Shown piece by piece: positions 1 through 64,000 of a DNA stretch of 64,000 nt. The notes under the pieces are model-generated. The model was not told the DNA's origin, did no database searches, and was given only the letters and a program-made list of their open reading frames with translations. Within the stretch, counting starts at the first letter, position 1; every line of letters begins with the position of its first letter. The stretch lies in assembly GCA_043814095.1 (NCBI GenBank), contig JBDRKI010000037.1, positions 28,032 to 92,031 on the forward strand, written 5' to 3'. Made by a program: the position numbers and the translations under genes. Origin of the DNA: Armatimonadota bacterium (lineage in GTDB: Bacteria; Vulcanimicrobiota; JACPDS01; JBDRKI01).

Positions 1-438
1 GCGGTAAACAGGGTTAATCTCGTTATACCTGTTAATGCCTCTCTCGGTAATGCCGTGATTCAATCATTTGTATATCCTGCAGAGAGAATGAGCAATAACA
101 GAGCAACTTCTAATATTACGATAGCCAAATTTAATCCCAGCTTAAGATTTGTAAGACCTCCTTCCAATACAAATGTAAGGCGCGGGCATGAATTTAATGT
201 CAGTGTGGCAATGGACCGTCAGGCTATCGGTATTTCTACCAGATTGCAGGTCAGGATAGAACAAAATAACAGAGTAATTGTCAGTGTTAACATAGATAAT
301 CCTCAAGTATCAAATGATGTTGTGCTCCAGGTGCCGGCTAATGCCGCGCCTGGAAATGTTACATTGAAAGCAGAGCTATATCCTGCCGCGAACTTTGAAG
401 GGAACACCGTTACCAGGCCTATAACTATTGTCAGATAG
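1..438 (+). CDS. Ig-like repeat protein, 5' partial (frame open from window start)
   Basis: Frame 1 open from base 1 to TAG at 436-438; beta-rich ~105-aa unit similar to the repeats of 31083..32102. Confidence 0.75.
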   Translation, partial: AVNRVNLVIPVNASLGNAVIQSFVYPAERMSNNRATSNITIAKFNPSLRFVRPPSNTNVRRGHEFNVSVAMDRQAIGISTRLQVRIEQNNRVIVSVNIDNPQVSNDVVLQVPANAAPGNVTLKAELYPAANFEGNTVTRPITIVR

Positions 439-476
439 GGTTTTGGTCCTGAAGTTAAAATAGAAAGTATAAGATA

Positions 477-512
477 AAGCAGGGACTGTGCATATATGAA
501 CAGTCCCTGCTT
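477..512. terminator. Bidirectional intrinsic terminator
   Basis: AAGCAGGGACTGT...ACAGTCCCTGCTT hairpin between convergent genes. Confidence 0.75.
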
Positions 513-567
513 ATTTTCTTAATTAAAATCTTTCTTTCTTTCTTTCTTTCTCTTGTTTTTTTATTAT

Positions 568-1956
568 TTACGCTTTTACTTTTTTACCAGCAGGTGCAAG
601 GTGAGCAGTAAAATGCCTTAAAAAAGGCGCATGGTAGGTTACGGCATATCCCTTTAATTTATCTTTATTCTTTAATACTTCTTCTGTAACTTCTATAAGG
701 TAATCAACATGGCTCTGGGTATATACTCTTCTGGGGAATGCAAGCCTTACAAGCTCCATGTGTGATGGTATAAGTTTTTCTTCTTTATCGTATTTACCGA
801 ACATTAAAGAACCGATCTCAACCGCGCGCACTCCGCCTTCTATATATAATGCGTTGCAGAGCGCTATGCCAGGGTATTCATGGGGAGGTATATGGGGAAG
901 CATCTCTTTTGCGTCAATATAAACGGCATGACCTCCCACCGGCCTTATAATCGGGATGCCTGCTTTTAATATTTTTTCGCCGAAATATTCAACTGATCTT
1001 ATGCGGTATCTCATGTAATCTTCTTCAAGAACTTCTTTTAAGCCAACTGCCATTGCGGCGAGATCGCGTCCTGCAAGGCCGCCGTAGGTGGGGAACCCTT
1101 CTGTAAGTATAAGGAGGTTTCTGCATTCCATGGCGAGAGTATCATCATTTACCGCAAGAAATCCTCCTATATTTACAAGGGCGTCTTTTTTGGCGCTCAT
1201 TGTGCATCCGTCGGCATAAGAGAACATCTCTTGGGCTATCTCAAGAAGACTCTTATTCTCATAACCCTTTCCCCTTTTCTTAATGAAATAGGCATTTTCG
1301 GCAAACCTGCATGCATCTATATAGAAGGGGATAGAGTGTGATTTTGCTATATGCGAAACCTCTTTTATATTCTCCATTGATACCGGCTGGCCGCCTCCGG
1401 AATTATTAGTGACTGTTATCATAATGGCGGGTATATTTTCCCTGCCTTTCTCTTTTATAAATACTTCCAGTTTTTTAGTATCCATATTGCCCTTAAACGG
1501 ATGTTCAAGGGAAGGTATTTTTCCTTCGTCAATCACTAAATCAACAGCTTCGGCACCGGTATATTCCACATTGGCTCTTGTTGTGTCAAAATGGGTATTA
1601 TTGGGTATGGCTTTTCCTTTGCCGCCGATTATGGAAAAAAGTATCTTCTCTGCCGATCTTCCCTGATGGGTAGGTATTATATTTTTAAAGCCGGTAATAT
1701 CTTTAACCGCGCTTTCAAATTCATAGAAAGATTCACCCCCCGCGTAGGATTCGTCGCCCTTCATTATTGCGGCCCACTGGTTAGCGCTCATGGCGCTTGT
1801 TCCGCTGTCCGTTAAAAGATCAATCATTACATCACGAGCTTTTATCATAAAGACATTGTAACGGGCTTCCTCCAGAATCTTCTCCCTCTGTTCGCGGGTG
1901 GTCATTTGAATGGGCTCTACGGTTTTAATTTTAAAGGGTTCAATAATTGTTTTCAT
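568..1956 (-). CDS. tnaA: Tryptophanase (PLP beta-eliminating lyase)
   Basis: IDLLTDSGT, SAKKD PLP-lysine, EGFPTYGGL; VEIGS and LRHFTA are tryptophanase-type rather than tyrosine phenol-lyase-type. Confidence 0.88.
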   Translation of the reverse strand: MKTIIEPFKIKTVEPIQMTTREQREKILEEARYNVFMIKARDVMIDLLTDSGTSAMSANQWAAIMKGDESYAGGESFYEFESAVKDITGFKNIIPTHQGRSAEKILFSIIGGKGKAIPNNTHFDTTRANVEYTGAEAVDLVIDEGKIPSLEHPFKGNMDTKKLEVFIKEKGRENIPAIMITVTNNSGGGQPVSMENIKEVSHIAKSHSIPFYIDACRFAENAYFIKKRGKGYENKSLLEIAQEMFSYADGCTMSAKKDALVNIGGFLAVNDDTLAMECRNLLILTEGFPTYGGLAGRDLAAMAVGLKEVLEEDYMRYRIRSVEYFGEKILKAGIPIIRPVGGHAVYIDAKEMLPHIPPHEYPGIALCNALYIEGGVRAVEIGSLMFGKYDKEEKLIPSHMELVRLAFPRRVYTQSHVDYLIEVTEEVLKNKDKLKGYAVTYHAPFLRHFTAHLAPAGKKVKA

Positions 1957-2108
1957 AATTTAAGCTCCTTAAATTAAATATAGGTTTATTGACAGGTGTC
2001 TGGTTTTAATTAAATAGAAGGCTTTGTTTTTCCTGCAACAAAAGGTATTTATATTAAAACAGCAAAATATTATATAAAGTTTTATCCTGAAAATAAGGAT
2101 GTTTTTAA

Positions 2109-2945
2109 TTGAATAGAAAGTTTCACATATTATTAATAGTTATTTCATTTATTATCCTTTTCCTTATTCTTCCGGTATATACTGCTGATATTATTGAAGA
2201 AGCCGAATCATGGGAGAAAGGGCGTTATGAGGATATTTATAAACAGAGAGATGTTCCAGTATATAAATACAAAGTAATTAAACAATATAACCATAACGAA
2301 TCATATTTTACAGAAGGATTTGTATTTGATAAAGGTATATTATATGAAAGCACCGGGTTATGGAATAAATCAAAACTTGTTAAATATAATATTATAACCG
2401 GCAAAGTTATAAAAGAAAGTAAGCTTAGGCCTAAATATTTTGGTGAAGGCATTACTGTTATAGGGGATGATATATTCCAGATTACTTACCGGTCTAATAC
2501 GGGATTTGTATATGATAAGAACACATTTAAATTAAAGAAAACATTCAGCTACCCGTCTGAAGGATGGGGGCTTACAACAGACGGCAAGAGCCTTATTATG
2601 AGCAACGGTTCATCATCCCTTATCTTTCTTGATCCGGTAACTTTTAAGGTTAAAAAATATGTAAAAGTTTTAGATAAAACAGGCCAGGTAGGCAACTTAA
2701 ATGAACTTGAATATATTAAAGGTAATATTTACGCTAATATCTGGCATACAGACCTTATTGCTATAATATCTCCAGATACGGGCGCTGTAACGGGATGGAT
2801 AGATCTTACAGGCATAAATCCCGATAAGGACAAGACAGATGACTCTTTTGTTCTTAACGGCATAGCATATAATCATAAAACGGGACATATCTTAATAACC
2901 GGTAAATGCTGGCCAAAAATCTATGAAATAGAGCTTATCAGGTAA
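2109..2945 (+). CDS. Glutaminyl-peptide cyclotransferase (plant/bacterial-type glutamine cyclotransferase)
   Basis: FTEG, LYESTG, YFGEG, EGWGLT, LNELE, VLNGIA motifs; N-terminal signal/anchor. Confidence 0.9.
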   Translation: MNRKFHILLIVISFIILFLILPVYTADIIEEAESWEKGRYEDIYKQRDVPVYKYKVIKQYNHNESYFTEGFVFDKGILYESTGLWNKSKLVKYNIITGKVIKESKLRPKYFGEGITVIGDDIFQITYRSNTGFVYDKNTFKLKKTFSYPSEGWGLTTDGKSLIMSNGSSSLIFLDPVTFKVKKYVKVLDKTGQVGNLNELEYIKGNIYANIWHTDLIAIISPDTGAVTGWIDLTGINPDKDKTDDSFVLNGIAYNHKTGHILITGKCWPKIYEIELIR

Positions 2946-2965
2946 AAATACTTCTTTTATCAACA

Positions 2966-2992
2966 AAAAATACTCCTTTTGACCTATATTAT
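2966..2992 (+). promoter_or_regulatory. 27-bp upstream element shared with 19275..19301
   Basis: AAAAATACTCC-tttt-GACCTATATTAT, 17 nt before TAAAAT (3010-3015). Confidence 0.55.
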
Positions 2993-3062
2993 ATATCATC
3001 ATTCCGCCTTAAAATTAAATTAGGAGATAAATATCCTATTTACATTAAAGCGGAGTTGATTT

Positions 3063-4133
3063 ATGGGAAACGGCCAGATAAGCGGTATAGGCAGCGTAGG
3101 AAATGTAGCCAATATGTATAATATTTTTAAGCCTCCTGTCAGCTTGGGTTCCGGCGGCACAGCGGCAATGAAGAGTTATGTTTCATCAGGTACTGTAGAT
3201 ACTTCAACTATAAGTCAAGAGGGACAAAAATATTTGAGGGCATTTAAAGAAGTAAGGAGTAATATTATAGAAATAGGCCGGCCTTTTAAAGAGGCTGCGA
3301 AAACGGCCGGCAATGATCTTAAAAAAGATGTTAACAGTTCATACCTGAAAACAATTAATGAATGGCTGAAAAGGAATTTTAACGGCGCTACTCTTAATAA
3401 ATTAAAAGATTTGAGTACTGAAAGCCTGCAGAAAATAAATAATGCGCTGAGGACTAAAGCGGGAGGACTGGGAAGAATGCTGACCGATCCCCTGGTAAGA
3501 GTGAAAAATGCCGTATCATCGGAAAAGTCAATATGGAAAATAGCAGGTCATATAAGAAAAATAGCGGCAGAACTTAAGATGCCGAAGAGTGAAGTCTGGA
3601 AGCTTGTAAGGAGTAATATAGGCAAGGTCGACAGCCGGGCCTGTACAAACAGCCAGAATTATAATTTATCCGTAATTAGCAATGTATTGAGAAATACGGG
3701 CGGAAAAATTACAGGCGGAACTCTTAGGGCTCTTTCCAGAATAGATTTGAATTCACTCCAGAATTTTGAAAAAGCTTTTCTGGAAGGCGTAAAAACTCAA
3801 ACTCTAACTGTTCAGCAGGCAGGCCGTAATATTTCTTCAACCGTAATGAATTTAGGTGGAAAAGAAATTGCTATTCCGGCGATGAGCGCTTTAGTGCAGG
3901 CTCTTCACGCTTCTGCGGGCGCTTCGGCAGGGGCTACTGCCGCAGGAGTTACGGTTGCCGCGGTAGGCGGATGGTACATCGGCCGGGGTATAGGCAATAT
4001 ACCCATAGGAAACGGCAGGAAAGTGGATAATGCAATAGAGGACTTTCTGAAAAAGCATAAAATAGATGGTGTTTCATATCATGATACTCAGTGGGGAGAT
4101 TCAGCGAAAAAATACATTAAAGACAATAAATAA
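3063..4133 (+). CDS. Orphan basic helical protein with C-terminal Gly/Ala-rich hydrophobic segment
   Basis: 356-aa ORF with GCGGAG RBS; no recognisable family. Confidence 0.8.
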   Translation: MGNGQISGIGSVGNVANMYNIFKPPVSLGSGGTAAMKSYVSSGTVDTSTISQEGQKYLRAFKEVRSNIIEIGRPFKEAAKTAGNDLKKDVNSSYLKTINEWLKRNFNGATLNKLKDLSTESLQKINNALRTKAGGLGRMLTDPLVRVKNAVSSEKSIWKIAGHIRKIAAELKMPKSEVWKLVRSNIGKVDSRACTNSQNYNLSVISNVLRNTGGKITGGTLRALSRIDLNSLQNFEKAFLEGVKTQTLTVQQAGRNISSTVMNLGGKEIAIPAMSALVQALHASAGASAGATAAGVTVAAVGGWYIGRGIGNIPIGNGRKVDNAIEDFLKKHKIDGVSYHDTQWGDSAKKYIKDNK

Positions 4134-4244
4134 AATACAAAAATAAAAAAACAAACCTTTAAGTTTAAAGAAGCAGGTAAATTTACCCGCTTCTTTAATT
4201 ATTATAAGGGAATATATTAAAAAAACTGTTAGATAAGGTGATTT

Positions 4245-4613
4245 ATGGACAGAAAAGAATTTGAAGAAACAGTTATAGAAGCTCTGGATGAGCTGCCTGA
4301 TTTTTTTAAGAAGAAGATAGAGAACCTCTCTGTTGTTGTGGAAGACGAGCCGACACCCGAACAGCTTGATCAGGTTCATGTTTCGGGCAGGGATGTACTC
4401 TTAGGTCTTTATCAGGGTATCCCGCTTGCGGAGAGAACGCATTTCTACGGGTCCGTAATGCCCGATAAGATTACAATATTTAAAAAGAGTATAGAGAGAG
4501 TTTACAGGACCAGGGATGAGGTAAAAAAAGCGGTTATACATACCGTACAGCATGAGCTTGCGCATCATTTCGGTATAACCGATGAAGAGCTTAAAAAATG
4601 GGGGAAGTATTAA
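4245..4613 (+). CDS. Zincin-like minimal metallopeptidase (DUF1025/Zincin_1)
   Basis: LLGLYQGIPL, PDKITIF, HELAHHFG. Confidence 0.9.
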   Translation: MDRKEFEETVIEALDELPDFFKKKIENLSVVVEDEPTPEQLDQVHVSGRDVLLGLYQGIPLAERTHFYGSVMPDKITIFKKSIERVYRTRDEVKKAVIHTVQHELAHHFGITDEELKKWGKY

Positions 4614-4619
4614 TATAAA

Positions 4620-4645
4620 AGGAAATTTTTTAAGAAAATAGAATC
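4620..4645 (+). promoter_or_regulatory. Sigma-H-type promoter
   Basis: AGGAAATT (4620) ... GAATC (4641). Confidence 0.55.
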
Positions 4646-4654
4646 TTTTATAGT

Positions 4655-6490
4655 ATGTACAAATCTTATAATTTATTTGCTTTATACTATGAGATGTTTT
4701 ATAAAAAGAAACTTATGAAAAATTTCCATAAGTTTTTGTTAATAATTTTCTTATTTGTATTTATTGTAAGTATCGGTGGGTGTTCAGGTCCCGGTATGTT
4801 CGAGTCTGATTCTACTTCACAAAGCGGCAAAACCGCTACCGGTACTGCGGCATTTAAAATCAACTGGCCGCAGCAAAGTAAATCTAAATTTATCTCCTCT
4901 GCAACTACATCGTTTTACATAAGCATAAGAGGGGAGGGGCTCGATCCGGCTTATACCACAACAGTTAATTACGGTTCATCCTCGGTAAGGATTTCCGATC
5001 TTCCTGCCGGTATTAAGAGAGCTGAAATTTCCGCACTAGATACTTTAGGTAACATCTTATCTGCCGGTATAGCATCATTTACGATTGAAGCTGAGAAAAC
5101 TGTGAATGTTAGTCTTAGCTTAGGAGTTATAATATCAAGCACCGGCTTCAGCCCTTCCAATATAACGGTTGATTCAGGAACTACTCTCTTCTTTTATAAT
5201 TCTGATAACAGGACTCACCAGCTGGCAGGGGCCTCCGTTTTTAATAATGCGGTTATTGAACCTGGTTCTTCAAGGTCATTTTTATTTACTGCAGGCAGCA
5301 GCTGTACCTATTATCTTGACAGCGTAAATTCCGGCATCTCCGGTACGGTTATCGTTGGTACTCCTTCTGTAACGGATATAGATCCTTTGAGCGGTTCATC
5401 AGGCGAGACGGTAACCATAACAGGTAGCGGTTTCGGTTCTTCTCAAGGCACATCAAGTGTATCTTTTAACGGTACCGATGCAACTTCGGTAACGAGCTGG
5501 TCAGATACCCGGATTGTATGTGAGATTCCTCCGGGTGCTTCTACAGGAAATGTTTCGGTTACTGTTAATTCCGTATCTTCAAGCGGGTATGCCTTTACCG
5601 TATTTTACAGGGCATATGTGCTTAACGGTGATTCCAATACAATATCAATTATTAGAACTTCTGATCATACAGCAATAGGTACTATAGGCGGGTTCAGCGC
5701 TCCAGATAATGCATCTATCGCAGTTACCTCTAACGGAAGTTTTATATATGTAACAAATTCTGACGCGAATACAGTATCAGTTATAAGAAGGTCTGATTAC
5801 GGGCTTGCCGCTACAATAGATGTAGGATCTAACCCTAACGGTATTTCAATTAATCCGGACAGCAGCTTGGTATATGTTGTAAACCGTGATTCCGGCAATG
5901 TATCTGTTATAAGGACGTCTGATAATACAGTTACGGCAACTATAGCGGTAGGGGTTAATCCTAACGGTGTTTGTTTTACCCCTGACGGCAGTTTCGCGTA
6001 TGTGACAAATTCCGGATCAAACAACGTGTCCGTTATAAATGTATCAAATAATACGGTATCAGAAACAGTTAATGTGGGGACAGAACCGATAAATCCCGCT
6101 ATTACTCCCAACGGTAATTTTGTATATGTTACAAACGGCACGTCAAATAATGTATCTGTTATAAGGACGTCCGATAATACAGTTACGGCAACTATAGCGG
6201 TAGGGGTAAGGCCTTTCGGTCTGACGGTTACCCCTGACGGCTCTGGTGTATATGTGGGAAATGCCACATCAAGCAACATGTCTGTTATAAGGACGTCCGA
6301 TAATACGGTAATAGCGACCATAGGCATAGGGTTATGGGCAAACGGCGTTGCCGTTACCCCTGACGGGAGTTTTGTGTATGCAGCGAACAACGGTTCAAAC
6401 AATGTATCGGTTGTAAGGACATCGGATAATACCGTTGTTTCGACCGTTTCTGTCGGGAGTGGACCTGCCGGTGTGGCAATTGCGAGATAA
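4655..6490 (+). CDS. Lipoprotein: Ig-like + degenerate cupredoxin-like + IPT/TIG + YVTN (YncE-like) beta-propeller; start may be 4715
   Basis: Lipobox-like IGGC, TITGSGFG IPT motif, ~42-aa YVTN repeats. Confidence 0.85.
   Translation: MYKSYNLFALYYEMFYKKKLMKNFHKFLLIIFLFVFIVSIGGCSGPGMFESDSTSQSGKTATGTAAFKINWPQQSKSKFISSATTSFYISIRGEGLDPAYTTTVNYGSSSVRISDLPAGIKRAEISALDTLGNILSAGIASFTIEAEKTVNVSLSLGVIISSTGFSPSNITVDSGTTLFFYNSDNRTHQLAGASVFNNAVIEPGSSRSFLFTAGSSCTYYLDSVNSGISGTVIVGTPSVTDIDPLSGSSGETVTITGSGFGSSQGTSSVSFNGTDATSVTSWSDTRIVCEIPPGASTGNVSVTVNSVSSSGYAFTVFYRAYVLNGDSNTISIIRTSDHTAIGTIGGFSAPDNASIAVTSNGSFIYVTNSDANTVSVIRRSDYGLAATIDVGSNPNGISINPDSSLVYVVNRDSGNVSVIRTSDNTVTATIAVGVNPNGVCFTPDGSFAYVTNSGSNNVSVINVSNNTVSETVNVGTEPINPAITPNGNFVYVTNGTSNNVSVIRTSDNTVTATIAVGVRPFGLTVTPDGSGVYVGNATSSNMSVIRTSDNTVIATIGIGLWANGVAVTPDGSFVYAANNGSNNVSVVRTSDNTVVSTVSVGSGPAGVAIAR
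5897..6207 (+). repeat. Near-identical ~59-bp intragenic direct repeats of YVTN blades, 252 bp apart
   Basis: AATGTATCTGTTATAAGGACGTCYGATAATACAGTTACGGCAACTATAGCGGTAGGGGT at 5897 and 6149. Confidence 0.8.
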
Positions 6491-6545
6491 ATAAATGTGT
6501 GGAATTTTTTTATAAAAATATTTATATAAATAAAAAGGAGGATTT

Positions 6546-7310
6546 ATGAAAAAATCATTATTTACAAGGCTTCTTATTTTAATTGTTATGACGGGATTCT
6601 TTTTTGGTTCTATGCCGGTATTTGCTCAGGATGTCCCGGCAGATAAAAAAGAGGCCATACTGGAACTGCTGCGCATAACAGAAATCAATAGTCAGATAAA
6701 ACAAACAATGGATGAAATGTTTGGAATTATTGAGGATAATTATTCAGAATTTGATGCTTGTAAAGAATTTATAAATGAATTTAAAAGTAAATATGATATA
6801 AATGAAGTCATTGAGCTTCTGGTGCCTATTTACAGCAAATATTACACATATGAAGATATAAAAGAGATGATCAAGTTTTACAAATCACCTATCGGTCAGA
6901 AAATGATATCCGCAGCGCCCGGCATAGATTCGGAAGCAATAAAAGCAGGCGCGGAATACGCCGATAAGGTAATGAAAGAAACAGAGAGTTATAAAAAAAT
7001 AGTGAGTGAAGCAGAACTTACAGCGTGCAAATGTAATATCAAGAATACCGCAACAGCGCTTGAGATGTATGCTTGTGATCATGAAGGGAAATATGCGCCT
7101 GATCTTAAAAGCTTAATTCCCGAATATCTTAAGGAGCTTCCTGTCTGCCCTGTTAGCGGAAACGGATATGTTTTTGAGCTTTCTGAAAACGGCGAAAATT
7201 ATATATTATACTGCCCCGGAGAACAGCATAAAGATCTGAACATTACCGGTCCCGCATGGAGCAGCAAAACAGGGCTTGTGGATAATGTTGAAGATGCAAA
7301 AGGGAAATAA
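6546..7310 (+). CDS. Secreted DUF2059-like protein with C-terminal GspG/pilin-like Cys-rich module
   Basis: Signal peptide (VFA-QD); IYSKYYTYEDIKEMIKFYKSPIGQK; CKCNIKNTATALEMY. Confidence 0.75.
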   Translation: MKKSLFTRLLILIVMTGFFFGSMPVFAQDVPADKKEAILELLRITEINSQIKQTMDEMFGIIEDNYSEFDACKEFINEFKSKYDINEVIELLVPIYSKYYTYEDIKEMIKFYKSPIGQKMISAAPGIDSEAIKAGAEYADKVMKETESYKKIVSEAELTACKCNIKNTATALEMYACDHEGKYAPDLKSLIPEYLKELPVCPVSGNGYVFELSENGENYILYCPGEQHKDLNITGPAWSSKTGLVDNVEDAKGK

Positions 7311-7312
7311 TC

Positions 7313-8212
7313 ATGAGAATTTTTAAACAAATTTTAATTTTTATGTGCTTTTTGTTTTTTTTTACGGGGCTTATCTATGCTCAAACAGCGCAGGAATATT
7401 ATAATAAGGGCTTAGAATACGGCATTGCAGGGAAATTCGGTGAGGCAAAGATTGAATTTGAGAAGGCTTTAAAACTGGAACCTTATTATGAAGATGCCGG
7501 TTTGTGTGCGGAAATTATTGAACTTACCGGTACCGGCAAAATAAAAAAAGAAACAGTTGTTCATGTTTTTAAGGCTCTTAAGTATGAAGAAGATTCAAAA
7601 TTTGATGAAGCTGTAATTTCCTATAGGGAAGCTTTAAAGTTTGACCAGTATCCTTTTATTTATAATAATCTGGGAAAGGTTTACGGGGATAAGGGCATCC
7701 TTGATAAAGCAAAGATTGAGTTTGAAAAGGCGGTTGAAATTGATCCGGGCTTTGCCAGAGGATACAATAATCTGGGGATTATTTATGCCAGAGAAGGAGA
7801 TCTTGATACAGCCATAGGTTATTTTAAAAAATCGCTGGAGATCTCACCTTCGGCCCTGCCTCCTCTTTTTAATCTTGCAAGGGCTTATGCAAAAAAAGAT
7901 AATTTTGACGCAGCCGAACAGGTTTATAAAAAGATAATAGAGATTGATCCGGAAGACGCCGAAGCCCATTATTACCTGGGAGTGGTTTATATTAACAAAG
8001 AGATGGCTGATGAGGCCATTTCCGAGCTTAAAAAAGCGATAGAACTTTATCCTGATTACGCCGCGGCAAATAATGATATAGCGGTGGTATATTATTTTAA
8101 AGAGGATTATGAGCTGGCAATTAAATACTGCGACAGGGCGATAGAACTGGGATATGAACCTAATGAGAAATTTCTGGAAGCTCTTAAACCTTACAGAAAG
8201 CAAAAAGAATAA
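7313..8212 (+). CDS. Secreted tetratricopeptide repeat protein
   Basis: Signal peptide; multiple YNNLG...A..F..A...DP TPR repeats. Confidence 0.9.
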   Translation: MRIFKQILIFMCFLFFFTGLIYAQTAQEYYNKGLEYGIAGKFGEAKIEFEKALKLEPYYEDAGLCAEIIELTGTGKIKKETVVHVFKALKYEEDSKFDEAVISYREALKFDQYPFIYNNLGKVYGDKGILDKAKIEFEKAVEIDPGFARGYNNLGIIYAREGDLDTAIGYFKKSLEISPSALPPLFNLARAYAKKDNFDAAEQVYKKIIEIDPEDAEAHYYLGVVYINKEMADEAISELKKAIELYPDYAAANNDIAVVYYFKEDYELAIKYCDRAIELGYEPNEKFLEALKPYRKQKE

Positions 8213-9682
<1,470 letters not shown>

Positions 9683-9708
9683 TAATATAATGTTGGGGAG
9701 ATAATATT

Positions 9709-10374
9709 ATGGAATTAATAAACAGTAAAAATATTTATGATATAAGTGTTGTTCTGGGAGAAGAAGATGTTGTTTTCCCGGAAGATATGCCGTTCTCAAG
9801 GAAACTTAGGATTTCTCTTAAAGACGGTTCTTTCTGTGATCTTTCCGAACTATATATGACTTCCCACTGCGGGACCCATATAGATATGCCTTCTCATTTT
9901 ATTATAAACGGTTTGTCTCTGGATGATTATTCTGTTAAGGATTTTATTCTGCCGGCAAAGATTATTGAGATTAAAGATAAAGAATCGGTTAACCTGGCGG
10001 AGATAGAGAATGAAGATATTAAGGAAGGTCAGGCGGTTTTATTTAAAACCGCCAATTCCTTAACCGGCATATGCAGTAATGGCAAATTCAGTGAAGAATT
10101 TGTATATATAACACCTGAAGCGGCAGAGTTTTGCATAAATAAAAAGGTCAGCCTTATAGGTATTGATTATGCCACTGTTGACAAATACGGAGGATATGAT
10201 TTTCCCGTACACAAACTTCTTTTAAAAAACAATATACTTATTCTTGAAGATATAAATCTTAAAGAAGTACTTCCCGGGGAATATACTTTAATATGCCTGC
10301 CTTTAAAGATAATGGCAGGGGAGGCGTCCCCGGTAAGAGCCGTATTATTTTCTAATCAAGAGAAAAAAATATGA
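9709..10374 (+). CDS. Cyclase family metal hydrolase (kynurenine formamidase-like)
   Basis: HCGTHIDMPSH, GID, ASPVRA motifs. Confidence 0.88.
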   Translation: MELINSKNIYDISVVLGEEDVVFPEDMPFSRKLRISLKDGSFCDLSELYMTSHCGTHIDMPSHFIINGLSLDDYSVKDFILPAKIIEIKDKESVNLAEIENEDIKEGQAVLFKTANSLTGICSNGKFSEEFVYITPEAAEFCINKKVSLIGIDYATVDKYGGYDFPVHKLLLKNNILILEDINLKEVLPGEYTLICLPLKIMAGEASPVRAVLFSNQEKKI

Positions 10375-10997
10375 ATATTATGAAAAACTTATGGACTAAA
10401 AAAGAAGTTGATTTTTTTAAGAAGCTTAAAAACCCCGATGGAATACAAAAGCTTGTAAGCTCATTATCTTATAACACCGATCCCGTATGCAGGTCCCCGA
10501 GGTATGTTATAAAAACAAGGAAAGCCCATTGCTTTGACGGAGCTTTATTTGCCGCAGCGGCGTTGAGACAACAGGGATACAAATCTTTAATTATTGATTT
10601 AAGAGCGCATAATGATGATGACCATGTTATTGCTGTATTTAAAAAGAACGGTCACTGGGGGGCAATAGCAAAATCAAATTTTACCACCCTCCAGTACAGG
10701 GAACCTGTTTACAGGACTTTGCGGGAACTTGTGATGAGCTACTTTGATTTTTATTTTAACAGCATGGGCGAGAAGACGTTAAGGGAATATTCCGTACCTC
10801 TTGATCTTTCAAGATTTGATAAAAGTGACTGGATGAGAACAGAAGAAGATATAAGTTATATAGGGGATTATCTTGACGGTATAAAACATTATAAGATAGT
10901 AACGCCTTCAATGATAAGAAATCTCGCTAAAACAGATAAAAAGCTTCTTAAAGCGGGTCTTTTAGGGTCTGATCCCAGAGGGCTTTATAGGCCTTGA
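10371..10997 (+). CDS. Conserved hypothetical protein, transglutaminase-like
   Basis: AHCFDGALFAAAAL...DDDHVIAVF...WGAIAKSN pattern. Confidence 0.65.
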   Translation: MNIMKNLWTKKEVDFFKKLKNPDGIQKLVSSLSYNTDPVCRSPRYVIKTRKAHCFDGALFAAAALRQQGYKSLIIDLRAHNDDDHVIAVFKKNGHWGAIAKSNFTTLQYREPVYRTLRELVMSYFDFYFNSMGEKTLREYSVPLDLSRFDKSDWMRTEEDISYIGDYLDGIKHYKIVTPSMIRNLAKTDKKLLKAGLLGSDPRGLYRP

Positions 10998-11016
10998 TAA
11001 CACAGGAGGATGAAAA

Positions 11017-12336
11017 ATGTTTAATCAAAAAACTTGCAACGCGTACCGGTTTTTTTTCGTACTGTTTATTTTAGCGGCGTTTATACTGCCGTTTTTTTCA
11101 ACAGGCGTTTGTTTTGCTGATGAGCATGTTCTTACTGATAACCAGAAGGATATTATTAATTTCGCATCTGCCTGCGGCAAATATGCTCTTGAAAACGGGA
11201 ATTACCCCGAGGATTCTCAAATTCTTGTAAAAGAAGGATACTTAGACAAAATACCCGTTTTTCCGGAAGCGGGTAATAAAGAATATCTTTATAAATTACT
11301 TGGGGATGCCTATATTATGTTTTATCCCAATATTTATGCTCAATCCGATATGGAATACGTCGTATTCGTCTCGGGTTTTAGTAAAACTCTGGCAGATTAT
11401 TTTACTTATATGAAATTAAAAGGTTTGTTCAGTTCGTGCTGCGCGAATTTAAAAGTTCTAAGTTCCGGGTGTGAGATTTATTCTATTGATAATAACGGAA
11501 AATATCCTAAAGATTTAGAAGAGCTTGTTGAAACAGGATATTTTGATGAACTGCCTGAATGTCCTGCTTGCGGTGAGATGAGTTATATTTGTGTGCCGGA
11601 TAATGAAGGGAATTATATAATATATTGCTCCGGTAAACATCATAAGGAATTGATCGGGAATAAAGACGGTCCTGTGTTTAATTTACAGACAGGTTTAGAG
11701 ATTTATAATATTAAGAAATTTTCCGGGAGGAAATTTGATTTAACGGGGTGCAGGCGCAATTTAATGGAACTGGTAACTGTATGTCAGGAATATACCGTTA
11801 AAAAGGGGTTTTACCCCGATAGCTTTAATGAACTTATAAAAAGCGGATTTCTGAAAAAACTTCCAGTATGTCCCTTAAGCGGACAGAACACATATAAATT
11901 TATCTCTATGAATGAAAACGACTCAAGGGGATTTGCCGTTGGATGTACGTGTGAAGAACATAAAAAAGATCCGGATTTTACAAGTGTTATATCTATCATT
12001 CTATCCGAGACACCGGAAGATTTTATTTCTCAACAAAAAAAGGAAGCATTGATAAGCTGCAAAAATAATATTAAAAATATCGCTATAGCGATTGAAATGT
12101 ACGGGACTGATAATAATGGACATTACCCGCCCTGTCTTGAAAGTATAATACCTAGATATCTCCATAAACTCTCGGAATGTCCTGTCTGTGGAAAAATGAA
12201 CTATGTTTATAAACGAATAGGAGATAGCGATTTTATAATATACTGTTCGGGCGGATGTCATAAAGACACCGGAATTACCGGGCCGGCTTATTCCAGCATG
12301 AAGGGGCTTGTGGATAATATAGAAGATGCTAAGTGA
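11017..12336 (+). CDS. Secreted protein with four tandem GspG/pilin-like Cys-rich modules
   Basis: Signal peptide; repeats of C..NLK.....E.Y..DN.G.YP..L..L...Y...LP.CP. Confidence 0.75.
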   Translation: MFNQKTCNAYRFFFVLFILAAFILPFFSTGVCFADEHVLTDNQKDIINFASACGKYALENGNYPEDSQILVKEGYLDKIPVFPEAGNKEYLYKLLGDAYIMFYPNIYAQSDMEYVVFVSGFSKTLADYFTYMKLKGLFSSCCANLKVLSSGCEIYSIDNNGKYPKDLEELVETGYFDELPECPACGEMSYICVPDNEGNYIIYCSGKHHKELIGNKDGPVFNLQTGLEIYNIKKFSGRKFDLTGCRRNLMELVTVCQEYTVKKGFYPDSFNELIKSGFLKKLPVCPLSGQNTYKFISMNENDSRGFAVGCTCEEHKKDPDFTSVISIILSETPEDFISQQKKEALISCKNNIKNIAIAIEMYGTDNNGHYPPCLESIIPRYLHKLSECPVCGKMNYVYKRIGDSDFIIYCSGGCHKDTGITGPAYSSMKGLVDNIEDAK

Positions 12337-12360
12337 ATGAAAAAGCAATTAAGGTAATAA

Positions 12361-12393
12361 AAAGCAGGGATAGGAATACTGTCCCTGCTTTTT
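12361..12393. terminator. Bidirectional intrinsic terminator
   Basis: AAAGCAGGGA...TCCCTGCTTTTT between convergent genes. Confidence 0.75.
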
Positions 12394-12428
12394 ACATCAA
12401 TATTACTTATTTAAGTATTTAAACTTAA

Positions 12429-12623
12429 TTATTTGCCGAAAATTTCAGGATGATTTTTAAGCATATCACTTATTTCAATATTAGTTTTTATAAAAGCGTC
12501 TTTAATTTTTCTGGCAGCTTCTCCAATTCTGTTTAAAGTTGAAGAAATAGCTTTGCGTACATTAGGTTTTTTAACACTTTCCTGAATTATCTTTCCCATT
12601 GTAATTTTACTGAGTTCGCTCAT
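12429..12623 (-). CDS. Small orphan protein (64 aa)
   Basis: AGGGGG RBS, TATAAT -10 and GTTAAC boxes upstream; terminator downstream. Confidence 0.7.
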   Translation of the reverse strand: MSELSKITMGKIIQESVKKPNVRKAISSTLNRIGEAARKIKDAFIKTNIEISDMLKNHPEIFGK

Positions 12624-12689
12624 TTTATACCCCCTATAAAGTTCTTCTTTTACTTATATTATAAGCTATTTATATTGCAAAATTATTGC

Positions 12690-12718
12690 CAAAATGTTAA
12701 CAAATTGTTAACATTTTG
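12690..12718. promoter_or_regulatory. Tandem GTTAAC box (11-bp period, perfect 14-1-14 palindrome)
   Basis: CAAAATGTTAACAAATTGTTAACATTTTG; recurs at 39719, 39775, 40705, 59291. Confidence 0.7.
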
Positions 12719-12825
12719 AATATTCTTGTTATTTATGCTTAAAATCGTTAAAAAGTAAGAAATAGATTAAAGGATTTATCCGTAATTATTTGAAATGGTA
12801 ATCATTAAAATTTTAGGGGGCATTT

Positions 12826-14187
12826 ATGTCAGAAGAAAAGCTTACCTGGAAATTCTCGCGCGAGTTCTGGACGGCTAACGGGGTTGAACTCTTAGAAAGA
12901 GCCGCTTATTACGGCATGTTTATAGCTCTTACCCTTTACCTTACGAATCTTGTGGGGTTTACCGATATTGAAGCCGGCTGGATAGCCGGTCTTTTTGCGG
13001 CTATTCTGTATTTTATGCCCACTTTCAGCGGAGCATGGGCTGATTCTATGGGTTTCAGAAGGGCGCTTCTTCTGGCATTCGGGCTTCTTACAATAGGGTA
13101 CGGCATGCTGGGTTTTTTCGCGACTAAGCCCTCAACAATAATGGCGCTGGCTATAATAATGATGGGCGGATCTTTTATAAAATCAATTATTACCGGTACT
13201 GTCGCCAAATGTTCCGATCCTACAAACAGGGCTAGAGCATTCTCTATTTTTTACCAGATGGTAAATATCGGAGCTTTTACAGGAAAGATGCTGGCCAAAC
13301 CTTTAAGGGTTGAACTCGGCATCCAGTACATTAATATAGCGTCGGCTTGCTACTGCTTGCTGGCTCTCGGAATAGTGTTTTTCCTTTACCGCAATATCGA
13401 TACACATGGCATGGGAAAAAACATGAAGGAAAGCTGGGCGGGTTTTGTAAAAGTACTCGGCAATTTACGTTTCATGGCTATTATAATAATTGTGGGCGGG
13501 TTCTGGGCTATACAGCACCAGCTTTACGCCACAATGCCCAAATATATTCTAAGAACGGTAGGGGCGGGGGCGTCTCCCGAATGGTACGCTAATGTAAATC
13601 CCCTTGTTGTTGTGCTATTAGTTATACCGATTACCCAGCTTACGAGAAAATTTAAACCTATGGTATCAATAGGTATAGGCTTATTTATAATCCCGTTATC
13701 CGCGCTTACAATGAGTTTAAGCCCTATTCTGCAGAAAACATTCGGCAATTCAATGCCTCTTATAGGCAAGATATTTATTAACCCCATAACCCTTGTCTTT
13801 ATAATAGGAATAGCAATTCAGGCGCTTGCGGAATGCTTTCTTTCTCCCAGGTTTCTTGAGTATGCTTCCCACCAGGCGCCTCCCGGAGAGACCGGATTAT
13901 ATATGGGATACGCGCACATAAACAGCTTCTTCGGGAACCTTCTTGGATTCGGTATTTCGGGCTATCTTCTTAACGCCTGGTGCCCGGACCCCAAGACTCT
14001 TTCTCCCCAGGTACAATCCGCATGGCAGAACGCACTGGCAGGGCAGGGGGCTATGCCGGCGGCTTATTCGCACGCCTATTATATATGGTATGTGTTTGCC
14101 GGGATAGGATTTGCGACTTTTGCGGTATTCCTGCTGTATTCGTTTATCACTAATATGCTTGATAAAAAAAGGGGTGTAGTTAGTTAA
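12826..14187 (+). CDS. MFS transporter, POT/PTR-like
   Basis: ELLERAAYYG, FSIFYQMVNIG, ~12 TM segments. Confidence 0.85.
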   Translation: MSEEKLTWKFSREFWTANGVELLERAAYYGMFIALTLYLTNLVGFTDIEAGWIAGLFAAILYFMPTFSGAWADSMGFRRALLLAFGLLTIGYGMLGFFATKPSTIMALAIIMMGGSFIKSIITGTVAKCSDPTNRARAFSIFYQMVNIGAFTGKMLAKPLRVELGIQYINIASACYCLLALGIVFFLYRNIDTHGMGKNMKESWAGFVKVLGNLRFMAIIIIVGGFWAIQHQLYATMPKYILRTVGAGASPEWYANVNPLVVVLLVIPITQLTRKFKPMVSIGIGLFIIPLSALTMSLSPILQKTFGNSMPLIGKIFINPITLVFIIGIAIQALAECFLSPRFLEYASHQAPPGETGLYMGYAHINSFFGNLLGFGISGYLLNAWCPDPKTLSPQVQSAWQNALAGQGAMPAAYSHAYYIWYVFAGIGFATFAVFLLYSFITNMLDKKRGVVS

Positions 14188-14210
14188 AAAATAATAACAG
14201 AATCAGACAG

Positions 14211-14257
14211 AAACCATAATGCCGCCGGATAAAGTTTTGGCGGCATTATGGTTTTTT
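14211..14257. terminator. Intrinsic terminator
   Basis: AAACCATAATGCCGCC...GGCGGCATTATGGTTTTTT. Confidence 0.8.
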
Positions 14258-14304
14258 GTTTTTTAATAATAACTTTTCAAATTGAAATTATTCTGTAAAG
14301 GGGT

Positions 14305-15045
14305 CTATTTAACTAACTTTTCCATATGAATTAAAACTTCCATAAGTTCTTCTTTTGACGGCAGGTAATTATTTTTCTCAAGTAAAACAAAAGAGCCGGC
14401 TTCTTTCCATAGATTGAACGAATTAGAAGATAAATTCAGAAAACAGTTAAGTATAGTATTTATATTTGTTGCACCGCCGGATATTTTAAAAAGGCCGAAG
14501 CTGTTATTCTGCCTGACTTCTTCATCGGCAGATGTTGAAGACAGTTCCTTCAGTAATTCGGGCTGTGATTTAACCATGGCAATTTTTATAAAATCTTTTT
14601 TAAAGAAGTCGTTTATAAGTTCACAGCGCCAGGTGTTTAAAAACTGTTTTGTTTTAACTTCGTCATCGCTTTGTATAATGTATTCGCGATCAAACCCGGG
14701 CAATCCTATTTCTATATCTTTATATCCGAATGCTTTTTTAAATATGTTCTGGAGAGCTGTTTCTGAGGATATTACAAGGCTGATCGGGATATCCCGGTAA
14801 AAGTATATATGGAATTTTGAAGGAGAGTGTTTGTCTCCGGGAATTAGTTCCAAGTTTACTTTTTTCCCGTTCCAGTATCCCGTTAAAGAAAATGTTCTGA
14901 ATATCAGGTCGCTTTTTAATTCTCCGGGTATTATTTTCATAAAGCTTTCAAATTTTTTCTTTTTTGACATCCTGTCAAAATAAATTGCACAGATAATTAA
15001 AATAAAGACAGCGGCAAAGATTACTGAAAAAATATGATCTTCCAT
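14305..15045 (-). CDS. Hypothetical membrane-anchored protein
   Basis: N-terminal TM helix; DIEIG..FDREYII motif; abuts upstream gene. Confidence 0.75.
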   Translation of the reverse strand: MEDHIFSVIFAAVFILIICAIYFDRMSKKKKFESFMKIIPGELKSDLIFRTFSLTGYWNGKKVNLELIPGDKHSPSKFHIYFYRDIPISLVISSETALQNIFKKAFGYKDIEIGLPGFDREYIIQSDDEVKTKQFLNTWRCELINDFFKKDFIKIAMVKSQPELLKELSSTSADEEVRQNNSFGLFKISGGATNINTILNCFLNLSSNSFNLWKEAGSFVLLEKNNYLPSKEELMEVLIHMEKLVK

Positions 15046-15777
15046 TTAATTTTCTCCCGTTATTAATTTTCTTATTCTGTACAGTATGCCGAAGCAGTAA
15101 AGCTGGTCTCCCGCGAGGATTTGCGTGTCATCACATGGCGCAGGAATGGTTTCGTGGTTTCTTTCAATTGCAAGAACTATAAGTTTCTCGTTTGTTTGTT
15201 TTAGGTCGCTTATTTTTTTATTCATTATGGGGCTGTTCTCATCTATAGAAACTCTGGTTACGCCGTATCCGCCCGTTGATACAGCAAGTTCTTCAAAAGT
15301 AACCGGCTCAATCATGCTTTTTTTAATCATGTGTTTGCGTATTATATCCGTAATTTTGGCTGAGAATTTTGACTTTACAAAGAAAGTATAGCTTATATAT
15401 AAAAAAATAACTATCAGGAAAACATTTATAAGGGGAACCAATTTTACAGGTATCCCGAAATCCATAAGAGGTATTGTATACTTATCTACAACATCGTCCG
15501 ATCTTAAAGCGTTTGCGAACGTGGCAACAAGCGCTATTATTCCGGCATGGCCCAGTATCATAAGGATTGACGCTATTTTCCTTCTCTGCAGGTTTCCTGT
15601 TATAAGTTCGGCTTCTTTTGTGGTGAAGCCGGTGCCCGTAAAGCAGGATAAAGCCTGGAACCTCGCGATTGAACCGTTAAGCCCGGTAAGTTCAAAAGCA
15701 ACGGCTCCTATCCTGTTTACAATGAACGAGCATACGATGGTAAGTATAAACAGAGTTAAATTTAATATTACGTTCAT
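15046..15777 (-). CDS. TrkA-C (RCK_C) domain membrane protein
   Basis: ARFQALSCFTGTGFTTKEAE family motif; C-terminal VLAIER...P.....I.AGD. Confidence 0.85.
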   Translation of the reverse strand: MNVILNLTLFILTIVCSFIVNRIGAVAFELTGLNGSIARFQALSCFTGTGFTTKEAELITGNLQRRKIASILMILGHAGIIALVATFANALRSDDVVDKYTIPLMDFGIPVKLVPLINVFLIVIFLYISYTFFVKSKFSAKITDIIRKHMIKKSMIEPVTFEELAVSTGGYGVTRVSIDENSPIMNKKISDLKQTNEKLIVLAIERNHETIPAPCDDTQILAGDQLYCFGILYRIRKLITGEN

Positions 15778-15952
15778 AACGCCTCCTGGTATATTTCAGC
15801 TTTATTTTTCATGTATTGATCATGATTAAAAAATTCGGTTTAACCGGATTTTCCCCTTTTGTTTTGCAACAGCTTTGAATTATATGAAAAAGGGTATTTT
15901 AAGCCAAAGTATAATTAATTTTCTGAAATAAGATTATTGTAAGGGGGATAGA

Positions 15953-16396
15953 GTGATTAACTTAATTAAAAACAGTTTTTCAAATTATAATTCATATCTT
16001 AAAGAATCAGGCGCTAAAAAAGAAGAAAATAAAGAAGTATCCACGCATTATACTTTGGATTACGGTATTGACGCTTCTTTGAAAATAAATTATAAACCCT
16101 CAGGCGTTAGAATTATAAATTTTTCCATGAACTGCCGTACAAACATAAATACACCCGAATCAGACTGGGATTATGAATACAAGTTCCGTGAATACCCGGA
16201 CGGCAAACTTGAGTTTGTAGATGCCAACCTTTATACATACTATCCCAGTTATCATGAGGAAAACAGCATAACGGGCAGCGGGTTTAAGAATATACTGCTG
16301 AATAATATTCAAAAGATAAATGCAGAAAAAGAAAAAGATTATGAAACAAGAAAAAAAATAAAAGTTATATATGACGGTACTTACCTGCTGGATTGA
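15953..16396 (+). CDS. Orphan protein (MINL... N-terminus)
   Basis: AAGGGGGA RBS before GTG; 147-aa ORF. Confidence 0.7.
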   Translation: MINLIKNSFSNYNSYLKESGAKKEENKEVSTHYTLDYGIDASLKINYKPSGVRIINFSMNCRTNINTPESDWDYEYKFREYPDGKLEFVDANLYTYYPSYHEENSITGSGFKNILLNNIQKINAEKEKDYETRKKIKVIYDGTYLLD

Positions 16397-16428
16397 AATT
16401 CAAAAAAGAATAAAAGGGAGAAGCGTGT

Positions 16429-17671
16429 ATGCCGTATTTTTTAAAGATAAAGAATGTCATGATCTGTATCCTTGTGTTTTTTATATTTCTTGTGTTTTCT
16501 CCTTTATTCGCGTCAGAAGAAGATATACAGAAAGCGAAAGCAATAAGCGAAATTTTTTCCAAAGCCAGGTTAACCGGGCTTATCCGTTCTTAATTATATG
16601 AACAGAACTTTCGGCGACGGCACGATACAGCAGAGCACGGCGATAGGGGCGTGGCTTAACTACCGCAGTGCCCAGTGGAATAAACTCTCGTTTACTTTAA
16701 CAGGATATACTTCACAGCCGTTTTTCAATAATCTGCCTCAGTACGGAGGCGCTAACCTTCTTACCAGGGACCAGAAGGGTTTTGCGGTGCTGGGGCGGGC
16801 TTTCGCGGAGGTTGAGCTGGGCAAAAGCAAACTGCGTCTTTACCGCCAGTCTATGGAGACCCCGTTTATAAATCTTAATGATGTAAGAATGGTGCCTGTA
16901 ACGCTTGAAGCTTATACATGTGAAGGCGCTGCTTCGGACAAACTTAATTTTATGGTTTCGCACGTTACAAAGATAAAAGGTTGGTCAATGAACGGATTCC
17001 AATCTATGTCGGCGTATGCGGGCTATCCCGGAACAGATAAGCCGGTTACGCTAGCCGGAGTCAGATTTATACCGGATGATAAATATAAATTTCAGTTATG
17101 GAATTATGTTTGTTACGACTACATGAACATAGTTTATTTTCAGGGTGACGCAAAATGGCCTGTTGAGAAAGATACATTTTTGACGCTTTCAGCCCAATAT
17201 ATCGACCAGCATGATATAGGGCAGAATCCTCTTGCGGGAAAATTTTCAACGGGCGCATCAGGCGTGCTTGCGGGTGTTCTATGCAACGGGTTAGGCGTTA
17301 CTTTAGGCCATACATCCACACAGGAAGGCCATGATATAGTAAACCCCTGGGGTTCATATCAGGGATACGCTTCGCTTATTGAAGAAGACTGCGATCTTGC
17401 GGGTGAGAAAGCCTGGGTTGCGGGGATATCTTATGATTTCAGGCATATAGGATTAAAAAATGTAAGCGCGTTTATGAATCATTCCCACGCTTTTCTTTCG
17501 CGTAGCGGTTCAGTGCTTGATCCCAGGCAGAATGAAAATAACTTTACGATAGATTACAGGCCTGATGGGGATCTCTGGTTAAGGTTCCGTGCGGCAAAAG
17601 TTGACAGCGCGCTGGATATGAATGATCTTAACATATCCGACTGCCGTATTATTTTAAATTACAGTTTTTAA
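16429..17671 (+). pseudogene. OprD-family outer membrane porin with one frameshift at ~16590 (or sequencing error)
   Basis: ATG 16429 (AGGGAG RBS) encodes a signal peptide and stops at TAA 16591; the +1 frame continues as a beta-barrel (RQSMETPFIN..D.RM.P) ending in YSF. Confidence 0.7.
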
Positions 17672-17703
17672 TTTTTATTGGCAGTTTCTATTTCAGTTTT
17701 TGA

Positions 17704-17748
17704 AAATTAAAACGCCCGCTTTCTTTTTGAGAGCGGACGTTTTAATTT
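17704..17748. terminator. Bidirectional intrinsic terminator
   Basis: AAATTAAAACG-CCGCT...AGCGG-CGTTTTAATTT between convergent genes. Confidence 0.7.
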
Positions 17749-17782
17749 AAATCATAACCTTTTTAACAGTGTTTTCTGAAAA

Positions 17783-19201
17783 TTAATTTTGAGTTTTATT
17801 CTGCCAGCCGGGCTTTCTTAACTGGTAAATAATTATCGGCGATAAAGTGAATAACAGAATTCCTATTATAAGGAACCAGACGTAAAAAGCGGGGCTTCCT
17901 ACTGTAAGCTGTGCCGGAGGAAAGAATCCCACAACTATCGCGAACAGCGCTCCGAGTATGCCTACAGCCGATATAACCCACATACCGAAATTTCCGCCCG
18001 GCACTTTATACGCGCGGGGCACATCCGGTTTCGTATATCTCAGAGTAATGGCTGCGGCAAAGAGCATTAAGTACATTATAAGATAAAGTATCGCGGTTAA
18101 AGCGGTTAAAAGAAAGAACGCACTGCTTACGGTGGGCATTAATAAATATACAAGAGACAGTACGGTTACTATTAATGCCTGCAGGATAAGGATATGCACA
18201 GGCACTCCCTGATTGTTGGTGTATTGAAGAAACGGCGGGAGATCTCCGTCCTGCGCGGTGGAAAGAAGGCCTTTACTGGGGCCGACGATCCATGCCGTTA
18301 CGCTGCCCAAAGCTCCGAAAGCCACAAGGAAGCACATTATGGGAACGAGCCACCCCATGTGAAACTGGTTCAGCATATCTTTAAAAGCCTGCATTATTCC
18401 GGCAGTTAAGCTTATCTTGCCTGCGGGGAGTACAGCCGCGATAGCAAGAGAGCTGAATGTAAATATTGTGAGAATTATTATAACTGCCAGGAAGATGGCT
18501 TTCGGGAAATCTTTATTCGGATTTTTAACTTCGCGCGCGTGAACCGCCGAGACTTCCATGCCTGCGAACAGAAGCACTATCCCCGCAAGAAATGAAATAT
18601 TCGTAAAATTGGAAAGGTTGGGAATTATGCTTTGATGGGTTCCGGTAAAAGCGATGGGTTTTCCTGTCAGCCACCATATTAATCCCAGAATAATAATTAC
18701 CGCTCCCGGGAATATGGTGCCTCCCATTACGCATACGGTTGTTACCCAACCGGAAGTTTTTATTCCCCTGAAATTTAAAAGTGTCGCCCCCCAAAAGGCT
18801 AAAAGTATTATAGCTATATTATAAATCTTATTGGTTGCCAGAGCGGGGTCTAAAAACATATAAGATAAAGCAGCCGCCACAAATGCCAGGACGGTAGGGT
18901 ACCATATAACATTCTGTATCCACTGCAGCCATATTGCCAGAAAACCCATCCGGCCTCCGAAAGCTTCCTTTACCCACCTGAATACGCCGCCGCCGTCCGA
19001 CCAGCCAGTGGCAAGTTCAGCCGATACAAGCGCTACCGGTATTAGAAAGATAAATGCGGCAAATAACAGGTAGAAAATCATAGAGAGACCTTCTTTTGCC
19101 ATCATTGGCAGGCCCCTCAAGTTCATGACAATGGCTACATTCATCATTGCCAGAACAAATACACCCAGATAATGAGGTTTTGGATTGTTGTTTTCAGCCA
19201 C
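17783..19201 (-). CDS. APC-family amino acid permease (GadC-like antiporter)
   Basis: LVSAELATGW..GG.F.WV..AFG, FAGMEVSA, 12 TM. Confidence 0.88.
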   Translation of the reverse strand: MAENNNPKPHYLGVFVLAMMNVAIVMNLRGLPMMAKEGLSMIFYLLFAAFIFLIPVALVSAELATGWSDGGGVFRWVKEAFGGRMGFLAIWLQWIQNVIWYPTVLAFVAAALSYMFLDPALATNKIYNIAIILLAFWGATLLNFRGIKTSGWVTTVCVMGGTIFPGAVIIILGLIWWLTGKPIAFTGTHQSIIPNLSNFTNISFLAGIVLLFAGMEVSAVHAREVKNPNKDFPKAIFLAVIIILTIFTFSSLAIAAVLPAGKISLTAGIMQAFKDMLNQFHMGWLVPIMCFLVAFGALGSVTAWIVGPSKGLLSTAQDGDLPPFLQYTNNQGVPVHILILQALIVTVLSLVYLLMPTVSSAFFLLTALTAILYLIMYLMLFAAAITLRYTKPDVPRAYKVPGGNFGMWVISAVGILGALFAIVVGFFPPAQLTVGSPAFYVWFLIIGILLFTLSPIIIYQLRKPGWQNKTQN

Positions 19202-19274
19202 CGTTCCCTCCTTTTTCTTTTCAAGAAAAATATTATTTTACAATGTTTTTCTACAATAAACGAATAATACCTTT

Positions 19275-19301
19275 AAAAATACTCCAAAAGACCTATATTA
19301 T
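19275..19301 (+). promoter_or_regulatory. 27-bp upstream element shared with 2966..2992
   Basis: AAAAATACTCC-aaaa-GACCTATATTAT, 17 nt before TATAAT (19319-19324). Confidence 0.55.
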
Positions 19302-19359
19302 TAGCTTGATTTTTGTTTTATAATATAATTGAAGGAAATAAACATAGGGAGGTATTTAT

Positions 19360-19959
19360 ATGTCAGATTTTTCAATAAGAGCTCCGCAAAATCAAATCTC
19401 AAGTACTATTTTTAATCCCGCGAAAGAGAATGATCTTTCCAGTTTTAATAAGTTTGATTTTCTTCCCGGCAGGTATTTAATGCTTTCTAATACAAACGGG
19501 AGCTGCCTTGTTTACAGCGATCATAAATTTATGGCCCAGTTAAAAGGCAAAAGAATAAGCAACATGACGGACGAGCAGTTTAATCATTTTGTAAAACAGG
19601 TAAGCGCGAAAGTCGGCAAGATGCCCGCAGACCATCCCGATAAAAAAGCCGCATTATCAATGTTGAAAAAAATGAAGGGCGATATAAAGCTTTTCGAAAA
19701 CAATTATCCTATAGCAACTAATACCCAGATGTCTTTTAGAATTCCCGGCACAAAACTCAGTGTTGATTATGACAGGATTAAACATAAAATAAAGTTTTTT
19801 GAAAACGGAAAAGAAATTGCCTCTCCTAAAAACGCGAAAGATATTCTGAAAAAATACATAATGGATATGAAAGATAAGCTGCGTCCGGGTGACGGAAAAG
19901 ACAAGACAGTGTTTAATATGCTTAAAGAAATGTTAGGGGATTATTTAAAGAGCAGATAA
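19360..19959 (+). CDS. Orphan protein
   Basis: GGGAGGT RBS, own terminator, 199 aa. Confidence 0.8.
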   Translation: MSDFSIRAPQNQISSTIFNPAKENDLSSFNKFDFLPGRYLMLSNTNGSCLVYSDHKFMAQLKGKRISNMTDEQFNHFVKQVSAKVGKMPADHPDKKAALSMLKKMKGDIKLFENNYPIATNTQMSFRIPGTKLSVDYDRIKHKIKFFENGKEIASPKNAKDILKKYIMDMKDKLRPGDGKDKTVFNMLKEMLGDYLKSR

Positions 19960-19976
19960 GGTATTAAATAATTTAT

Positions 19977-20012
19977 AAAACAGGCTGTCATAAAAAATCA
20001 GACAGCCTGTTT
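19977..20012. terminator. Bidirectional intrinsic terminator
   Basis: AAAACAGGCTGTC...GACAGCCTGTTTT. Confidence 0.78.
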
Positions 20013-20034
20013 TGTTATATCCACTCTTAATTTT

Positions 20035-21252
20035 TCAAGACTGTTTCAGTATGAAAGTTATTATCACGGAAACGATAAAAAGCAGTATTACCGGTCCCCA
20101 TAGATATTTATATACCCTTGATATCTTTGTATGAAAGTATTCTGATGTAAGGACAAGACAGAGGTGGACAGGGGATAGGAATACTCCAAGAATCCCGCAC
20201 AGAAAGGCAAAGCCGAATAAAGGAAGGTTCCCTGCGACAGGCAGCATAGCCATAAGTACGGGAAAAGTTATGCCTACAAAGGCCTGGGTTACGCCGGTGA
20301 GTATCCCCGCAAGAAGAGGTATTATTAAGAATAATATGTTTGTATGGATGCCTATCCCGGATAAATACTGTGATGTTCCGGCGGCAAGCCCCGATGTTTG
20401 CAGTAGGTCTTTAAAAATAAATATGCTTGCGACGCTTAACAGCACTTTATAAGAGATGCTTTTTTTAAGCATTACGGGAATATTTTTAGCCGGAATTTTA
20501 TATGACAGTATCATTACAAGAAGTATCAGCAGCAGGGATAAAGCCATATCTGTTTTAAAAACTATAACCATGAAAAGAAGCGCCGCTATAGGGAGTATCC
20601 CGAAAAAAAGTTCTTTCACCGTTTCTTTCTCTATTTTAAATATATGCCTCTGTCTTTTTCCGAGTTTTAAAGGCAGAAGCCCGAATATAATGCCACCTAT
20701 TACGGCAGTGGGGGTATAAAGCCATACAAGTTTTAAGAAAACATCATAAGAAACATTTAAAAGCGCGAATGTGACTATGACACCGGGGTATATAGGCAGG
20801 AAATACTCCCATATATGCCTGAACCAGTAGTTTATAAAAGTCTTCTGTTCCGCATTTATATTAAGCTCTTTAGAAGCTTTCTCCACAAAGGGCGCGGAGA
20901 ACATAGCCCCGCCCGGGGATGCCAGAAACCCCAGAAAAGCGGGCATTATTATTAATCGTATCCTTCTTGAAGGAATGAACCGCTCCAGGGCTTTTATCAT
21001 TTTTTCAAGCTGGCCGCTCTCGTTTAATATTTTTTCAAGGAAAGAAATCATTATAAGGAAGAGGAGAAGAAGTATAGTTGTTCTTTCAGTAACTGAATAA
21101 AATACCGTTTTTATAAATTCAAGAGGAGATATAAAGCATAGCAAACCCAGAAGCACGGAATTTATGAGCATAACCATGCCTAAATTAAAGCCTCTCCTTA
21201 TAAGGAGAATTATGGAAGCCAGTATAATAATAAATTTTACAAGATCAATCAT
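20035..21252 (-). CDS. DUF401 family membrane protein
   Basis: PGGAMFSAP, INYWFRHIWE, LSPVHLCL. Confidence 0.88.
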   Translation of the reverse strand: MIDLVKFIIILASIILLIRRGFNLGMVMLINSVLLGLLCFISPLEFIKTVFYSVTERTTILLLLFLIMISFLEKILNESGQLEKMIKALERFIPSRRIRLIIMPAFLGFLASPGGAMFSAPFVEKASKELNINAEQKTFINYWFRHIWEYFLPIYPGVIVTFALLNVSYDVFLKLVWLYTPTAVIGGIIFGLLPLKLGKRQRHIFKIEKETVKELFFGILPIAALLFMVIVFKTDMALSLLLILLVMILSYKIPAKNIPVMLKKSISYKVLLSVASIFIFKDLLQTSGLAAGTSQYLSGIGIHTNILFLIIPLLAGILTGVTQAFVGITFPVLMAMLPVAGNLPLFGFAFLCGILGVFLSPVHLCLVLTSEYFHTKISRVYKYLWGPVILLFIVSVIITFILKQS

Positions 21253-21806
21253 GATTTATACTTATTCCGGAAAAGAATTTCTTCCAATTCTTTCTTTTTA
21301 GCTCTTACCGGGAGCTCTTCTTCGTTGTAATAACCCGCGGCTATAAGGGAAAGGACTTTTATCTTTGAGGGTATATTCAATATTTTTTTCAAGGGCTTTT
21401 CCTTAAACCATCCTATCCAGCATGTTCCGATTCCTAACTCCTGCGCCCTTAAGACAAGATGTTCTCCGGCTATGCCTGTATCTATCTGGTGGTAATTTAT
21501 CCCTTTATATGCTTCGGCAAGTGTATTGGTTACAAAATTTTTATCAGAGCATAAGACTATTATAAGGGGGGCGGATCCGGCAAACTGGTTTGCTACAATC
21601 CCGCCAAGCGCTTTTTCCGCAATCTCACTTATTATATTATCATCCGTAACAGCGATAAATCTCCAGGGCTGGATATTGCATGCCGAAGGAGCTAATCGTG
21701 CCGCCTCAACCATCTGCTTTATTTTCCATTCTTCTATTTTTTGAGGCAGGAATTTTCTTACACTGCGCCTTTTTTGAATTATCTCCATAAGTGGTGATTT
21801 TTGCAT
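21249..21806 (-). CDS. Nitroreductase family protein
   Basis: RRSVRKF, APSACNIQPW, GIGTCWIG. Confidence 0.92.
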   Translation of the reverse strand: MQKSPLMEIIQKRRSVRKFLPQKIEEWKIKQMVEAARLAPSACNIQPWRFIAVTDDNIISEIAEKALGGIVANQFAGSAPLIIVLCSDKNFVTNTLAEAYKGINYHQIDTGIAGEHLVLRAQELGIGTCWIGWFKEKPLKKILNIPSKIKVLSLIAAGYYNEEELPVRAKKKELEEILFRNKYKS

Positions 21807-21994
21807 ATATTTCTCCTGAATTTAACCTAATATAACGAATTTTTCTGTTTTTAACTGTTATATCCTTTTTTAAATTTTATAATATAGTAAAAAAAAACTT
21901 ATATTTTTTTTAAAAAAAGGAAATTTATCAATAATAAGGAATTGAAAAATTAATACAATGTAATATTTAAGCCGTTTCCGGGGGAATAATATCT

Positions 21995-24034
21995 GTGAGA
22001 GGAATATTTTTTAAAAAACAAAATACGTTTTCTCTGTTTGCCTTTATTATAATTTTAAGCATGTTATTGTTGGTTCTTAATAACTGCGGCGGAGGGGCTT
22101 CTTCAGGTTCTGCTTCCGTAAGTTCGGTTTCTTCAGCCGATACATCTCTTGATAATATTCAAACAGGCTCATTCAGAGCTGAGATTCTATGGCCGGAAAG
22201 AGCGGGCAGTAAACTAATTCCATCAGATACCCAGCAGGTAGTTTTTACCGTAAGCGGACAGGGTTTAACAACCGAAAGAACCGAAAGGATAGTCTACGGG
22301 ACAACAACAGTTACTTTCGAGGAGCTGCCTGTCGGGACAAAAACAGCCGAGGTAAAAGCAATAAACGGCGAAGGAACAACTCTTGCTCACAGAATAGTTG
22401 ATTTTGTCGTAAGTTCCGGTCAGACCGCGACTTCCAGCATTATATTAGGGGTCTCAATAACTTCAACAGGCTATATCCCGCAGAATATAACTATATCCGC
22501 TAATGATACATTATACTGGGTTAACTCAGACAGCACAGGGAGCCATCAGATTATATCCGTAGGCGGCAAATTTACAAACTCAGGAAGCTTGGCTTACGGA
22601 CAGTCATATAATTACCAGTTCACAACAGTAGATACCTGTGAATATTATGATAACGGCAACCATACTTTAAGGGGAAGCGTTATTGTAGAAGCAGAACCGT
22701 ATATTGATTCTCTAATCGTTTCCACAGGGACTGTCGGAACGGCTGTTACGATAAACGGAGGAAATTTCGGGTCCTCGCAGGGCACATCAACCGTTACATT
22801 TAACGGTATAACCGCTTCAAATATTACAAGCTGGTCAAGCACGCAGATTCAGTGCACCGTGCCGGCTTACGCGACAAGCGGGAATGTCGTGGCAACCGTG
22901 GGCGGGCAGGCAAGTAACGGCATATCATTTACCATGAATACACCTTCAATTACAACCCTAAGCATTGATACCGGTATAGTAGGAGCTTCTGTCACGATAA
23001 CAGGCACTAATTTCGGGAGTGCCCAGGGTTCATCAACCGTCACCTTCAACGGTGTTTCAGCTTCAATAACAAGCTGGTCTAATACACAGATTGTCTGTAC
23101 CGTTCCTAGCTGTACTACAGGAGATGTTGTTGTAACGGTTGCGGGCAACGCTTCAGACGGAAGTTCATTCACTCCCGCAACGGGCTGGACAGCACAGACA
23201 AGCGGTGTGTCGGGCTGGCTTAACGGCATTATATTTACCGATGCAAATAACGGCTGGGCGACGGGAACACAGGATTGTTTAAGAACAACAAACGGCGGTA
23301 CTAACTGGACTACGGTTTATAGTATAGGAGGAGCCACTTTTTATACTATTTACGCGTTAAATAATCTAAAGGCATGGGCAGGCGGAAGTAAAGAGAATTG
23401 TTATTATACCACAGATGGCGGCTCAAACTGGACAGGTGTATGGGTTAACACATATCATATAACTACAATTTTTATGATCAATGAAAATATAGGGTGGCTG
23501 GCATGTAATGATTACGGACAGACAGTTAAAAGAACCGGGGGCGCTGGAACCAGCTGGTCTAATGTTTATGATGCAGGTTCGTACCGTATAAAATCAATTC
23601 ATGCCGAGAATGTAAATCAGGTATGGGGTGTCGGTACAAGCGGAAGAATTATTTATTCATCAAATAGCGGCTCAAGCTGGACAGTACAGACAAGCGGTAC
23701 GGCATATAATCTTTACAGTGTCTGGTTTACGGATACAAGCAACGGCTGGGCCGTAGGAGAAGCAGGCACTATAATTCATACAATAGACGGGGGAAGTAAC
23801 TGGGCATCCCAGACAAGCGGTACGAACGAATGTTTATACGGCGTATGTTTTGTTGATTCCAGCCACGGCTGGGCGGTAGGCGGCGGCGGCACGGTTATAT
23901 ATACCACCGACGGAGGCACTACATGGACAGCCCAGGCAAGCGGCACGGTGAAAAGTTTAAGAAGTGTCAGCTTTGTTGATATAACTCACGGATGGGTATC
24001 GGGTGAGAGCGGAACAATCCTTTATTACTATTAA
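21995..24034 (+). CDS. Lipoprotein: Ig-like + cupredoxin-like + 2x IPT/TIG + YCF48/BNR beta-propeller (paralog 1)
   Basis: LNNCGGG lipobox-like; G.NFGSSQGTSTVTFNG x2; T.DGG..W repeats. Confidence 0.85.
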   Translation: MRGIFFKKQNTFSLFAFIIILSMLLLVLNNCGGGASSGSASVSSVSSADTSLDNIQTGSFRAEILWPERAGSKLIPSDTQQVVFTVSGQGLTTERTERIVYGTTTVTFEELPVGTKTAEVKAINGEGTTLAHRIVDFVVSSGQTATSSIILGVSITSTGYIPQNITISANDTLYWVNSDSTGSHQIISVGGKFTNSGSLAYGQSYNYQFTTVDTCEYYDNGNHTLRGSVIVEAEPYIDSLIVSTGTVGTAVTINGGNFGSSQGTSTVTFNGITASNITSWSSTQIQCTVPAYATSGNVVATVGGQASNGISFTMNTPSITTLSIDTGIVGASVTITGTNFGSAQGSSTVTFNGVSASITSWSNTQIVCTVPSCTTGDVVVTVAGNASDGSSFTPATGWTAQTSGVSGWLNGIIFTDANNGWATGTQDCLRTTNGGTNWTTVYSIGGATFYTIYALNNLKAWAGGSKENCYYTTDGGSNWTGVWVNTYHITTIFMINENIGWLACNDYGQTVKRTGGAGTSWSNVYDAGSYRIKSIHAENVNQVWGVGTSGRIIYSSNSGSSWTVQTSGTAYNLYSVWFTDTSNGWAVGEAGTIIHTIDGGSNWASQTSGTNECLYGVCFVDSSHGWAVGGGGTVIYTTDGGTTWTAQASGTVKSLRSVSFVDITHGWVSGESGTILYYY

Positions 24035-24042
24035 GGGTATAT

Positions 24043-26085
24043 ATGAGAAATATTTTAAAATATACAAAGAGTAAACAGTTGCTGTACTTATGTCTTTCTG
24101 CTGTTATTTTAAGTTGTGTTTTTTCTCTATGTGCGGGATGCGGTAGTAATACCGTACAAACATTGCCGGTATCCGAAAATAATAATGTTTCTCTTGATAG
24201 TACCCAATCTACTGCAGGGGGAGATGTAAGAGTTAAGATTTACTGGCCCGAAAAGGCGGTTAAGAATAAATTAATACCTTCATCCACTCAAAGCATAATT
24301 TTTACGGTAAGCGGTCAGGGGTTAGACAGTGAAAGAATTACGGTTATCCCGTACGGCACAACGGAGACAACAATAGAAAATCTTCCGTCTGGGAATAAAA
24401 CTCTTAAAATTAAAGCGGTAAACGGAAGCGGCGCGACTTTGGCTCACAGGATTGTCGCTTTTGTTGTAAATTCGGGACAAACGACAAACATCAGCGCCAT
24501 ACTGGGTGTTTCAATAACTTCAACAGGATTTATCCCGCAGAATATAACCATATCTGCCAATGATACTTTATACTGGGTTAATTCGGATGATTCCGCCAGC
24601 CATAAGATTATATCCGACGGAGGCGGGTTTCCCGACTCCGGTGTGCTGGCATACGGGGAATCTTATAATCATCAGTTTACCGCCGCGGACACATATAATT
24701 ATTACGATAACGGCAATCATGCTTTAAGAGGCAGTGTAATTGTAAAAGGCGCGCCTACTATTACTTCTTTAAGTACTTCAACAGTTACATTCGGTACGGC
24801 AGTTACAATAAACGGTACTAATTTCGGGGGCTCTCAGGGCACTTCAACAGTTACATTTAACGGTACAACGGCAACAAATATTACAAGCTGGTCAGGCACA
24901 CAGATCCAGTGTACGGTACCGGTTAATGTGACAAGCGGGAATGTTGTAGTAACAGTTGATAATCAGGCAAGCAACGGTTCCGCGTTTACAATAAATACGC
25001 CTTCTATTTCAGGCTTAAATGTTGATACGGGCATGGTGGGCGGTTCCGTTACAATAACAGGCACTAATTTCGGATCATCTCAAGGCACATCAACAGTTAC
25101 CTTTAATAGCGTTTCAGCTTCAATAACAAGCTGGTCAAATACGCAGATTGTCTGTACTATACCAAGCACAACTACGGGTAATGTGATTGTAACGGTAGCG
25201 GGCAACACTTCAAATGGAGTCAGTTTTACGGTTTCAAGCGGCTGGACAGCTCAGACGAGCGGGGTAACTTCTACTATAATGCAGATTGTTTTTCTTGACG
25301 CGAGCAACGGCTGGGCGGCCGGAGGAAGTTATTGTTTTAAAACCGTAAACGGAGGCAGTAACTGGACTGCATATAATATAGGGGGGTATGCGCTTCAGAG
25401 TATTTCGGCGGTAAGCACCCAGAAAGCATGGGCAGTGGGTTCTCCGAGGAATTTTCCTTACACAACAAACGGAGGTTCCTCCTGGTCATACGGCGATTTA
25501 TGGGCTTACAATTCAGTCGAGATATTTATGATTAATGAAAGTATCGGCTGGGTAACATATGATTACGGCAGGAACTTTAGAAAAACGAGTAATGGCGGAG
25601 CTAACTGGTCTTTTATTTATGATGCCAACCCTTATTACATATACTCGCTTCATGCCGAAAATACAAGCCAGATCTGGGGCGCGGGTTCAGGCGGCAGGAT
25701 TGTTTATTCCTCAAACGGCGGTAGCGGTTGGTCAGCCCAGACAAGCGGCACTACAAATTCTCTTTATTGCATCTGGTTTACCGATGTAAATAACGGCTGG
25801 GCGGTAGGTGAAGCAGGCACAATACTCCATACCGTAAACGGCGGCACAAACTGGTCAACCCAGACAAGCGGCACGAACCATCCTTTATACGGTGTCTGTT
25901 TTGTTGATTCCACCCACGGCTGGGCGGTGGGCGCAAGCGGCATAATTCTATATACCACGGACGGAGGCAGTAACTGGATATCCCAGACAAGCGGTACATT
26001 CAGGAGTTTAAAAAGCGTAAGTTTTATTGATATAACTCACGGATGGGTATGCGGTGAAGGCGGTGTAATCCTTTACTATAATTAA
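24043..26085 (+). CDS. Lipoprotein with IPT/TIG and YCF48/BNR propeller (paralog 2)
   Basis: CAGC lipobox; same architecture as neighbours. Confidence 0.85.
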   Translation: MRNILKYTKSKQLLYLCLSAVILSCVFSLCAGCGSNTVQTLPVSENNNVSLDSTQSTAGGDVRVKIYWPEKAVKNKLIPSSTQSIIFTVSGQGLDSERITVIPYGTTETTIENLPSGNKTLKIKAVNGSGATLAHRIVAFVVNSGQTTNISAILGVSITSTGFIPQNITISANDTLYWVNSDDSASHKIISDGGGFPDSGVLAYGESYNHQFTAADTYNYYDNGNHALRGSVIVKGAPTITSLSTSTVTFGTAVTINGTNFGGSQGTSTVTFNGTTATNITSWSGTQIQCTVPVNVTSGNVVVTVDNQASNGSAFTINTPSISGLNVDTGMVGGSVTITGTNFGSSQGTSTVTFNSVSASITSWSNTQIVCTIPSTTTGNVIVTVAGNTSNGVSFTVSSGWTAQTSGVTSTIMQIVFLDASNGWAAGGSYCFKTVNGGSNWTAYNIGGYALQSISAVSTQKAWAVGSPRNFPYTTNGGSSWSYGDLWAYNSVEIFMINESIGWVTYDYGRNFRKTSNGGANWSFIYDANPYYIYSLHAENTSQIWGAGSGGRIVYSSNGGSGWSAQTSGTTNSLYCIWFTDVNNGWAVGEAGTILHTVNGGTNWSTQTSGTNHPLYGVCFVDSTHGWAVGASGIILYTTDGGSNWISQTSGTFRSLKSVSFIDITHGWVCGEGGVILYYN

Positions 26086-26088
26086 GGA

Positions 26089-28161
26089 TTGAAAATATTT
26101 ATGATGAAAAAGTTAAAAAATATAAAACAAAGATATTTATTACGGCTTTGTGCGGCAGTAATTATACTTTGCTTTGTCTTTTCATTAAGTGCGGGATGCA
26201 GTTCAAATACGGCTGATACTTTACCTGGCTCTGAAAACAGCATAGCATCTGCTTCAGTTGACGGTACGGTATTATACGGTGAAGGAGATGTAAGGGTTAA
26301 GGTTTACTGGCCTGAGAAAGAGATTAAGAGTAAATTAATACCTTCAAATACACAGCATATACTTATTACAATAAGCGGGCAGGGATTAACTACCGACAGG
26401 GAAGCGCAGATTCCCTACGGCACGACCGAAGCCACAATAGAAAACCTGCCTGCCGGAAATAAAACCGCCGAGATCCAAGCTGTGGCAGGGAGCGGTTCGA
26501 TTTTAGCTCACAGGTTTGTTGATTTTGTTATAAGTTCCGGCCAGACAACGGATGTCAGCGCCATATTAGGTGTTTCAATAACCGCAGATGGCTATATTCC
26601 CCAGAATATTACCATATCGCCTAATGATACATTATACTGGATAAATTCAGACAGTGCGGCAAATCATCAGATTATATCCGTGGGGGGCAAATTTACCAAT
26701 TCGGGCAATCTGGCATACGGGCAATCATATAATTATCAGTTTACAACCGCTAATACCTGTGAATATTATGATAATGCGGATCCTTCCATAAGAGGCAATG
26801 TAATAGTAAAGGCTTCACCGTATATTGATTCAATAAGCCCGTCTTCGGGGACGATAGGCACTTCTGTTACGATAAACGGGGGGAATTTCGGGTCCTCGCA
26901 GGGCACATCAACCGTTACTTTTAACGGAGTAACCGCAACCAGCATAAGCAGCTGGGGTAATACGCAGATAACATGTACGGTTCCTACTTATTCAACTACA
27001 GGTACTGTAATTGTAACGGTAGCAGGACAAGCCAGCAATGCCCAGAGCTTTACAATGAGCATTCCTTCCATTTCAGGTTTAAGTGTTGATAACGGGGCGA
27101 TAGGCACTTCCGTTACCATAAACGGAAATTATTTCGGGTCAACCCAGGGAACATCAAAAGTTACATTTAACGGTATAACCGCATCAATTACAAGCTGGGG
27201 TAATACTCAGATAATATGTACTGTTCCTGATGCGACAACAGGCAATGTAGTTGTTACCGTGAGCGGTAATGCCTCAAACGGGGTTGCTTTTACAGTGAAC
27301 AACAGCTGGTCAGCCCAGGCAAGCGCTATAACGGGTGATGTTAGAAGTATTATATTTACCGATGCAAACAACGGCTGGGCGGCGGGACTTCAATATTGTG
27401 TAAGAACTACAAACGGCGGTACTGACTGGACTACGGTTTACGATTTAGGGGGCGGTACTACTCTTTATACTATTTCGGCATTAAATAATATGAGGGCATG
27501 GACAGCCGGAAGTCCCACTAATTGTTATTATACCACAGACGGCGGTTCAAGCTGGACAGGTGTATGGTTTAATACATCTAGTGCCAGTTCGGTCTTTATG
27601 ATTAATGAAAATATCGGCTGGATGTCCTGCGGCTGGGAATATGGACAGACAGTTAAAAAAACCAGTAACGGGGGGGCTAGCTGGTCTAATATTTACGATG
27701 CAGGCGCGTACCGTATAAAATCAATTCATGCCGAGAATGCAAATCAGGTATGGATGGTCGGTACAGGCGGCAGGATTCTTTATTCATTAGACGGTGGTAG
27801 TAGTAGGGCGGTACAGACAAGCGGCACTGCAAATAACCTGTGGAGTGTCTTCTTTACCGATACAAGCAACGGCTGGGCGGTAGGCGATTCAGGCACGATT
27901 CTTCATACTTCAAACGGCGGATCTTCCTGGTCAGCACAGACAAGCGGCACGGCACAGCATTTATACGGTGTCTGCTTTGTTGATTCTGACTGGGGCTGGG
28001 CGTGCGGCGCGAACGGCACAATCCTTTATACCAGCAACGGCGGTACAAACTGGTCAGCCCAGACAAGCGGTACGGCACAGCATTTATACGGAATAAATTT
28101 TGTTGATGTAACTCACGGCTGGTGCTGCGGCGCAAGCGGCACTATCCTTTATTATCATTAA
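26089..28161 (+). CDS. Lipoprotein with IPT/TIG and YCF48/BNR propeller (paralog 3); start probably ATG 26101/26104
   Basis: SAGC lipobox; same architecture. Confidence 0.85.
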   Translation: MKIFMMKKLKNIKQRYLLRLCAAVIILCFVFSLSAGCSSNTADTLPGSENSIASASVDGTVLYGEGDVRVKVYWPEKEIKSKLIPSNTQHILITISGQGLTTDREAQIPYGTTEATIENLPAGNKTAEIQAVAGSGSILAHRFVDFVISSGQTTDVSAILGVSITADGYIPQNITISPNDTLYWINSDSAANHQIISVGGKFTNSGNLAYGQSYNYQFTTANTCEYYDNADPSIRGNVIVKASPYIDSISPSSGTIGTSVTINGGNFGSSQGTSTVTFNGVTATSISSWGNTQITCTVPTYSTTGTVIVTVAGQASNAQSFTMSIPSISGLSVDNGAIGTSVTINGNYFGSTQGTSKVTFNGITASITSWGNTQIICTVPDATTGNVVVTVSGNASNGVAFTVNNSWSAQASAITGDVRSIIFTDANNGWAAGLQYCVRTTNGGTDWTTVYDLGGGTTLYTISALNNMRAWTAGSPTNCYYTTDGGSSWTGVWFNTSSASSVFMINENIGWMSCGWEYGQTVKKTSNGGASWSNIYDAGAYRIKSIHAENANQVWMVGTGGRILYSLDGGSSRAVQTSGTANNLWSVFFTDTSNGWAVGDSGTILHTSNGGSSWSAQTSGTAQHLYGVCFVDSDWGWACGANGTILYTSNGGTNWSAQTSGTAQHLYGINFVDVTHGWCCGASGTILYYH

Positions 28162-28177
28162 ATTAACGGGGTGTATT

Positions 28178-29170
28178 ATGATACATAAAAGAAAAATAAT
28201 TGCATACATAATCTGTATCATCTCTCTTTTATTTGCCGCGGGCATTATAGCCGGCTGCGGGGGGGGAAGCGGATCATCCGGTGGCGGAGGGACCTCGGCA
28301 ACGGCAGTTGTAAATAATCCCACTTCCCCGGTTACTCCTGTTGAGTATGGCACGCTTGAGGTATGGGCATATGAGGATACAGAGAGCACTAAAGGCACTC
28401 GGCCTCTGCGCGGCGCTCTGGTTACGGTTGTAGGTGCGGGAAGTAAATGGGCTTATACGGATTCTGCAGGGTATGCAAGAATAATAGATATAGAAACAGG
28501 AAGCTATTGTGTGACAATTACAAAAGCGGGTTATGATTCATATTCAAACATGGTTACGATAAGCACTAATTTAACCTCTGCGGTAGGCACAAACGAAGCT
28601 CCTGTGGCACTGGGATTATCCACGAATCCTGCTGTTGCAAATGTTACACCTACCAAGGCGCTGGTAGGTAATGAGGTTGTAATAAGCGGTGTTAATTTCG
28701 GTACTGAAGAAGGCACGGTTAAATTTATTGATCCTGTATATAATAAAGAGAAAAATCTTACGGTAATTACATGGTCAGATACCGAGATTATATGCGAGAT
28801 GGTTGCCGGTGTTTCCAGCGGCTATATATATGTTTATAACAGTTCAAATGATATAAGCAGGCCGGTTAAAAATGTTAAATCTGGTCCGAGTATAAATCTT
28901 ATCGCGAACCTGACGAGAAATACATCTAATTCGGGTTCTATAAGTGATGTTGTTATGATTCACGGGAGCGGTTTCGGTGATGACGCCACAGCCGTAAGTA
29001 TAGCATTTAACGGTACATCAGCAGTGGTTACAAACTGCAGTCCTTACCAGCTAGTCTGTTCCGTGCCTTCCGGTGCCGCAACAGGCAACGTAGTGGTAAC
29101 GGCTTCAGGGGCCTCATCAACAGGGTTATCATTTACGGTAAACGGCAATGCAGATGTTACTGTACAGTAA
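28178..29170 (+). CDS. Lipoprotein with carboxypeptidase-regulatory-like domain and 2x IPT/TIG
   Basis: IAGCGGG lipobox; PLRGALVTV...TDSAG...G.Y...I.K.GY; IPT motifs. Confidence 0.8.
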   Translation: MIHKRKIIAYIICIISLLFAAGIIAGCGGGSGSSGGGGTSATAVVNNPTSPVTPVEYGTLEVWAYEDTESTKGTRPLRGALVTVVGAGSKWAYTDSAGYARIIDIETGSYCVTITKAGYDSYSNMVTISTNLTSAVGTNEAPVALGLSTNPAVANVTPTKALVGNEVVISGVNFGTEEGTVKFIDPVYNKEKNLTVITWSDTEIICEMVAGVSSGYIYVYNSSNDISRPVKNVKSGPSINLIANLTRNTSNSGSISDVVMIHGSGFGDDATAVSIAFNGTSAVVTNCSPYQLVCSVPSGAATGNVVVTASGASSTGLSFTVNGNADVTVQ

Positions 29171-29208
29171 TAAAAAAGATAGGATAAATTAAAAAGCGGT
29201 AAAAAGGT

Positions 29209-30150
29209 ATGAGAAAAATATTTTTAGTTTTATTAAGTTGTATGTTTTTCGCTTATGGATGCGGGGGTGGAGGTATTTCTGGTAGTTCTACGCCTGCCGT
29301 AAGCAGTGATAATTCAACGGGTTTGTTTTGCTGTAAAATAAACTGGCCGGAGAAAGATTCATCTTCCGGTTCCCGCTATATTTCATCTTCTACTTCCACT
29401 ATTAATATTACTATTACCGGAGACGGCATAACAGGTTCAATGACAAAGTCAGTGGCTTACGGGAGTTCGGAGATACTGGTTTATTCCGTGCCGGTGGGGA
29501 ATAAGCAGGCTACCCTGTCCGCAGTAAATTCCAGCGGTACGGTTTTATCGCACAGGATTGTAAATTATATTCAGGCAGGCGGTCAGATAACGTCTGTACA
29601 GGCGAATATGGGAGTAACGGTAAAAGATAATGAAGTTATCCCTTCTTCTATGACTATCCCTGTCAGTACGAGTTTAACATTTAAAAATAACGGCAGCAAA
29701 AGTTATTCTATAAAGATTACTCCTCCTAACGCGGGAACGGTAACTACAAATTATATAGTTACAAACGCTTCTTTTACATATGCTTTTAATACTGCAGGCA
29801 CTTATACGGGTTATGTGGTAGAAGAACCTGCACTGACATTTACCATTACGGTAACGGATGACCCACAGCCGTATTCAGGGCCTCTTGCTATTAACGCATT
29901 GGTACCTTCAAGCGGATCAGTAGGGACTACGGTAAATATTATAGGTTCGGGGTTCGGTTCCGTTCAAGGGACGAGCACGGTTACATTTAACGGTACGGCT
30001 GTAACCCCTATCTCTTGGAGCCCTTACCAGATAGTATGCCTGGTGCCTTCGGGCGCATCTACGGGCAATGTAGTAGTTACGGTAAGCGGTACGGCTTCAA
30101 ATGCGGAAGCATTTACAGTAACAGGGGGCTGGACGCCTACTGTGCAGTAA
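29209..30150 (+). CDS. Lipoprotein with Ig-like, cupredoxin-like and IPT/TIG domains (no propeller)
   Basis: AYGCGGG lipobox; INWP...SHRIV scaffold shared with 21995-28161. Confidence 0.8.
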   Translation: MRKIFLVLLSCMFFAYGCGGGGISGSSTPAVSSDNSTGLFCCKINWPEKDSSSGSRYISSSTSTINITITGDGITGSMTKSVAYGSSEILVYSVPVGNKQATLSAVNSSGTVLSHRIVNYIQAGGQITSVQANMGVTVKDNEVIPSSMTIPVSTSLTFKNNGSKSYSIKITPPNAGTVTTNYIVTNASFTYAFNTAGTYTGYVVEEPALTFTITVTDDPQPYSGPLAINALVPSSGSVGTTVNIIGSGFGSVQGTSTVTFNGTAVTPISWSPYQIVCLVPSGASTGNVVVTVSGTASNAEAFTVTGGWTPTVQ

Positions 30151-30214
30151 ATAAAAATTAGAAATTGCGAATTTCTGCCGGACATCCGGGATAAAATAGC
30201 TAAGGAGCAGAACA

Positions 30215-31012
30215 ATGGTTGATAATTATTTTAAAAGCGGATTTTTTGTGCGAGAAGTTAAAAATGATGATGCAGAAGGGACAATTTTTTATATCCACGG
30301 ACTGGGCGAGTCAGGACTTTGTTTTGAAGAGCTTATGACTGACACTAGGATAAATAAGTGGAACCACATCTCACTGGATATACCTGGGTACGGCAAATCG
30401 CCACGGGAAGAGAATCCTCTTAGTTTTAAACAGATGGTAAGTCTTTTTTCAAAATGGATTAAGAAAAACATAAAAGAGCCGGTTGTCCTGCTGGGCCATT
30501 CCATGGGAGGGGTAATCGGCACTATCTTATGTGAGAAACACCCCGGTCTTATCAAAGCCTTTATAAATGTTGAGGGAAACTTATCTTTACAGGACTGTAC
30601 TTTCAGCTGGAAAGCCGCGGAATATACCCTTCCAGAGTTCAAAGAGGGCGGTTTTGAGAACATGTGCAACATTATTTACAAAGCAGGTATTAAAGAAACA
30701 TCTTTAAGAGGTTATTATGCCAGCCTGCGCATGTGTGATATAAACGCTTATTACAAAAACAGCTTAGAGCTTGTGGAATTATCCAAAAAAGAACAGCTTG
30801 CAGAGCGTCTTTTTAAATTAAAGATACCTGTATCATATATACTTGGCCACCCGGGCGGGGTAGGCGAGTATTCCAGATCTCTTCTTTCCCGAGCGGGTAT
30901 TAAATATCATGTTATTGAAGGCGCGGGACACTGGCCTTTAACCGATCAGCCGGATAAGTTTATAGAGAATATATCTTCCTTTCTGAATTCGGTAGATACT
31001 TGCAGGTTATAA
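30215..31012 (+). CDS. Alpha/beta hydrolase
   Basis: IHGLG, DIPGYG.S, GHSMGG nucleophile elbow, AGHW. Confidence 0.9.
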   Translation: MVDNYFKSGFFVREVKNDDAEGTIFYIHGLGESGLCFEELMTDTRINKWNHISLDIPGYGKSPREENPLSFKQMVSLFSKWIKKNIKEPVVLLGHSMGGVIGTILCEKHPGLIKAFINVEGNLSLQDCTFSWKAAEYTLPEFKEGGFENMCNIIYKAGIKETSLRGYYASLRMCDINAYYKNSLELVELSKKEQLAERLFKLKIPVSYILGHPGGVGEYSRSLLSRAGIKYHVIEGAGHWPLTDQPDKFIENISSFLNSVDTCRL

Positions 31013-31082
31013 CAAAGGTATTTTCCGGTAAATATAGAAAATACTGTAAAATAACACTTTTTTATATTCCGGAGGATAAAAT

Positions 31083-32102
31083 ATGTCCAGAAAAATCCTT
31101 TTTACCGTTATTTCCCTTTTTATTCTTGTATTTTGTATGCAGTTAAGCCTCTATGCGGATAAGGATATAATTGATGCCGGCCTTCAAATTACAAGTCCCG
31201 CTCAGGGGGCTTCTTTTGAGCCGGGGCAGGACTGTGTAATAAACGTAACTATGAATAAGGATGCCGCTCAGACTGCAAAAAGTTTATTAATCCGGTTTAC
31301 CCAGAATAACCGCATAACAGATAAATTAATAGAGGAAGGCATTCAACCTCTTACTCAAGTTACAATACATATTCCTTCTAACATATCAGCGGGGCCGGTG
31401 GAGATTTATGTCCAGCTTAATTCGGATAGTGAGCTTAAAAATAATATAGCAAAGCAAACTGTAAATATTATTAAAGAAAAACCGGATGTAGATATAGAAA
31501 TAACAGAACCTGTAAAAGACGCAAAATTTTGTGCCGGTGAAGATATTAAAATTAATACAAAGATAAATTCTGAAGCTATAAGCGGGGTTAAATACATAGA
31601 GGTTAATCTGTGCAAAGATGATGAAGTTGTAGTTCGGGCAGAAATAGATAAGCCGCAGGAAAAGAATAATACTGTCTTACAGATTCCTAAGAACGCGAAA
31701 CCCGGTGATCTTTTTACGGTTAAAGCTGTAGCTATGCCGTGCAGGCATCTTTCTGATCATACGGCTAAGGTTGCCATAGGTATTAAAGAAATTGACGCGG
31801 AATTAAGACTTATAATGCCGGGTATGGGCGCTTCTATAAAACAGAGCGAAGAGTTTGAAATACAGTTCAGTATAAATGAAGATGCTTTGAAATTGGCGGA
31901 AAAAGTGCTTATTAAACTTAAAACCCCTGTAGATACAATTCTTTATACAAAGACAATAGATGATCCGCAGGCAATTAACAGTATTAGGGCAAAACTTAAA
32001 AAAAGAGATTATATGGGTGACGCTGATCTTTATATAACTTTAAGCCCGCATAAAGGTCTTAAGAATTATGAAGTTAAGCAAGTTATAAGAGTAATAGAAT
32101 AG
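31083..32102 (+). CDS. Secreted protein with three Ig-like repeats
   Basis: Signal peptide; three ~100-aa units starting (L/I)xI..P..GA.F. Confidence 0.75.
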   Translation: MSRKILFTVISLFILVFCMQLSLYADKDIIDAGLQITSPAQGASFEPGQDCVINVTMNKDAAQTAKSLLIRFTQNNRITDKLIEEGIQPLTQVTIHIPSNISAGPVEIYVQLNSDSELKNNIAKQTVNIIKEKPDVDIEITEPVKDAKFCAGEDIKINTKINSEAISGVKYIEVNLCKDDEVVVRAEIDKPQEKNNTVLQIPKNAKPGDLFTVKAVAMPCRHLSDHTAKVAIGIKEIDAELRLIMPGMGASIKQSEEFEIQFSINEDALKLAEKVLIKLKTPVDTILYTKTIDDPQAINSIRAKLKKRDYMGDADLYITLSPHKGLKNYEVKQVIRVIE

Positions 32103-32109
32103 GAGGATT

Positions 32110-33138
32110 ATGATGAGAAATAAATTATGGATTACCGCATTTATTTTACTTATCTTTTTTGCAGTAATAAGTACCACTGCATTCGCACAACCCCGCGAGC
32201 AGAATGCGGTCTACAAAAATTCTATCTGGCGCGTTGTTCTTAATAAGGATCATACACTGTTATGTTACGGGGCGGGTTACGGCAACTGGCTGCCTAACAA
32301 AAGTATTGTTATCGCGACCGGTGTTGATAATTTCTGGACTGACGGCTCATGGCGGGGTCCTGTTATAGTTTTCCAGAAAGGAAAAGTTTTTTACGCCACT
32401 GTACGCCAGTATGACAGCGGCAGGGATCTTATTGCGGGAAAGATATACAGCGGTGATGACGTGAATTCCATAAATGTTAACGGCAGGATTTACGGCGCGT
32501 ATATACAGATCATATTAAATAACGGGAAACGGATAAACTGGTCAATATGGCAGTATCCGGGCCTTCCCGGAAAGCTTGAAAAAGGCGAAGAAGTTATGGG
32601 AGAGCCCCCGGTTACAAACCTTCCTCCGCCTGCAGGCATTCTTCCATCAAAACCCGCGGATGCTAAAAAGCTTCTGGGCGGAGAATTAAAGAAAGTTCAT
32701 TATTTTAATTATGACGGCAGGTGGGTAAACCTTTCGGATGTTGCCAAAGGCAAATCAAAGGTAGTAATCTGCACTAACAATAAATACGGGGGTACAGCAG
32801 AAGTGCTTCTCTGGCTTACTTTTAACCGGCCTGCTAAATTTACCATGTCGGAATATAATTTTCCCACCAAAGATAAAAACTATGGTGAACAGGCAAAGCT
32901 TAAGTTTATAGAACTGGACAGAAAAGATCTTGAAAAGAATAAAAACGATAAGGATGTAAAACCCTTTTATAATATGCTTAAAGAAGCTCCTTATGTGTAC
33001 ATGATAAAAATAGAAGCGTTTGATCACGGTTATATGAGCGCTTACACAGTTAATTTCGGAGCGCCCTGCACTTCTGCGGCAGGTTCGGCGAAGCTTGATG
33101 ACAGCGCCGTATACAGGGCAATGATAGGGAGTTGGTAA
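32110..33138 (+). CDS. Secreted hypothetical protein, two domains with Pro-rich linker
   Basis: Signal peptide AFA-QP; AGGAGG RBS. Confidence 0.75.
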   Translation: MMRNKLWITAFILLIFFAVISTTAFAQPREQNAVYKNSIWRVVLNKDHTLLCYGAGYGNWLPNKSIVIATGVDNFWTDGSWRGPVIVFQKGKVFYATVRQYDSGRDLIAGKIYSGDDVNSINVNGRIYGAYIQIILNNGKRINWSIWQYPGLPGKLEKGEEVMGEPPVTNLPPPAGILPSKPADAKKLLGGELKKVHYFNYDGRWVNLSDVAKGKSKVVICTNNKYGGTAEVLLWLTFNRPAKFTMSEYNFPTKDKNYGEQAKLKFIELDRKDLEKNKNDKDVKPFYNMLKEAPYVYMIKIEAFDHGYMSAYTVNFGAPCTSAAGSAKLDDSAVYRAMIGSW

Positions 33139-33153
33139 AAATAAGGAGGCCGT

Positions 33154-33561
33154 ATGCCGGCAAAACAGGTTCTGCCTAAAGACAGAAATTTAATTTCATA
33201 CTGCGGGCTTGATTGCTCGCAGTGTGTTATTCATACTACTGATATCTCGGGAAAGGCAAAAGCGCTGCGCAGGGAGCTACGTTCGGCTAAAGCGAAAAAG
33301 TTCTGGGGCGATATCCCGTTTCTGGGTGAGTATGGGCCGTTTAAGAAATCTCTGGACGGTCTGGCAATGCTCAGATGTGTTAAATTATGCAGGGGAGGGG
33401 GCAGTAATCCGTGGTGCAAAATAAGGAAGTGCTGTCAAAGAAAAAAAATCTGGTCCTGCGCTGAATGTGAAGAAATGTTAACCTGCACTAAGCTTGAGCC
33501 TATTACTAAAGGTTATAAAGGCAAGAATCTTAAAATACTTAAAGTCCTGCGGAAGAAATAA
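33154..33561 (+). CDS. DUF3795 Cys-rich protein
   Basis: YCGLDCSQC...C..CRGG....C.IRKCC....CAEC. Confidence 0.85.
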   Translation: MPAKQVLPKDRNLISYCGLDCSQCVIHTTDISGKAKALRRELRSAKAKKFWGDIPFLGEYGPFKKSLDGLAMLRCVKLCRGGGSNPWCKIRKCCQRKKIWSCAECEEMLTCTKLEPITKGYKGKNLKILKVLRKK

Positions 33562-33566
33562 TTATA

Positions 33567-34379
33567 ATGAAGAATAAAATGAAAATTTCAATAGCGCAAA
33601 CGGATGTCCTAAGAGCTGATCCGGAAGAGAACCTAAAGAAAAGCGAATCATATATTAAAAGAGCCGCAGAGAGCGGCTCTGAACTTATATGTTTTCCAGA
33701 GATGTGGCTTACCGGTTTTGACTGGAAGTTTAATGAAGAATTTGCGCATAAGAATAAAGATATTGTAAATATAATAGGATCTATGGCAAAGGAAAATAAT
33801 ATATGGATTAACGGCACAATGCCCGGGCTTGATGAAGAAAGTAACGTTTCTAATACTTCGATGCTGTTTGATAATAAAGGTGAACGCGTTGCAGTTTACA
33901 GGAAAACACATCTTTTCAGTTATATGCATGAAGATAAACATACCGCTAAAGGTACATATTTAACTCTTGCAGATACTCCGTGGGGGAAAATAGGGTTATC
34001 GGTATGTTATGATATAAGGTTTCCGGAACTTTTCAGAACATATGCTTTAAAAGGCGCAAGATTGATTTTATCTCCCATGGCGTTCCCGTATCCCCGTCTT
34101 TCGCACTGGAAGATACTTGTGCGGGCCCGCGCCATAGAGAACCAGCTTTTTATGGTTGGAGTAAATCAAGTGGGGGATGAAGATTTCGGCAAATACGGCA
34201 AGGTAACATATTTCGGCTCATCTGTTATTGTAGACCCCTGGGGTGAGACTGTTATAGAAGCAGAGGAGAAAGAAGAAGAACTTCTTTCAACTGAAATAGA
34301 TTTATCTCTTTCGGATGAGATAAGAAATAAAATGAAAGTATTATCTGACCGCAGGCCGGAGCTGTATGAACTGGGTTAA
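33567..34379 (+). CDS. Carbon-nitrogen hydrolase (nitrilase/omega-amidase family)
   Basis: FPE, YRKTHLF, VCYDIRFPE catalytic triad. Confidence 0.92.
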   Translation: MKNKMKISIAQTDVLRADPEENLKKSESYIKRAAESGSELICFPEMWLTGFDWKFNEEFAHKNKDIVNIIGSMAKENNIWINGTMPGLDEESNVSNTSMLFDNKGERVAVYRKTHLFSYMHEDKHTAKGTYLTLADTPWGKIGLSVCYDIRFPELFRTYALKGARLILSPMAFPYPRLSHWKILVRARAIENQLFMVGVNQVGDEDFGKYGKVTYFGSSVIVDPWGETVIEAEEKEEELLSTEIDLSLSDEIRNKMKVLSDRRPELYELG

Positions 34380-36205
34380 ATATCCAGCAGTGTGATTACG
34401 CCGTGAACTTTCTCCGGCGGGAATTCGTAGAACTGTACTACTTTAGGTGTTAATCTCTTTATTATATTAAAGATTTTATAGAATATATCATGTGTATGAA
34501 TTTCTTCAATTCCGTAAAAGATTATTCTTTCATTTACGCTGTGTTTTTCAAGAATTTCTTCAACATTTATTACTTCCATATACCCCAGTTTTATATAAAG
34601 GGCTTTAAGGCCCGGGGCAATATCTTCTGTAAATTCAACATCCAGACCGAACGGTTTATCCGTGACTTTTATCTCACACCCTATATTCTCCTGGTAGATA
34701 ATGCCTTGTTTAAACATTACATTCGGAATATAGGTAGGTAGGTTTGCAAAATCATCCGAGATGAATATAGCCGTGCCTGTTATTTTAGGCGCGCTTTCAT
34801 ATACCTGATTATATTCAGATAAAAAAGCCTGGGATTTAACAGGTTTGAGCGCTTTACGTACTGCATTCTGGCCTGCTGTATAAAGCAGTATTACACTTAA
34901 CGGTATAAGCGCAAGTATTATGGATATATATCCTCCGTGCGGTATCTTATGGAAGTTGGCTATTAAAAATGCTATATCAACCACTGTTACAAATAAAGAC
35001 AGGAAAGCGTAAAGCGGTTCTTTCTTTAAGGAGTATATCCATAACAGCATTAATCCGGTGATAACCATGGTTACATTAACCGAAAACCCGTATGCTACTG
35101 CCATACGGCCTGATTCCTTGAATAATAATAACATTACGGTAACACATATGAATAAAAACCAGTTTATAGATCCTATATATATTTGGGAGTGCATCTTTTT
35201 TGAAGTATGATCTATTCTTAAGCGCGGCAGGATGTTGGTATTTATAGCCTGATATACAATGGAAAACATCGCGCTTAACATTGCCTGTGAAGCTATTACC
35301 GTAGCGCATATGGCCAGTATAAGGAAGGGTATGTAAAATAATACTGATTGAGCGTGAATCATTCCGAAGAGCATGCTTTTTGTTCCGGGATTTTTCATAA
35401 GGTGGGCTCCCTGGCCCAAGTAGCACAGTACAAGGCATATAAAAACGAAATGCCAGGCGCGTTTAATTGAGTTTTTACCCAGGTGTCCCATATCCGCGTA
35501 AAGAGCCTCACCTCCGGTTACGCAGAGTATTACTTCGCAAAGAACAAGAAATCCTAAGAGTTTGTTTTTTGCAAAGAAGGCGAAAGCGTGTCCCGGACTT
35601 ACTGCACCCAGGATACTGGGAAACTGTATTATGGATATTATTCCGGTAATACCGAGGATAAGGAACCATATGCCCATTACAGGGCTGAAGAATTTAGCGA
35701 CTTTATCGGTCCCTTTACTCTGGAAGAAGAATATTAAGAATGTAATAACCACAGAGATCAATATCACATTGCTAAGCGGCATATTATGGAATTTGGGCAT
35801 TAGCTTTATTCCTTCAACCGCGCTTAATATGGATATCGCCGGAGTTATGATGCCGTCTCCGATTAAGAATGAAAGCCCTATAAAAGAAAGTATGGTAATA
35901 ATGCGTATCTGGCGTTTGGACTTAAGAAGCTTTCTTAAAACTTCCCTCAGTATGATTATGCCGCCTTCACCTCTTATACTGAGGTTCATTGCGAGAAAAA
36001 CATACTGTATATATACAACAATTATTAATGACCATATTATAAGGGAGAGGACTCCAAAAATATTGCCGGGGGTAGGTTCTTTTAAAAAGAAAAAGATAGC
36101 CGTGAGTGTATATATGGGACTTGTTCCTATATCCCCGAATACGATACCTAAGGGTTTGGAAAAAACATTTAACCTATCATAAATCTTTTTATAAATTCTT
36201 TTCAT
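34376..36205 (-). CDS. kup: KUP/HAK/KT potassium uptake transporter
   Basis: GIVFGDIGTSPIY, GEGG, TGGEALYADMGH. Confidence 0.93.
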   Translation of the reverse strand: MKRIYKKIYDRLNVFSKPLGIVFGDIGTSPIYTLTAIFFFLKEPTPGNIFGVLSLIIWSLIIVVYIQYVFLAMNLSIRGEGGIIILREVLRKLLKSKRQIRIITILSFIGLSFLIGDGIITPAISILSAVEGIKLMPKFHNMPLSNVILISVVITFLIFFFQSKGTDKVAKFFSPVMGIWFLILGITGIISIIQFPSILGAVSPGHAFAFFAKNKLLGFLVLCEVILCVTGGEALYADMGHLGKNSIKRAWHFVFICLVLCYLGQGAHLMKNPGTKSMLFGMIHAQSVLFYIPFLILAICATVIASQAMLSAMFSIVYQAINTNILPRLRIDHTSKKMHSQIYIGSINWFLFICVTVMLLLFKESGRMAVAYGFSVNVTMVITGLMLLWIYSLKKEPLYAFLSLFVTVVDIAFLIANFHKIPHGGYISIILALIPLSVILLYTAGQNAVRKALKPVKSQAFLSEYNQVYESAPKITGTAIFISDDFANLPTYIPNVMFKQGIIYQENIGCEIKVTDKPFGLDVEFTEDIAPGLKALYIKLGYMEVINVEEILEKHSVNERIIFYGIEEIHTHDIFYKIFNIIKRLTPKVVQFYEFPPEKVHGVITLLDI

Positions 36206-36327
36206 ATATATAAACTTTTTATATATTTAAAAGTAATATCCTGCATATTAAATTTATTTATACAGGATATTTTTTATAATCAAAGAAAATAATTTATATA
36301 AATTACATTTAAAAAGGAGAGTATTAT

Positions 36328-36783
36328 ATGTGCGTGTGCTGTAAAGAGATAAGGTGGGGGAAAGTTTTTATCTCTGCAATTATCTTTGCCGTTATTGACC
36401 AGATTGTTCATATAATAGGCGCACACCTTACAATGTCCTATTATACGGATCCTGCGATGGCAGGCTTATGGTCTAAGGTAATGATGTCCGCGGAAGGGCC
36501 GCCTCCAGCAAGTTTCTTCATATATTCTGTATTACTCAGCTTTTTAGTTGGTTTTGTGCTTGCTGCTTCTTATGATTTCCTACGACCCAGGCTTGAAAAT
36601 GCTTCTTTTGCCGGGAAGCTTTTTACATTCTTCTTCTTTGCGGCAAGTTTATCGGTAGTTATGGGGTATATGCCTATGTATTTATTCATAAATATACCCT
36701 TCTTACTTATAGTTGCATGGTTTATACAGACATTAATCTCATATTTTATAAATATAATGGTATTTGTGGGTATTTTTAAATAA
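36328..36783 (+). CDS. Hypothetical 4-TM membrane protein
   Basis: AGGAG RBS; four hydrophobic segments. Confidence 0.75.
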   Translation: MCVCCKEIRWGKVFISAIIFAVIDQIVHIIGAHLTMSYYTDPAMAGLWSKVMMSAEGPPPASFFIYSVLLSFLVGFVLAASYDFLRPRLENASFAGKLFTFFFFAASLSVVMGYMPMYLFINIPFLLIVAWFIQTLISYFINIMVFVGIFK

Positions 36784-36898
36784 AAGCGGTATACTATTGA
36801 TATAGTTTAAAGAACCTGATATAATTGGCCTTGATAATATAAGTTAAGATATTACAGGGAATCTGCCAGTATCAACTGACAGATTTTCCATAATACAG

Positions 36899-36974
36899 GG
36901 CCCCATCGTCTAGCGGCCTAGGATACCGCCCTCTCAAGGCGGAGACACGGATTCGAATTCCGTTGGGGCTACCA
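36899..36974 (+). tRNA. tRNA-Glu (anticodon CTC)
   Basis: Cloverleaf: GGCCCCA/TGGGGCT acceptor, CCGCC-CTCTCAA-GGCGG anticodon arm, TTCGAAT T-loop, encoded CCA. Confidence 0.96.
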
Positions 36975-37005
36975 TATAAAAGAATGAAAATTTTAGGAGG
37001 AAACG

Positions 37006-37149
37006 ATGGAAGGTTATTGCGTAAAATGTAAAGCAAAAAAAGAAATGAAAGATGCAAAAGAAGTTGAAATGAAGAATGGCCGTAAGGCCATGCAGGGTAA
37101 ATGTCCGGACTGCGGTACAGGCATGTATAGAATTTTAGGTAAAAAGTAG
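37006..37149 (+). CDS. 47-aa zinc-ribbon protein (DUF5679-like), missing from ORF track
   Basis: AGGAGG RBS; MEGYCVKCKAKKEM...GKCPDCGTGMYRILGKK. Confidence 0.85.
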   Translation: MEGYCVKCKAKKEMKDAKEVEMKNGRKAMQGKCPDCGTGMYRILGKK

Positions 37150-37281
37150 AAAAACGGTTCGGTAATAAAAAACAAGTATAGTTCGCCGGGGTTAAACTCC
37201 GGCGGGCTAAATTTTGTTTTCTTTGTATCTTAAAATGTTTTACTTTTTTTCTAACTAACATTATATCAGGAGCGGTTAAGA

Positions 37282-38595
37282 GTGGATTTTCTGAAAAACG
37301 CGCAGACTTTAAACTATATAGTTTCCGTATTCATATTTTTTACAGCTTTTGTAGTTATATTTTCCGAGAAGATACACAGGACAATTGTTGCCCTTGCGGG
37401 CGCTATGCTTATGCTTCTTGTCGGAAAATTGATGGGCTTCTACAACGAACACCACGCCTTAAGTTCAATTGATTTTAATACACTCGGGCTTCTTCTGGGC
37501 ATGATGATACTGCTTGCTCTTTTAAAAGAGACGGGTGTTCTTGAGTTTATAGCCATATGGGTGGCGCAGAGAACAAAAGGCAGTCCCTGGCGGCTTATGG
37601 TTATGCTGGGGCTTGTAACCTCCGTACTCTCAATGTTTTTGGATAATGTAACCACCGTAATTTTAATCGCGCCCATAACTGTTTTTATAGCACAGAAGAT
37701 AAAGATAAATCCTGTTCCGCTTCTTTTATCTGAAGCGCTTCTTTCAAACATAGGCGGTGTATCAACACTTGTGGGTGATCCTCCCAATATACTAATAGGT
37801 ACGGCGGCGAATATAAGCTTTAATGCGTTTTTAATATATCTCGGGCCTATAGTCGCCGTTACATGGATAATATCCATGTTCCTGTTAAAGAAAATATTTA
37901 AACAGGACTTAAAAGCTAAACCTGATCTTGAAGAATTAATGAAGATGAATCCCAGAGAAGCTTTAAAAGATAATGCAAAGCTTAAGAGAACCTTATTCTG
38001 TCTTTTCCTTGTTATAATATTATTCTTTTTGCACAGCAGCTGGCATCTTTCGCCTTCATTTGTCGCCTTTTTCGGCGCCGCGCTTGCGCTTATACTCGTA
38101 AGGCCTAAAAATCTTGATGAGATATTAAATGATGTGGAATGGGGAGTCCTTATATTCTTCGCGGCATTATTCGTTATTGTGGGAGGGCTCGAAGCATCAG
38201 GTGTTTTAAAACTTTTAGGAAACAGTATACTGGGCTACGCCGAAAGCAATCTACTGCTTACGACGATAATAATGCTCTGGGGCGCAAGTATAATATCAGC
38301 TTTAGTTGATAATATACCGTTTACAATGGCCGTTATCCCCCTTATACAGTATATGGGAAGCCAGGGTATAAATATTGCTCCTTTATGGTGGGCACTGGCA
38401 CTCGGTGCGGGCTTCGGAGGAAACGGTACCCCGATTGGCGCTACAGCTAATGTTGTGGTTATAAATTTAAGCGAGAAGATAGGCAAACCCATAACATTTA
38501 AAAAATGGATTCAGTCAGGTGCTATTATTACACTTATATCCTGTATCCTTGCTACTTTATGGATGATACTTCTGTTTAAATTAATGAAGTGGTAA
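37282..38595 (+). CDS. ArsB/NhaD (SLC13/CitMHS-like) transporter
   Basis: LDNVTT, NIGG..TLVGDPPN, VDNIP, GGNGTPIGATAN. Confidence 0.9.
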   Translation: MDFLKNAQTLNYIVSVFIFFTAFVVIFSEKIHRTIVALAGAMLMLLVGKLMGFYNEHHALSSIDFNTLGLLLGMMILLALLKETGVLEFIAIWVAQRTKGSPWRLMVMLGLVTSVLSMFLDNVTTVILIAPITVFIAQKIKINPVPLLLSEALLSNIGGVSTLVGDPPNILIGTAANISFNAFLIYLGPIVAVTWIISMFLLKKIFKQDLKAKPDLEELMKMNPREALKDNAKLKRTLFCLFLVIILFFLHSSWHLSPSFVAFFGAALALILVRPKNLDEILNDVEWGVLIFFAALFVIVGGLEASGVLKLLGNSILGYAESNLLLTTIIMLWGASIISALVDNIPFTMAVIPLIQYMGSQGINIAPLWWALALGAGFGGNGTPIGATANVVVINLSEKIGKPITFKKWIQSGAIITLISCILATLWMILLFKLMKW

Positions 38596-38597
38596 TA

Positions 38598-39116
38598 TTA
38601 TTTTTCGCAACCTTTTTCATAGATTTTTTTATCTTCAAATATGTCATAGGTTTTTAAAAAAAGCAGTTGAACTTTTGCGGCTTCAAAACTTAACTTATTC
38701 TTTATTTTATTATCATCACATTTTATTACCGCATCATTCAAACTGTCCAGGAAATCTTTAATCTCGGCTTTAGTCGGTTTTTTCGCTACATCTTCTTTAG
38801 TAATAACCCAGCCTTTACCAATACGGGATTCCTTTGCCTTTCTGTCAATTGCGCCTATTTTTTCTTTTGGCCTGTAAAAATATCTTGTTTTATACCTTTT
38901 AATTATTGTTGCGTCTTTAGGATAAGCTACTCTTATTAGTTTTTCTTTAATATGCTCAATCTGTGTAATTTTACCGTTTGTTATATATATATTAAAACAT
39001 TTATGGTGGTTTCGATCATGTTCTAAGATGATTGATTTTACGGTAGAGGTTTTTTTCTTTTTTGAACTGCCTATACCGGAATTTGAATTTAATGCTGGTA
39101 AAGAATTAATGTTCAT
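38598..39116 (-). CDS. Orphan protein (MNINSL... N-terminus), paralog of 39132..39662
   Basis: AAGGAAG RBS; shared KIT.IE, DR and L..AV.KC motifs. Confidence 0.75.
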   Translation of the reverse strand: MNINSLPALNSNSGIGSSKKKKTSTVKSIILEHDRNHHKCFNIYITNGKITQIEHIKEKLIRVAYPKDATIIKRYKTRYFYRPKEKIGAIDRKAKESRIGKGWVITKEDVAKKPTKAEIKDFLDSLNDAVIKCDDNKIKNKLSFEAAKVQLLFLKTYDIFEDKKIYEKGCEK

Positions 39117-39131
39117 TTTAAAATTCTTCCT

Positions 39132-39662
39132 TTATCTTGATTCCGGTCCGAAAATAAAAATCTTTAAATGGTTAAGCTTTATTTCGGCAGATTTTTCCTG
39201 TAAAGCTTTTTTAAATTCCGGATTTTTACATTTTTTCACGGCTTCATCAAGAATATTTATGAAATAAGCGACACTAACTTCATCCATTTCTTTTCTGTAT
39301 TCCCGTGCACTTTTATTATCTGATCCCCATGGCGAGTCAGTTGCTCTATCAACTTCCATAACTTTTGTTGAAGGAATATATCTGTAGGTTGCTTTGTAAA
39401 CCCCCGGGAGGGCGGTTGCCAGGATTCCCTCATCACACATTTCTTTGACGATCCAGCCGGATTTGAACTCGATTTTTGTAATTTTATTATTTACATGAAA
39501 AACATATACATCTTCCATATGTATAGATTTTCCGCCTTCAACTTCTTTATGGCTTATAGGGATTCCAACTTTTTCTTCTTTATCTTTATTTTCTATTTTA
39601 CCGGTTTTTGCTTCCTTTATAATATTAGGAACCACATTTTTAATATCAGCTACTGTATTCAT
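39132..39662 (-). CDS. Orphan protein; true start likely ATG 39662 (MNTVADIK)
   Basis: GGGGG RBS 6 nt before ATG 39662; the longer TTG start overlaps the promoter. Confidence 0.75.
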   Translation of the reverse strand: MNTVADIKNVVPNIIKEAKTGKIENKDKEEKVGIPISHKEVEGGKSIHMEDVYVFHVNNKITKIEFKSGWIVKEMCDEGILATALPGVYKATYRYIPSTKVMEVDRATDSPWGSDNKSAREYRKEMDEVSVAYFINILDEAVKKCKNPEFKKALQEKSAEIKLNHLKIFIFGPESR

Positions 39663-39718
39663 AGAATACCCCCGATTATATATTCTATATGCATTATAAC
39701 ATATGCATATATATATGT

Positions 39719-39807
39719 ATGTTAACAAAATGTTAACATTTTATACCTTATAGATTAGTCAAAAAGTACGGAAAGTTAACAAATTTTTAACATTTTGTTA
39801 ATATTTT
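39719..39807. promoter_or_regulatory. Two divergent arrays of 11-bp-period TTAAC boxes
   Basis: ATGTTAACAAAATGTTAACATTTT (39719) and GTTAACAAATT-TTTAACATTTT-GTTAATATTTT (39775). Confidence 0.7.
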
Positions 39808-39962
39808 GGCAACAAATAAAAGATGCTTTTATGCTATACTATAAGCAGGTAAACAGTAATATTTACAACCTTTTGTTATTATAAAAATATTGTTAAATAA
39901 TGATTTTTACCTATTTGTAAACGCTTTTTGTCTCCTGAAGCTTAAGAGTAAAGGATAAGGAT

Positions 39963-40619
39963 ATGACACCGGAATACTACCAGAAGAAAATAAAGCGGCT
40001 GGAGGGCAAGAATAAGAAACTGCGCGGGTCCCTGCATAAGATTAATTATGAGATAGTGGGTCTTTTGCAGGATGTTTTTTCCATAATGGACGGGCATGAA
40101 GATTCTCATTCAAACAGGGTCGCATTTTATTCTATTATAATAGCCAGAAAGCTCAGGGAATTATATCCGGGCATTACGGCTAATATAACCCGTGATGCGG
40201 TATGCTTCCATGATCTGGGCAAGATAGGCATACCCCATGAGATATTATTAAAGCCGTCTGAGCTTACGGATGAAGAGTTCCAGAAAATTAAAAAACATAC
40301 CATAATAGGCAGTAAGATCGTAGGCAGGATAAAATCATTCCAGAATAATTTAGATGTTATTAAATTCCATCATGAAAGATGGGACGGGGAGGGTTATCCT
40401 TTAGGATTAGAGGGGGAGAAGATACCTCTTTCGGCAAGAATACTTGCCGTGGCTGACGCTTTTGATGCCATGACATCACAGAGGCCTTACAGGGATAAGA
40501 TGTCTCCCGAAGAGGCAAAGGAAGAGATTCTAGCTAATTCCGGCACGCAGTTTGATCCCAGGATTGTTGAAGCGTTTCTGGCGGCATGGGATGAAATTTT
40601 AATAAGATGCAATAATTAA
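39963..40619 (+). CDS. HD-GYP domain protein (cyclic dinucleotide phosphodiesterase family)
   Basis: HS.RVA, HDLGK, HHERWDGEGYP, VADAFDAM...RPYR, GTQFDP. Confidence 0.93.
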   Translation: MTPEYYQKKIKRLEGKNKKLRGSLHKINYEIVGLLQDVFSIMDGHEDSHSNRVAFYSIIIARKLRELYPGITANITRDAVCFHDLGKIGIPHEILLKPSELTDEEFQKIKKHTIIGSKIVGRIKSFQNNLDVIKFHHERWDGEGYPLGLEGEKIPLSARILAVADAFDAMTSQRPYRDKMSPEEAKEEILANSGTQFDPRIVEAFLAAWDEILIRCNN

Positions 40620-40658
40620 ATAGTATAAAATTAATACGATAGTAATGAAAAATATCTT

Positions 40659-40685
40659 AAAAAGCAGTTTAAATACTGCTTTTTA
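40659..40685 (+). terminator. Intrinsic terminator
   Basis: AAAAAGCAGT-TTAAAT-ACTGCTTTTT. Confidence 0.6.
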
Positions 40686-40704
40686 ATTTTATAAGGGAGG
40701 AAAT

Positions 40705-40735
40705 GTTAACAATAATTTAACATTTTGTTAACATT
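40705..40735 (+). promoter_or_regulatory. Triple 11-bp-period TTAAC box
   Basis: TTAAC at 40706, 40717, 40728. Confidence 0.7.
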
Positions 40736-40807
40736 AAATGCTTGATATAATTAGGGATTGTGTAATATAATGATAGATGTAAAATTTATTTTAAGGGGGA
40801 AATAGAT

Positions 40808-41335
40808 ATGATAAATGCAATTCCGACTGTAGGAGCAGGCAGTATCTTCGCGGATAAGGGTAATGGTTCGATTATTGAGGAAACAATAAATATTAAAGGC
40901 GGAAAGTATTACACAGGACCGGGAACGGTTAAGGTGAAATACAGCAAAAAAACAGGTGCATATTTATTTGAATTTAAAGGAAGAAACCCTGACCTTACCG
41001 AGGGATTTACGGCCAAATTTAATTTGGTGACTCACAAACTTGAAGTTAAGCGCTATAAATTAAATAATAATAAGCCTGTGGATAAGAAAAAATTTGAAGA
41101 TGTGGTACATATTCCTGAATGCAGAGGCCAGGAAAAATATTATGTTAATACATATCTGGAACAAGCCAGGGAGATTACGAAAGATAATAAAGTTAAGGAA
41201 ATGATAGATAAAACATTAGATGTTATAGCAAGAAAAAAAATAAGCAAGCTTGAAATTGAATATGAAAAAGGGATACAAAATGAACCTAAGTATAAGAAAG
41301 CTTACCATGAAGCGTTAAAAAAATGGTTTAAATAA
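40808..41335 (+). CDS. Orphan protein (MINAIP... N-terminus)
   Basis: AAGGGGGA RBS; 175 aa. Confidence 0.78.
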   Translation: MINAIPTVGAGSIFADKGNGSIIEETINIKGGKYYTGPGTVKVKYSKKTGAYLFEFKGRNPDLTEGFTAKFNLVTHKLEVKRYKLNNNKPVDKKKFEDVVHIPECRGQEKYYVNTYLEQAREITKDNKVKEMIDKTLDVIARKKISKLEIEYEKGIQNEPKYKKAYHEALKKWFK

Positions 41336-41441
41336 TTTTAAAGGAAACCTGTAATAAAAAAAGAATAATCTTAAAAGGTTATTCTTTTTTTATATTATAA
41401 ACGGCTGTTTAAATAAATAAAGACAGAGCAGGATTAATAAT

Positions 41442-42875
41442 ATGGACTTTATTACGGCAATAGGGCTTGAGATTCATGTTGAACTGAAAACAGAATCCAA
41501 GCTTTTCTGCGGCTGCAGGAACAAATTTACCAGAGACCCGAATACAAATGTCTGCCCGGTCTGTCTGGGGTATCCGGGGGTGCTTCCTGTTGTAAATGAA
41601 AAAGCGGTAGAACTTCTTATTAGGTCAGCTCTTTCTTTGAATTGTAGTATTGCTTCTTTCAGCAAGTTTGACAGGAAGAACTATTTTTATCCGGATATGC
41701 CTAAAAACTACCAGGTCTCACAGTATGATATGCCTCTCGCGGAGAACGGCTATATTACGGTCGGGGATAAAAAGATAAGGATAAAAAGAATACATTTAGA
41801 GGAAGATACCGGTAAATCCGTTCATAAAGGCACAATTGATAAATCCGAATATACCCTGGAAGATTATAATAGAGCCGGTGTGCCTCTTATGGAGATTGTA
41901 ACAGAACCCGATATCTTCTCTCCGGAAGAAGCTTATGAGTTTTTAACTAAACTGAAAAAGATCCTGGAATGGATAGGGGTAAGCGACTGCAGGATGGAAG
42001 AGGGCTCGTTAAGATGCGACGCAAACATATCGGTCAGAGATAAAGAAAAGAGTTTGTCGGATATTAATTATAAGGTTGAGATAAAAAATATGAATTCGTT
42101 TAAATCCGTCCTTAAGGCACTCTCCTATGAACAGGAAAGACAGACTGGAATTTTAAAAGATAACGGGGTAATTGATCAGTCAACGCGCGGGTGGGATGAA
42201 GATAAGCAGATTACATTTCTGATGCGCAGCAAAGAAGAAGTTCATGATTACAGGTATTTTCCCGAGCCGGATCTTCTGCCCATGGAGATAAGCGGCGAAT
42301 GGATAAACAGGATAAAAGAAGATATATTTGAACTTCCGGAGGAGACTTCTAAAAGATTTATTGAAAAATACGGCTTGAATGAATATGATTCATCCATATT
42401 GATTCAATCTGTTGAATTTTCAAGATTTTTTGAAGAAGCGGTAAGGAATTATCCCGAACCCAAGATTATATGCAACTGGCTTACCCAGGATATATCAAAA
42501 GTACTTAATGATAAAGGTATAGATCTTGGAAGTTCAGCTCTTAAGGTAGACAACTTTATAAAACTGCTTAACCTTATCAAAAAAGGAGTAATAAGCGGTA
42601 AGATAGCGAAGGATATAATAACGGATATTATTGAAGGAAAAGACCCGGAAGAAGTGATAAAAGAAAAAAATCTGGCTGTTATATCCGACAGCGGCGAGGT
42701 TGAGAAAATAATAGATAAGGTTTTAGATGATAACACGGACTCTGTGGAAAAGTATAAAAAGGGGCACGAGAAAGTATTTGTTTTTTTAGTCGGACAGATT
42801 ATGAAAGAGTCCCGGGGTAAAGCCGATCCTAAATCTGTAAATGAATTATTAAAGAAAAAACTGGAGCGGAGGTAA
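41442..42875 (+). CDS. gatB: Asp/Glu-tRNA amidotransferase subunit B
   Basis: IGLEIHVEL, FDRKNYFYPD, HLEEDTGK, RCDANIS, DYRYFPEPDL. Confidence 0.97.
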   Translation: MDFITAIGLEIHVELKTESKLFCGCRNKFTRDPNTNVCPVCLGYPGVLPVVNEKAVELLIRSALSLNCSIASFSKFDRKNYFYPDMPKNYQVSQYDMPLAENGYITVGDKKIRIKRIHLEEDTGKSVHKGTIDKSEYTLEDYNRAGVPLMEIVTEPDIFSPEEAYEFLTKLKKILEWIGVSDCRMEEGSLRCDANISVRDKEKSLSDINYKVEIKNMNSFKSVLKALSYEQERQTGILKDNGVIDQSTRGWDEDKQITFLMRSKEEVHDYRYFPEPDLLPMEISGEWINRIKEDIFELPEETSKRFIEKYGLNEYDSSILIQSVEFSRFFEEAVRNYPEPKIICNWLTQDISKVLNDKGIDLGSSALKVDNFIKLLNLIKKGVISGKIAKDIITDIIEGKDPEEVIKEKNLAVISDSGEVEKIIDKVLDDNTDSVEKYKKGHEKVFVFLVGQIMKESRGKADPKSVNELLKKKLERR

Positions 42876-42877
42876 AA

Positions 42878-44821
42878 ATGATACAGGAAGATCTGGATCT
42901 TGCGTTAGTTCCTTTAGATGAAGCCCAGGAGCGCTGGAGCAGTGAAATAGATTTTAAAGACTGCGCCAAGCTTGCTCCGGAAGAGAAAATTAAGGTTGAA
43001 GACTCCCTGGACAGGATAACAGCCGAGAATGTTATGGCAAAAGTCTCATATCCGCATTTCTTCATGTCGGGAATAGACGGTATCGCCGTAAGCTCCGTAC
43101 TTACATATAACGCTTCACCCGCAACCCCTGTGCAGTTAAAGATGGGCGAAGCCGGCTATTTTGTTGATAACGGCAGGCAGCTGCCGGCGGGATGCGATGC
43201 TGTTATACCGATAGAAAGAGTTAAATTTCATTCCCTGGAACTTATTGAGATAACCGATAAAGTCACGCCATGGGAGAATATAAGGCCGATAGGTCAGGAA
43301 GTAGCGAAACAGGAGATCATCATACCTAAAAACTCCAGGATAAGAAGCTTTGATATAGGAGCCATGCTTTCAAGCGGTGTGGATAAAATAAAGGTGCGGA
43401 AAAAGCCCAAAATAGGCATTATTTCCGTTGGCGACAACCTGATTCCGCCGGGGGATACGTTAGAGCCCGGATCCCTTTACGAATCCACCTCATATATCCT
43501 TTCTAATATTATCAAGGATCACGGAGCTTTATCCGGTATATATTCGATATCACAGGAAAACCTGGAAGATTTAAATAAGATTGTTTCAAAAGCCGTTGAA
43601 AAAGAAGATATGGTAATAATTATCGCGGGATGCGCCAGGGGCACGAATTTAGTAGCGGATCTTATGTTAAAAGCCGGCGAGCTCGCGGTTTTCGGTACAT
43701 GTATGAAGCCGGGTCAGTCTGTTTGCGCCGGTTTTATAAGCGATAAATGCGTAATAGGGGTTCCTCATTTCCCGTTCTCCGCTTATATCGCTTTTGAATC
43801 CTTTATTCTGCCGGTTATCCTGAGAATGCAGGGTGTATCCGCGGCATCAAAGGAAAAAGCCAATGCGGTACTTGCCAGTATTGTAAATTCACCCATAGGC
43901 ATTGATGAATTTATAAGGGTTCAGCTTGTAAACGTGGGAACAAAAATGATAGCAGTTCCGATGTCCAGGGGGGCGGAGCTTCTTATGTCCCTTGTTAAAG
44001 CGGACGGTATGCTTAAAATATCAAGCGAGATTTCAAAAATTAACGCCGGTTCAATAGTTGAAGTTGATCTTCTGACAAACAGGGCAAATATAGACAAAAA
44101 CCTTATAATGATGGGCACCTATGACTTTATATGGCAGATTATCAGGAACCTCATATATAAACTGGGACATAAAGTCAACCTGCATACATACAATATAGGA
44201 AGCAGGCAGGGATTAAAAGCTCTGAAAGACGGGTTAAACCATTTTTCCGGCATCCACATGTTTGACAGTAAATCAGGGGAATTCAACACGCCTTTTGTAA
44301 AAGATTATTTAGATGACGTGCCGGTAATAATGGTTAATTTGTTTAACAGGTTAATCGGCCTTGTCGTAAAGCAGGGTAATCCCAAAAATATTAACGGGTT
44401 TGAAGATCTTATAAGGGAAGATGTTAAATTTGTGAACAGGAATGTCGGATCGGGCACTCGTTCAATATTTGATCACGCATTAATGAAGAGCGGGATCGGT
44501 TCCCAGCAGATAAGCGGGTATAACGAAGAAATAAATAACCATATGGCGGCTGCTCAGGTTATAGCAAGTTCTTCGGCTGACGCGGCTTTGGGCATATACA
44601 TGAGCGCGAAAGCGCTGGATCTTGATTTTATACCCGTTGAAGCAATGACGGAAAGATATGATATTGTCATACCTAAAAAATTCCTTAATGATCATAAAAT
44701 ACAGGTACTGCTGCACCTTTTAAATTCAAAATCGTTTAAAAAAGAAGTTAAAGATTTAAAAGGTTATGATTTTTCAAATATCGGCAAAGTTTATTACGAT
44801 TCTGACGAGAAGTGGCAGTAA
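42878..44821 (+). CDS. moeA: Molybdopterin molybdotransferase MoeA fused to periplasmic-binding-protein-like domain
   Basis: DGIAV, LPAGCDAVIPIE, KPG; C-terminal VNRN.GSGTR and ERYDIVI. Confidence 0.85.
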   Translation: MIQEDLDLALVPLDEAQERWSSEIDFKDCAKLAPEEKIKVEDSLDRITAENVMAKVSYPHFFMSGIDGIAVSSVLTYNASPATPVQLKMGEAGYFVDNGRQLPAGCDAVIPIERVKFHSLELIEITDKVTPWENIRPIGQEVAKQEIIIPKNSRIRSFDIGAMLSSGVDKIKVRKKPKIGIISVGDNLIPPGDTLEPGSLYESTSYILSNIIKDHGALSGIYSISQENLEDLNKIVSKAVEKEDMVIIIAGCARGTNLVADLMLKAGELAVFGTCMKPGQSVCAGFISDKCVIGVPHFPFSAYIAFESFILPVILRMQGVSAASKEKANAVLASIVNSPIGIDEFIRVQLVNVGTKMIAVPMSRGAELLMSLVKADGMLKISSEISKINAGSIVEVDLLTNRANIDKNLIMMGTYDFIWQIIRNLIYKLGHKVNLHTYNIGSRQGLKALKDGLNHFSGIHMFDSKSGEFNTPFVKDYLDDVPVIMVNLFNRLIGLVVKQGNPKNINGFEDLIREDVKFVNRNVGSGTRSIFDHALMKSGIGSQQISGYNEEINNHMAAAQVIASSSADAALGIYMSAKALDLDFIPVEAMTERYDIVIPKKFLNDHKIQVLLHLLNSKSFKKEVKDLKGYDFSNIGKVYYDSDEKWQ

Positions 44822-44902
44822 AAATATATATTGACAAATTTACCGCTTTATTATATATAAAGTAATGATGTTAGCTTTTTTATTATACGGAGTTGTTATC
44901 AG

Positions 44903-45196
44903 ATGCCTATATACCAGTATAAATGCGCAAAATGCGGCAATTTTGAAGAAAAGTTTCAGAAAATAGGGGATCAACCTTTAAAAAAATGTAAAGCCTGCGG
45001 CGGCAAACTGGAGAAGGTTATATCTCCCATAGGTATAATATTTAAAGGCGGCGGTTTTCACGTAACCGATTACAGTAGAGGAAAATCAGGAGGGGATGTA
45101 GAAGCTTCAGATAAAAAGAAAGATGCTATTAAAAAAGAAGATAAAACAAAAAAAGAAAAAGAGAACAAAGACAAAAAAGGTAAAAAAGAAGATTAA
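44903..45196 (+). CDS. FmdB family zinc-ribbon regulatory protein
   Basis: MPIYQYKC..CG..., C..CGG, FKGGGFHVTDY. Confidence 0.92.
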   Translation: MPIYQYKCAKCGNFEEKFQKIGDQPLKKCKACGGKLEKVISPIGIIFKGGGFHVTDYSRGKSGGDVEASDKKKDAIKKEDKTKKEKENKDKKGKKED

Positions 45197-45835
45197 ATGT
45201 TTAAAAAAATTATAAAGTATATTGAACGGATATCCGTTAAGAACATAGATGTTGATTATAAAGACGATAAGCTTAACGTAAAGTTAGACAACCTGTCTTT
45301 AAACGCTCAGGGGAATCCCGACCTGGTAATTAAAAAACTGGTGCTTGCGGATCTTTTTCCGAAGAAAACAAAAAAAGCCGAAGGTAGTCCCTTGTTCCGT
45401 TTTGAGGGGATTGATGTTTTAATCAGTCAGAATTTTATCACATCTATATTAAATATAATTTTTGCTAAAATAAGGTTTATTGATTACTTGAAGTTCAGGA
45501 TAGATAATTCCAAACTTATACTTAAAGGCGCGGTTAAAAAATATATACTCTTCCCGTTTTATATTGAACTGGATTTTAACCAGTTGAAAAATTTCTTATG
45601 CATTGAATTTAAAAGCTTATGGCTTATGGATATACTGCCTTTTCCGACATTTACCTTGAAAAGGATTTTTAAGTTTATAGATGATAAAATGAACCTGCCT
45701 TTTATGGCTTTTGAGGGCAACAGGGTTTTTATAGATTTTGAAAAAATTGAATATTTTAAGAAAAACAACCTTATATTAAGAAAAATAAGGTTTTCCGAGG
45801 GTTTTATAAATTTAGTCGTAGATGTTGATAAATAG
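45197..45835 (+). CDS. Hypothetical protein
   Basis: 212-aa ORF abutting upstream stop. Confidence 0.7.
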   Translation: MFKKIIKYIERISVKNIDVDYKDDKLNVKLDNLSLNAQGNPDLVIKKLVLADLFPKKTKKAEGSPLFRFEGIDVLISQNFITSILNIIFAKIRFIDYLKFRIDNSKLILKGAVKKYILFPFYIELDFNQLKNFLCIEFKSLWLMDILPFPTFTLKRIFKFIDDKMNLPFMAFEGNRVFIDFEKIEYFKKNNLILRKIRFSEGFINLVVDVDK

Positions 45836-45853
45836 CCGGATATTTGTTAGAAT
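45825..45853 (+). promoter_or_regulatory. Sigma-70/A promoter
   Basis: TTGATA-N17-TAGAAT with extended -10 TG. Confidence 0.6.
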
Positions 45854-45868
45854 ATCTGTAATAAAAAG

Positions 45869-45984
45869 TTTCCGAGGCATAAGGACTTGTACCCAAATTT
45901 GAAGACTTTATCCCGGGGGTCCGGGAGGGTGGTTCAAAAAGGTTTGCCAAGGATGTGAAGACAAGTCCACAAAATCTTTGGAAA
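45869..45984 (+). ncRNA. Candidate structured 5' leader RNA
   Basis: Nested stems TTTCCGAGG/CTTTGGAAA, GGACTTGT/ACAAGTCC, TTTGAA/TTCAAA, TCCCGG/CCGGGA. Confidence 0.45.
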
Positions 45985-46000
45985 GGAGAACCTAACAGGG

Positions 46001-46288
46001 ATGGAAGAGAAACAAGACAGAACCTTAAAATGCAAAGAATGCGGTAATGACTTTGTCTTTACAGCTGGCGAACAGACATTTTACGCAGAAAAAGGTTTCG
46101 AAAACGAACCCATGAGATGTCCCGAGTGCAGAAGAGCGAGAAAACAGTCACGCGGCGGCCCGAGAAGACCGAAAAAACTGTTTGACGCGGTATGCGCAGA
46201 ATGCGGACAGAATACTCAGGTGCCGTTTTTCCCGAAAGGCGAAAAACCGGTTTACTGCAAAGAATGTTTTGAAAAAAAACAAGTATAG
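46001..46288 (+). CDS. Zinc-ribbon CxxC-x17-CxxC domain protein
   Basis: DRTLKCKECG..FVFTAGEQ.FY...GF.NEP.RC..CR; CAECG....VPF.P....PVYC.ECF. Confidence 0.92.
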   Translation: MEEKQDRTLKCKECGNDFVFTAGEQTFYAEKGFENEPMRCPECRRARKQSRGGPRRPKKLFDAVCAECGQNTQVPFFPKGEKPVYCKECFEKKQV

Positions 46289-46300
46289 TCAGTAAAAAAT

Positions 46301-46335
46301 AAAAAACAGCCTGCCTTAAAACAGGCTGTTTTTTT
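46301..46335 (+). terminator. Intrinsic terminator
   Basis: AAAAAACAGCCTG...CAGGCTGTTTTTTT. Confidence 0.82.
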
Positions 46336-46472
46336 ATTTTTGTTTATACTTTTCTTCCTTTTGTTTGTTTTCTTATGTCAATTCCTTCTTTTTATTTTAC
46401 TTAGAGGAAAAGTTTCGGATGTATTGAATATAATTAAAAACGAAGTAATCATGCGGCATTGAAGGTGAGATA

Positions 46473-47252
46473 ATGAATCAGGAATTCAAAAAAGAAGTTT
46501 CAACCCTTATAAAAGGCGTAAAAGCGAAGTTCGGTATCGCGGTTACTGACCTGAACAAAAAAAACTTATTTTTATATAACGCTGATGAGGTATTCCCTGC
46601 CGCGAGCATTATTAAAATACCTATTTTAATTGAACTGTTATGCCAGGTTCAGAAGAAAAAAAACAACCTTAAAAAAAGAGACACATTGAAAAATTCGGAT
46701 AAAGTCGGAGGTTCGGGAGTTCTCCAGTTTATGGATAATGACTTAAAACCTACAGTTTTAGACCTGGCTAAATTAATGATAATTATAAGCGACAATACCG
46801 CGACTAATATGCTTATAGATATACTCGGCATGGATGCGGTTAATAAAATGATGAGGTCTCTGGGGATAGTAAAAACCGTTCTCGGACGGAAACTCCATAT
46901 AGATCCCAAGGCTTTAACTTCTAAGAATTTTGCCACACCCCGGGATATTATGATTCTGCTGGAAAAAATATACGACAAAAATTTTATGCAGCCGAAATAC
47001 AGGGATATGGCGCTTAATATATTATCAGAACAGCAGTATAATGATAAAATATCGGCTGATTTTCCCGAGGACGTGAAATTCGCTCATAAAACAGGGGAAA
47101 TAAATTCAGTGCGCAGCGATGCAGGAATTGTGTTGAATAAGGATAATCCTTTTATTATAGTGGTTTTAACTAAGAATGTTGAAAATATAAAAAAGGTGGA
47201 TCAGATTATATCTAAAATAGGATTATTAGCGTTAAAATTTTGGGGAAGGTAG
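46473..47252 (+). CDS. Class A beta-lactamase-like serine hydrolase
   Basis: PAASIIK (SxxK), SDN, HKTG; no signal peptide. Confidence 0.88.
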   Translation: MNQEFKKEVSTLIKGVKAKFGIAVTDLNKKNLFLYNADEVFPAASIIKIPILIELLCQVQKKKNNLKKRDTLKNSDKVGGSGVLQFMDNDLKPTVLDLAKLMIIISDNTATNMLIDILGMDAVNKMMRSLGIVKTVLGRKLHIDPKALTSKNFATPRDIMILLEKIYDKNFMQPKYRDMALNILSEQQYNDKISADFPEDVKFAHKTGEINSVRSDAGIVLNKDNPFIIVVLTKNVENIKKVDQIISKIGLLALKFWGR

Positions 47253-47254
47253 TT

Positions 47255-48478
47255 ATGGTTAAAGCTTTGAATGAAACACAAGCCGTTTTAGAAAAAATTA
47301 ATGAAAGGGCGGATGCCTTTATAAAAATGGCGAATAAGAAATTCGGCGTTAATCTTGATTTTTCCGAAGAATCACTTATTGTGGCCGATGATCTTATTAC
47401 TATGTTTTTTAAAAAGCACAGACAGCATTTTTACCAGGCGGCAGTCTTAATAGGATGTTATCTGGGTGAAGTAATAATAAAGAACTTGGGCGGCAAGTGG
47501 CTTACGGACCATTCCATTAAAAAGGTCGGCAAGACAAAGCTTTTAGTAAAGCCCATTAATAAAGCAGGGCAGAGACTTGCGAGCGGGCTCTCCGCTTCAT
47601 TAACTCTTTATTACAGGACTTTAAAGGCAAACTCCTGTTTTGATTTGAGTTTCGCTAAGGATGAAAAGAAAATAGAAAGAAATTATGATATTTTAATTAA
47701 AAACAAGTGGGATCAGAAACTTTTAGACAGGATTACAGATGAGGGAGAACCCCGGTACGTAAGGGAAGAAGCCGCGGATGTTATAAACAGAATACATTCT
47801 AAGGATATTCTAAATAAGCTGTTAAAAACTTTAGAAGATCATGGCCAGGTATATTATGCCGCTATAGCCCTTCAGGGATTTAAAGACGATAAAATGTATA
47901 AGCCTTTAATGAAAGCTTTGAAAGAGGCAAGGTCCAATATCGTAAAAATACAGATAATGCTCGCGCTCGGTAATCTGGGCAATAACGGATGTGTGGATGA
48001 ACTAATAGAATTTTTGAGAAGCGAAGATGAACTGTTAGCTTATTACGCTTCTATAGCCATTGGTAAAATAGGAGGAGATAAAGCATTAAAATACCTGCTG
48101 GATATACTGGGCGGGTTAACTAAAGGGCGAAGAGTTTACGCAATTTCGGCGTTAGAATTAATGGGGGACAAACGGTCTGTTCCCGCTTTAATAGAAACAT
48201 TATTTTCCAGGGATGATGAACTGTGTGAAGCCGCGGTCAGGGCGCTGCAGTTTATACCGGATCAGAGAGCTTTCAAGCCGCTTATGTATTTATTGAAAGA
48301 GCCGTCCGCCAATGTGAGGATTCTTGCTGCGTACGCGCTGGCAAATGTTGATAAGAAAAAAGCTCTGGAAGCGGTAAAAACTCTCTTAAAAGATGAAGTT
48401 GAGCTGGTAAGACAGCATGCGGATAATATCATTAAGCATATAGAAGCCGGTAACGGTCAGATGCTTAAATGTATTTAA
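47255..48478 (+). CDS. HEAT/PBS-lyase repeat protein
   Basis: Repeated A..ALG.IG/LG units; ATG 47255 preferred over overlapping TTG 47240. Confidence 0.82.
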   Translation: MVKALNETQAVLEKINERADAFIKMANKKFGVNLDFSEESLIVADDLITMFFKKHRQHFYQAAVLIGCYLGEVIIKNLGGKWLTDHSIKKVGKTKLLVKPINKAGQRLASGLSASLTLYYRTLKANSCFDLSFAKDEKKIERNYDILIKNKWDQKLLDRITDEGEPRYVREEAADVINRIHSKDILNKLLKTLEDHGQVYYAAIALQGFKDDKMYKPLMKALKEARSNIVKIQIMLALGNLGNNGCVDELIEFLRSEDELLAYYASIAIGKIGGDKALKYLLDILGGLTKGRRVYAISALELMGDKRSVPALIETLFSRDDELCEAAVRALQFIPDQRAFKPLMYLLKEPSANVRILAAYALANVDKKKALEAVKTLLKDEVELVRQHADNIIKHIEAGNGQMLKCI

Positions 48479-48569
48479 AATAATTGTTTTCGCCGCCTTA
48501 GATAACCCTCTGTATTTATCCTTTATAAATAAGGCTTTTTTTTGTGTGTTTTTATTGTTGTATTGTTCC

Positions 48570-48598
48570 TTGACACCTGCTTTTAAAGAGAATAAAAT
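48570..48598 (+). promoter_or_regulatory. Sigma-70/A promoter of rny operon
   Basis: TTGACA-N17-TAAAAT. Confidence 0.7.
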
Positions 48599-48775
48599 AT
48601 TAACTGGCATATTTTAGCTTAGTTTATTTTATTAAAAGGGTTGGATAATATTTACGGACAGTAAAGGGGTATCAACTGTTTTCCCGTAAATAGTTTTCAG
48701 CTGTCATTTTTAAAGGGAAGAATTATAAAGTAGGCGACAAATAATAAATCATAATATTTAGGAGGTGAGATAGCT

Positions 48776-50308
48776 ATTAATACTTACTTAATTTACACGG
48801 TAATTTTTGCGGTAGGTATTGCTATAGGAATAGCGGTACTTTCCGTATTTCAGAATAAAAAGTTAAATTCTGCGAAAGAAAGCGCAAAGAATGTGCTTGA
48901 AAGTGCGCAGAAAGAAGCTGAAAATCTGAAAAAAGAAAAGCTCATAGAGACTAAAGATGAAGTAATCAAAATGAAGAGCCAGTTAAACAGAGAAACAGAA
49001 CAAAGAAGAGGTGAGCTGCAGAAACTGGAAAGAAGAATTCTTCAAAGAGAAGAAAACATAGACAAAAAGTATGACTCAATAGACAAAAAGGAAAAAAGCA
49101 TATCTCAGAAAGAACAAGATATTGACCAGTTAAAAGAAAAATGGAACCAGAACCTGATCAAGCAGAGAGATGAACTTGAGAAGGTAGCTAAGCTGTCTTC
49201 TGAAGAAGCCAAAAAACTTCTTTTGAAGAGTCTTGAGGGAGATCTAGAATATGATATAGCTGCCAGAATAAAAGATGCGGAAGAAAAGATAAAAGAAGAA
49301 GCGGACCAGAAAGCAAAACGGATAATAAGCACAGCTATACAAAGATATGCTTCCGACCAGGTTGTTGAGTCAACGGTTTCCGTTGTTCCTTTGCCGAATG
49401 ACGAGATGAAAGGAAGAATCATAGGCAGGGAAGGCAGAAACATCAGGATATTTGAGAACCTGACAGGAATAAACCTAATAATAGATGATACCCCGGAAGC
49501 AGTGATTCTATCCGGATTTGACCCTGTAAGAAGAGAGATAGCGCGCCAGACACTGGAAAAGCTGATAGTTGACGGAAGAATACATCCTGCCAGAATAGAA
49601 GAAATGTATAAAAAATGTTCTGCGGAGATGGATCAGAAAATTATCCAGGAAGGCGACCAGGCGGTATTCCAGGTCGGATTAACCGGAATACATCCCGAAC
49701 TTGTAAAACTTATTGGGCGGTTGAAATGGAGAACAAGCTTCGGACAGAATGTGCTCCAGCATTCTCTGGAAGTTGCGTCTCTTACGGGTTCAATAGCCGC
49801 GGAGATCGGCGCGAACGTGAATATAGCCAAAAGGGCCGGACTTCTCCATGATATAGGTAAAGCGGTGGATGCGGAAGTTGAAGGACCCCACGCTCTTATA
49901 GGCGCTAAATTTGCGGAAAAATACAATGAATCACAGGACGTAGTTCACTGTATAGCCGCGCATCATGAAGACGAAGAACAGCGTACTGTTGAAGCGGTTC
50001 TTATACAGTCCTGTGACGCGATATCGGCATCCAGGCCGGGTGCGAGACGCGAATCAATAGAACTGTATATTAAGAGACTGGAAAAACTTGAAGCTGTGGC
50101 AAATTCGTTTGAAGGCGTGGATAAATCGTTTGCCATACAGGCAGGGCGTGAAATAAGGATTATGGTTAAGCCCGAAGAGATAGACGATTTAACCATGTCA
50201 AAACTGGCAAGAGACATAGTTAAGAAAGTAGAAGACGAACTTGATTATCCGGGCCAGATAAAGATAACGGTTATAAGGGAAACAAGGACAGTAGAGCTGG
50301 CCAAGTAA
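48776..50308 (+). CDS. rny: Ribonuclease Y; N-terminal TM anchor lies upstream of annotated GTG 48893 (probable ATT start)
   Basis: KH motif [14 protein letters not shown] motif LLHDIGK, SRPGAR; in-frame TM segment and AGGAGGTG SD upstream. Confidence 0.93.
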
Positions 50309-50400
50309 TAACCGTTATAACATTAAGATGGTTAAAATAATAAAAAATAGCCGCCTTGCCGTAAAAGGCAATGCGGCTATAAACCTTTAATGAGGTAAAT

Positions 50401-51189
50401 ATGAATATTTTATTTATAGCCGACATAATAGGCAAACCGGGCCGCAGGATTATAAAAGAGAATCTGTCCAAGATAAAACGCAGGGAAAAAATTGATTTTG
50501 TGATTGGAAACGGGGAAAACGCGGCAGGGGGATTCGGCCTTACATCCAAGATCAAGGATGAACTTTTTGAATACGGTATAGATATTTTAACTACCGGCAA
50601 CCATGTATGGGATAATAAGGAGATACTGGCTTTTATAGACAAGGATGAGAGAATATTAAGGGGCGCGAACCTGCCCGTGAAATACGGCAGCCCTGTTTAT
50701 AAAACAAAAATAAACGATAAAAAGGTCGCGGTTTTCAGCTTGATAGGCAGGATTTTCATGGGCAATTATTCTATTTCAGACTGTCCTTTCAGGAAAGCCG
50801 ACCGGATTCTTGAAGAGCTCTCCGCCGGTACCGATATTATAATAGTTGATATGCACGCGGAAGCTACATCGGAAAAAAAAGCGATGGGTTTTTATCTTGA
50901 CGGAAGAGCTACCGCGGTTGTGGGTACCCATACTCATGTCTCAACAGCGGATCCGGTAATTCTGCCTAAAGGCACCGCATATATAACCGATGCGGGCATG
51001 ACAGGCCCTATAGATTCGGTTATAGGGGTAGAGAAAGATATTATAATCAATAAATTTCTTACAACAATGCCGAGCCGTTTTGAAGTGGCAAAGGGTCCGG
51101 CCCAGCTGGAAGGAGTGATTATAAGGATAAATGACGCAACAGGTAAGGCGGAATCCATAGAAAGGATCTGTATAAGGGAAGAATCTTAG
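50401..51189 (+). CDS. ymdB: TIGR00282 metallophosphoesterase (YmdB)
   Basis: NGENAAGG.G, GNH.WD, DMHAEATSEK, GTHTHV, TDAGMTG; follows rny. Confidence 0.93.
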   Translation: MNILFIADIIGKPGRRIIKENLSKIKRREKIDFVIGNGENAAGGFGLTSKIKDELFEYGIDILTTGNHVWDNKEILAFIDKDERILRGANLPVKYGSPVYKTKINDKKVAVFSLIGRIFMGNYSISDCPFRKADRILEELSAGTDIIIVDMHAEATSEKKAMGFYLDGRATAVVGTHTHVSTADPVILPKGTAYITDAGMTGPIDSVIGVEKDIIINKFLTTMPSRFEVAKGPAQLEGVIIRINDATGKAESIERICIREES

Positions 51190-51240
51190 AATTTAAAGAT
51201 TTTTTAAAATAAATTATCCTGCTTTTTATGTAAAAACAGC

Positions 51241-51266
51241 AGGATTTTTTTTATATAAAATGAAGT
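51241..51266 (+). promoter_or_regulatory. Sigma-H-type promoter of spoVS
   Basis: GCAGGATTT...GAAGT; spoVS is sigma-H dependent in Bacillus subtilis. Confidence 0.55.
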
Positions 51267-51350
51267 AATATATAAGTTAAAGAGCACTCTCTTAATTTAT
51301 ATACATATATAACAACATATATATTATTAAACCCGGGAAGAGGTGCTGTT

Positions 51351-51617
51351 ATGGTAACAGAGATACTAAAAGTTTCAGCTAAGTCTAGCCCAAACGCCGT
51401 AGCTGGTGCGCTGGCCGGTATTTTGAGGGATAATCCTTCCGCGGAAATGCAGTCAATAGGCGCCGGCGCGATTAACCAGGCCATAAAAGCGGTTGCGATC
51501 GCGAGAGGTTTTATGGCTCCCGCCGGAGTGGAACTTGTCTGTATTCCCGCGTTTACCGAAGTCCAGATTAACGGGGAAGTCCGGACGGCAATTAAAATGA
51601 CGGTTGAAAAGAGATGA
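51351..51617 (+). CDS. spoVS: Stage V sporulation protein S family
   Basis: LKVSAKSSPNAVAGALAG, IGAGAINQAIKAVAIARG. Confidence 0.95.
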   Translation: MVTEILKVSAKSSPNAVAGALAGILRDNPSAEMQSIGAGAINQAIKAVAIARGFMAPAGVELVCIPAFTEVQINGEVRTAIKMTVEKR

Positions 51618-51695
51618 GCAGGCCGTAGAGAGTGAAATAACGGCTTTTATGGGGTTAGCTGTTTATACCCTCTTAAAAGGCGTTTTTAATTAATT

Positions 51696-51998
51696 ATGAA
51701 ATATAAGACAATAAAAAAGTTCAACATAAATGCCGATAAACTGATTCATTTTATTGACGGCTTAAAATCCAAAAAGCTTAAACTGATAAGCATAAGCACA
51801 TTTATAAAAGCAGACAGAGTAATTGTATTAAAATACTATATTGAAAAACAGAATCAACTCCTCATCATAGACGCTCCCGTTAAAAAAGATCAGATAGCAT
51901 CTTTGTTTACTTATTTCTCAAACGCGGATTTTATTGAACGCGAGATTTCACAGTCCTTTGGCGTTAAATTTATAGGAAATCCCAACTTGAATATATAA
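51696..51998 (+). CDS. Stand-alone NuoC/EchD-like (complex I 30-kDa) fragment
   Basis: A.FIEREI...FGV.F.GNP motif. Confidence 0.6.
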   Translation: MKYKTIKKFNINADKLIHFIDGLKSKKLKLISISTFIKADRVIVLKYYIEKQNQLLIIDAPVKKDQIASLFTYFSNADFIEREISQSFGVKFIGNPNLNI

Positions 51999-52009
51999 CT
52001 GGAGATAAG

Positions 52010-53293
52010 ATGCATTTTAAAAGAATAGTGTTGCTGCTGGTAATAATTGCGGTTATCTTCTCTATATGCGGGTGTTTAAAAAAACAGGAAGACAGCAGAA
52101 CAAAGATAGAATTCTGGACTATAAGTCTGCGCCCCACATTTGATGATTTTATCCATTCATTGATAAATAAATATGAAAAAGAAAATCCTAATATTAAACT
52201 TATATGGGTTGATATCCCGTACAATGTACTCCAGCAGAAACTTATGTCTTCAATAGCCGGCGGGGTAAGCCCCGATGTGGTTAATTTAAATACCCCTATG
52301 GCCATTATACTGGCGCAGCATGAAGCCCTGGTGGACTTAAATAAATACCTTACAAAAGAAGAACAGGAAAGATACTTTAAGAATCTATATAATGCCACGA
52401 ATATAGACGGCTCTGTCTATGCACTGCCGTGGTATGTTACAACAAAGATAACAATGTATAATTCAGATATTTTCAAAAAAGCCGGTTTAAAAAGACCGCC
52501 TAAAAATTACGATGAAGTTGCCCAGTACGCGAAGATAATAAAAGAAAAAACCGGCATATACGGCTATATGCCCGATATGAAAGTAATGGATGATTTCCAG
52601 TGTGACGGCATACCCATAGTTAATAAAGATATGACTAAAGCTTTATTTAACTGTCCTCAGGGAGTTGAACGGTTAACATGGTATGTTGATCTTTACAAAC
52701 AGGATTTAATACCAAGGGAGACCATAAATTTAGGGACAGCTTACCAGACAGCCACAAACAGGTACCAGTGCGGGGAGCTGGGGATGCTTATTACAGGAGC
52801 AAATTTTCTTTTAAGGATAAAAAATAATGCCGCCCAGGTTTATGACCTAACAAAAGTAGCGCCCATGCCTCTGGGCAAAGCCCATATATATCCCGCGGCT
52901 GTTATGAATTTTGTTATTCCCCGGGCGTCTAAAAACAGGAAAGAAGCGGTAAAATTCGCCCTTTTTATGACCAATGACGAAAACCAGCTTGCATTCTGCA
53001 AGGTTGTGCCTCTTCTTCCTTCAACAAGGAAAGCGGCCCTAGATGAATTCTTTATAAAAGGAAAAGGGATGCCGACAGAAGACGAGGCAATAAGAATATC
53101 AATAAAAGAATTATTTAATTCAAAAGATCTTTCTCTGGCTCTGCCCGAGCGGGCAAAGCTTGGTGAATATCTTACCGATGCCGTGCAGTCCGCGTTAGTC
53201 GGCAAGAAAACCCCGAAACAGGCGCTTGATGACGCGGCCGCTCAATGGGATAAGATTTTAAAAATACAGGCTAATTTGAGGAATAAAAAATGA
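52010..53293 (+). CDS. Carbohydrate ABC transporter substrate-binding lipoprotein
   Basis: ICGC lipobox; AGG.SPDVV, YALPWY, YNSDIFKKAG. Confidence 0.9.
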   Translation: MHFKRIVLLLVIIAVIFSICGCLKKQEDSRTKIEFWTISLRPTFDDFIHSLINKYEKENPNIKLIWVDIPYNVLQQKLMSSIAGGVSPDVVNLNTPMAIILAQHEALVDLNKYLTKEEQERYFKNLYNATNIDGSVYALPWYVTTKITMYNSDIFKKAGLKRPPKNYDEVAQYAKIIKEKTGIYGYMPDMKVMDDFQCDGIPIVNKDMTKALFNCPQGVERLTWYVDLYKQDLIPRETINLGTAYQTATNRYQCGELGMLITGANFLLRIKNNAAQVYDLTKVAPMPLGKAHIYPAAVMNFVIPRASKNRKEAVKFALFMTNDENQLAFCKVVPLLPSTRKAALDEFFIKGKGMPTEDEAIRISIKELFNSKDLSLALPERAKLGEYLTDAVQSALVGKKTPKQALDDAAAQWDKILKIQANLRNKK

Positions 53294-54201
53294 AAATGGA
53301 CAGAAAAAAACAGCAGATACTCATAGCATACTTATTCCTGCTCCCCGCGATCCTTCTGTTTATTATTTTCACCCTTTATCCCGTTGTATACGGCATAATT
53401 TTAAGCTTTTTAGATTATAATGTGGTAAGGACGACAGCTGAAGGAGCTATGGTCCCTCCTAAATTTATAGGTTTGGATAACTTTAAAAAGCTTTTGTATG
53501 ACCCTTACTTCTATAATGCCCTCAAAAACTCTTTACTGTATCTTCTTGTTGTTCCGGTTATACAGATACTTGCAATTATGATAGCGGTAGCCGTTAACCA
53601 GAAGCTAAAAGGGGTAACCTTTTTCAGGACCTGTTATTACATACCGGTTATTACTTCGGTAATTATCGTTGGTATAGCATGGAAATGGGTGTTTGCATCG
53701 GACGGCCTGCTTAACTTTTTCCTTGTGGAAAAATTTCACCTTGTTAAATACGCTATACCATGGCTTACATCAAAAACATGGGCGCTTCCATCCATTATGT
53801 TTGTTACCGTATGGCAGGGGCTTGGTTATTATATGGTGCTGTATCTCGCGGGTTTGCAGTCAATACCTCCGGAATTTGAAGAAGCCGCCAGAATTGACGG
53901 CGCTAACAGACTTCAGGTGTTATTTAAGATTACAATACCTCTTTTAATGCCTATTATTGCCTTATGTTCGATTATATCATGTATATCGGCATTAAAGGTA
54001 TTCGGCGAGATTTATGTTATGACACAGGGCGGCCCCGATCATGCAACTGATACAATGGTTTATTATATATTCAGTAAAGCGTTTATGCAGTTTGATATGG
54101 GTTATGCCGCTGCTATAGCCCTTGTTCTGGCGGTATTTGTAGGGATAATCTCAATAATTAATATAGCATTTTTTAGAAAAGGCGGATTGCAGTATTATTA
54201 A
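53290..54201 (+). CDS. Carbohydrate ABC transporter permease
   Basis: YLAGLQSIP...EEAARIDGA EAA loop. Confidence 0.92.
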   Translation: MKMDRKKQQILIAYLFLLPAILLFIIFTLYPVVYGIILSFLDYNVVRTTAEGAMVPPKFIGLDNFKKLLYDPYFYNALKNSLLYLLVVPVIQILAIMIAVAVNQKLKGVTFFRTCYYIPVITSVIIVGIAWKWVFASDGLLNFFLVEKFHLVKYAIPWLTSKTWALPSIMFVTVWQGLGYYMVLYLAGLQSIPPEFEEAARIDGANRLQVLFKITIPLLMPIIALCSIISCISALKVFGEIYVMTQGGPDHATDTMVYYIFSKAFMQFDMGYAAAIALVLAVFVGIISIINIAFFRKGGLQYY

Positions 54202-54246
54202 AAAAAAATAAAAAATCCAAATAAAAAATCAAATAAGGATTAGTAA

Positions 54247-55074
54247 ATGAATAAAACAGTTGAAAATACCATAAAATACGCAATTCTTATAGCTCTTGCT
54301 TTATTTATGACTTTCCCTTTTATATGGCTTTTATTAACTTCAATAAAAACAACCGGCAATATGTTTAAAATAGAAACATTCGCCGATATTATACCATGGC
54401 CGGTAAGCTTTGAGAATTTTATTGAAGTTATGAAAACAGTGCCTTTAATACCGAAATTCCTGTTTAATACCGTAATTATAACGTTCTGGGGGATGCTGTT
54501 AGGTATTGTTATCTCAGCTCTGGCGGCATATCCTCTTGCAAGGTTTAAGTTCCCCGGCAGGAACTTCATATTCTTTATGTTTATATCAACAATGATGCTT
54601 CCGACACAGGCGAATATGATAGTAAACTTCATTACCATAAGAAAACTCGGATTATTTGATACCTACATAGCCGTTATACTTCCTGCTCTGGTTAATGTGT
54701 TCGGCATATTCCTTATGAGGCAGGCATACCTTACGATACCCGGAGAGCTTGAGGATGCCGGCCGGCTTGACGGGTGCGGGGAGCTAAGTCTCTGGTGGCA
54801 TGTTATGCTCCCGATGACAAGACCCGCGCTCGGGGCGCTGTCAATATTTACTTTTGTCGCGTACTGGAATACCTTTATGTGGCCTCTTGTAATTTTAAAA
54901 ACAGAGAGTAAGTACCCCTTTGCGGTCGGGCTTACGTATCTTTCCAATATGTTCGCGTCGGATTTCAGGACCGTTGCCGCGGCCGCGGTAATATCAATGG
55001 TTCCCATAATCATTGTGTTTATACTTATGCAGAAGCAGTTTATTAAGGGAATAACGGCAGGAGCGGTAAAGTAA
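54247..55074 (+). CDS. Carbohydrate ABC transporter permease
   Basis: IPGELEDAGRLDG, WN.FMWP, FIKGITAGAVK. Confidence 0.92.
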   Translation: MNKTVENTIKYAILIALALFMTFPFIWLLLTSIKTTGNMFKIETFADIIPWPVSFENFIEVMKTVPLIPKFLFNTVIITFWGMLLGIVISALAAYPLARFKFPGRNFIFFMFISTMMLPTQANMIVNFITIRKLGLFDTYIAVILPALVNVFGIFLMRQAYLTIPGELEDAGRLDGCGELSLWWHVMLPMTRPALGALSIFTFVAYWNTFMWPLVILKTESKYPFAVGLTYLSNMFASDFRTVAAAAVISMVPIIIVFILMQKQFIKGITAGAVK

Positions 55075-56649
55075 ATGAAAGACATAACCAAGATGTCGCT
55101 TGAAGAAAAGATCGGCCAGATGATACTGATTGATTTTCCCGGTTTTACTCTGGAAAATAAAGTTGTAGATTATTTTAGTAAATATAAATGGGGCGGGATA
55201 ATATTATTTAAAAAGAACATAAAAGAATTTTCGCAGACAAAAAAACTTATTAAAGACCTCCAGGGATTATCTGAAAAATTAACAGACATACCGCTTCTTG
55301 TAAGTGTTGATCAGGAAGGCGGGAGTATCTGCCCTCTTACTTACAGCAGGGCAAATCATCCCGGGAACCTGGCTATGGCGGTTCTTAATAATGAAAATAC
55401 CGTTAAGGCCGCAGCAAAATATACTGCCCGGGAGCTTAACGATCTCGGATTTAATGTATCTTACGCGCCTGTCTGCGATGTTAATACCAATCCCTTAAAT
55501 CCCATAGTGGGTGTAAGATCATTCGGGCAGGATGTAAAAAAAGTTTCTAAACTCTGCGGCGCGGCAGTTAAGGGTCTTCAGGATAACGGTATCTGCGCCT
55601 GCGCTAAGCATTTCCCCGGACACGGCGATACTTCTTTTGATTCCCATCTTGAGCTTGCGAAACTTGACCATGATATTAAATATATGCTCGGTGTTGATTT
55701 AAAGCCGTTTAAATCCGCCATTAACGCGGGTGTATGGATGATAATGACATCCCATATTTTATTTCCTGATCTTGATAAAAAATATCCGGCAACTTTGTCT
55801 AAAAAGATATTAAATGATCTTCTCAGGGAAAGAATGGGCTTTGAAGGTATAATCATAACGGATTCTTTCCAGATGAAAGCCATAAAAGATAATTACGGTT
55901 TTGACGAGGCCGCTGTCAGGGCGGTAAAAGCCGGTTCTGATATAGTTATGGCGCTGGGAAGCTTCCAGGAGCAGATTAGGTCTTATGAAGCTCTTCTTAA
56001 AGCGGTTAAAGACGGGGATATTCTTGAAGACAGAATAGATGAATCTGTTGAAAAAATTCTTAAATTAAAAGAAAAATTGATAAAAACCAGGAAAAAAGGC
56101 AAATTAAACGTAAAAAAAGCAAAAAAACTGTATTATAATATAGCGGGAAAAGCAATTACCCTTGTTAAAAATGATAAAAATATTCTTCCTGTTAATATAA
56201 ATAAACGGAAAACAGGATTCATATATCCTGATATAAATATACTTGGATATGATTTTACGAAATATCTTTTTAAAAACAAAAATATACACAAAATATCATA
56301 TAATAACGAATCAATAATAAAAAACAGGAAGGATTACATAAAATTAGCAAAAGAGTGTGAACTTTTAATAATTGTAACATGTAAAAGAACAAGGTTAGAC
56401 GGGGATTATAAATCATTGTTTAATGAATTAAATAAGTTGAATAAAAACACGGCAATCGCCTCAATATATAATTCCTACCACGCTATGGATATTAAAAATA
56501 TCCATACACATATAGTTACATATTCATTTACACCTGAAAGTGTGGATGTATTAATAAAAACTTTATTCGGGAAGCATAAACCTAAAGGTAAACTCCCCCA
56601 TGATATACCTGGTGTGGCAAAAATGAAGAAAGGTCTTAAGTATAAATAG
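55075..56649 (+). CDS. nagZ: GH3 beta-N-acetylhexosaminidase
   Basis: VDQEGG, KHFPGHGDTSFDSH, ITDS..M. Confidence 0.88.
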   Translation: MKDITKMSLEEKIGQMILIDFPGFTLENKVVDYFSKYKWGGIILFKKNIKEFSQTKKLIKDLQGLSEKLTDIPLLVSVDQEGGSICPLTYSRANHPGNLAMAVLNNENTVKAAAKYTARELNDLGFNVSYAPVCDVNTNPLNPIVGVRSFGQDVKKVSKLCGAAVKGLQDNGICACAKHFPGHGDTSFDSHLELAKLDHDIKYMLGVDLKPFKSAINAGVWMIMTSHILFPDLDKKYPATLSKKILNDLLRERMGFEGIIITDSFQMKAIKDNYGFDEAAVRAVKAGSDIVMALGSFQEQIRSYEALLKAVKDGDILEDRIDESVEKILKLKEKLIKTRKKGKLNVKKAKKLYYNIAGKAITLVKNDKNILPVNINKRKTGFIYPDINILGYDFTKYLFKNKNIHKISYNNESIIKNRKDYIKLAKECELLIIVTCKRTRLDGDYKSLFNELNKLNKNTAIASIYNSYHAMDIKNIHTHIVTYSFTPESVDVLIKTLFGKHKPKGKLPHDIPGVAKMKKGLKYK

Positions 56650-56660
56650 GAGCAAAATAT

Positions 56661-57578
56661 ATGTTTAATTCATGGCATGAAAAATTAAAAACCGGGCTTT
56701 CCAAAACCAAAGCTATCCTGCTGACAGATGTAAAGGACTTAGTAGGTTTAGGCACGGAGATTAATGACGAGCTATGGGAAGAATTTACCGATATTCTAGT
56801 TGCATCTGATTTTGGTGTTAAGGCCTCAAATAAAGTTATAGATGATTTAAAACTGCTGGTAAAGGAAAATAAGATTAAAGAAAGGGCTCAGCTTCTTGAA
56901 AAATTCAAACAGGAATTAAAAGTTGTTTTAGAATCAAATACTAACGGAATCATATTAAAAGAAAATAAACTTAACATATTTCTTGTAATAGGCATAAACG
57001 GGGTAGGCAAGACTACTTCAATAGCCAAGCTTGCCCATAATTACCTCCAGCAGGGCAAAAAAGTTGTTCTTGCATGCGCTGATACATTCAGGGCCGCGGC
57101 AGGCGACCAGCTCCAAATATGGGCAAAAAGACTTAACATAGACCTTATAAAATACGAAGAAGGCTCAGACCCCGCAGCTGTTGTTTTTGACGGGATAAAA
57201 GCAGCGCAAAGCCGGGAAGCGGATCTTCTCATAGTTGATACCGCGGGCAGACTCCATACCAAAGTTAACCTTCTAGAAGAGCTTAAGAAAATAGACCGTA
57301 TAATAAAAAGGGAAGCTCCTGATTCTCACAGGGAGACCCTGCTTGTTTTAGACGCTAATATAGGGCAGAATTCTTTTAACCAGGCAAAAGTATTCCAGGA
57401 AGCCATGGAACTTACAGGTGTAGTTTTAACCAAGCTGGACAGTACCGCAAGGGGCGGTATGGTTTTCTCCATAAAGAATGAGCTGGGCATCCCCATTAAA
57501 TTCATAGGAGTAGGGGAAACTCTGGATGACCTGAAGGAATTTAATCCCGGTGAGTTTGTGGATGCTTTGTTTGAATAA
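56661..57578 (+). CDS. ftsY: Signal recognition particle receptor
   Basis: GINGVGKTT, DTFRAAA, DTAGRL, TKLD..ARGG. Confidence 0.96.
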   Translation: MFNSWHEKLKTGLSKTKAILLTDVKDLVGLGTEINDELWEEFTDILVASDFGVKASNKVIDDLKLLVKENKIKERAQLLEKFKQELKVVLESNTNGIILKENKLNIFLVIGINGVGKTTSIAKLAHNYLQQGKKVVLACADTFRAAAGDQLQIWAKRLNIDLIKYEEGSDPAAVVFDGIKAAQSREADLLIVDTAGRLHTKVNLLEELKKIDRIIKREAPDSHRETLLVLDANIGQNSFNQAKVFQEAMELTGVVLTKLDSTARGGMVFSIKNELGIPIKFIGVGETLDDLKEFNPGEFVDALFE

Positions 57579-57608
57579 ATTACTTTAGATTTTATTTACA
57601 GTATATTA

Positions 57609-57638
57609 TAAAAACCGCCTCAATCGAGGCGGTTTTTA
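57609..57638. terminator. Bidirectional intrinsic terminator
   Basis: TAAAAACCGCCTC-AATC-GAGGCGGTTTTTA. Confidence 0.82.
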
Positions 57639-57673
57639 ATATCTCCAATTTATTTATTATTAATTATTCCTAA

Positions 57674-59116
57674 TTAATGAGGTTTAAACATTTCCTCATC
57701 TTCTTCAGGCGGTTCGGGTGAAGGTACTACATCATGCTCTGTAGCATCGCCCGGTATGTGTATGTGTTCTTTAGGAGCTATAGCTCTGTTTAAGGTTTTT
57801 AGTATTGAGAAGAGTATAACTGCCGCAAAGAGTGATGTGCAGACCAGAAGAAGGAAGAAGTTTGCGTGAGTCATCTTATCCCAGTAGCTTCCTAAAAACC
57901 CTGAAGCATAGTTGCCTATAGCTGTTGATGCGAACCAGCCGCCCATGAGCAGGCCTCTCATTCTGGCAGGTGCAACTTTAGATACAAATGCAAGGCCCAT
58001 AGGACTTAAGCAAAGTTCTCCAAGTGTAACCACCGCATAAGATGATATAAGCCAGCTTACGCCTACTTTGCCTCCAAATCCTAAAGTTTCTAATTTAAGA
58101 GCGCCAACCCACATTACACCAAAAGCCAGGGCTGTTAGGATCATACCAATTCCGATTTTTGCAGGCGTTGTGGGTTCTTTTTTCCGCACGGCAAGCATGG
58201 TCCATACCCATATAAGAAGCGGGGTAAAGAGTACCACAAAGAACGGGTTTACTTTCTGGAATAATTCGGGATTAAGGTTGGTTATTGTGCAGTCTCTTGC
58301 CCAGAAGGTTAAAGCAAATCCGTTCTGGTGGAAGGCCATCCAGAAAAGGATTACAACGCCGAATATGGAAAATAATGCAATTAATCTATTTTTTTCTTCT
58401 TTCGGATCTACAGTTGCTTTTTCATGAGCCGCTTCTTTATGCAAACTGTCTGCGTTCTTAAACTTATTTTTATAAATAAGCAGAATTGCTAAAGATATTA
58501 ACATTCCAACCGCAGCCGCCAGGAAAGCAAATCCCCAGCCGTCACCGGTGCCCGGAACTTTTTCGAATGCAGTACGCAGGAATGACGCAGCCGATGGAGC
58601 ATAAAACGCACCAATATTTATACCCATATAGAAAATATTAAAGCCTGAATCTTTTTTGGGATCATTTTTATCATAAAGATTTCCTACAAGGGTAGATATA
58701 TTAGGTTTAAATAATCCATTACCGATAACTATTAAACCAAGAGCTATAAAAAATATTTTTTGATCAGGGAAATATAACAAACTATATCCTGCAGCCATAA
58801 TTACGGCACCTATCGCAATGGTTTTTACAAACCCCCAGAATTTATCCGCTATCCATCCACCGATAAGAGGGGTAAAATATACAAATGCTACGAATAAACC
58901 ATAAATTTGGCCGGATGTTTCTTTTGGCATTTTAAAGAATTCATCCATATAAAGGGCCAGAATTGCAAGCATTGTATAAAATCCGAATCTTTCCCACATT
59001 TCAGTAAAGAAGAGGGTGTATAATCCTTTAGGGTGTTTTTGACGGAAAAATGTCATCATGCTCAGGATAATTATGACCGGGAAAATGATAAAATCAAATG
59101 CGGTTATAATATTCAT
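57674..59116 (-). CDS. POT/PTR family peptide transporter
   Basis: EMWERFGFY, GGWIAD, GNGLFKPNIS, FYMGINIG, ELCLSPMGL. Confidence 0.92.
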   Translation of the reverse strand: MNIITAFDFIIFPVIIILSMMTFFRQKHPKGLYTLFFTEMWERFGFYTMLAILALYMDEFFKMPKETSGQIYGLFVAFVYFTPLIGGWIADKFWGFVKTIAIGAVIMAAGYSLLYFPDQKIFFIALGLIVIGNGLFKPNISTLVGNLYDKNDPKKDSGFNIFYMGINIGAFYAPSAASFLRTAFEKVPGTGDGWGFAFLAAAVGMLISLAILLIYKNKFKNADSLHKEAAHEKATVDPKEEKNRLIALFSIFGVVILFWMAFHQNGFALTFWARDCTITNLNPELFQKVNPFFVVLFTPLLIWVWTMLAVRKKEPTTPAKIGIGMILTALAFGVMWVGALKLETLGFGGKVGVSWLISSYAVVTLGELCLSPMGLAFVSKVAPARMRGLLMGGWFASTAIGNYASGFLGSYWDKMTHANFFLLLVCTSLFAAVILFSILKTLNRAIAPKEHIHIPGDATEHDVVPSPEPPEEDEEMFKPH

Positions 59117-59248
59117 AAATTGCCCCTTTCTATAATAGATCGTAGTAGCTAATACTTAACTTTTTATTCTTAAGTGGAGGTGAAACTCCTTTTTTTATAA
59201 AAAGATATTTTATGGTCGGGCTTTAAATAAGCACAAAAAAGACATAAA

Positions 59249-59276
59249 AGGGCTTAAAATAGGTATTTTAAGCCCT
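59249..59276. promoter_or_regulatory. Perfect 13-2-13 inverted repeat, candidate operator
   Basis: AGGGCTTAAAATA-GG-TATTTTAAGCCCT. Confidence 0.5.
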
Positions 59277-59290
59277 ATAAGGGTCAAAAA

Positions 59291-59308
59291 GTTAACATTT
59301 TGTTAACA
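59291..59308 (+). promoter_or_regulatory. Tandem GTTAAC box
   Basis: GTTAACATTTTGTTAACA, 21 nt before TATAAT (59329). Confidence 0.7.
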
Positions 59309-59367
59309 ACTTTTAAAATCAGCTGGTGTATAATATAAATGCTATAAAATAAATAAGGGGGTATCTT

Positions 59368-59952
59368 ATGATCAATGTCACATCTATGAAACCGGTTTTT
59401 TTCAATGCAGGCGAAGTAAAGGATAAGAAGGTAACTACAGGTGAAGCTCTGTATCTGGGTTCAATGAAACTGTATTACAATGTGCTTGCTCTTGAAACAG
59501 AACTTGTAGAGCTATACAGGTATTTGGGTTCTGATGAAGCAAGCCAGAAGATAGTACAAAAGTTATACCAGGATACCGCTTATTTCAAGAAAGAAACTGT
59601 AAAGATCTGCCGTTATTTCGGGAAGAACAGACCGCCTATAGACACAGTAAATGAAGATAATATGAAATCAGGTGTTAAAGGCGAGGTTGAAGTAAAGACA
59701 ATGCCTTCATCTATATATAAAAAGATAGTTGATATTAGAAATAATGTGAAGGAATTATACGGTGATTACAGAGGTCTTCATTACGGTTTAATGAGAGCGG
59801 GAGATTGTTCGGAACTTAATGATATTGATAAAAAACATTGTAAAATCTTCTATAAGAATATAGGTAAAGTATTAAATAAAATTTATGAAAAAGGCGAAGC
59901 CGGAACAACAATGTATAAATTAGCTGAGCTAGAAAAAAAATATAGCAGATAA
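59368..59952 (+). CDS. Orphan helical protein, paralog A (C-domain only)
   Basis: AAGGGGGT RBS; aligns to C-half of 61134..62282. Confidence 0.8.
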   Translation: MINVTSMKPVFFNAGEVKDKKVTTGEALYLGSMKLYYNVLALETELVELYRYLGSDEASQKIVQKLYQDTAYFKKETVKICRYFGKNRPPIDTVNEDNMKSGVKGEVEVKTMPSSIYKKIVDIRNNVKELYGDYRGLHYGLMRAGDCSELNDIDKKHCKIFYKNIGKVLNKIYEKGEAGTTMYKLAELEKKYSR

Positions 59953-60006
59953 GCTGTATAACAGCTTTAAAATAGCCTTTAAGGCGTAAAATGAAGGGGG
60001 TATATC

Positions 60007-61098
60007 ATGATTAACACATCCATGAAACAGATAGGGATGGTCCCTAATTATACTAAGGAGGTTAGCCCGGCTCTTGCATATTCCGATACGAAAGAAGTTG
60101 TAAACACATCTTCCGCGGCTATTACCTCATCCCATTTCTTTGCCATTAAACTTTCTGAATTACTGGGCGAACTGGAGGCTTCCAAGAAAAGATTAGTCAT
60201 GATGGGGGCTCAGAAAGAATACATTGAACAGGCGGACAAATTTATAGAAACAGTAAAAAGCTACTTTAATACCGTTATTTCACAGAGAAACAGGCTTAAC
60301 CAGATACACTGGGATTTAAAAGGCCTTCAGGCTAAAGCCATGAAGCCTTCAGATGTTACCGGTGCATCTTCAGATGCCATGAAAGCATGTGATGATTATA
60401 TACAGAAACTGGCATTTTTAAGATCATCTTTCCATAAAGCATTTAACGCTTCTCAGGGAGAAGAAAAAGAAGTACTTAAGGGTTATCTTGAAGAAGTAAG
60501 GGCAATGTATGAAAAAGCAGTGGAGATGAAAGGTGCTCTCAGTATGATTCACTAGACATACAGAGGATACCCGACAGATGAGTTAAAAGGCACAGAAGGT
60601 GTTAAAGGCGCGTTCTCTCAGGAAGAAGTTATTCAGTCCAAGGCTAAGGATTTATACTACCTTACAAGAAGTATTGATACCGATCTTAAGAATCTATACT
60701 TTATGATTGCTCAGAAGAACGGACAGGGCAGGGAAATAATAGTTTCGTTGTATGATGATGTTGATTTCTTTAAGAAAGTAGCAGAGACCATAACAGGAGG
60801 GATGAAACCTCCCGTGGATATAAATGAGGCAATGGCTCCGAAATCAGCAGATCCTCTTATAGTAGGTAATGTAGCAGCGATTAAAAATAAGGTTAAACTT
60901 TTATCCACTAAGTTTGCGGATCTCCATATAAAGCTTGTCGAGGTTTTAAATTCTTCCGGGCTTAGCACTGTGGAGAGAAATAGACTTAAGGGATACTGTA
61001 TCGCTATAAGCCAGGTGCTGTACAGAATGCACATGAAAAAGTATTATGACGGCACTCTGTTAAAACTTGAAAAACTTGAGAAAATTTACGGAGAATAA
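60007..61098 (+). CDS. Orphan helical protein, paralog B, interrupted by in-frame TAG at 60553-60555 (readthrough, pseudogene or base error)
   Basis: ORFs 60007..60555 and 60703..61098 share a frame, joined by 49 open codons that align to paralog C. Confidence 0.75.
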
Positions 61099-61133
61099 TT
61101 AAGTGGTTAGTTCTAATAAAGAGGGGGGGGGCA

Positions 61134-62282
61134 ATGCTTAATTCCATAATGCCTAATACTTATACATTTGCGAAAAGACCGCGAATTAATAATAAAGTGG
61201 CCTATACAAGCCCCGAGGAACTTAAAAATTTATGTATAAAAGCTTCTTCTGAGGCTTTAGTTTCCGCGGATATTTTTATTGCTGACCTTGAATCTCTGGC
61301 AAAAGAACTGGATATTTTAAAACTTAACCTGGAGATTCAGGGCGGCAAACAGCATTATAAAAACAAGGCGAATTTTTATATAAAGCAGATAGCCGATTTT
61401 AAGAATACTTCACTTAGATACAAAGAGCGGCTTAACGGTGTACATACTGATTTAACGGGATCTTCCTCTAAAGCATTGTCAAATGTCGTCGGTACTTCAG
61501 CCAGGGCTGTTTACGGTTGCGCGGACTTTGCCTCTAAAGTAATTGAATTAAAAACAGTTTTGGAATCCTGCGTTCATTTCGGACCGGACAAAGATAAAGC
61601 TTTAGCCAGGGAATTAGTCGGCGAAGTTGCCGGTATGGAAGAAACATTGCGGAAGATGCTGGAATTTCTTAAATCAATGTATAGGATTTTCAGAGACCTG
61701 CCCTCAGGTGAAGAGGGAAGCGTAATGGAGGGCGTTAAAAGCGCCAGTGTTCCGACAGAAGTTTTAAAGAATCAATCAAAAGACATATATTATTTTGTAA
61801 GGGATATGGATACTGATTTAACTTTACTGCATATGGCTATAAATCAGAACGGCGGTAAAGGCGCTGATATAGTTAAAGCATTGTTTGTTGATACAAGTTT
61901 CTTCAGGGCGGTAGCAAAGGATATCTACGGGTATTTTGAGAAAATACCGCCTTCTGTAGATGTTATAGATAAAGAAAAGACAGGTGCCGTTTCCGGAGGG
62001 AAGTCAATATATGCGGTATCAGGCTCCCCTTATATCTACGGTAAAATTATGGATGTAAAGACCAATATAAAGATTATGTCCAGCAAATTCATGAACCTGT
62101 ATTTTGATCTTTCCGGGGCCTTAAATTCTCCGGATGTTAGCCCTGAGCAGAAGAGAAGATATACAGATTTTCAGACGGCAATACAGCAAGTGTTTGCCAG
62201 GGTTACCGAGAAAGATTCTTTTAAAGGTACACTTTCGAAGATTAAAGATCTTGAGGATATCTACGGAGACAATATGTATTAA
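61134..62282 (+). CDS. Orphan helical protein, paralog C (N+C domains)
   Basis: 382-aa ORF, G9 RBS; similarity to both upstream genes. Confidence 0.82.
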   Translation: MLNSIMPNTYTFAKRPRINNKVAYTSPEELKNLCIKASSEALVSADIFIADLESLAKELDILKLNLEIQGGKQHYKNKANFYIKQIADFKNTSLRYKERLNGVHTDLTGSSSKALSNVVGTSARAVYGCADFASKVIELKTVLESCVHFGPDKDKALARELVGEVAGMEETLRKMLEFLKSMYRIFRDLPSGEEGSVMEGVKSASVPTEVLKNQSKDIYYFVRDMDTDLTLLHMAINQNGGKGADIVKALFVDTSFFRAVAKDIYGYFEKIPPSVDVIDKEKTGAVSGGKSIYAVSGSPYIYGKIMDVKTNIKIMSSKFMNLYFDLSGALNSPDVSPEQKRRYTDFQTAIQQVFARVTEKDSFKGTLSKIKDLEDIYGDNMY

Positions 62283-62300
62283 GAGATATCCGGAGTAATA

Positions 62301-62340
62301 AATAAAGGGGCTGTCTAAAAAGGTAGGCAGCCTCTTTATT
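62301..62340. terminator. Bidirectional intrinsic terminator
   Basis: AATAAAGGGGCTGTCT...AGGCAGCCTCTTTATT. Confidence 0.75.
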
Positions 62341-62342
62341 TA

Positions 62343-64000
62343 TTACATGGAAAACTGGCTGCACCATTCTTCAAAACATAAAAGAGACCATATAAGAAGC
62401 CTGTGGTTTACTCCTTGAGAATGTTCTTTTATTGTTTTCTCCACGAACTTCTTATTGATGTATTTATCCATCTTCGTGCCTGAAGAAAGGAGTTTCTCTT
62501 TTACGTAATCAAAATTTTCACCCCTGAACCAGCTTTCGTCAGGGGAGGAGAAACCTTGTTTTTTCCTGTTGGTTATGCTCTCGGGCAGGATCTCTTTCAT
62601 GGCTTCACGCAGGATGTTTTTGCCGTCGTCATGCTTTCTTATATATTTAATATTTCTTCTTATCTCGTTTTCATCTATTCTTTTTATATGATTAATATTT
62701 TTTAGTTTATGTTTAATGGGTATTTTCATTGCGAAATCCACAAGATCATTATCAAGGAAAGGGAACCTTTCTTCAAGGGAATTTGCCATGGCAAGCTTAT
62801 CCCCGACAACCAAAAGGCCGTGTAGGAAGGTTTTTATCTCAAAATAAAGGGAGTTGGCAATATGATCTTCGGGAGAGTCATATCTTAAGTCTTCGTTAAA
62901 TGTGAATACCCTGCGGAAGATATCATAATTTGAATGGTTTTTTGTATACTGGTATACATCGCTGTTGAAGAGATTCTTTTTCTGCTGGTCGGTTACCAGT
63001 CTCTGCCAGAAATCATAGTAATTTTTAAAGAAGTCTTCTTTATCAAGTGATTTTATTATCCTATAATATCTCCAGGGATAACCGCCGTAGAGTTCATCCC
63101 CGCCCGCGCCTGAGAGGCATACTTTTACGAATTTGGATGCCAGCCTGCTTATGTAGTAATTAGGATAGCACATACCTATTCTAAGGTCTTCAAGATGCCA
63201 TATAAGTTTTGGCATAATCCATTTTATATCACCCGCGTTTATTACCTGTTCATAGAGCTCTGTTTTATATGCATTTGCCACCAGTTCCGCGCTTCTTCTT
63301 TCGTCAAAAGTGGCTTCAATTCCGGTAACGTTTGAAAGCTCAAAACCGGCGGTGAACGTAGTTAATCTCGGTATATACCTGCTGGCTACGGCAGTTATAG
63401 AGGCGCTGTCCATACCGCCGCTTAAGTAGCTGCCTACGGGAACATCTGAGATAAGCTGGCGTTTTACGGCCTGTTTAAAAAGCTTAAGCGTCTCTTCTTT
63501 AGCATCTTTAAACTTTAATCTTTTATCCCTGTCTGTGAAATTGTAATCCCACCAGCAGTATCTTTCAAAACCGTTATCAAAATCTATCCTCGCTATATTT
63601 GCCGCGGGAAGAAGATAAATATCTTTAAATAAGGTGTGGTACTGGAAAAGGTTCTGGAAAGTGAAATATTCGTCTAAAGCGTCTAAATTTATGTCTTTAC
63701 GGTAATCTTTGTATTCCAGTATGGATTTTATTTCGCTTGCGAAGATAACAAGGTTATTTAAGACAGTGTAATACAGGGGTTTTACCCCGAATCTGTCTCT
63801 TGCAAGGTAAAGTACTTTTTTGCGGTTATCCCATACGGCAAAAGCGAACATGCCGTTAAATTTTTTAACGCAGTCTATGCCCCATTCCAGGTAAGCGTAA
63901 ATTATTACTTCCGTGTCGGAATGCGATTCAAATTTGTGCCCGAGCCCTATGAGTTCTGTTCTTATCTGCTGGAAGTTGTATATTTCGCCGTTATGTACAA
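62343..64000 (-). CDS. asnB: Asparagine synthase (glutamine-hydrolysing) family amidotransferase, 5' partial
   Basis: HNGEIYNF, SDTEV, ARDRFGVKPLYY, YLSGGMDS, SGAGGDELYGGY; frame open to window end. Confidence 0.92.
   Translation of the reverse strand, partial: VHNGEIYNFQQIRTELIGLGHKFESHSDTEVIIYAYLEWGIDCVKKFNGMFAFAVWDNRKKVLYLARDRFGVKPLYYTVLNNLVIFASEIKSILEYKDYRKDINLDALDEYFTFQNLFQYHTLFKDIYLLPAANIARIDFDNGFERYCWWDYNFTDRDKRLKFKDAKEETLKLFKQAVKRQLISDVPVGSYLSGGMDSASITAVASRYIPRLTTFTAGFELSNVTGIEATFDERRSAELVANAYKTELYEQVINAGDIKWIMPKLIWHLEDLRIGMCYPNYYISRLASKFVKVCLSGAGGDELYGGYPWRYYRIIKSLDKEDFFKNYYDFWQRLVTDQQKKNLFNSDVYQYTKNHSNYDIFRRVFTFNEDLRYDSPEDHIANSLYFEIKTFLHGLLVVGDKLAMANSLEERFPFLDNDLVDFAMKIPIKHKLKNINHIKRIDENEIRRNIKYIRKHDDGKNILREAMKEILPESITNRKKQGFSSPDESWFRGENFDYVKEKLLSSGTKMDKYINKKFVEKTIKEHSQGVNHRLLIWSLLCFEEWCSQFSM

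Follow-up and report, generated by a model that had tools for sequence, protein, structure and literature searches.

Ten orphan genes in the window (the whole 64,000-nt stretch of DNA analysed here) and the members of a genome-wide regulon probably encode secreted cargo of a flagellar export machine. This reading draws on their flagellin-like first fifteen residues, on their co-regulation, and on an export machine for which filament, outer rings and motor went undetected. Taken as a whole, the view that about 80 co-regulated proteins are the cargo of a flagellum-derived secretion machine has, in our estimate, a probability of roughly 0.55; as part of it, the ten orphans would be the local portion of one large regulon of mostly lineage-specific, mutually unrelated proteins. 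The first-pass annotation had described the ten as a set within the window. That observation is confirmed and is wider than first described: the group is real, and it is neither small nor local, with a shared promoter cassette carried by about 80 transcription units spread over 50 of the 129 contigs.

The cassette is directional and has a fixed order: TATAAGGG (consensus of this upstream element, (T/C)ATAAGGG), two to four TGTTAACA boxes in exact 11-bp register, about 20 nt, TATAAT and often a GGGGG ribosome-binding site. Between the end of the last box and the TATAAT-type -10 element, the commonest distances are 20 nt (22 cases) and 31 nt (14 cases). Seven matches at no more than two mismatches occur in the window versus 0.04 expected, and none of 100 shuffles reached seven. 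Genome-wide we count 92 arrays, of which 90 lie between genes, although by our own gene caller the genome is 87% coding. This genome contains 46 copies of the exact two-box form and each of 400 other genomes of the phylum 0-7, and the reversed control pattern has no occurrence in any of the genomes scanned (this one and the 400). Exact three-box arrays number just four in a species-genome collection that may omit the window's own genome.

All ten orphan reading frames exist in the window with the starts first assigned to them, and the cassette serves seven of them, in four transcription units. Orphan 12623 (12429..12623, minus strand; 64 aa) is the target of a minus-strand cassette at 12684..12713, composed of two exact TGTTAACA boxes (12695-12713) and a proximal TTGGCAAT element, and directed away from the MFS gene at 12826. 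Orphan 39662 (39132..39662, minus; 176 aa) heads a cassette-driven two-gene operon, with an array of two exact boxes (39720..39738, minus) 58 nt upstream of its ATG; the second gene is its paralogue, orphan 39116 (38598..39116, minus; 172 aa, beginning MNINSLPALNSNS; N-terminal score at the 99.3rd percentile). A second, divergent array with degenerate boxes and TTGGCAAC (39774..39814, plus) is directed at a gene of known family encoding an HD/HD_5 domain (39963..40619, plus), a further cassette target in the window. Orphan 40808 (40808..41335, plus; 175 aa, MINAIPTVGAG...) has a three-box array (40704..40733, plus) 75 nt upstream, with TATAAGGG immediately 5' of the boxes.

The full cassette is found at 59276..59334 (plus), where TATAAGGG occupies 59276-59283 and the two boxes 59290-59297 and 59301-59308; after a spacer of 20 nt, TATAAT follows at 59329-59334, preceded by TG. 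It drives an operon that begins with orphan 59368 (59368..59952, plus; 194 aa, MINVTSMKP...), which is homologous to the C-terminal half of orphan 61134, the third gene (61134..62282, plus; 382 aa, helical, preceded by a nine-G run). Between them lies an interrupted frame of 363 codons (60007..61098, plus), a paralogue of 61134 with 31-33% identity; an in-frame TAG at 60553-60555 splits it into orphan 60007 (182 aa, the N-terminal half) and a remainder at 60556-61098. The paralogue groups are 59368 / 60007+60703 / 61134 and 38598 / 39132. Three further orphans carry the N-terminal signal without the cassette. Orphans 3063 (3063..4133, plus; 356 aa, MGNGQISGIG...; 98.7th percentile) and 19360 (19360..19959, plus; 199 aa; 98.3rd percentile) are driven by a different element, motif B (AAATACTCC-N4-GACCTATATTAT), located at 2968..2992 (plus), about 70 nt upstream of the former, and at 19277..19301 (plus), about 60 nt upstream of the latter. 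No copy of the cassette or of motif B was detected in front of 15953 (15953..16396, plus; 147 aa, GTG start; 99.1st percentile). The proposed co-regulation of the ten is supported for the seven under one cassette and not for these three, and their description as separate units does not apply to 39116, which trails 39662, or to 60007 and 61134, which trail 59368.

As first described, the ten lack hydrophobic signal peptides. They show no hydrophobic stretch of signal-peptide type and no transmembrane segment, and the best 10-residue hydropathy is at most 1.39 in all ten versus a threshold of 2.0 for an h-region within the first ~25 residues, by a crude Kyte-Doolittle heuristic of our own rather than SignalP. 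The GGGGG run reported 5' of seven starts is also present (12623, 15953, 39662, 40808, 59368, 60007 and 61134). None of the ten reaches a curated cut-off in Pfam, NCBIfam or PHROGs, and the Atlas gave no usable structural match for 61134.

Once oriented, the 92 arrays point to 81 target genes; the gene calls and the orientation of 20 divergent pairs come from our own crude methods. No Pfam family is assigned to 63 of the 81, compared with 4/21 wrong-side neighbours and 11/52 other genes of the window (p = 1e-6 and 1e-10); without regard to orientation, the figure is 67 of 102 genes flanking arrays. Among targets and operon partners together, 101 of 138 are BLAST singletons. Targets range from 64 to 1116 aa and include caspase-like and metallo-peptidases as well as HEAT and TPR repeat proteins. 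Signal-peptide-like sequences are found in 17% of targets versus 29% elsewhere, and two or more transmembrane segments in 1% versus 14%. Sec or lipoprotein-like signals occur in 14/81 targets, so the regulon is not pure type III cargo. A GGGGG ribosome-binding site precedes 26/81 targets versus 113/2151 other genes.

Scored against all 2232 predicted proteins, nine of the ten orphans stand at or above the 94th percentile for N-terminal composition; the shared composition claimed for all ten does not extend to 12623, which has the cassette and scores merely at the 66th percentile. Since the ten had been chosen by eye, the promoter-defined set, chosen by DNA alone, provides an unbiased test. Its N-terminal bias is strong (p = 3e-14) and persists in the absence of any curation (p = 1e-13) and against 450 controls matched for start quality (p = 1e-16). 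The typical target begins with about 15 uncharged residues rich in Asn, Ile, Ser and Thr and poor in Lys, Leu, Asp and Glu, of the type M-x-I-N-x-N. At residues 2-15, Asn makes up 16.6% in targets versus 6.4% in other proteins, and Lys 6.2% versus 13.4%; an "IN" dipeptide lies within the first 12 residues in 28/64 targets versus 114/1333 others, and charged residues are absent from positions 2-10 in 15/64 versus 58/1333. Beyond residue 15 the bias is gone. It has no counterpart at the nucleotide level (AT content 0.672 in targets and 0.653 in others, p = 0.13; same Asn codon choice), and downstream operon genes are biased as well (p = 4e-6).

Small non-polar residues at positions 3-7 are reported to be needed for export of rod and hook subunits (PMC8983047). 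The low-charge N-terminus expected of flagellar T3SS substrates, with small non-polar or polar residues over the first ~10 positions, is present in the targets. Real flagellins of phylum relatives score like targets, with 8/14 above the 95th percentile of the genome background, and in both remote homologues of the 39132 family the N-termini, which cannot be aligned, still have the composition (scores 5.1 and 4.0). Among the axial proteins encoded by this genome itself, scores are uneven (FlgB -0.6, FlgF -8.1). Between residues 20 and 60, an FxxxPhi motif of the gate-recognition type shows no enrichment (22/62 targets versus 461/1290 others); at such degeneracy the motif carries little information.

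The regulon and the bias could both be real while the proteins stay inside the cell, the unusual start serving translation initiation, stability (as a degron or anti-degron) or the assembly of a stage-specific structure. The GGGGG ribosome-binding site common to many targets suggests a co-evolved expression cassette and would suit this alternative, as would the lack of enrichment of the degenerate gate-recognition motif and the presence of HEAT and TPR repeat proteins, which are usually intracellular. We consider it unlikely. Codons 2-15 show no difference in AT or A content from those of other genes, with the same choice of Asn codons, and Lys, with AAA and AAG codons that are enriched at the N-termini of other proteins, falls to half in the targets. 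The bias also reaches downstream operon genes, the flagellins of relatives score alike, and membrane and housekeeping proteins are almost missing from the set.

A profile search shows that the genome encodes FlhA, FlhB, FliP, FliR, FliO, FliM, FliN, FliH, FliI, FliJ, FliF, FliE, FlgB, FlgC, FlgF, FlgG and a rod-binding protein, together with a short FlgE/F/G-family protein and two FliK-like proteins; the set comprises export gate, ATPase complex, MS ring, C ring and rod. Flagellin, FliD and FliS have no match in the genome at E <= 0.01 (PF00669, PF00700, PF07195, PF02561), and positive-control genomes were matched. FlgH and FlgI of the L and P rings and, for the stator, MotB_plug were searched for with Pfam models and not found in the genome; all these absences rest on such models and on a 129-contig assembly of 99% estimated completeness. 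The cassette lies upstream of three flagellar operons, namely the flgB operon, the hook-like gene and the FliK2-FlgF-FlgG-FlgJ operon, and it also precedes a Met-zincin gene adjoining flhA. Four secretin genes are located on contigs C60, C5 and C20 and none on the flagellar-cluster contigs C54 and C55; given this and the L/P rings not found, an outer-membrane route is not evident. Two MCP genes and, elsewhere in the genome, many pilin-like genes were also observed. Among 40 phylum relatives examined, 26 have FlhA without flagellin.

Export might instead follow a non-flagellar path, such as an undescribed system, with the flagellar genes just co-regulated. Such a path would agree with three observations: the flagellar genes come with no linked outer-membrane conduit, secretins (four) and numerous pilin-like genes are encoded elsewhere, and Sec lipoproteins belong to the regulon. 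To our knowledge, however, no known route other than type III relies on an N-terminal signal that is uncleaved, uncharged and of this composition; the signal looks like the start of flagellins, and neither a phage-type sheath nor T6SS VipB was found in the genome. On balance this alternative appears slightly less probable than retention in the cytoplasm. A divergent but working flagellum, or a periplasmic filament, is more doubtful again. Some orphans would then not be effectors but unrecognisable components of its filament, junction, cap or sheath, as their flagellin-like N-termini, the two MCP genes, the short FlgE/F/G-family protein and the two FliK-like proteins might suggest; but MotB plug, FliS, FliD, FlgH and FlgI were not found, 61134 has no usable structural match in the Atlas, and the targets are too many and too diverse, with 101 singletons, lengths of 64-1116 aa and caspase-like and metallo-peptidases among them. 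Chance, in the form of AT-rich codon bias plus selection by eye, is refuted as the origin of the bias: the genome has 39% G+C, Asn, Ile and Lys are common in it and N-termini were the basis on which the ten had been chosen, yet the set defined by promoter DNA is biased under three definitions (p = 1e-11 to 1e-16), Lys is depleted rather than enriched, and the bias stops at residue 15.

Secretion by a flagellum-derived machine is the reading we favour. A putative DNA-binding activator would bind the boxes, both those over the -35 region and those farther upstream, and turn on the whole set along with the flagellar basal-body operons. The N-terminus of about 15 residues would act as an uncleaved type III export signal, read by a machine with an FlhA/FlhB/FliPQR gate, a FliHIJ ATPase complex, FliF, FliM/N, a rod, the short FlgE/F/G-type protein and two FliK-like rulers, with no detectable filament, cap, L/P rings or stator. 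Cargo could be delivered to the periplasm, the medium or another cell. The first-pass proposal of a type III-like substrate set is partly supported: gate, ATPase and rings of flagellar type are present in the genome, the N-terminal composition is strongly unlike that of other non-secretory proteins, the orphans fall outside known families and co-regulation is supported for seven of ten, while 3063, 19360 and 15953 stand off the cassette, 12623 lacks the composition and the set extends far beyond the window. That the orphans and regulon members are exported by this machine is what we infer.

Somewhat short of even odds, and thus tentatively, an uncultured lineage may have independently made its flagellum into a dedicated secretion machine, shedding filament, cap, rings and stator, and adopting a flagellin-mimicking tag and about 100 fast-evolving cargo genes, caspase-like and metallo-peptidases included, under one modular cassette shared with basal-body operons. 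If true, it would amount to a second 'injectisome-like' invention, of flagellar type and equipped with an effector regulon of its own, and the trait may be common across the phylum, given that 26 of the 40 relatives have FlhA with flagellin not found.

The CtrA box of Alphaproteobacteria acts at flagellar promoters. Its motif string in the literature is TTAA-N7-TTAAC, and every adjacent TGTTAACA box pair reads the same; the boxes also recur every 11 bp, cover part of the -35 region and lie upstream of flagellar operons. No CtrA equivalog was recognised: none of the three OmpR-type regulators reaches an equivalog threshold in NCBIfam, and the 25 models listed for each do not include CtrA. We know of no CtrA sites with arrays of three to four boxes or the TATAAGGG flank.

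The flagellum of Campylobacter jejuni is complete and motile, and only a handful of non-flagellar proteins serve as its cargo. The flagellar T3SS of this species is reported to secrete non-flagellar proteins (PMC2764114, PMC5223770), and here proteins that are not part of a flagellum would likewise pass a flagellar gate by an N-terminal signal. Unlike in C. jejuni, filament, rings and stator were not detected, and some 60-100 candidate cargo proteins stand behind a dedicated cassette. For Buchnera aphidicola, no set of cargo proteins and no signal for export are known to have been described. It resembles the present system in keeping basal-body and export genes without flagellar motility, as here no filament or motor was detected. 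A transport role has been proposed for its flagellar basal bodies (PMC8109811). The non-flagellated predator Lysobacter enzymogenes OH11 is described as having no functional fliC while its FT3SS genes are kept and expressed, and three toxic proteins unrelated to the flagellum showed impaired secretion when the FT3SS was blocked through inactivation of fliI (PMC7688988). Retention of flagellar T3SS genes with flagellin lost, or here not detected, is common to both systems; the abstract of that report names no common signal or regulon, whereas here a large regulon and a recognisable N-terminal signal occur in an unrelated uncultured lineage.

The injectisome is a flagellum-derived protein-delivery machine (PMC3459982). 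Its effectors, like the candidates here, are diverse and lineage-specific, and they have uncleaved N-terminal signals, as the candidates would. An injectisome encodes a secretin with the system and has no rod, FliE or FliO; here the flagellar-cluster contigs C54 and C55 hold no secretin, and the flagellum-specific FliE, FlgB/C/F/G rod, FliO, FliM, FliK and FliF C-terminal domain are kept. Relative to the injectisome, the present system would be an independent, flagellar-type derivation.

The genome that holds the window (G000, its contigs C-numbered; the window spans C37:28032-92031) is a 2.5 Mb assembly of 129 contigs, with an estimated completeness of 99% and a G+C content of about 39%. No RNA run turned up among the sequencing runs, and three DNA runs contained just 6-8% of the sampled words. 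All ten orphan ORFs listed in the first-pass annotation exist as it described them, at 3063, 12623, 15953 (which starts with GTG), 19360, 39116, 39662, 40808, 59368, 60007 and 61134. In agreement with its reading, our own hydropathy heuristic finds no hydrophobic N-terminal stretch and no transmembrane segment in any of them, and a GGGGG run directly precedes the start codon in seven. A nine-G run at 61119-61127 forms the ribosome-binding region of 61134. The claim that most of the orphans are separate units is partly borne out: 39116 trails 39662 after a 15-nt gap, and 60007 and 61134 come after 59368, so the ten orphans make up seven transcription units, with these three sitting behind other orphans.

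None of the ten reached a curated Pfam cut-off (best score 19.8 bits, cut-off 27) or matched NCBIfam or PHROGs; a Pfam family at E <= 1e-5 was found in 42 of the 51 other window ORFs scanned. Some of the orphans are related to each other. The C-terminal half of 61134 (382 aa) is matched by 59368 (194 aa) and its N-terminal half by 60007. The proteins 38598 and 39132, encoded on the minus strand by the ORFs starting at 39116 (38598..39116) and 39662 (39132..39662), are paralogues with 27-30% identity, and a paralogue of 3063 lies upstream on the same contig. Because ORF 60703 is in the same frame as 60007, with one TAG at 60553-60555 between them, we read 60007-61098 as a single interrupted paralogue of 61134. 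This reading frame has 363 codons and is paralogous to 61134 over its whole length; its single in-frame TAG could mark a recent pseudogene, could be a variant of the assembly or the strain, or could be read through. The protein encoded at 3063-4133 has a Gly/Ala-rich, hydrophobic end (…AAGVTVAAVGGWYIGRGIG…) that, read by eye, looks like a glycine-zipper membrane-insertion segment.

Beyond the genome, 61134 had no match in 40 relatives of the same phylum or in the species-genome collection, and no usable match in the ESM Atlas. Searched at near lengths only among 5.8 billion proteins, 61134, 3063 and 40808 each retrieved only itself. G000 is the sole genome of its family in the compared set, and its order is shared by one genome that is 75% complete. 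A profile of 39132 and 38598 run against 1.84 billion representatives recovered both queries and two metagenomic proteins (E = 9e-13 and 1e-6), which sit on short contigs. No relation of this family to 40808 or 15953 was seen with hhalign. The AlphaFold2 model of 39132 with its paralogue (mean pLDDT 61; residues 1-25 below 50) matched nothing in the PDB at E <= 0.001 with Foldseek, and it is too weak for interpretation. The ESM Atlas feature matches of 19360, which include SopB/IpgD-, Cj0814- and YopR-type clusters, all score 0.82-0.84, under the 0.9 bar; these are chance-level scores and serve as a lead only.

Tandem TGTTAACA boxes lie upstream of 12623, 39662 (two arrays), 40808 and 59368. 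At two mismatches or fewer, the window holds seven two-box matches (0.04 expected), a number reached in none of 100 shuffles. Merging such matches genome-wide gives 92 arrays on 50 contigs, 90 of them intergenic by our own crude gene caller though 87% of the genome is genic, and nearly all are followed by a start codon 45-170 nt downstream. This genome-wide promoter cassette is directional and consists of (T/C)ATAAGGG, an A-rich linker, two to four boxes in exact 11-bp register, the last of which often decay to TTGGCAAT, and a TATAAT-like hexamer, often with TG ahead of it. Measured from where the last box ends, the spacing to the hexamer has peaks at 20 nt (22 cases) and at 31 nt (14 cases); thus, the boxes lie in phase, covering the -35 position and the stretch upstream of it.

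G000 has 46 copies of the exact two-box form; 400 other genomes of the phylum have 0-7 each (at least one in 18 of those), and in the same genome set a reversed control pattern does not occur at all. Only four exact three-box arrays were found in a 185,579-species collection that may omit the window's own genome; these four, outside G000, belong to four unrelated metagenome-assembled genomes, one apiece (L072-L075). A literature search with TGTTAACA returned primers and constructs only, and our literature searches as a whole found no published account of such a cassette or such a repertoire. Two adjacent boxes form TTAA-N7-TTAAC, the CtrA-type pattern. An activator would bind the phased boxes. 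Candidates for the box-binding regulator include the three OmpR-type regulators of G000 (C97:38444, C36:18475 and C20:20232), none of which could be assigned to that role.

Within 170 nt on either side of the arrays lie 102 genes, 67 of them with no Pfam family at E <= 1e-5. Where an array stands between divergent genes, the cassette was oriented by hand from its TATAAGGG end and its TTGGCAAT/-10 end, and removal of 21 wrong-side genes left 81 targets. Pfam families are lacking in 63 of the 81 targets, compared with 4 of the 21 removed neighbours (p = 1e-6) and 11 of 52 other window genes (p = 1e-10), the Pfam background being these 52 genes. The removed neighbours are housekeeping genes (S15, GroES, CorA, an MFS transporter, SIS and an amidohydrolase). 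Gene calling, cassette orientation and the signal-peptide test all follow simple methods of our own, by which 17% of targets have a signal-peptide-like start versus 29% of proteins elsewhere; at least two transmembrane segments occur in 1% versus 14%. The regulon consists mostly of orphan, non-membrane proteins. Its features are not due to paralogy, since the 138 targets and operon partners fall into 114 BLAST clusters, 101 of which are singletons. A GGGGG ribosome-binding site is present at 26 of 81 targets and, among the other genes, at 113 of 2151 (odds ratio 8.5), about six-fold commoner at targets, so it seems that promoters and translation signals move as a pair. The cassette is an unusually clean modular promoter that seems to have been reused for new genes; its geometry is fixed, and it comes with as many as four phased boxes and with a ribosome-binding site to match.

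The targets with families are three caspase-like and three HEAT proteins, a TPR protein, two metallopeptidases and one S9 peptidase, GH114, NAGPA, SLBB and YHS proteins, an HD protein (window 39963), a doubtfully assigned exonuclease VII subunit, FlgB and a hook-like protein. The three caspase-domain (Peptidase_C14) proteins are large (C28:1375-4071, C36:46980-48944 and C88:5409-8363). Two look like lipoproteins whose Cys is followed by a poly-Gly linker; the one on C88 has a flagellin-like N-terminus, MTHITSTANINF, instead. Several proteins (C4:1049-2802 and C27:11090-12571) match the ATLF/M90 metallopeptidase fold weakly to moderately; of these, the gene on C27 is a cassette target and starts MNLNGLFNGILG.

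The targets share an N-terminal tag. Over residues 2-15, the 64 remaining, non-secretory targets contain more Asn (16.6% versus 6.4%) and Ile (12.6% versus 10.2%) than 1344 other non-secretory proteins, and less Lys (6.2% versus 13.4%), Leu (5.0% versus 8.7%) and Asp+Glu (7.3% versus 11.9%); for the combined Asn/Ser/Ile/Thr fraction p = 3e-14. The bias is local: in the targets, Asn makes up only 7.2% of residues 16-30 and 5.9% of those past residue 60, with Lys climbing to about 12%. Typical starts are MNITSYTSSIN, MQIINTNLSP, MTIINPNGD, MNISSANINQ, MDIYNINNLS and MINLTNSIEN. The dipeptide IN falls within the first 12 residues in 28 of 64 targets and 114 of 1333 others (odds ratio 8.3), and positions 2-10 are uncharged in 15 of 64 and 58 of 1333. 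The bias is also seen in the uncurated set of all 102 flanking genes (p = 1e-13), in the 62 genes at single-flank arrays (p = 1e-11), against 450 controls that start with ATG behind a strong Shine-Dalgarno sequence (p = 1e-16), and among proteins of up to 250 aa. The AT content of codons 2-15 is 0.672 in targets versus 0.653 (p = 0.13), and Asn codons are used no differently; the bias is not at the nucleotide level. It is shared by 42 downstream operon genes, 39116 and 60007 among them (mean score -0.18 versus -2.63, p = 4e-6). By a leave-one-out composition score, 36 of 64 targets lie above the 95th percentile of other proteins and 15 of 64 above the 99th.

The first-pass annotation had treated the orphans as one co-regulated set with a common N-terminus. 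Tag and cassette do not coincide throughout: 3063, 19360 and 15953 are tagged without a cassette, and 12623 has a cassette without the tag. A second conserved promoter-like motif, AAAATACTCC-N4-GACC(T/G)ATAT (motif B), precedes 3063 and 19360 (window 2968-2992 and 19277-19301) and has 77 sites genome-wide, 50-150 nt upstream of start codons. Its GACCGATAT part resembles a sigma-28 -10 box, but the spacing does not fit. We rejected motif B as a second export regulon: its main targets are about 25 copies of one family of Sec-signal paralogues of about 158 aa (MKKLLIALVAIAFL...GSTDTQTVYY), and the N-terminal scores of its other targets, assorted orphans that also include the 3063 paralogue, are mixed. 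The window also holds part of a family of ~100-aa repeat units with no Pfam family (window 1-438 and 31083-32102), which forms long tandem arrays on the contig just ahead of the window and close to the contig's end (C37:23805-28466 and 93464-96271). At window 21995-30150 there are five consecutive TIG/IPT-domain genes, three of them ~680-aa paralogues with BNR/Ycf48-like propellers.

The annotation had proposed a type III-like or unknown export route, and a search for FlhA/FliPQR-type machinery found a flagellar export core (FlhA, FlhB, FliP and FliR). Contig C54 encodes FliE, FlgC, FlgB, FliF, FliH, FliI and FliJ, a lytic transglycosylase, a FliK-like protein, a 273-aa protein of the FlgE/F/G subfamily, and FliM, FliN, FliO, FliP, FliR, FlhB and FlhA; C55 encodes a second FliK-like protein, FlgF, FlgG and a rod-binding protein. 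With Pfam models on this fragmented assembly, Flagellin_N, Flagellin_C, FliS, FliD_C, FlgI, FlgH and MotB_plug had no match in G000, and all matched in positive-control genomes. The axial C-terminal domain occurs in only three proteins, and the genome yielded neither a phage-type sheath nor a T6SS VipB. The genes for four secretins and two MCPs lie outside C54 and C55. Cassettes stand upstream of the flgB operon, the hook-like gene, the FliK2-FlgFG operon and a Met-zincin gene adjoining flhA, whose product starts MQINRTSSDQFN and has no signal peptide. The regulon and the flagellar export core, for which no filament, rings or stator were detected, have the same cassette. All 40 relatives encode FHIPEP and only 14 Flagellin_N. 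G000 also encodes soluble paralogues of the export-gate cytoplasmic domains, a 422-aa FlhB_C + FlhA_C fusion (C67:7431-8699) and a 458-aa FlhA_C-only protein (C4:6190-7566); relatives have up to 18 FHIPEP matches, mostly FlhA_C-only, in ORFs of up to ~1160 aa.

The tag is flagellin-like. Flagellins typically start M-x-x-I-N-T/H-N, and 14 flagellin genes of phylum relatives have a mean score of +2.8 on the scale built from the G000 targets, against a G000 background of -2.6 (sd 3.0); 8 of the 14 exceed the 95th percentile and 5 the 99th (for example, MPSINYNPAGII and MGLSVNTNLNAQ). The 39132 family's two remote homologues also score high (5.1 and 4.0), in N-termini outside the aligned region. 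Rod and hook subunits require small non-polar residues at positions 3-7 and a gate-recognition motif, according to PMC8983047, and the residue requirement as stated there fits the targets. Sought as a degenerate FxxxPhi pattern, the gate-recognition motif is not enriched (22 of 62 targets versus 461 of 1290 others).

We infer that the tagged proteins would leave through the flagellar gate. The organism seems to have given up the flagellum proper, and its machine is a possible snapshot of injectisome-like systems arising from flagella. The cargo set would be readable from the genome by two independent marks, the promoter cassette and the N-terminal tag. This offers a large natural training set for flagellar-type export signals and, for an uncultured lineage, a way into the function of dozens of its orphan proteins. 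Our literature search found nothing pertinent on flagellin-less export systems in metagenome genomes. [quoted passage not shown] Reported precedents for secretion through the flagellar gate are Campylobacter jejuni and Lysobacter enzymogenes OH11 (the latter in PMC7688988). Further precedents are the basal bodies of Buchnera and the flagellar origin of injectisomes.

Follow-up and report, generated by a model that had tools for sequence, protein, structure and literature searches.

Which protein reads the short GTTAAC repeats that recur, in strict 11-bp phase, in front of genes without recognisable relatives, and what does it control? The question arises from a window (the whole 64,000-nt stretch of DNA analysed here) in which an earlier note had described five such arrays and proposed a dispersed regulon. 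All five were found where it had placed them, intergenic, with an exact 11-bp period and directed at the genes it had named (12623 and 39662 on the minus strand; 39963, 40808 and 59368 on the plus strand), and when the gap between the last box and the -10 hexamer (TATAAT or TATACT in every case) was counted again, it came to the same 32, 22, 32, 33 and 21 nt for arrays 1 to 5.

The first array (12673-12713, minus strand) contains two exact GTTAAC units (12696-12701 and 12707-12712), followed on that strand by two degenerate ones, GGCAATA and TTGCAATA; the TATAAT of this array (12658-12663, minus) follows the last of the exact units after 32 nt, and the target is a 64-aa ORF (12429-12623, minus) without a Pfam or NCBIfam family. 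The second (39720-39738, minus), with exact units at 39721-39726 and 39732-39737, a TATAAGG-type flank at 39743-39758 in the minus-strand reading and a TATAAT preceded by TG (39693-39698, minus), is aimed at an orphan ORF (39132-39662, minus), again without a Pfam or NCBIfam family. Array 3 (39775-39814, plus) is made of four units, GTTAACA, TTTAACA, GTTAATA and GGCAACA, starting at 39775, 39786, 39797 and 39808, with a TATACT (39835-39840, plus) 20 nt 3' of the fourth, and precedes a stand-alone HD-GYP protein (39963-40619, plus; Pfam HD_5, 2.1e-33) that has both the HD and the GEGYP motif. Array 4 (40705-40733, plus), behind a flank TATAAGGGAGGAAAT (40690-40704, plus) of weak conservation genome-wide, has the three units GTTAACA, TTTAACA and GTTAACA (starts 40705, 40716 and 40727); its TATAAT (40766-40771, plus) stands 32 nt past the last unit, and therefore at most 1 nt off the genome-wide phase described below, and another TATAAT, at 40746-40751, does not fit that phase. 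The 175-aa orphan that follows (40808-41335, plus) matched only itself and one weak sequence among 1.84 billion representative proteins. Array 5 (59291-59308, plus; upstream flank TATAAGGGTCAAAAA at 59276-59290, plus), with exact units at 59291-59296 and 59302-59307 and a TATAAT preceded by TG (59329-59334, plus) 20 nt past the last 7-mer unit, heads a run of ORFs (59368-62282, plus) that begins with a 194-aa orphan (59368-59952), two of the downstream ORFs, within 60703-61098 and 61134-62282, being its distant paralogues.

These arrays are not a product of chance, since TTAAC-N6-TTAAC occurs nine times in the window against 0.38 expected (maximum two in 100 shuffles) and the same spacing dominates the genome, where pairs of GTTAAC lie 11 bp apart 93 times, 22 bp apart 37 times and 33 bp apart 13 times, and any other spacing from 6 to 60 bp occurs at most twice. 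In total, the genome holds 92 arrays of two to five units, in agreement with the dispersed promoter set that had been proposed; called ORFs, which come from a crude caller made for this analysis, as do the operon counts, make up 94% of the genome, yet 87 of the 92 arrays lie outside them. Of the 11 bp of a unit, seven are conserved, (G/T)TTAACA, and the other four, A or T, only weakly so; the degenerate promoter-proximal units retain AACA on the coding strand, in keeping with a directional array, and the automatic orientation rule assigned at least one array (12696) wrongly. A weakly conserved flank, TATAAGGGAGG, lies upstream of the arrays. The sites are independent of one another, loci having next to nothing in common outside the module (3 of 4186 pairs are similar in the upstream flanks and 12 of 4186 in the downstream flanks).

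The array promoters have a direction, and they keep a fixed phase to -10 boxes of the sigma-A type that lack a -35. A -10-like hexamer follows the last strong unit at 20 nt (n=34), 31 nt (n=20) or 42 nt (n=11), so that the two classes one helical turn apart seen in the window hold genome-wide; measured from the array end, the distance is 9 nt, or 9 nt plus a multiple of 11. This phase (9 modulo 11) is shown by 76 of 231 hexamers in gene direction and by 9 of 89 where no gene follows, and 75 of the 92 loci have a phase-consistent -10. The sequence is exactly TATAAT in 52 of 84 promoters, and in 66 of the 84 the agreement with TTGACA is two of six positions or fewer, leaving no usable -35. An array over -60 to -22 would suit a repressor equally well.

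Conservation in the sole other genome of the class (G001, as opposed to G000, the genome under study) informs us about how the units are read. TTAAC-N6-TTAAC has 48 matches there against 15 for the reversed control, and the orthologous flgB promoter carries a four-unit array of unchanged geometry. The G001 units are TTTAACA, non-palindromic and all in one direction, on the coding strand, a pattern that points to monomers bound head to tail and speaks against one dimer per palindrome.

The genes behind the arrays are mostly orphans, as the earlier note had anticipated: 67 of 86 first genes in array direction have no Pfam match, the corresponding figures being 10 of 23 for divergent neighbours and 16 of 62 for the genes of the window. 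By the crude operon count, about 86 array-bearing transcription units comprise some 170 genes, or 7% of called ORFs, and about 65 target genes lack a recognisable family. Among the others are, from a type III secretion cluster of flagellar type, the flgB and flgE-like operons, as well as caspase-like, HEAT-repeat and metalloprotease proteins and a few cell-wall genes. Flagellin, FliD and MotA were not found. The suggested link to cyclic-dinucleotide turnover comes down to one gene, the HD-GYP phosphodiesterase at 39963. The suggestion that the products are exported finds no support as far as the Sec route goes, hydrophobic N-terminal segments being scarce (11 of 78 target products versus 602 of 2228 other proteins); the orphan products may instead leave through the co-regulated flagellar-type apparatus.

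We consider it probable, if well short of certain, that the arrays are operators of an OmpR/PhoB-family activator, with a WalR/RegX3-like protein as the likeliest binder. Judged from sequence, the likeliest picture is that a single response regulator acts at about ninety promoters and so turns on dozens of orphan genes together with a flagellum-like secretion machine; the roughly 86 array-bearing units would then form one regulon. One winged-helix domain would occupy each 11-bp unit, protomers would line up head to tail along one face of the DNA, and the bound regulator would stand in for the -35 contact and recruit RNA polymerase, i.e., class II activation, which has been described for PhoB and PhoP. 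An activator is preferred to a repressor because the -35 is missing.

The genome encodes only three proteins with the OmpR-family Trans_reg_C domain, and the motif by itself cannot pick among them. The first, of PhoP/PhoB type (G000:C36:18454-19173), is part of a phoR-porin-pstSCAB-phoU cluster, and the second has a BaeS-like kinase on one side and an ABC exporter on the other. The third (G000:C97:38444-39136), WalR/RegX3/MtrA-like and followed by a PAS histidine kinase and a second kinase, is most likely the regulator. Its DNA-binding domain scores 101 bits with RegX3, 85 with WalR and VicR and 73 with SaeR, and its recognition region reads RTVDVHMRRLRQK, where WalR of S. aureus (structure 2zxj) has RTVDVTIRRLREK. 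The adjoining 357-aa kinase, with PAS_9, HisKA and HATPase_c as its only Pfam domains, appears to be soluble and reaches 219 bits against the WalK model, whose cut-off is 725. The G001 orthologue of the regulator is 74% identical overall and shows no difference from TRDFLL through RRLRQK, a segment spanning the stretch matched to the WalR/VicR recognition region. The master regulator that had been postulated thus has few candidates, and no undescribed type of protein has to be assumed, because the best of them is one of three ordinary OmpR-family regulators. None of the three genes has an array upstream, so the autoregulated gene that had been suggested did not emerge and autoregulation gives no clue.

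A DNA-binding protein of another family, either a lineage-specific activator encoded by one of the unknown genes or a protein that coats the promoters of lineage-specific genes as a repressor or silencer, seems unlikely. Orphans are the type of gene that silencers cover, three Pfam-less ORFs on the opposite strand within the secretion cluster could be considered for the role, and the regulator genes have no array; moreover, GTTAAC, and the 8-mer TGTTAACA where T precedes, is palindromic in G000, so that each unit could be bound by a dimer. However, the unidirectional G001 units are not palindromic, a fixed -10 phase with an absent -35 is the pattern of activator-dependent OmpR/PhoB promoters, and the unit fits the operators of four OmpR-family regulators (SaeR, CtrA, WalR and B. 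subtilis PhoP).

Somewhat less probable still is an enlarged Pho regulon, in which the PhoP-like regulator beside pstSCAB-phoU would bind the arrays, so that orphan genes and secretion cluster alike would be turned on under phosphate starvation. The B. subtilis PhoP consensus, TT(A/T/C)ACA, has TTAACA as its core, as had been remarked, and it would accept the TTCACA of the pst promoter as well; that promoter has 11-bp-phased repeats of its own (TTCACA-N5-TTCACA-N5-TTTATA). Elsewhere in the phylum, in two genomes, the strict motif precedes genes of the kind that a Pho regulon typically contains: 5'-nucleotidases, a non-specific endonuclease, a PLD-like protein and a phosphoesterase. Against this, the pst/porin and phoP promoters have no GTTAACA array, the TTCACA repeats standing at the pst promoter instead, for which reason an ordinary Pho regulon, the outcome that the earlier note had named as a refutation, does not account for the arrays; at the third position of TTAACA, 89 of the 92 first units have A and one has C, so that arrays and pst site look like different specificities; and the 86 first genes include no phosphate-scavenging enzyme.

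That the arrays are not regulatory at all, but copies of some small element, mobile or repeated, spacers of curved DNA or sites maintained for a GTTAAC-specific methyltransferase, is very improbable and already disfavoured: a copy number of 92, the weakly conserved upstream flank and a palindromic hexamer of the restriction-modification kind speak for it, but loci hardly resemble each other outside the module, unit number varies while the -10 phase is constant, GTTAAC is neither avoided nor enriched (750 copies, 525 of them inside called ORFs; the counts of 23 other palindromic hexamers run from 22 to 2138), and the sister genome has the non-palindromic TTTAAC and retains the flgB array at the orthologous promoter.

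The WalR/RegX3-like reading can be set beside several known systems. SaeR of S. aureus has as its operator GTTAA-N6-GTTAA, a direct repeat whose spacer prefers A/T and in which TTAA is essential and G less so (PMC5083920), and G001 likewise tolerates T for G. Some SaeR promoters have three half-sites, the arrays here also being multi-unit, and an OmpR-family regulator that turns on accessory, largely secreted proteins is a further likeness. In scale, the abstract of the SaeRS review gives 'over 20' virulence factors for SaeR (PMC5083920), far fewer than the 92 arrays here, which counts against the reading. The present arrays differ in reaching four to five units with a rigid -10 phase, and the candidate's DNA-binding domain is nearer to RegX3, WalR and VicR than to SaeR.

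The PHO box takes the place of the -35, some 10 nt before the -10. In B. subtilis, PhoP promoters carry four TTAACA-like repeats between -60 and -20. The OmpR/PhoB-type anatomy suggested earlier is borne out by the PHO-box definition, 11-nt units of seven conserved and four less conserved bases bound head to tail in tandem, with B. subtilis PhoP multimerising on DNA (PMC4415409); the arrays share this layout, and their targets, unlike those of the PHO box, are not phosphate genes.

WalR/VicR operators follow TGTWAH-N5-TGTWAH, or TGTWAHA-N4-TGTWAHA in S. mutans, of which TGTTAA-N5-TGTTAA here is an exact instance (PMC4168254). Their regulons are made up of cell-envelope and cell-wall genes, a small minority of targets here, the kinase beside the candidate falls below the WalK cut-off, and the G of TGT is mostly T in G001.

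The direct regulon of CtrA is of roughly similar size. The likeness of the core to the CtrA box, TTAA-N7-TTAAC, stands, and TTAAC-N6-TTAAC is a literal full site of this OmpR-family controller of flagellar motility in Alphaproteobacteria (PMC3692519). However, the phylum is another, arrays here exceed two units, and in structure the three regulators come closest to RegX3, MtrA and WalR, with CtrA not among these best relatives.

Finally, in hrp-box/HrpL regulons one promoter motif marks a type III secretion apparatus together with many unrecognisable, fast-evolving genes. The hrp box is a promoter read by an ECF sigma factor, and the machine concerned is an injectisome, whereas here an activator array is associated with a flagellar-type system and candidate substrates are predicted from the motif only. 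As in those regulons, one motif marks both a secretion apparatus and a large set of orphan genes, and it can therefore be used as a catalogue of candidate substrates.

The five arrays of GTTAACA-like units that the earlier note had described in the window were all found at its positions, with a unit that reads (T)GTTAACA and a step from unit to unit of exactly 11 bp throughout: units start at 12696 and 12707 in array 1, at 39721 and 39732 in array 2, at 39775, 39786, 39797 and 39808 in array 3, at 40705, 40716 and 40727 in array 4, and at 59291 and 59302 in array 5. A recount agrees with the reported gaps of 32, 22, 32, 33 and 21 nt from the last box to a TATAAT or TATACT hexamer, and the genes named as targets are those toward which the arrays point. 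The motif is not randomly distributed. TTAAC-N6-TTAAC occurs nine times in the window against 0.38 expected (100 dinucleotide-preserving shuffles, maximum two), and in the source genome (G000; a draft assembly of 2.50 Mb in 129 contigs, G+C 39%, with a completeness of 98.97%) GTTAAC itself is unremarkable, with 750 copies beside a range of 22 to 2138 for 23 other palindromic hexamers. Its pairs are spaced by 11 bp in 93 cases, by 22 bp in 37 and by 33 bp in 13, every other spacing within 6-60 bp being represented zero to two times; spacing and shuffle counts are thus far beyond chance, and together they rule out a chance origin of the arrays. Seeding on one exact GTTAAC with a second unit containing GTTAA or TTAAC, and extending by units scoring at least 4 of 6 positions, we obtained 92 arrays in G000 (33 of two units, 18 of three, 39 of four and two of five), of which 87 lie outside the ORFs called with our own crude caller, although these ORFs make up 94% of the genome. 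Spread by a mobile element or by duplication of promoters is ruled out by the flanks, which are similar in 3 (upstream) and 12 (downstream) of 4186 pairs of loci, some of these being overlapping arrays or paralogous genes; with almost no similarity beyond the module, the loci are independent promoters with a common site and not copies of an element.

Oriented by the downstream gene and anchored on the first strong unit, the arrays give a position matrix in which each unit has seven strong positions, G-T-T-A-A-C-A, followed by four weak, A/T-rich ones, i.e., a direct repeat with a period of 11 bp. Conservation drops from the distal toward the promoter-proximal units, which are often GGCAAYA, TGTAACA or GTTAATA, with AACA or AATA kept on the coding strand. 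The head-to-tail arrangement is evident from the AACA of these proximal units and from the sister genome G001, whose TTTAACA units are not palindromic and lie on the coding strand. Measured from where the last strong 7-mer ends, a -10-like hexamer follows at 20 nt in 34 cases, at 31 nt in 20, at 42 nt in 11 and at 9 nt in six, and the phase of 9 mod 11 is occupied by 76 of 231 hexamers in gene-bearing directions vs. 9 of 89 in gene-free directions; a phase-consistent -10 (within 1 nt) is present at 75 of the 92 loci. Exact TATAAT stands in 52 of 84 phase-consistent promoters and an upstream TG in 27, and the match to TTGACA (spacers 16-18) reaches at most two of six positions in 66 of them and at least four in 10. 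With the -10 locked at 9 + 11k nt from the unit and the -35 match poor, the arrays occupy the usual place of the -35 element in promoters that are otherwise sigma-A-like. Inverted repeats of the Rex, TnrA/GlnR or BirA type were dropped, as their half-site spacing does not match, and the -35 element of an alternative sigma factor is ruled out by the 11-nt steps (20, 31, 42) and by the TATAAT -10. The earlier guess of an operator for an OmpR/PhoB-family protein is the best reading of these promoters, in view of the 11-bp direct repeats, the head-to-tail units and the replaced -35.

Many arrays genome-wide also have an upstream flank, TATAAGG-N4-AAA, which is weakly conserved and begins 15 nt upstream of the array's first unit; in the window it is found at 40690-40704 and 59276-59290. 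Where a gene lies to one side only (63 loci), the flank scores better toward the gene in 46 cases, equally in eight and worse in nine, and only 18 of 99 intergenic TATAAGG copies in G000 lie near arrays; the arrays of G001 do not show the flank. For the flank TATAAGGGAGG, the roles of divergent -10, ribosome-binding site and mini-ORF were considered and none fits; its spacing to the ATG is 2-3 nt.

The reference set contains one other genome of the class, G001, in which (loci of ~31% G+C) TTAAC-N6-TTAAC occurs 48 times vs. 15 for the control. Its arrays, mostly TTTAACA-N4-TTTAACA, precede -10 boxes and genes on the coding strand, and several of these genes begin with an Asn-rich peptide. The orthologous flgB promoter (FlgC 52% identical) carries a four-unit array with ~9-10 nt between its end and the -10, just like that of G000. 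The arrays of G001 and the shared flgB array point to a directional TTAACA as the conserved core and to a regulon older than the split of the two families, and because G001 uses TTTAAC a methylation site was rejected as an explanation. The strict form GTTAACA-N4-GTTAACA, present 133 times in G000, occurs 1-22 times in 21 of 40 other genomes of the phylum, with a reversed control of 0 in every genome. In two of these (G013 and G019), the ORFs annotated beside 21 motif sites include genes for 5'-nucleotidases, a non-specific endonuclease, PLD-like proteins and phosphoesterases as well as NlpC/P60, SLT, Mur ligase and a FliK-like gene, a mix such as ordinary regulons of the PhoP and WalR types would be expected to show. 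As to the lineage itself, the window RNase Y shares 57-63% identity with its counterparts in many Clostridia, Negativicutes and Bacilli. At 48893-51617 the genes rny, ymdB and spoVS follow one another as in Bacillus subtilis, and the window also has genes for an OprD-like porin (16598-17671) and a T2SS-G-like pseudopilin (11017-12336), a combination that hints at a Bacillota member with a diderm envelope.

The content of the regulon was approached with a Pfam run on the 109 ORFs flanking arrays, i.e., 86 first genes in array direction and 23 divergent neighbours. No family (E <= 1e-5) was assigned to 67 of the 86 first genes vs. 10 of the 23 divergent neighbours (Fisher p = 0.0036), which bears out the bias toward orphan genes downstream of the motif; the divergent neighbours with a match are ordinary genes, e.g., S15, GroES, HtrA and amidohydrolase, and window-wide 16 of 62 ORFs lack a Pfam family at 1e-3. 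NCBIfam left 62 of 70 proteins without a match at E <= 0.01 (the proteins given were the Pfam-unnamed first genes, the ATLF/M90-like and FlgE/F/G-like proteins and the 64-aa ORF at 12429-12623), and a curated cut-off was passed by one only, the FlgE/F/G subfamily. Among the array targets that can be named are FlgB, an FlgE/F/G-like protein, three caspase-domain proteins, five HEAT-repeat proteins, a TPR protein, a Met-zincin, an ATLF/M90-like metalloprotease, a GH114 protein, an alpha-amylase and the HD-GYP protein of the window, which carries both the HD and the GEGYP motif. The proposed link to cyclic-dinucleotide turnover comes down to this single HD-GYP gene.

Paralogy among the targets is limited to one family of six, two of three and five pairs, and for the 855-aa member of the six-gene family the ESM Atlas gave no usable family (best score 0.85). 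A search of 1.84 billion representative proteins with the product of 40808+, the target of array 4, returned only itself and one weak match (39.5 bits), and no homologue of it or of the product of 59368+, the target of array 5, was found in G001. The latter showed generic helical-bundle likeness only in the ESM Atlas and has two distant paralogues (29-30% identity) on the same strand within the next 3 kb; 59368-62282 is a small family of tandem genes with one array in front. A crude extension to operons gives a regulon of 86 units with 169 ORFs, 6.7% of those called. Four array-driven products are lipoprotein-like, with 4-9 glycines after the Cys of the signal peptide (C28:1336-4071, C36:46980-48944, C81:5894-7093 and C94:7853-8950), two of them having a caspase domain (Peptidase_C14) and one being GH114. 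Elsewhere in the window, 21995-30150 holds five tandem genes for IPT/TIG-domain proteins of 679, 680, 690, 330 and 313 aa, three of which also have BNR/Ycf48-like propellers; this is a block of paralogous surface proteins unrelated to the arrays.

The earlier note had further characterized the target products as 'MIN-type' and probably exported. After starts had been re-picked by Shine-Dalgarno score, residues 2-25 of 78 array-driven products were compared with those of 2228 other ORFs, and Asn was found 2.1-fold, Gln 1.8-fold and Leu 0.65-fold as frequent. At least three Asn fall within the first 15 residues in 27 of 78 products vs. 130 of 2228, and position 3 is Ile or Leu in 27 of 78 vs. 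380 of 2228; the Asn enrichment and the residue at position 3 uphold the 'MIN-type' description, and, since the features were picked after the data were seen, p-values would be descriptive only. Hydrophobic N-terminal segments are rarer than elsewhere (11 of 78 vs. 602 of 2228), which argues against export of most products via Sec. Export can be restated as possible type III export.

The latter suggestion comes from a flagellar-type type III secretion cluster on another contig of G000 (C54:7435-23611, flgB to flhA; loci L199 and L200), which encodes, in this order, FlgB, FlgC, FliE, FliF, FliH, FliI, FliJ, an SLT transglycosylase, FliK, an FlgE/F/G-like protein, FliM/N, FliQ, FliR, FlhB and FlhA, so that export gate, ATPase, both rings (MS and C), rod and hook are all represented. 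There are arrays in front of flgB (C54:23692), the FlgE-like gene (C54:15537) and the Met-zincin gene that follows flhA (C54:7296), and an array-driven operon on C55 has an apparent 258-aa frame weakly matching the FlgC C-terminus (E = 7.6e-4). No match to Flagellin_N, Flagellin_C or MotA_ExbB of Pfam was found in the 98.97% complete G000, and FliD_C reached 13.5 bits only, very divergent versions of these proteins being possible; Flagellin_N was likewise not found in G001, which is 75% complete. On this gene content the cluster may be a flagellum-derived exporter. A fuller reading, to which we give distinctly less than even weight, is that an uncultured class-level lineage of Bacillota, known from two genomes, kept basal body, rod and hook and lost filament, cap and stator, that the remnant exports proteins, and that the arrays alone switch on both the apparatus and its substrates, some 60-70 lineage-specific proteins of which many have an Asn/Ile-rich, Leu-poor N-terminus and no Sec signal. 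If it were true, the motif would provide a catalogue of effectors controlled by a WalR/RegX3-like two-component system, and the lifestyle could be, e.g., predation, epibiosis or symbiosis. The same contig encodes, on the minus strand (L200:18332-19879; G000:C54:38332-39879), a 516-aa NifU/IscU-like protein with a LAGLIDADG domain between its NifU_N matches, possibly an intein-containing IscU.

G000 has 26 receiver domains and only three Trans_reg_C proteins, which are candidate binders of the arrays. Regulator (a), at C36:18454-19173, heads a phoR-porin-pstS-pstC-pstA-pstB-pstB-phoU cluster. The promoter after phoR (L201:3905-3935, before porin-pstS) reads TTCACA-N5-TTCACA-N5-TTTATA and is likely a PHO box used by the organism, with the 11-bp period of the arrays and a different core, the third base of TTAACA being A in 89 of 92 first array units. 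There is no array at this promoter or anywhere in the pst/pho region (C36:17000-30000), so the arrays are not an ordinary Pho regulon, in keeping with the earlier expectation, and regulator (a) is best annotated as the Pho regulator with a site of its own unlike the arrays. Regulator (b), at C20:20232-20915, is flanked by a BaeS-like kinase and an ABC exporter and looks like a local module. Regulator (c), at C97:38444-39136, is followed by a 357-aa PAS kinase without a membrane-sensor domain in Pfam and by a second kinase. Its best NCBIfam models are YycF, MtrA and PhoB, all below cut-off (279.7 bits vs. 340 for YycF), its kinase scores 219 bits with the WalK model vs. a cut-off of 725, and its nearest solved structures are RegX3 and MtrA; for the DNA-binding domain the scores are 101 bits for RegX3, 85 for VicR and WalR and 73 for SaeR. 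The recognition region of regulator (c) is RTVDVHMRRLRQK, and that of the S. aureus WalR structure 2zxj is RTVDVTIRRLREK. The G001 orthologue is 74% identical, with no difference in the alignment from TRDFLL through RRLRQK, a stretch that contains the recognition region. The autoregulated OmpR-family gene that had been sought was not found, as none of the three genes in G000 has an array upstream. On balance regulator (c) is the best candidate for the arrays, by exclusion and likeness only.

Four public sequencing runs, available as contigs only, matched 0.05-0.08 of sampled words, and over 38600-42900 their contigs are short exact pieces without transcription starts or levels, which place the organism in groundwater samples at low depth. 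Two groundwater metatranscriptome contigs (176 and 169 nt) match array DNA only, at 39772-39806 and 40704-40735 with two differences each; they probably come from arrays elsewhere in the genome or in a relative and have no bearing on expression.

The mechanism suggested here, a response regulator acting on phased direct repeats, would be familiar in kind. Unusual are the scale, with one motif marking ~7% of the genes in a lineage that is deep and uncultured, and the content, nearly all marked genes being of unknown family; the motif moreover connects these orphans to a flagellum-like secretion cluster without detected filament or motor genes. If the reading holds, the arrays are a list of co-regulated genes obtained from sequence only, and turn ORFs that cannot be annotated into a testable regulon, and the promoters with two, three and four units at fixed phase form a natural series for the study of how OmpR-family multimers recruit RNA polymerase. 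The search for TGTTAACA with 'direct repeat' in full-text literature returned nothing on a bacterial regulon.

Several known systems resemble the arrays in part. In B. subtilis the PhoP consensus is TT(A/T/C)ACA, occurring as four repeats in the region from -60 to -20, in E. coli ~10 nt separate the end of the pho box from the -10, and the direct regulon of CtrA is similar in size to the array regulon. OmpR/PhoB-family operators are direct repeats in tandem that recur every 10-11 bp, and the PHO-box unit is defined by seven conserved and four less conserved bases bound head to tail (PMC4415409), the same 7 + 4 unit as in the arrays, which are directional likewise. The array unit is also a literal instance of the SaeR site GTTAA-N6-GTTAA, in which TTAA is described as essential and G as dispensable (PMC5083920). 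The SaeR DNA-binding domain is only the 11th-best structural relative of that of regulator (c), at 73 bits. The array unit is equally a literal instance of TTAA-N7-TTAAC, the CtrA site given in work on how CtrA controls flagellar motility (PMC3692519). No CtrA orthologue is among the best 25 NCBIfam matches of each of the three regulators, where YycF, MtrA and PhoB appear, and CtrA is absent from the solved structures listed for regulator (c), headed by RegX3, MtrA and WalR/VicR. The arrays further fit the WalR site TGTWAH-N5-TGTWAH (PMC4168254) as TGTTAA-N5-TGTTAA; among 92 arrays, a T precedes the unit G in 53 of the first units and 71 of the second. However, regulator (c) and its kinase fall below the curated YycF and WalK cut-offs, and whereas WalRK targets are mainly cell-wall hydrolases and envelope genes, the 19 of 86 first genes here with a Pfam match include no NlpC/P60, SLT or other peptidoglycan-hydrolase family, the single SLT gene seen being inside the flgB operon. 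Compared with known OmpR-family systems, the arrays stand apart in their scale of 92 promoters, in the mostly orphan content joined to a flagellar-type export cluster, in the frequency of four-unit arrays with rigid phase and in the lineage that carries them.
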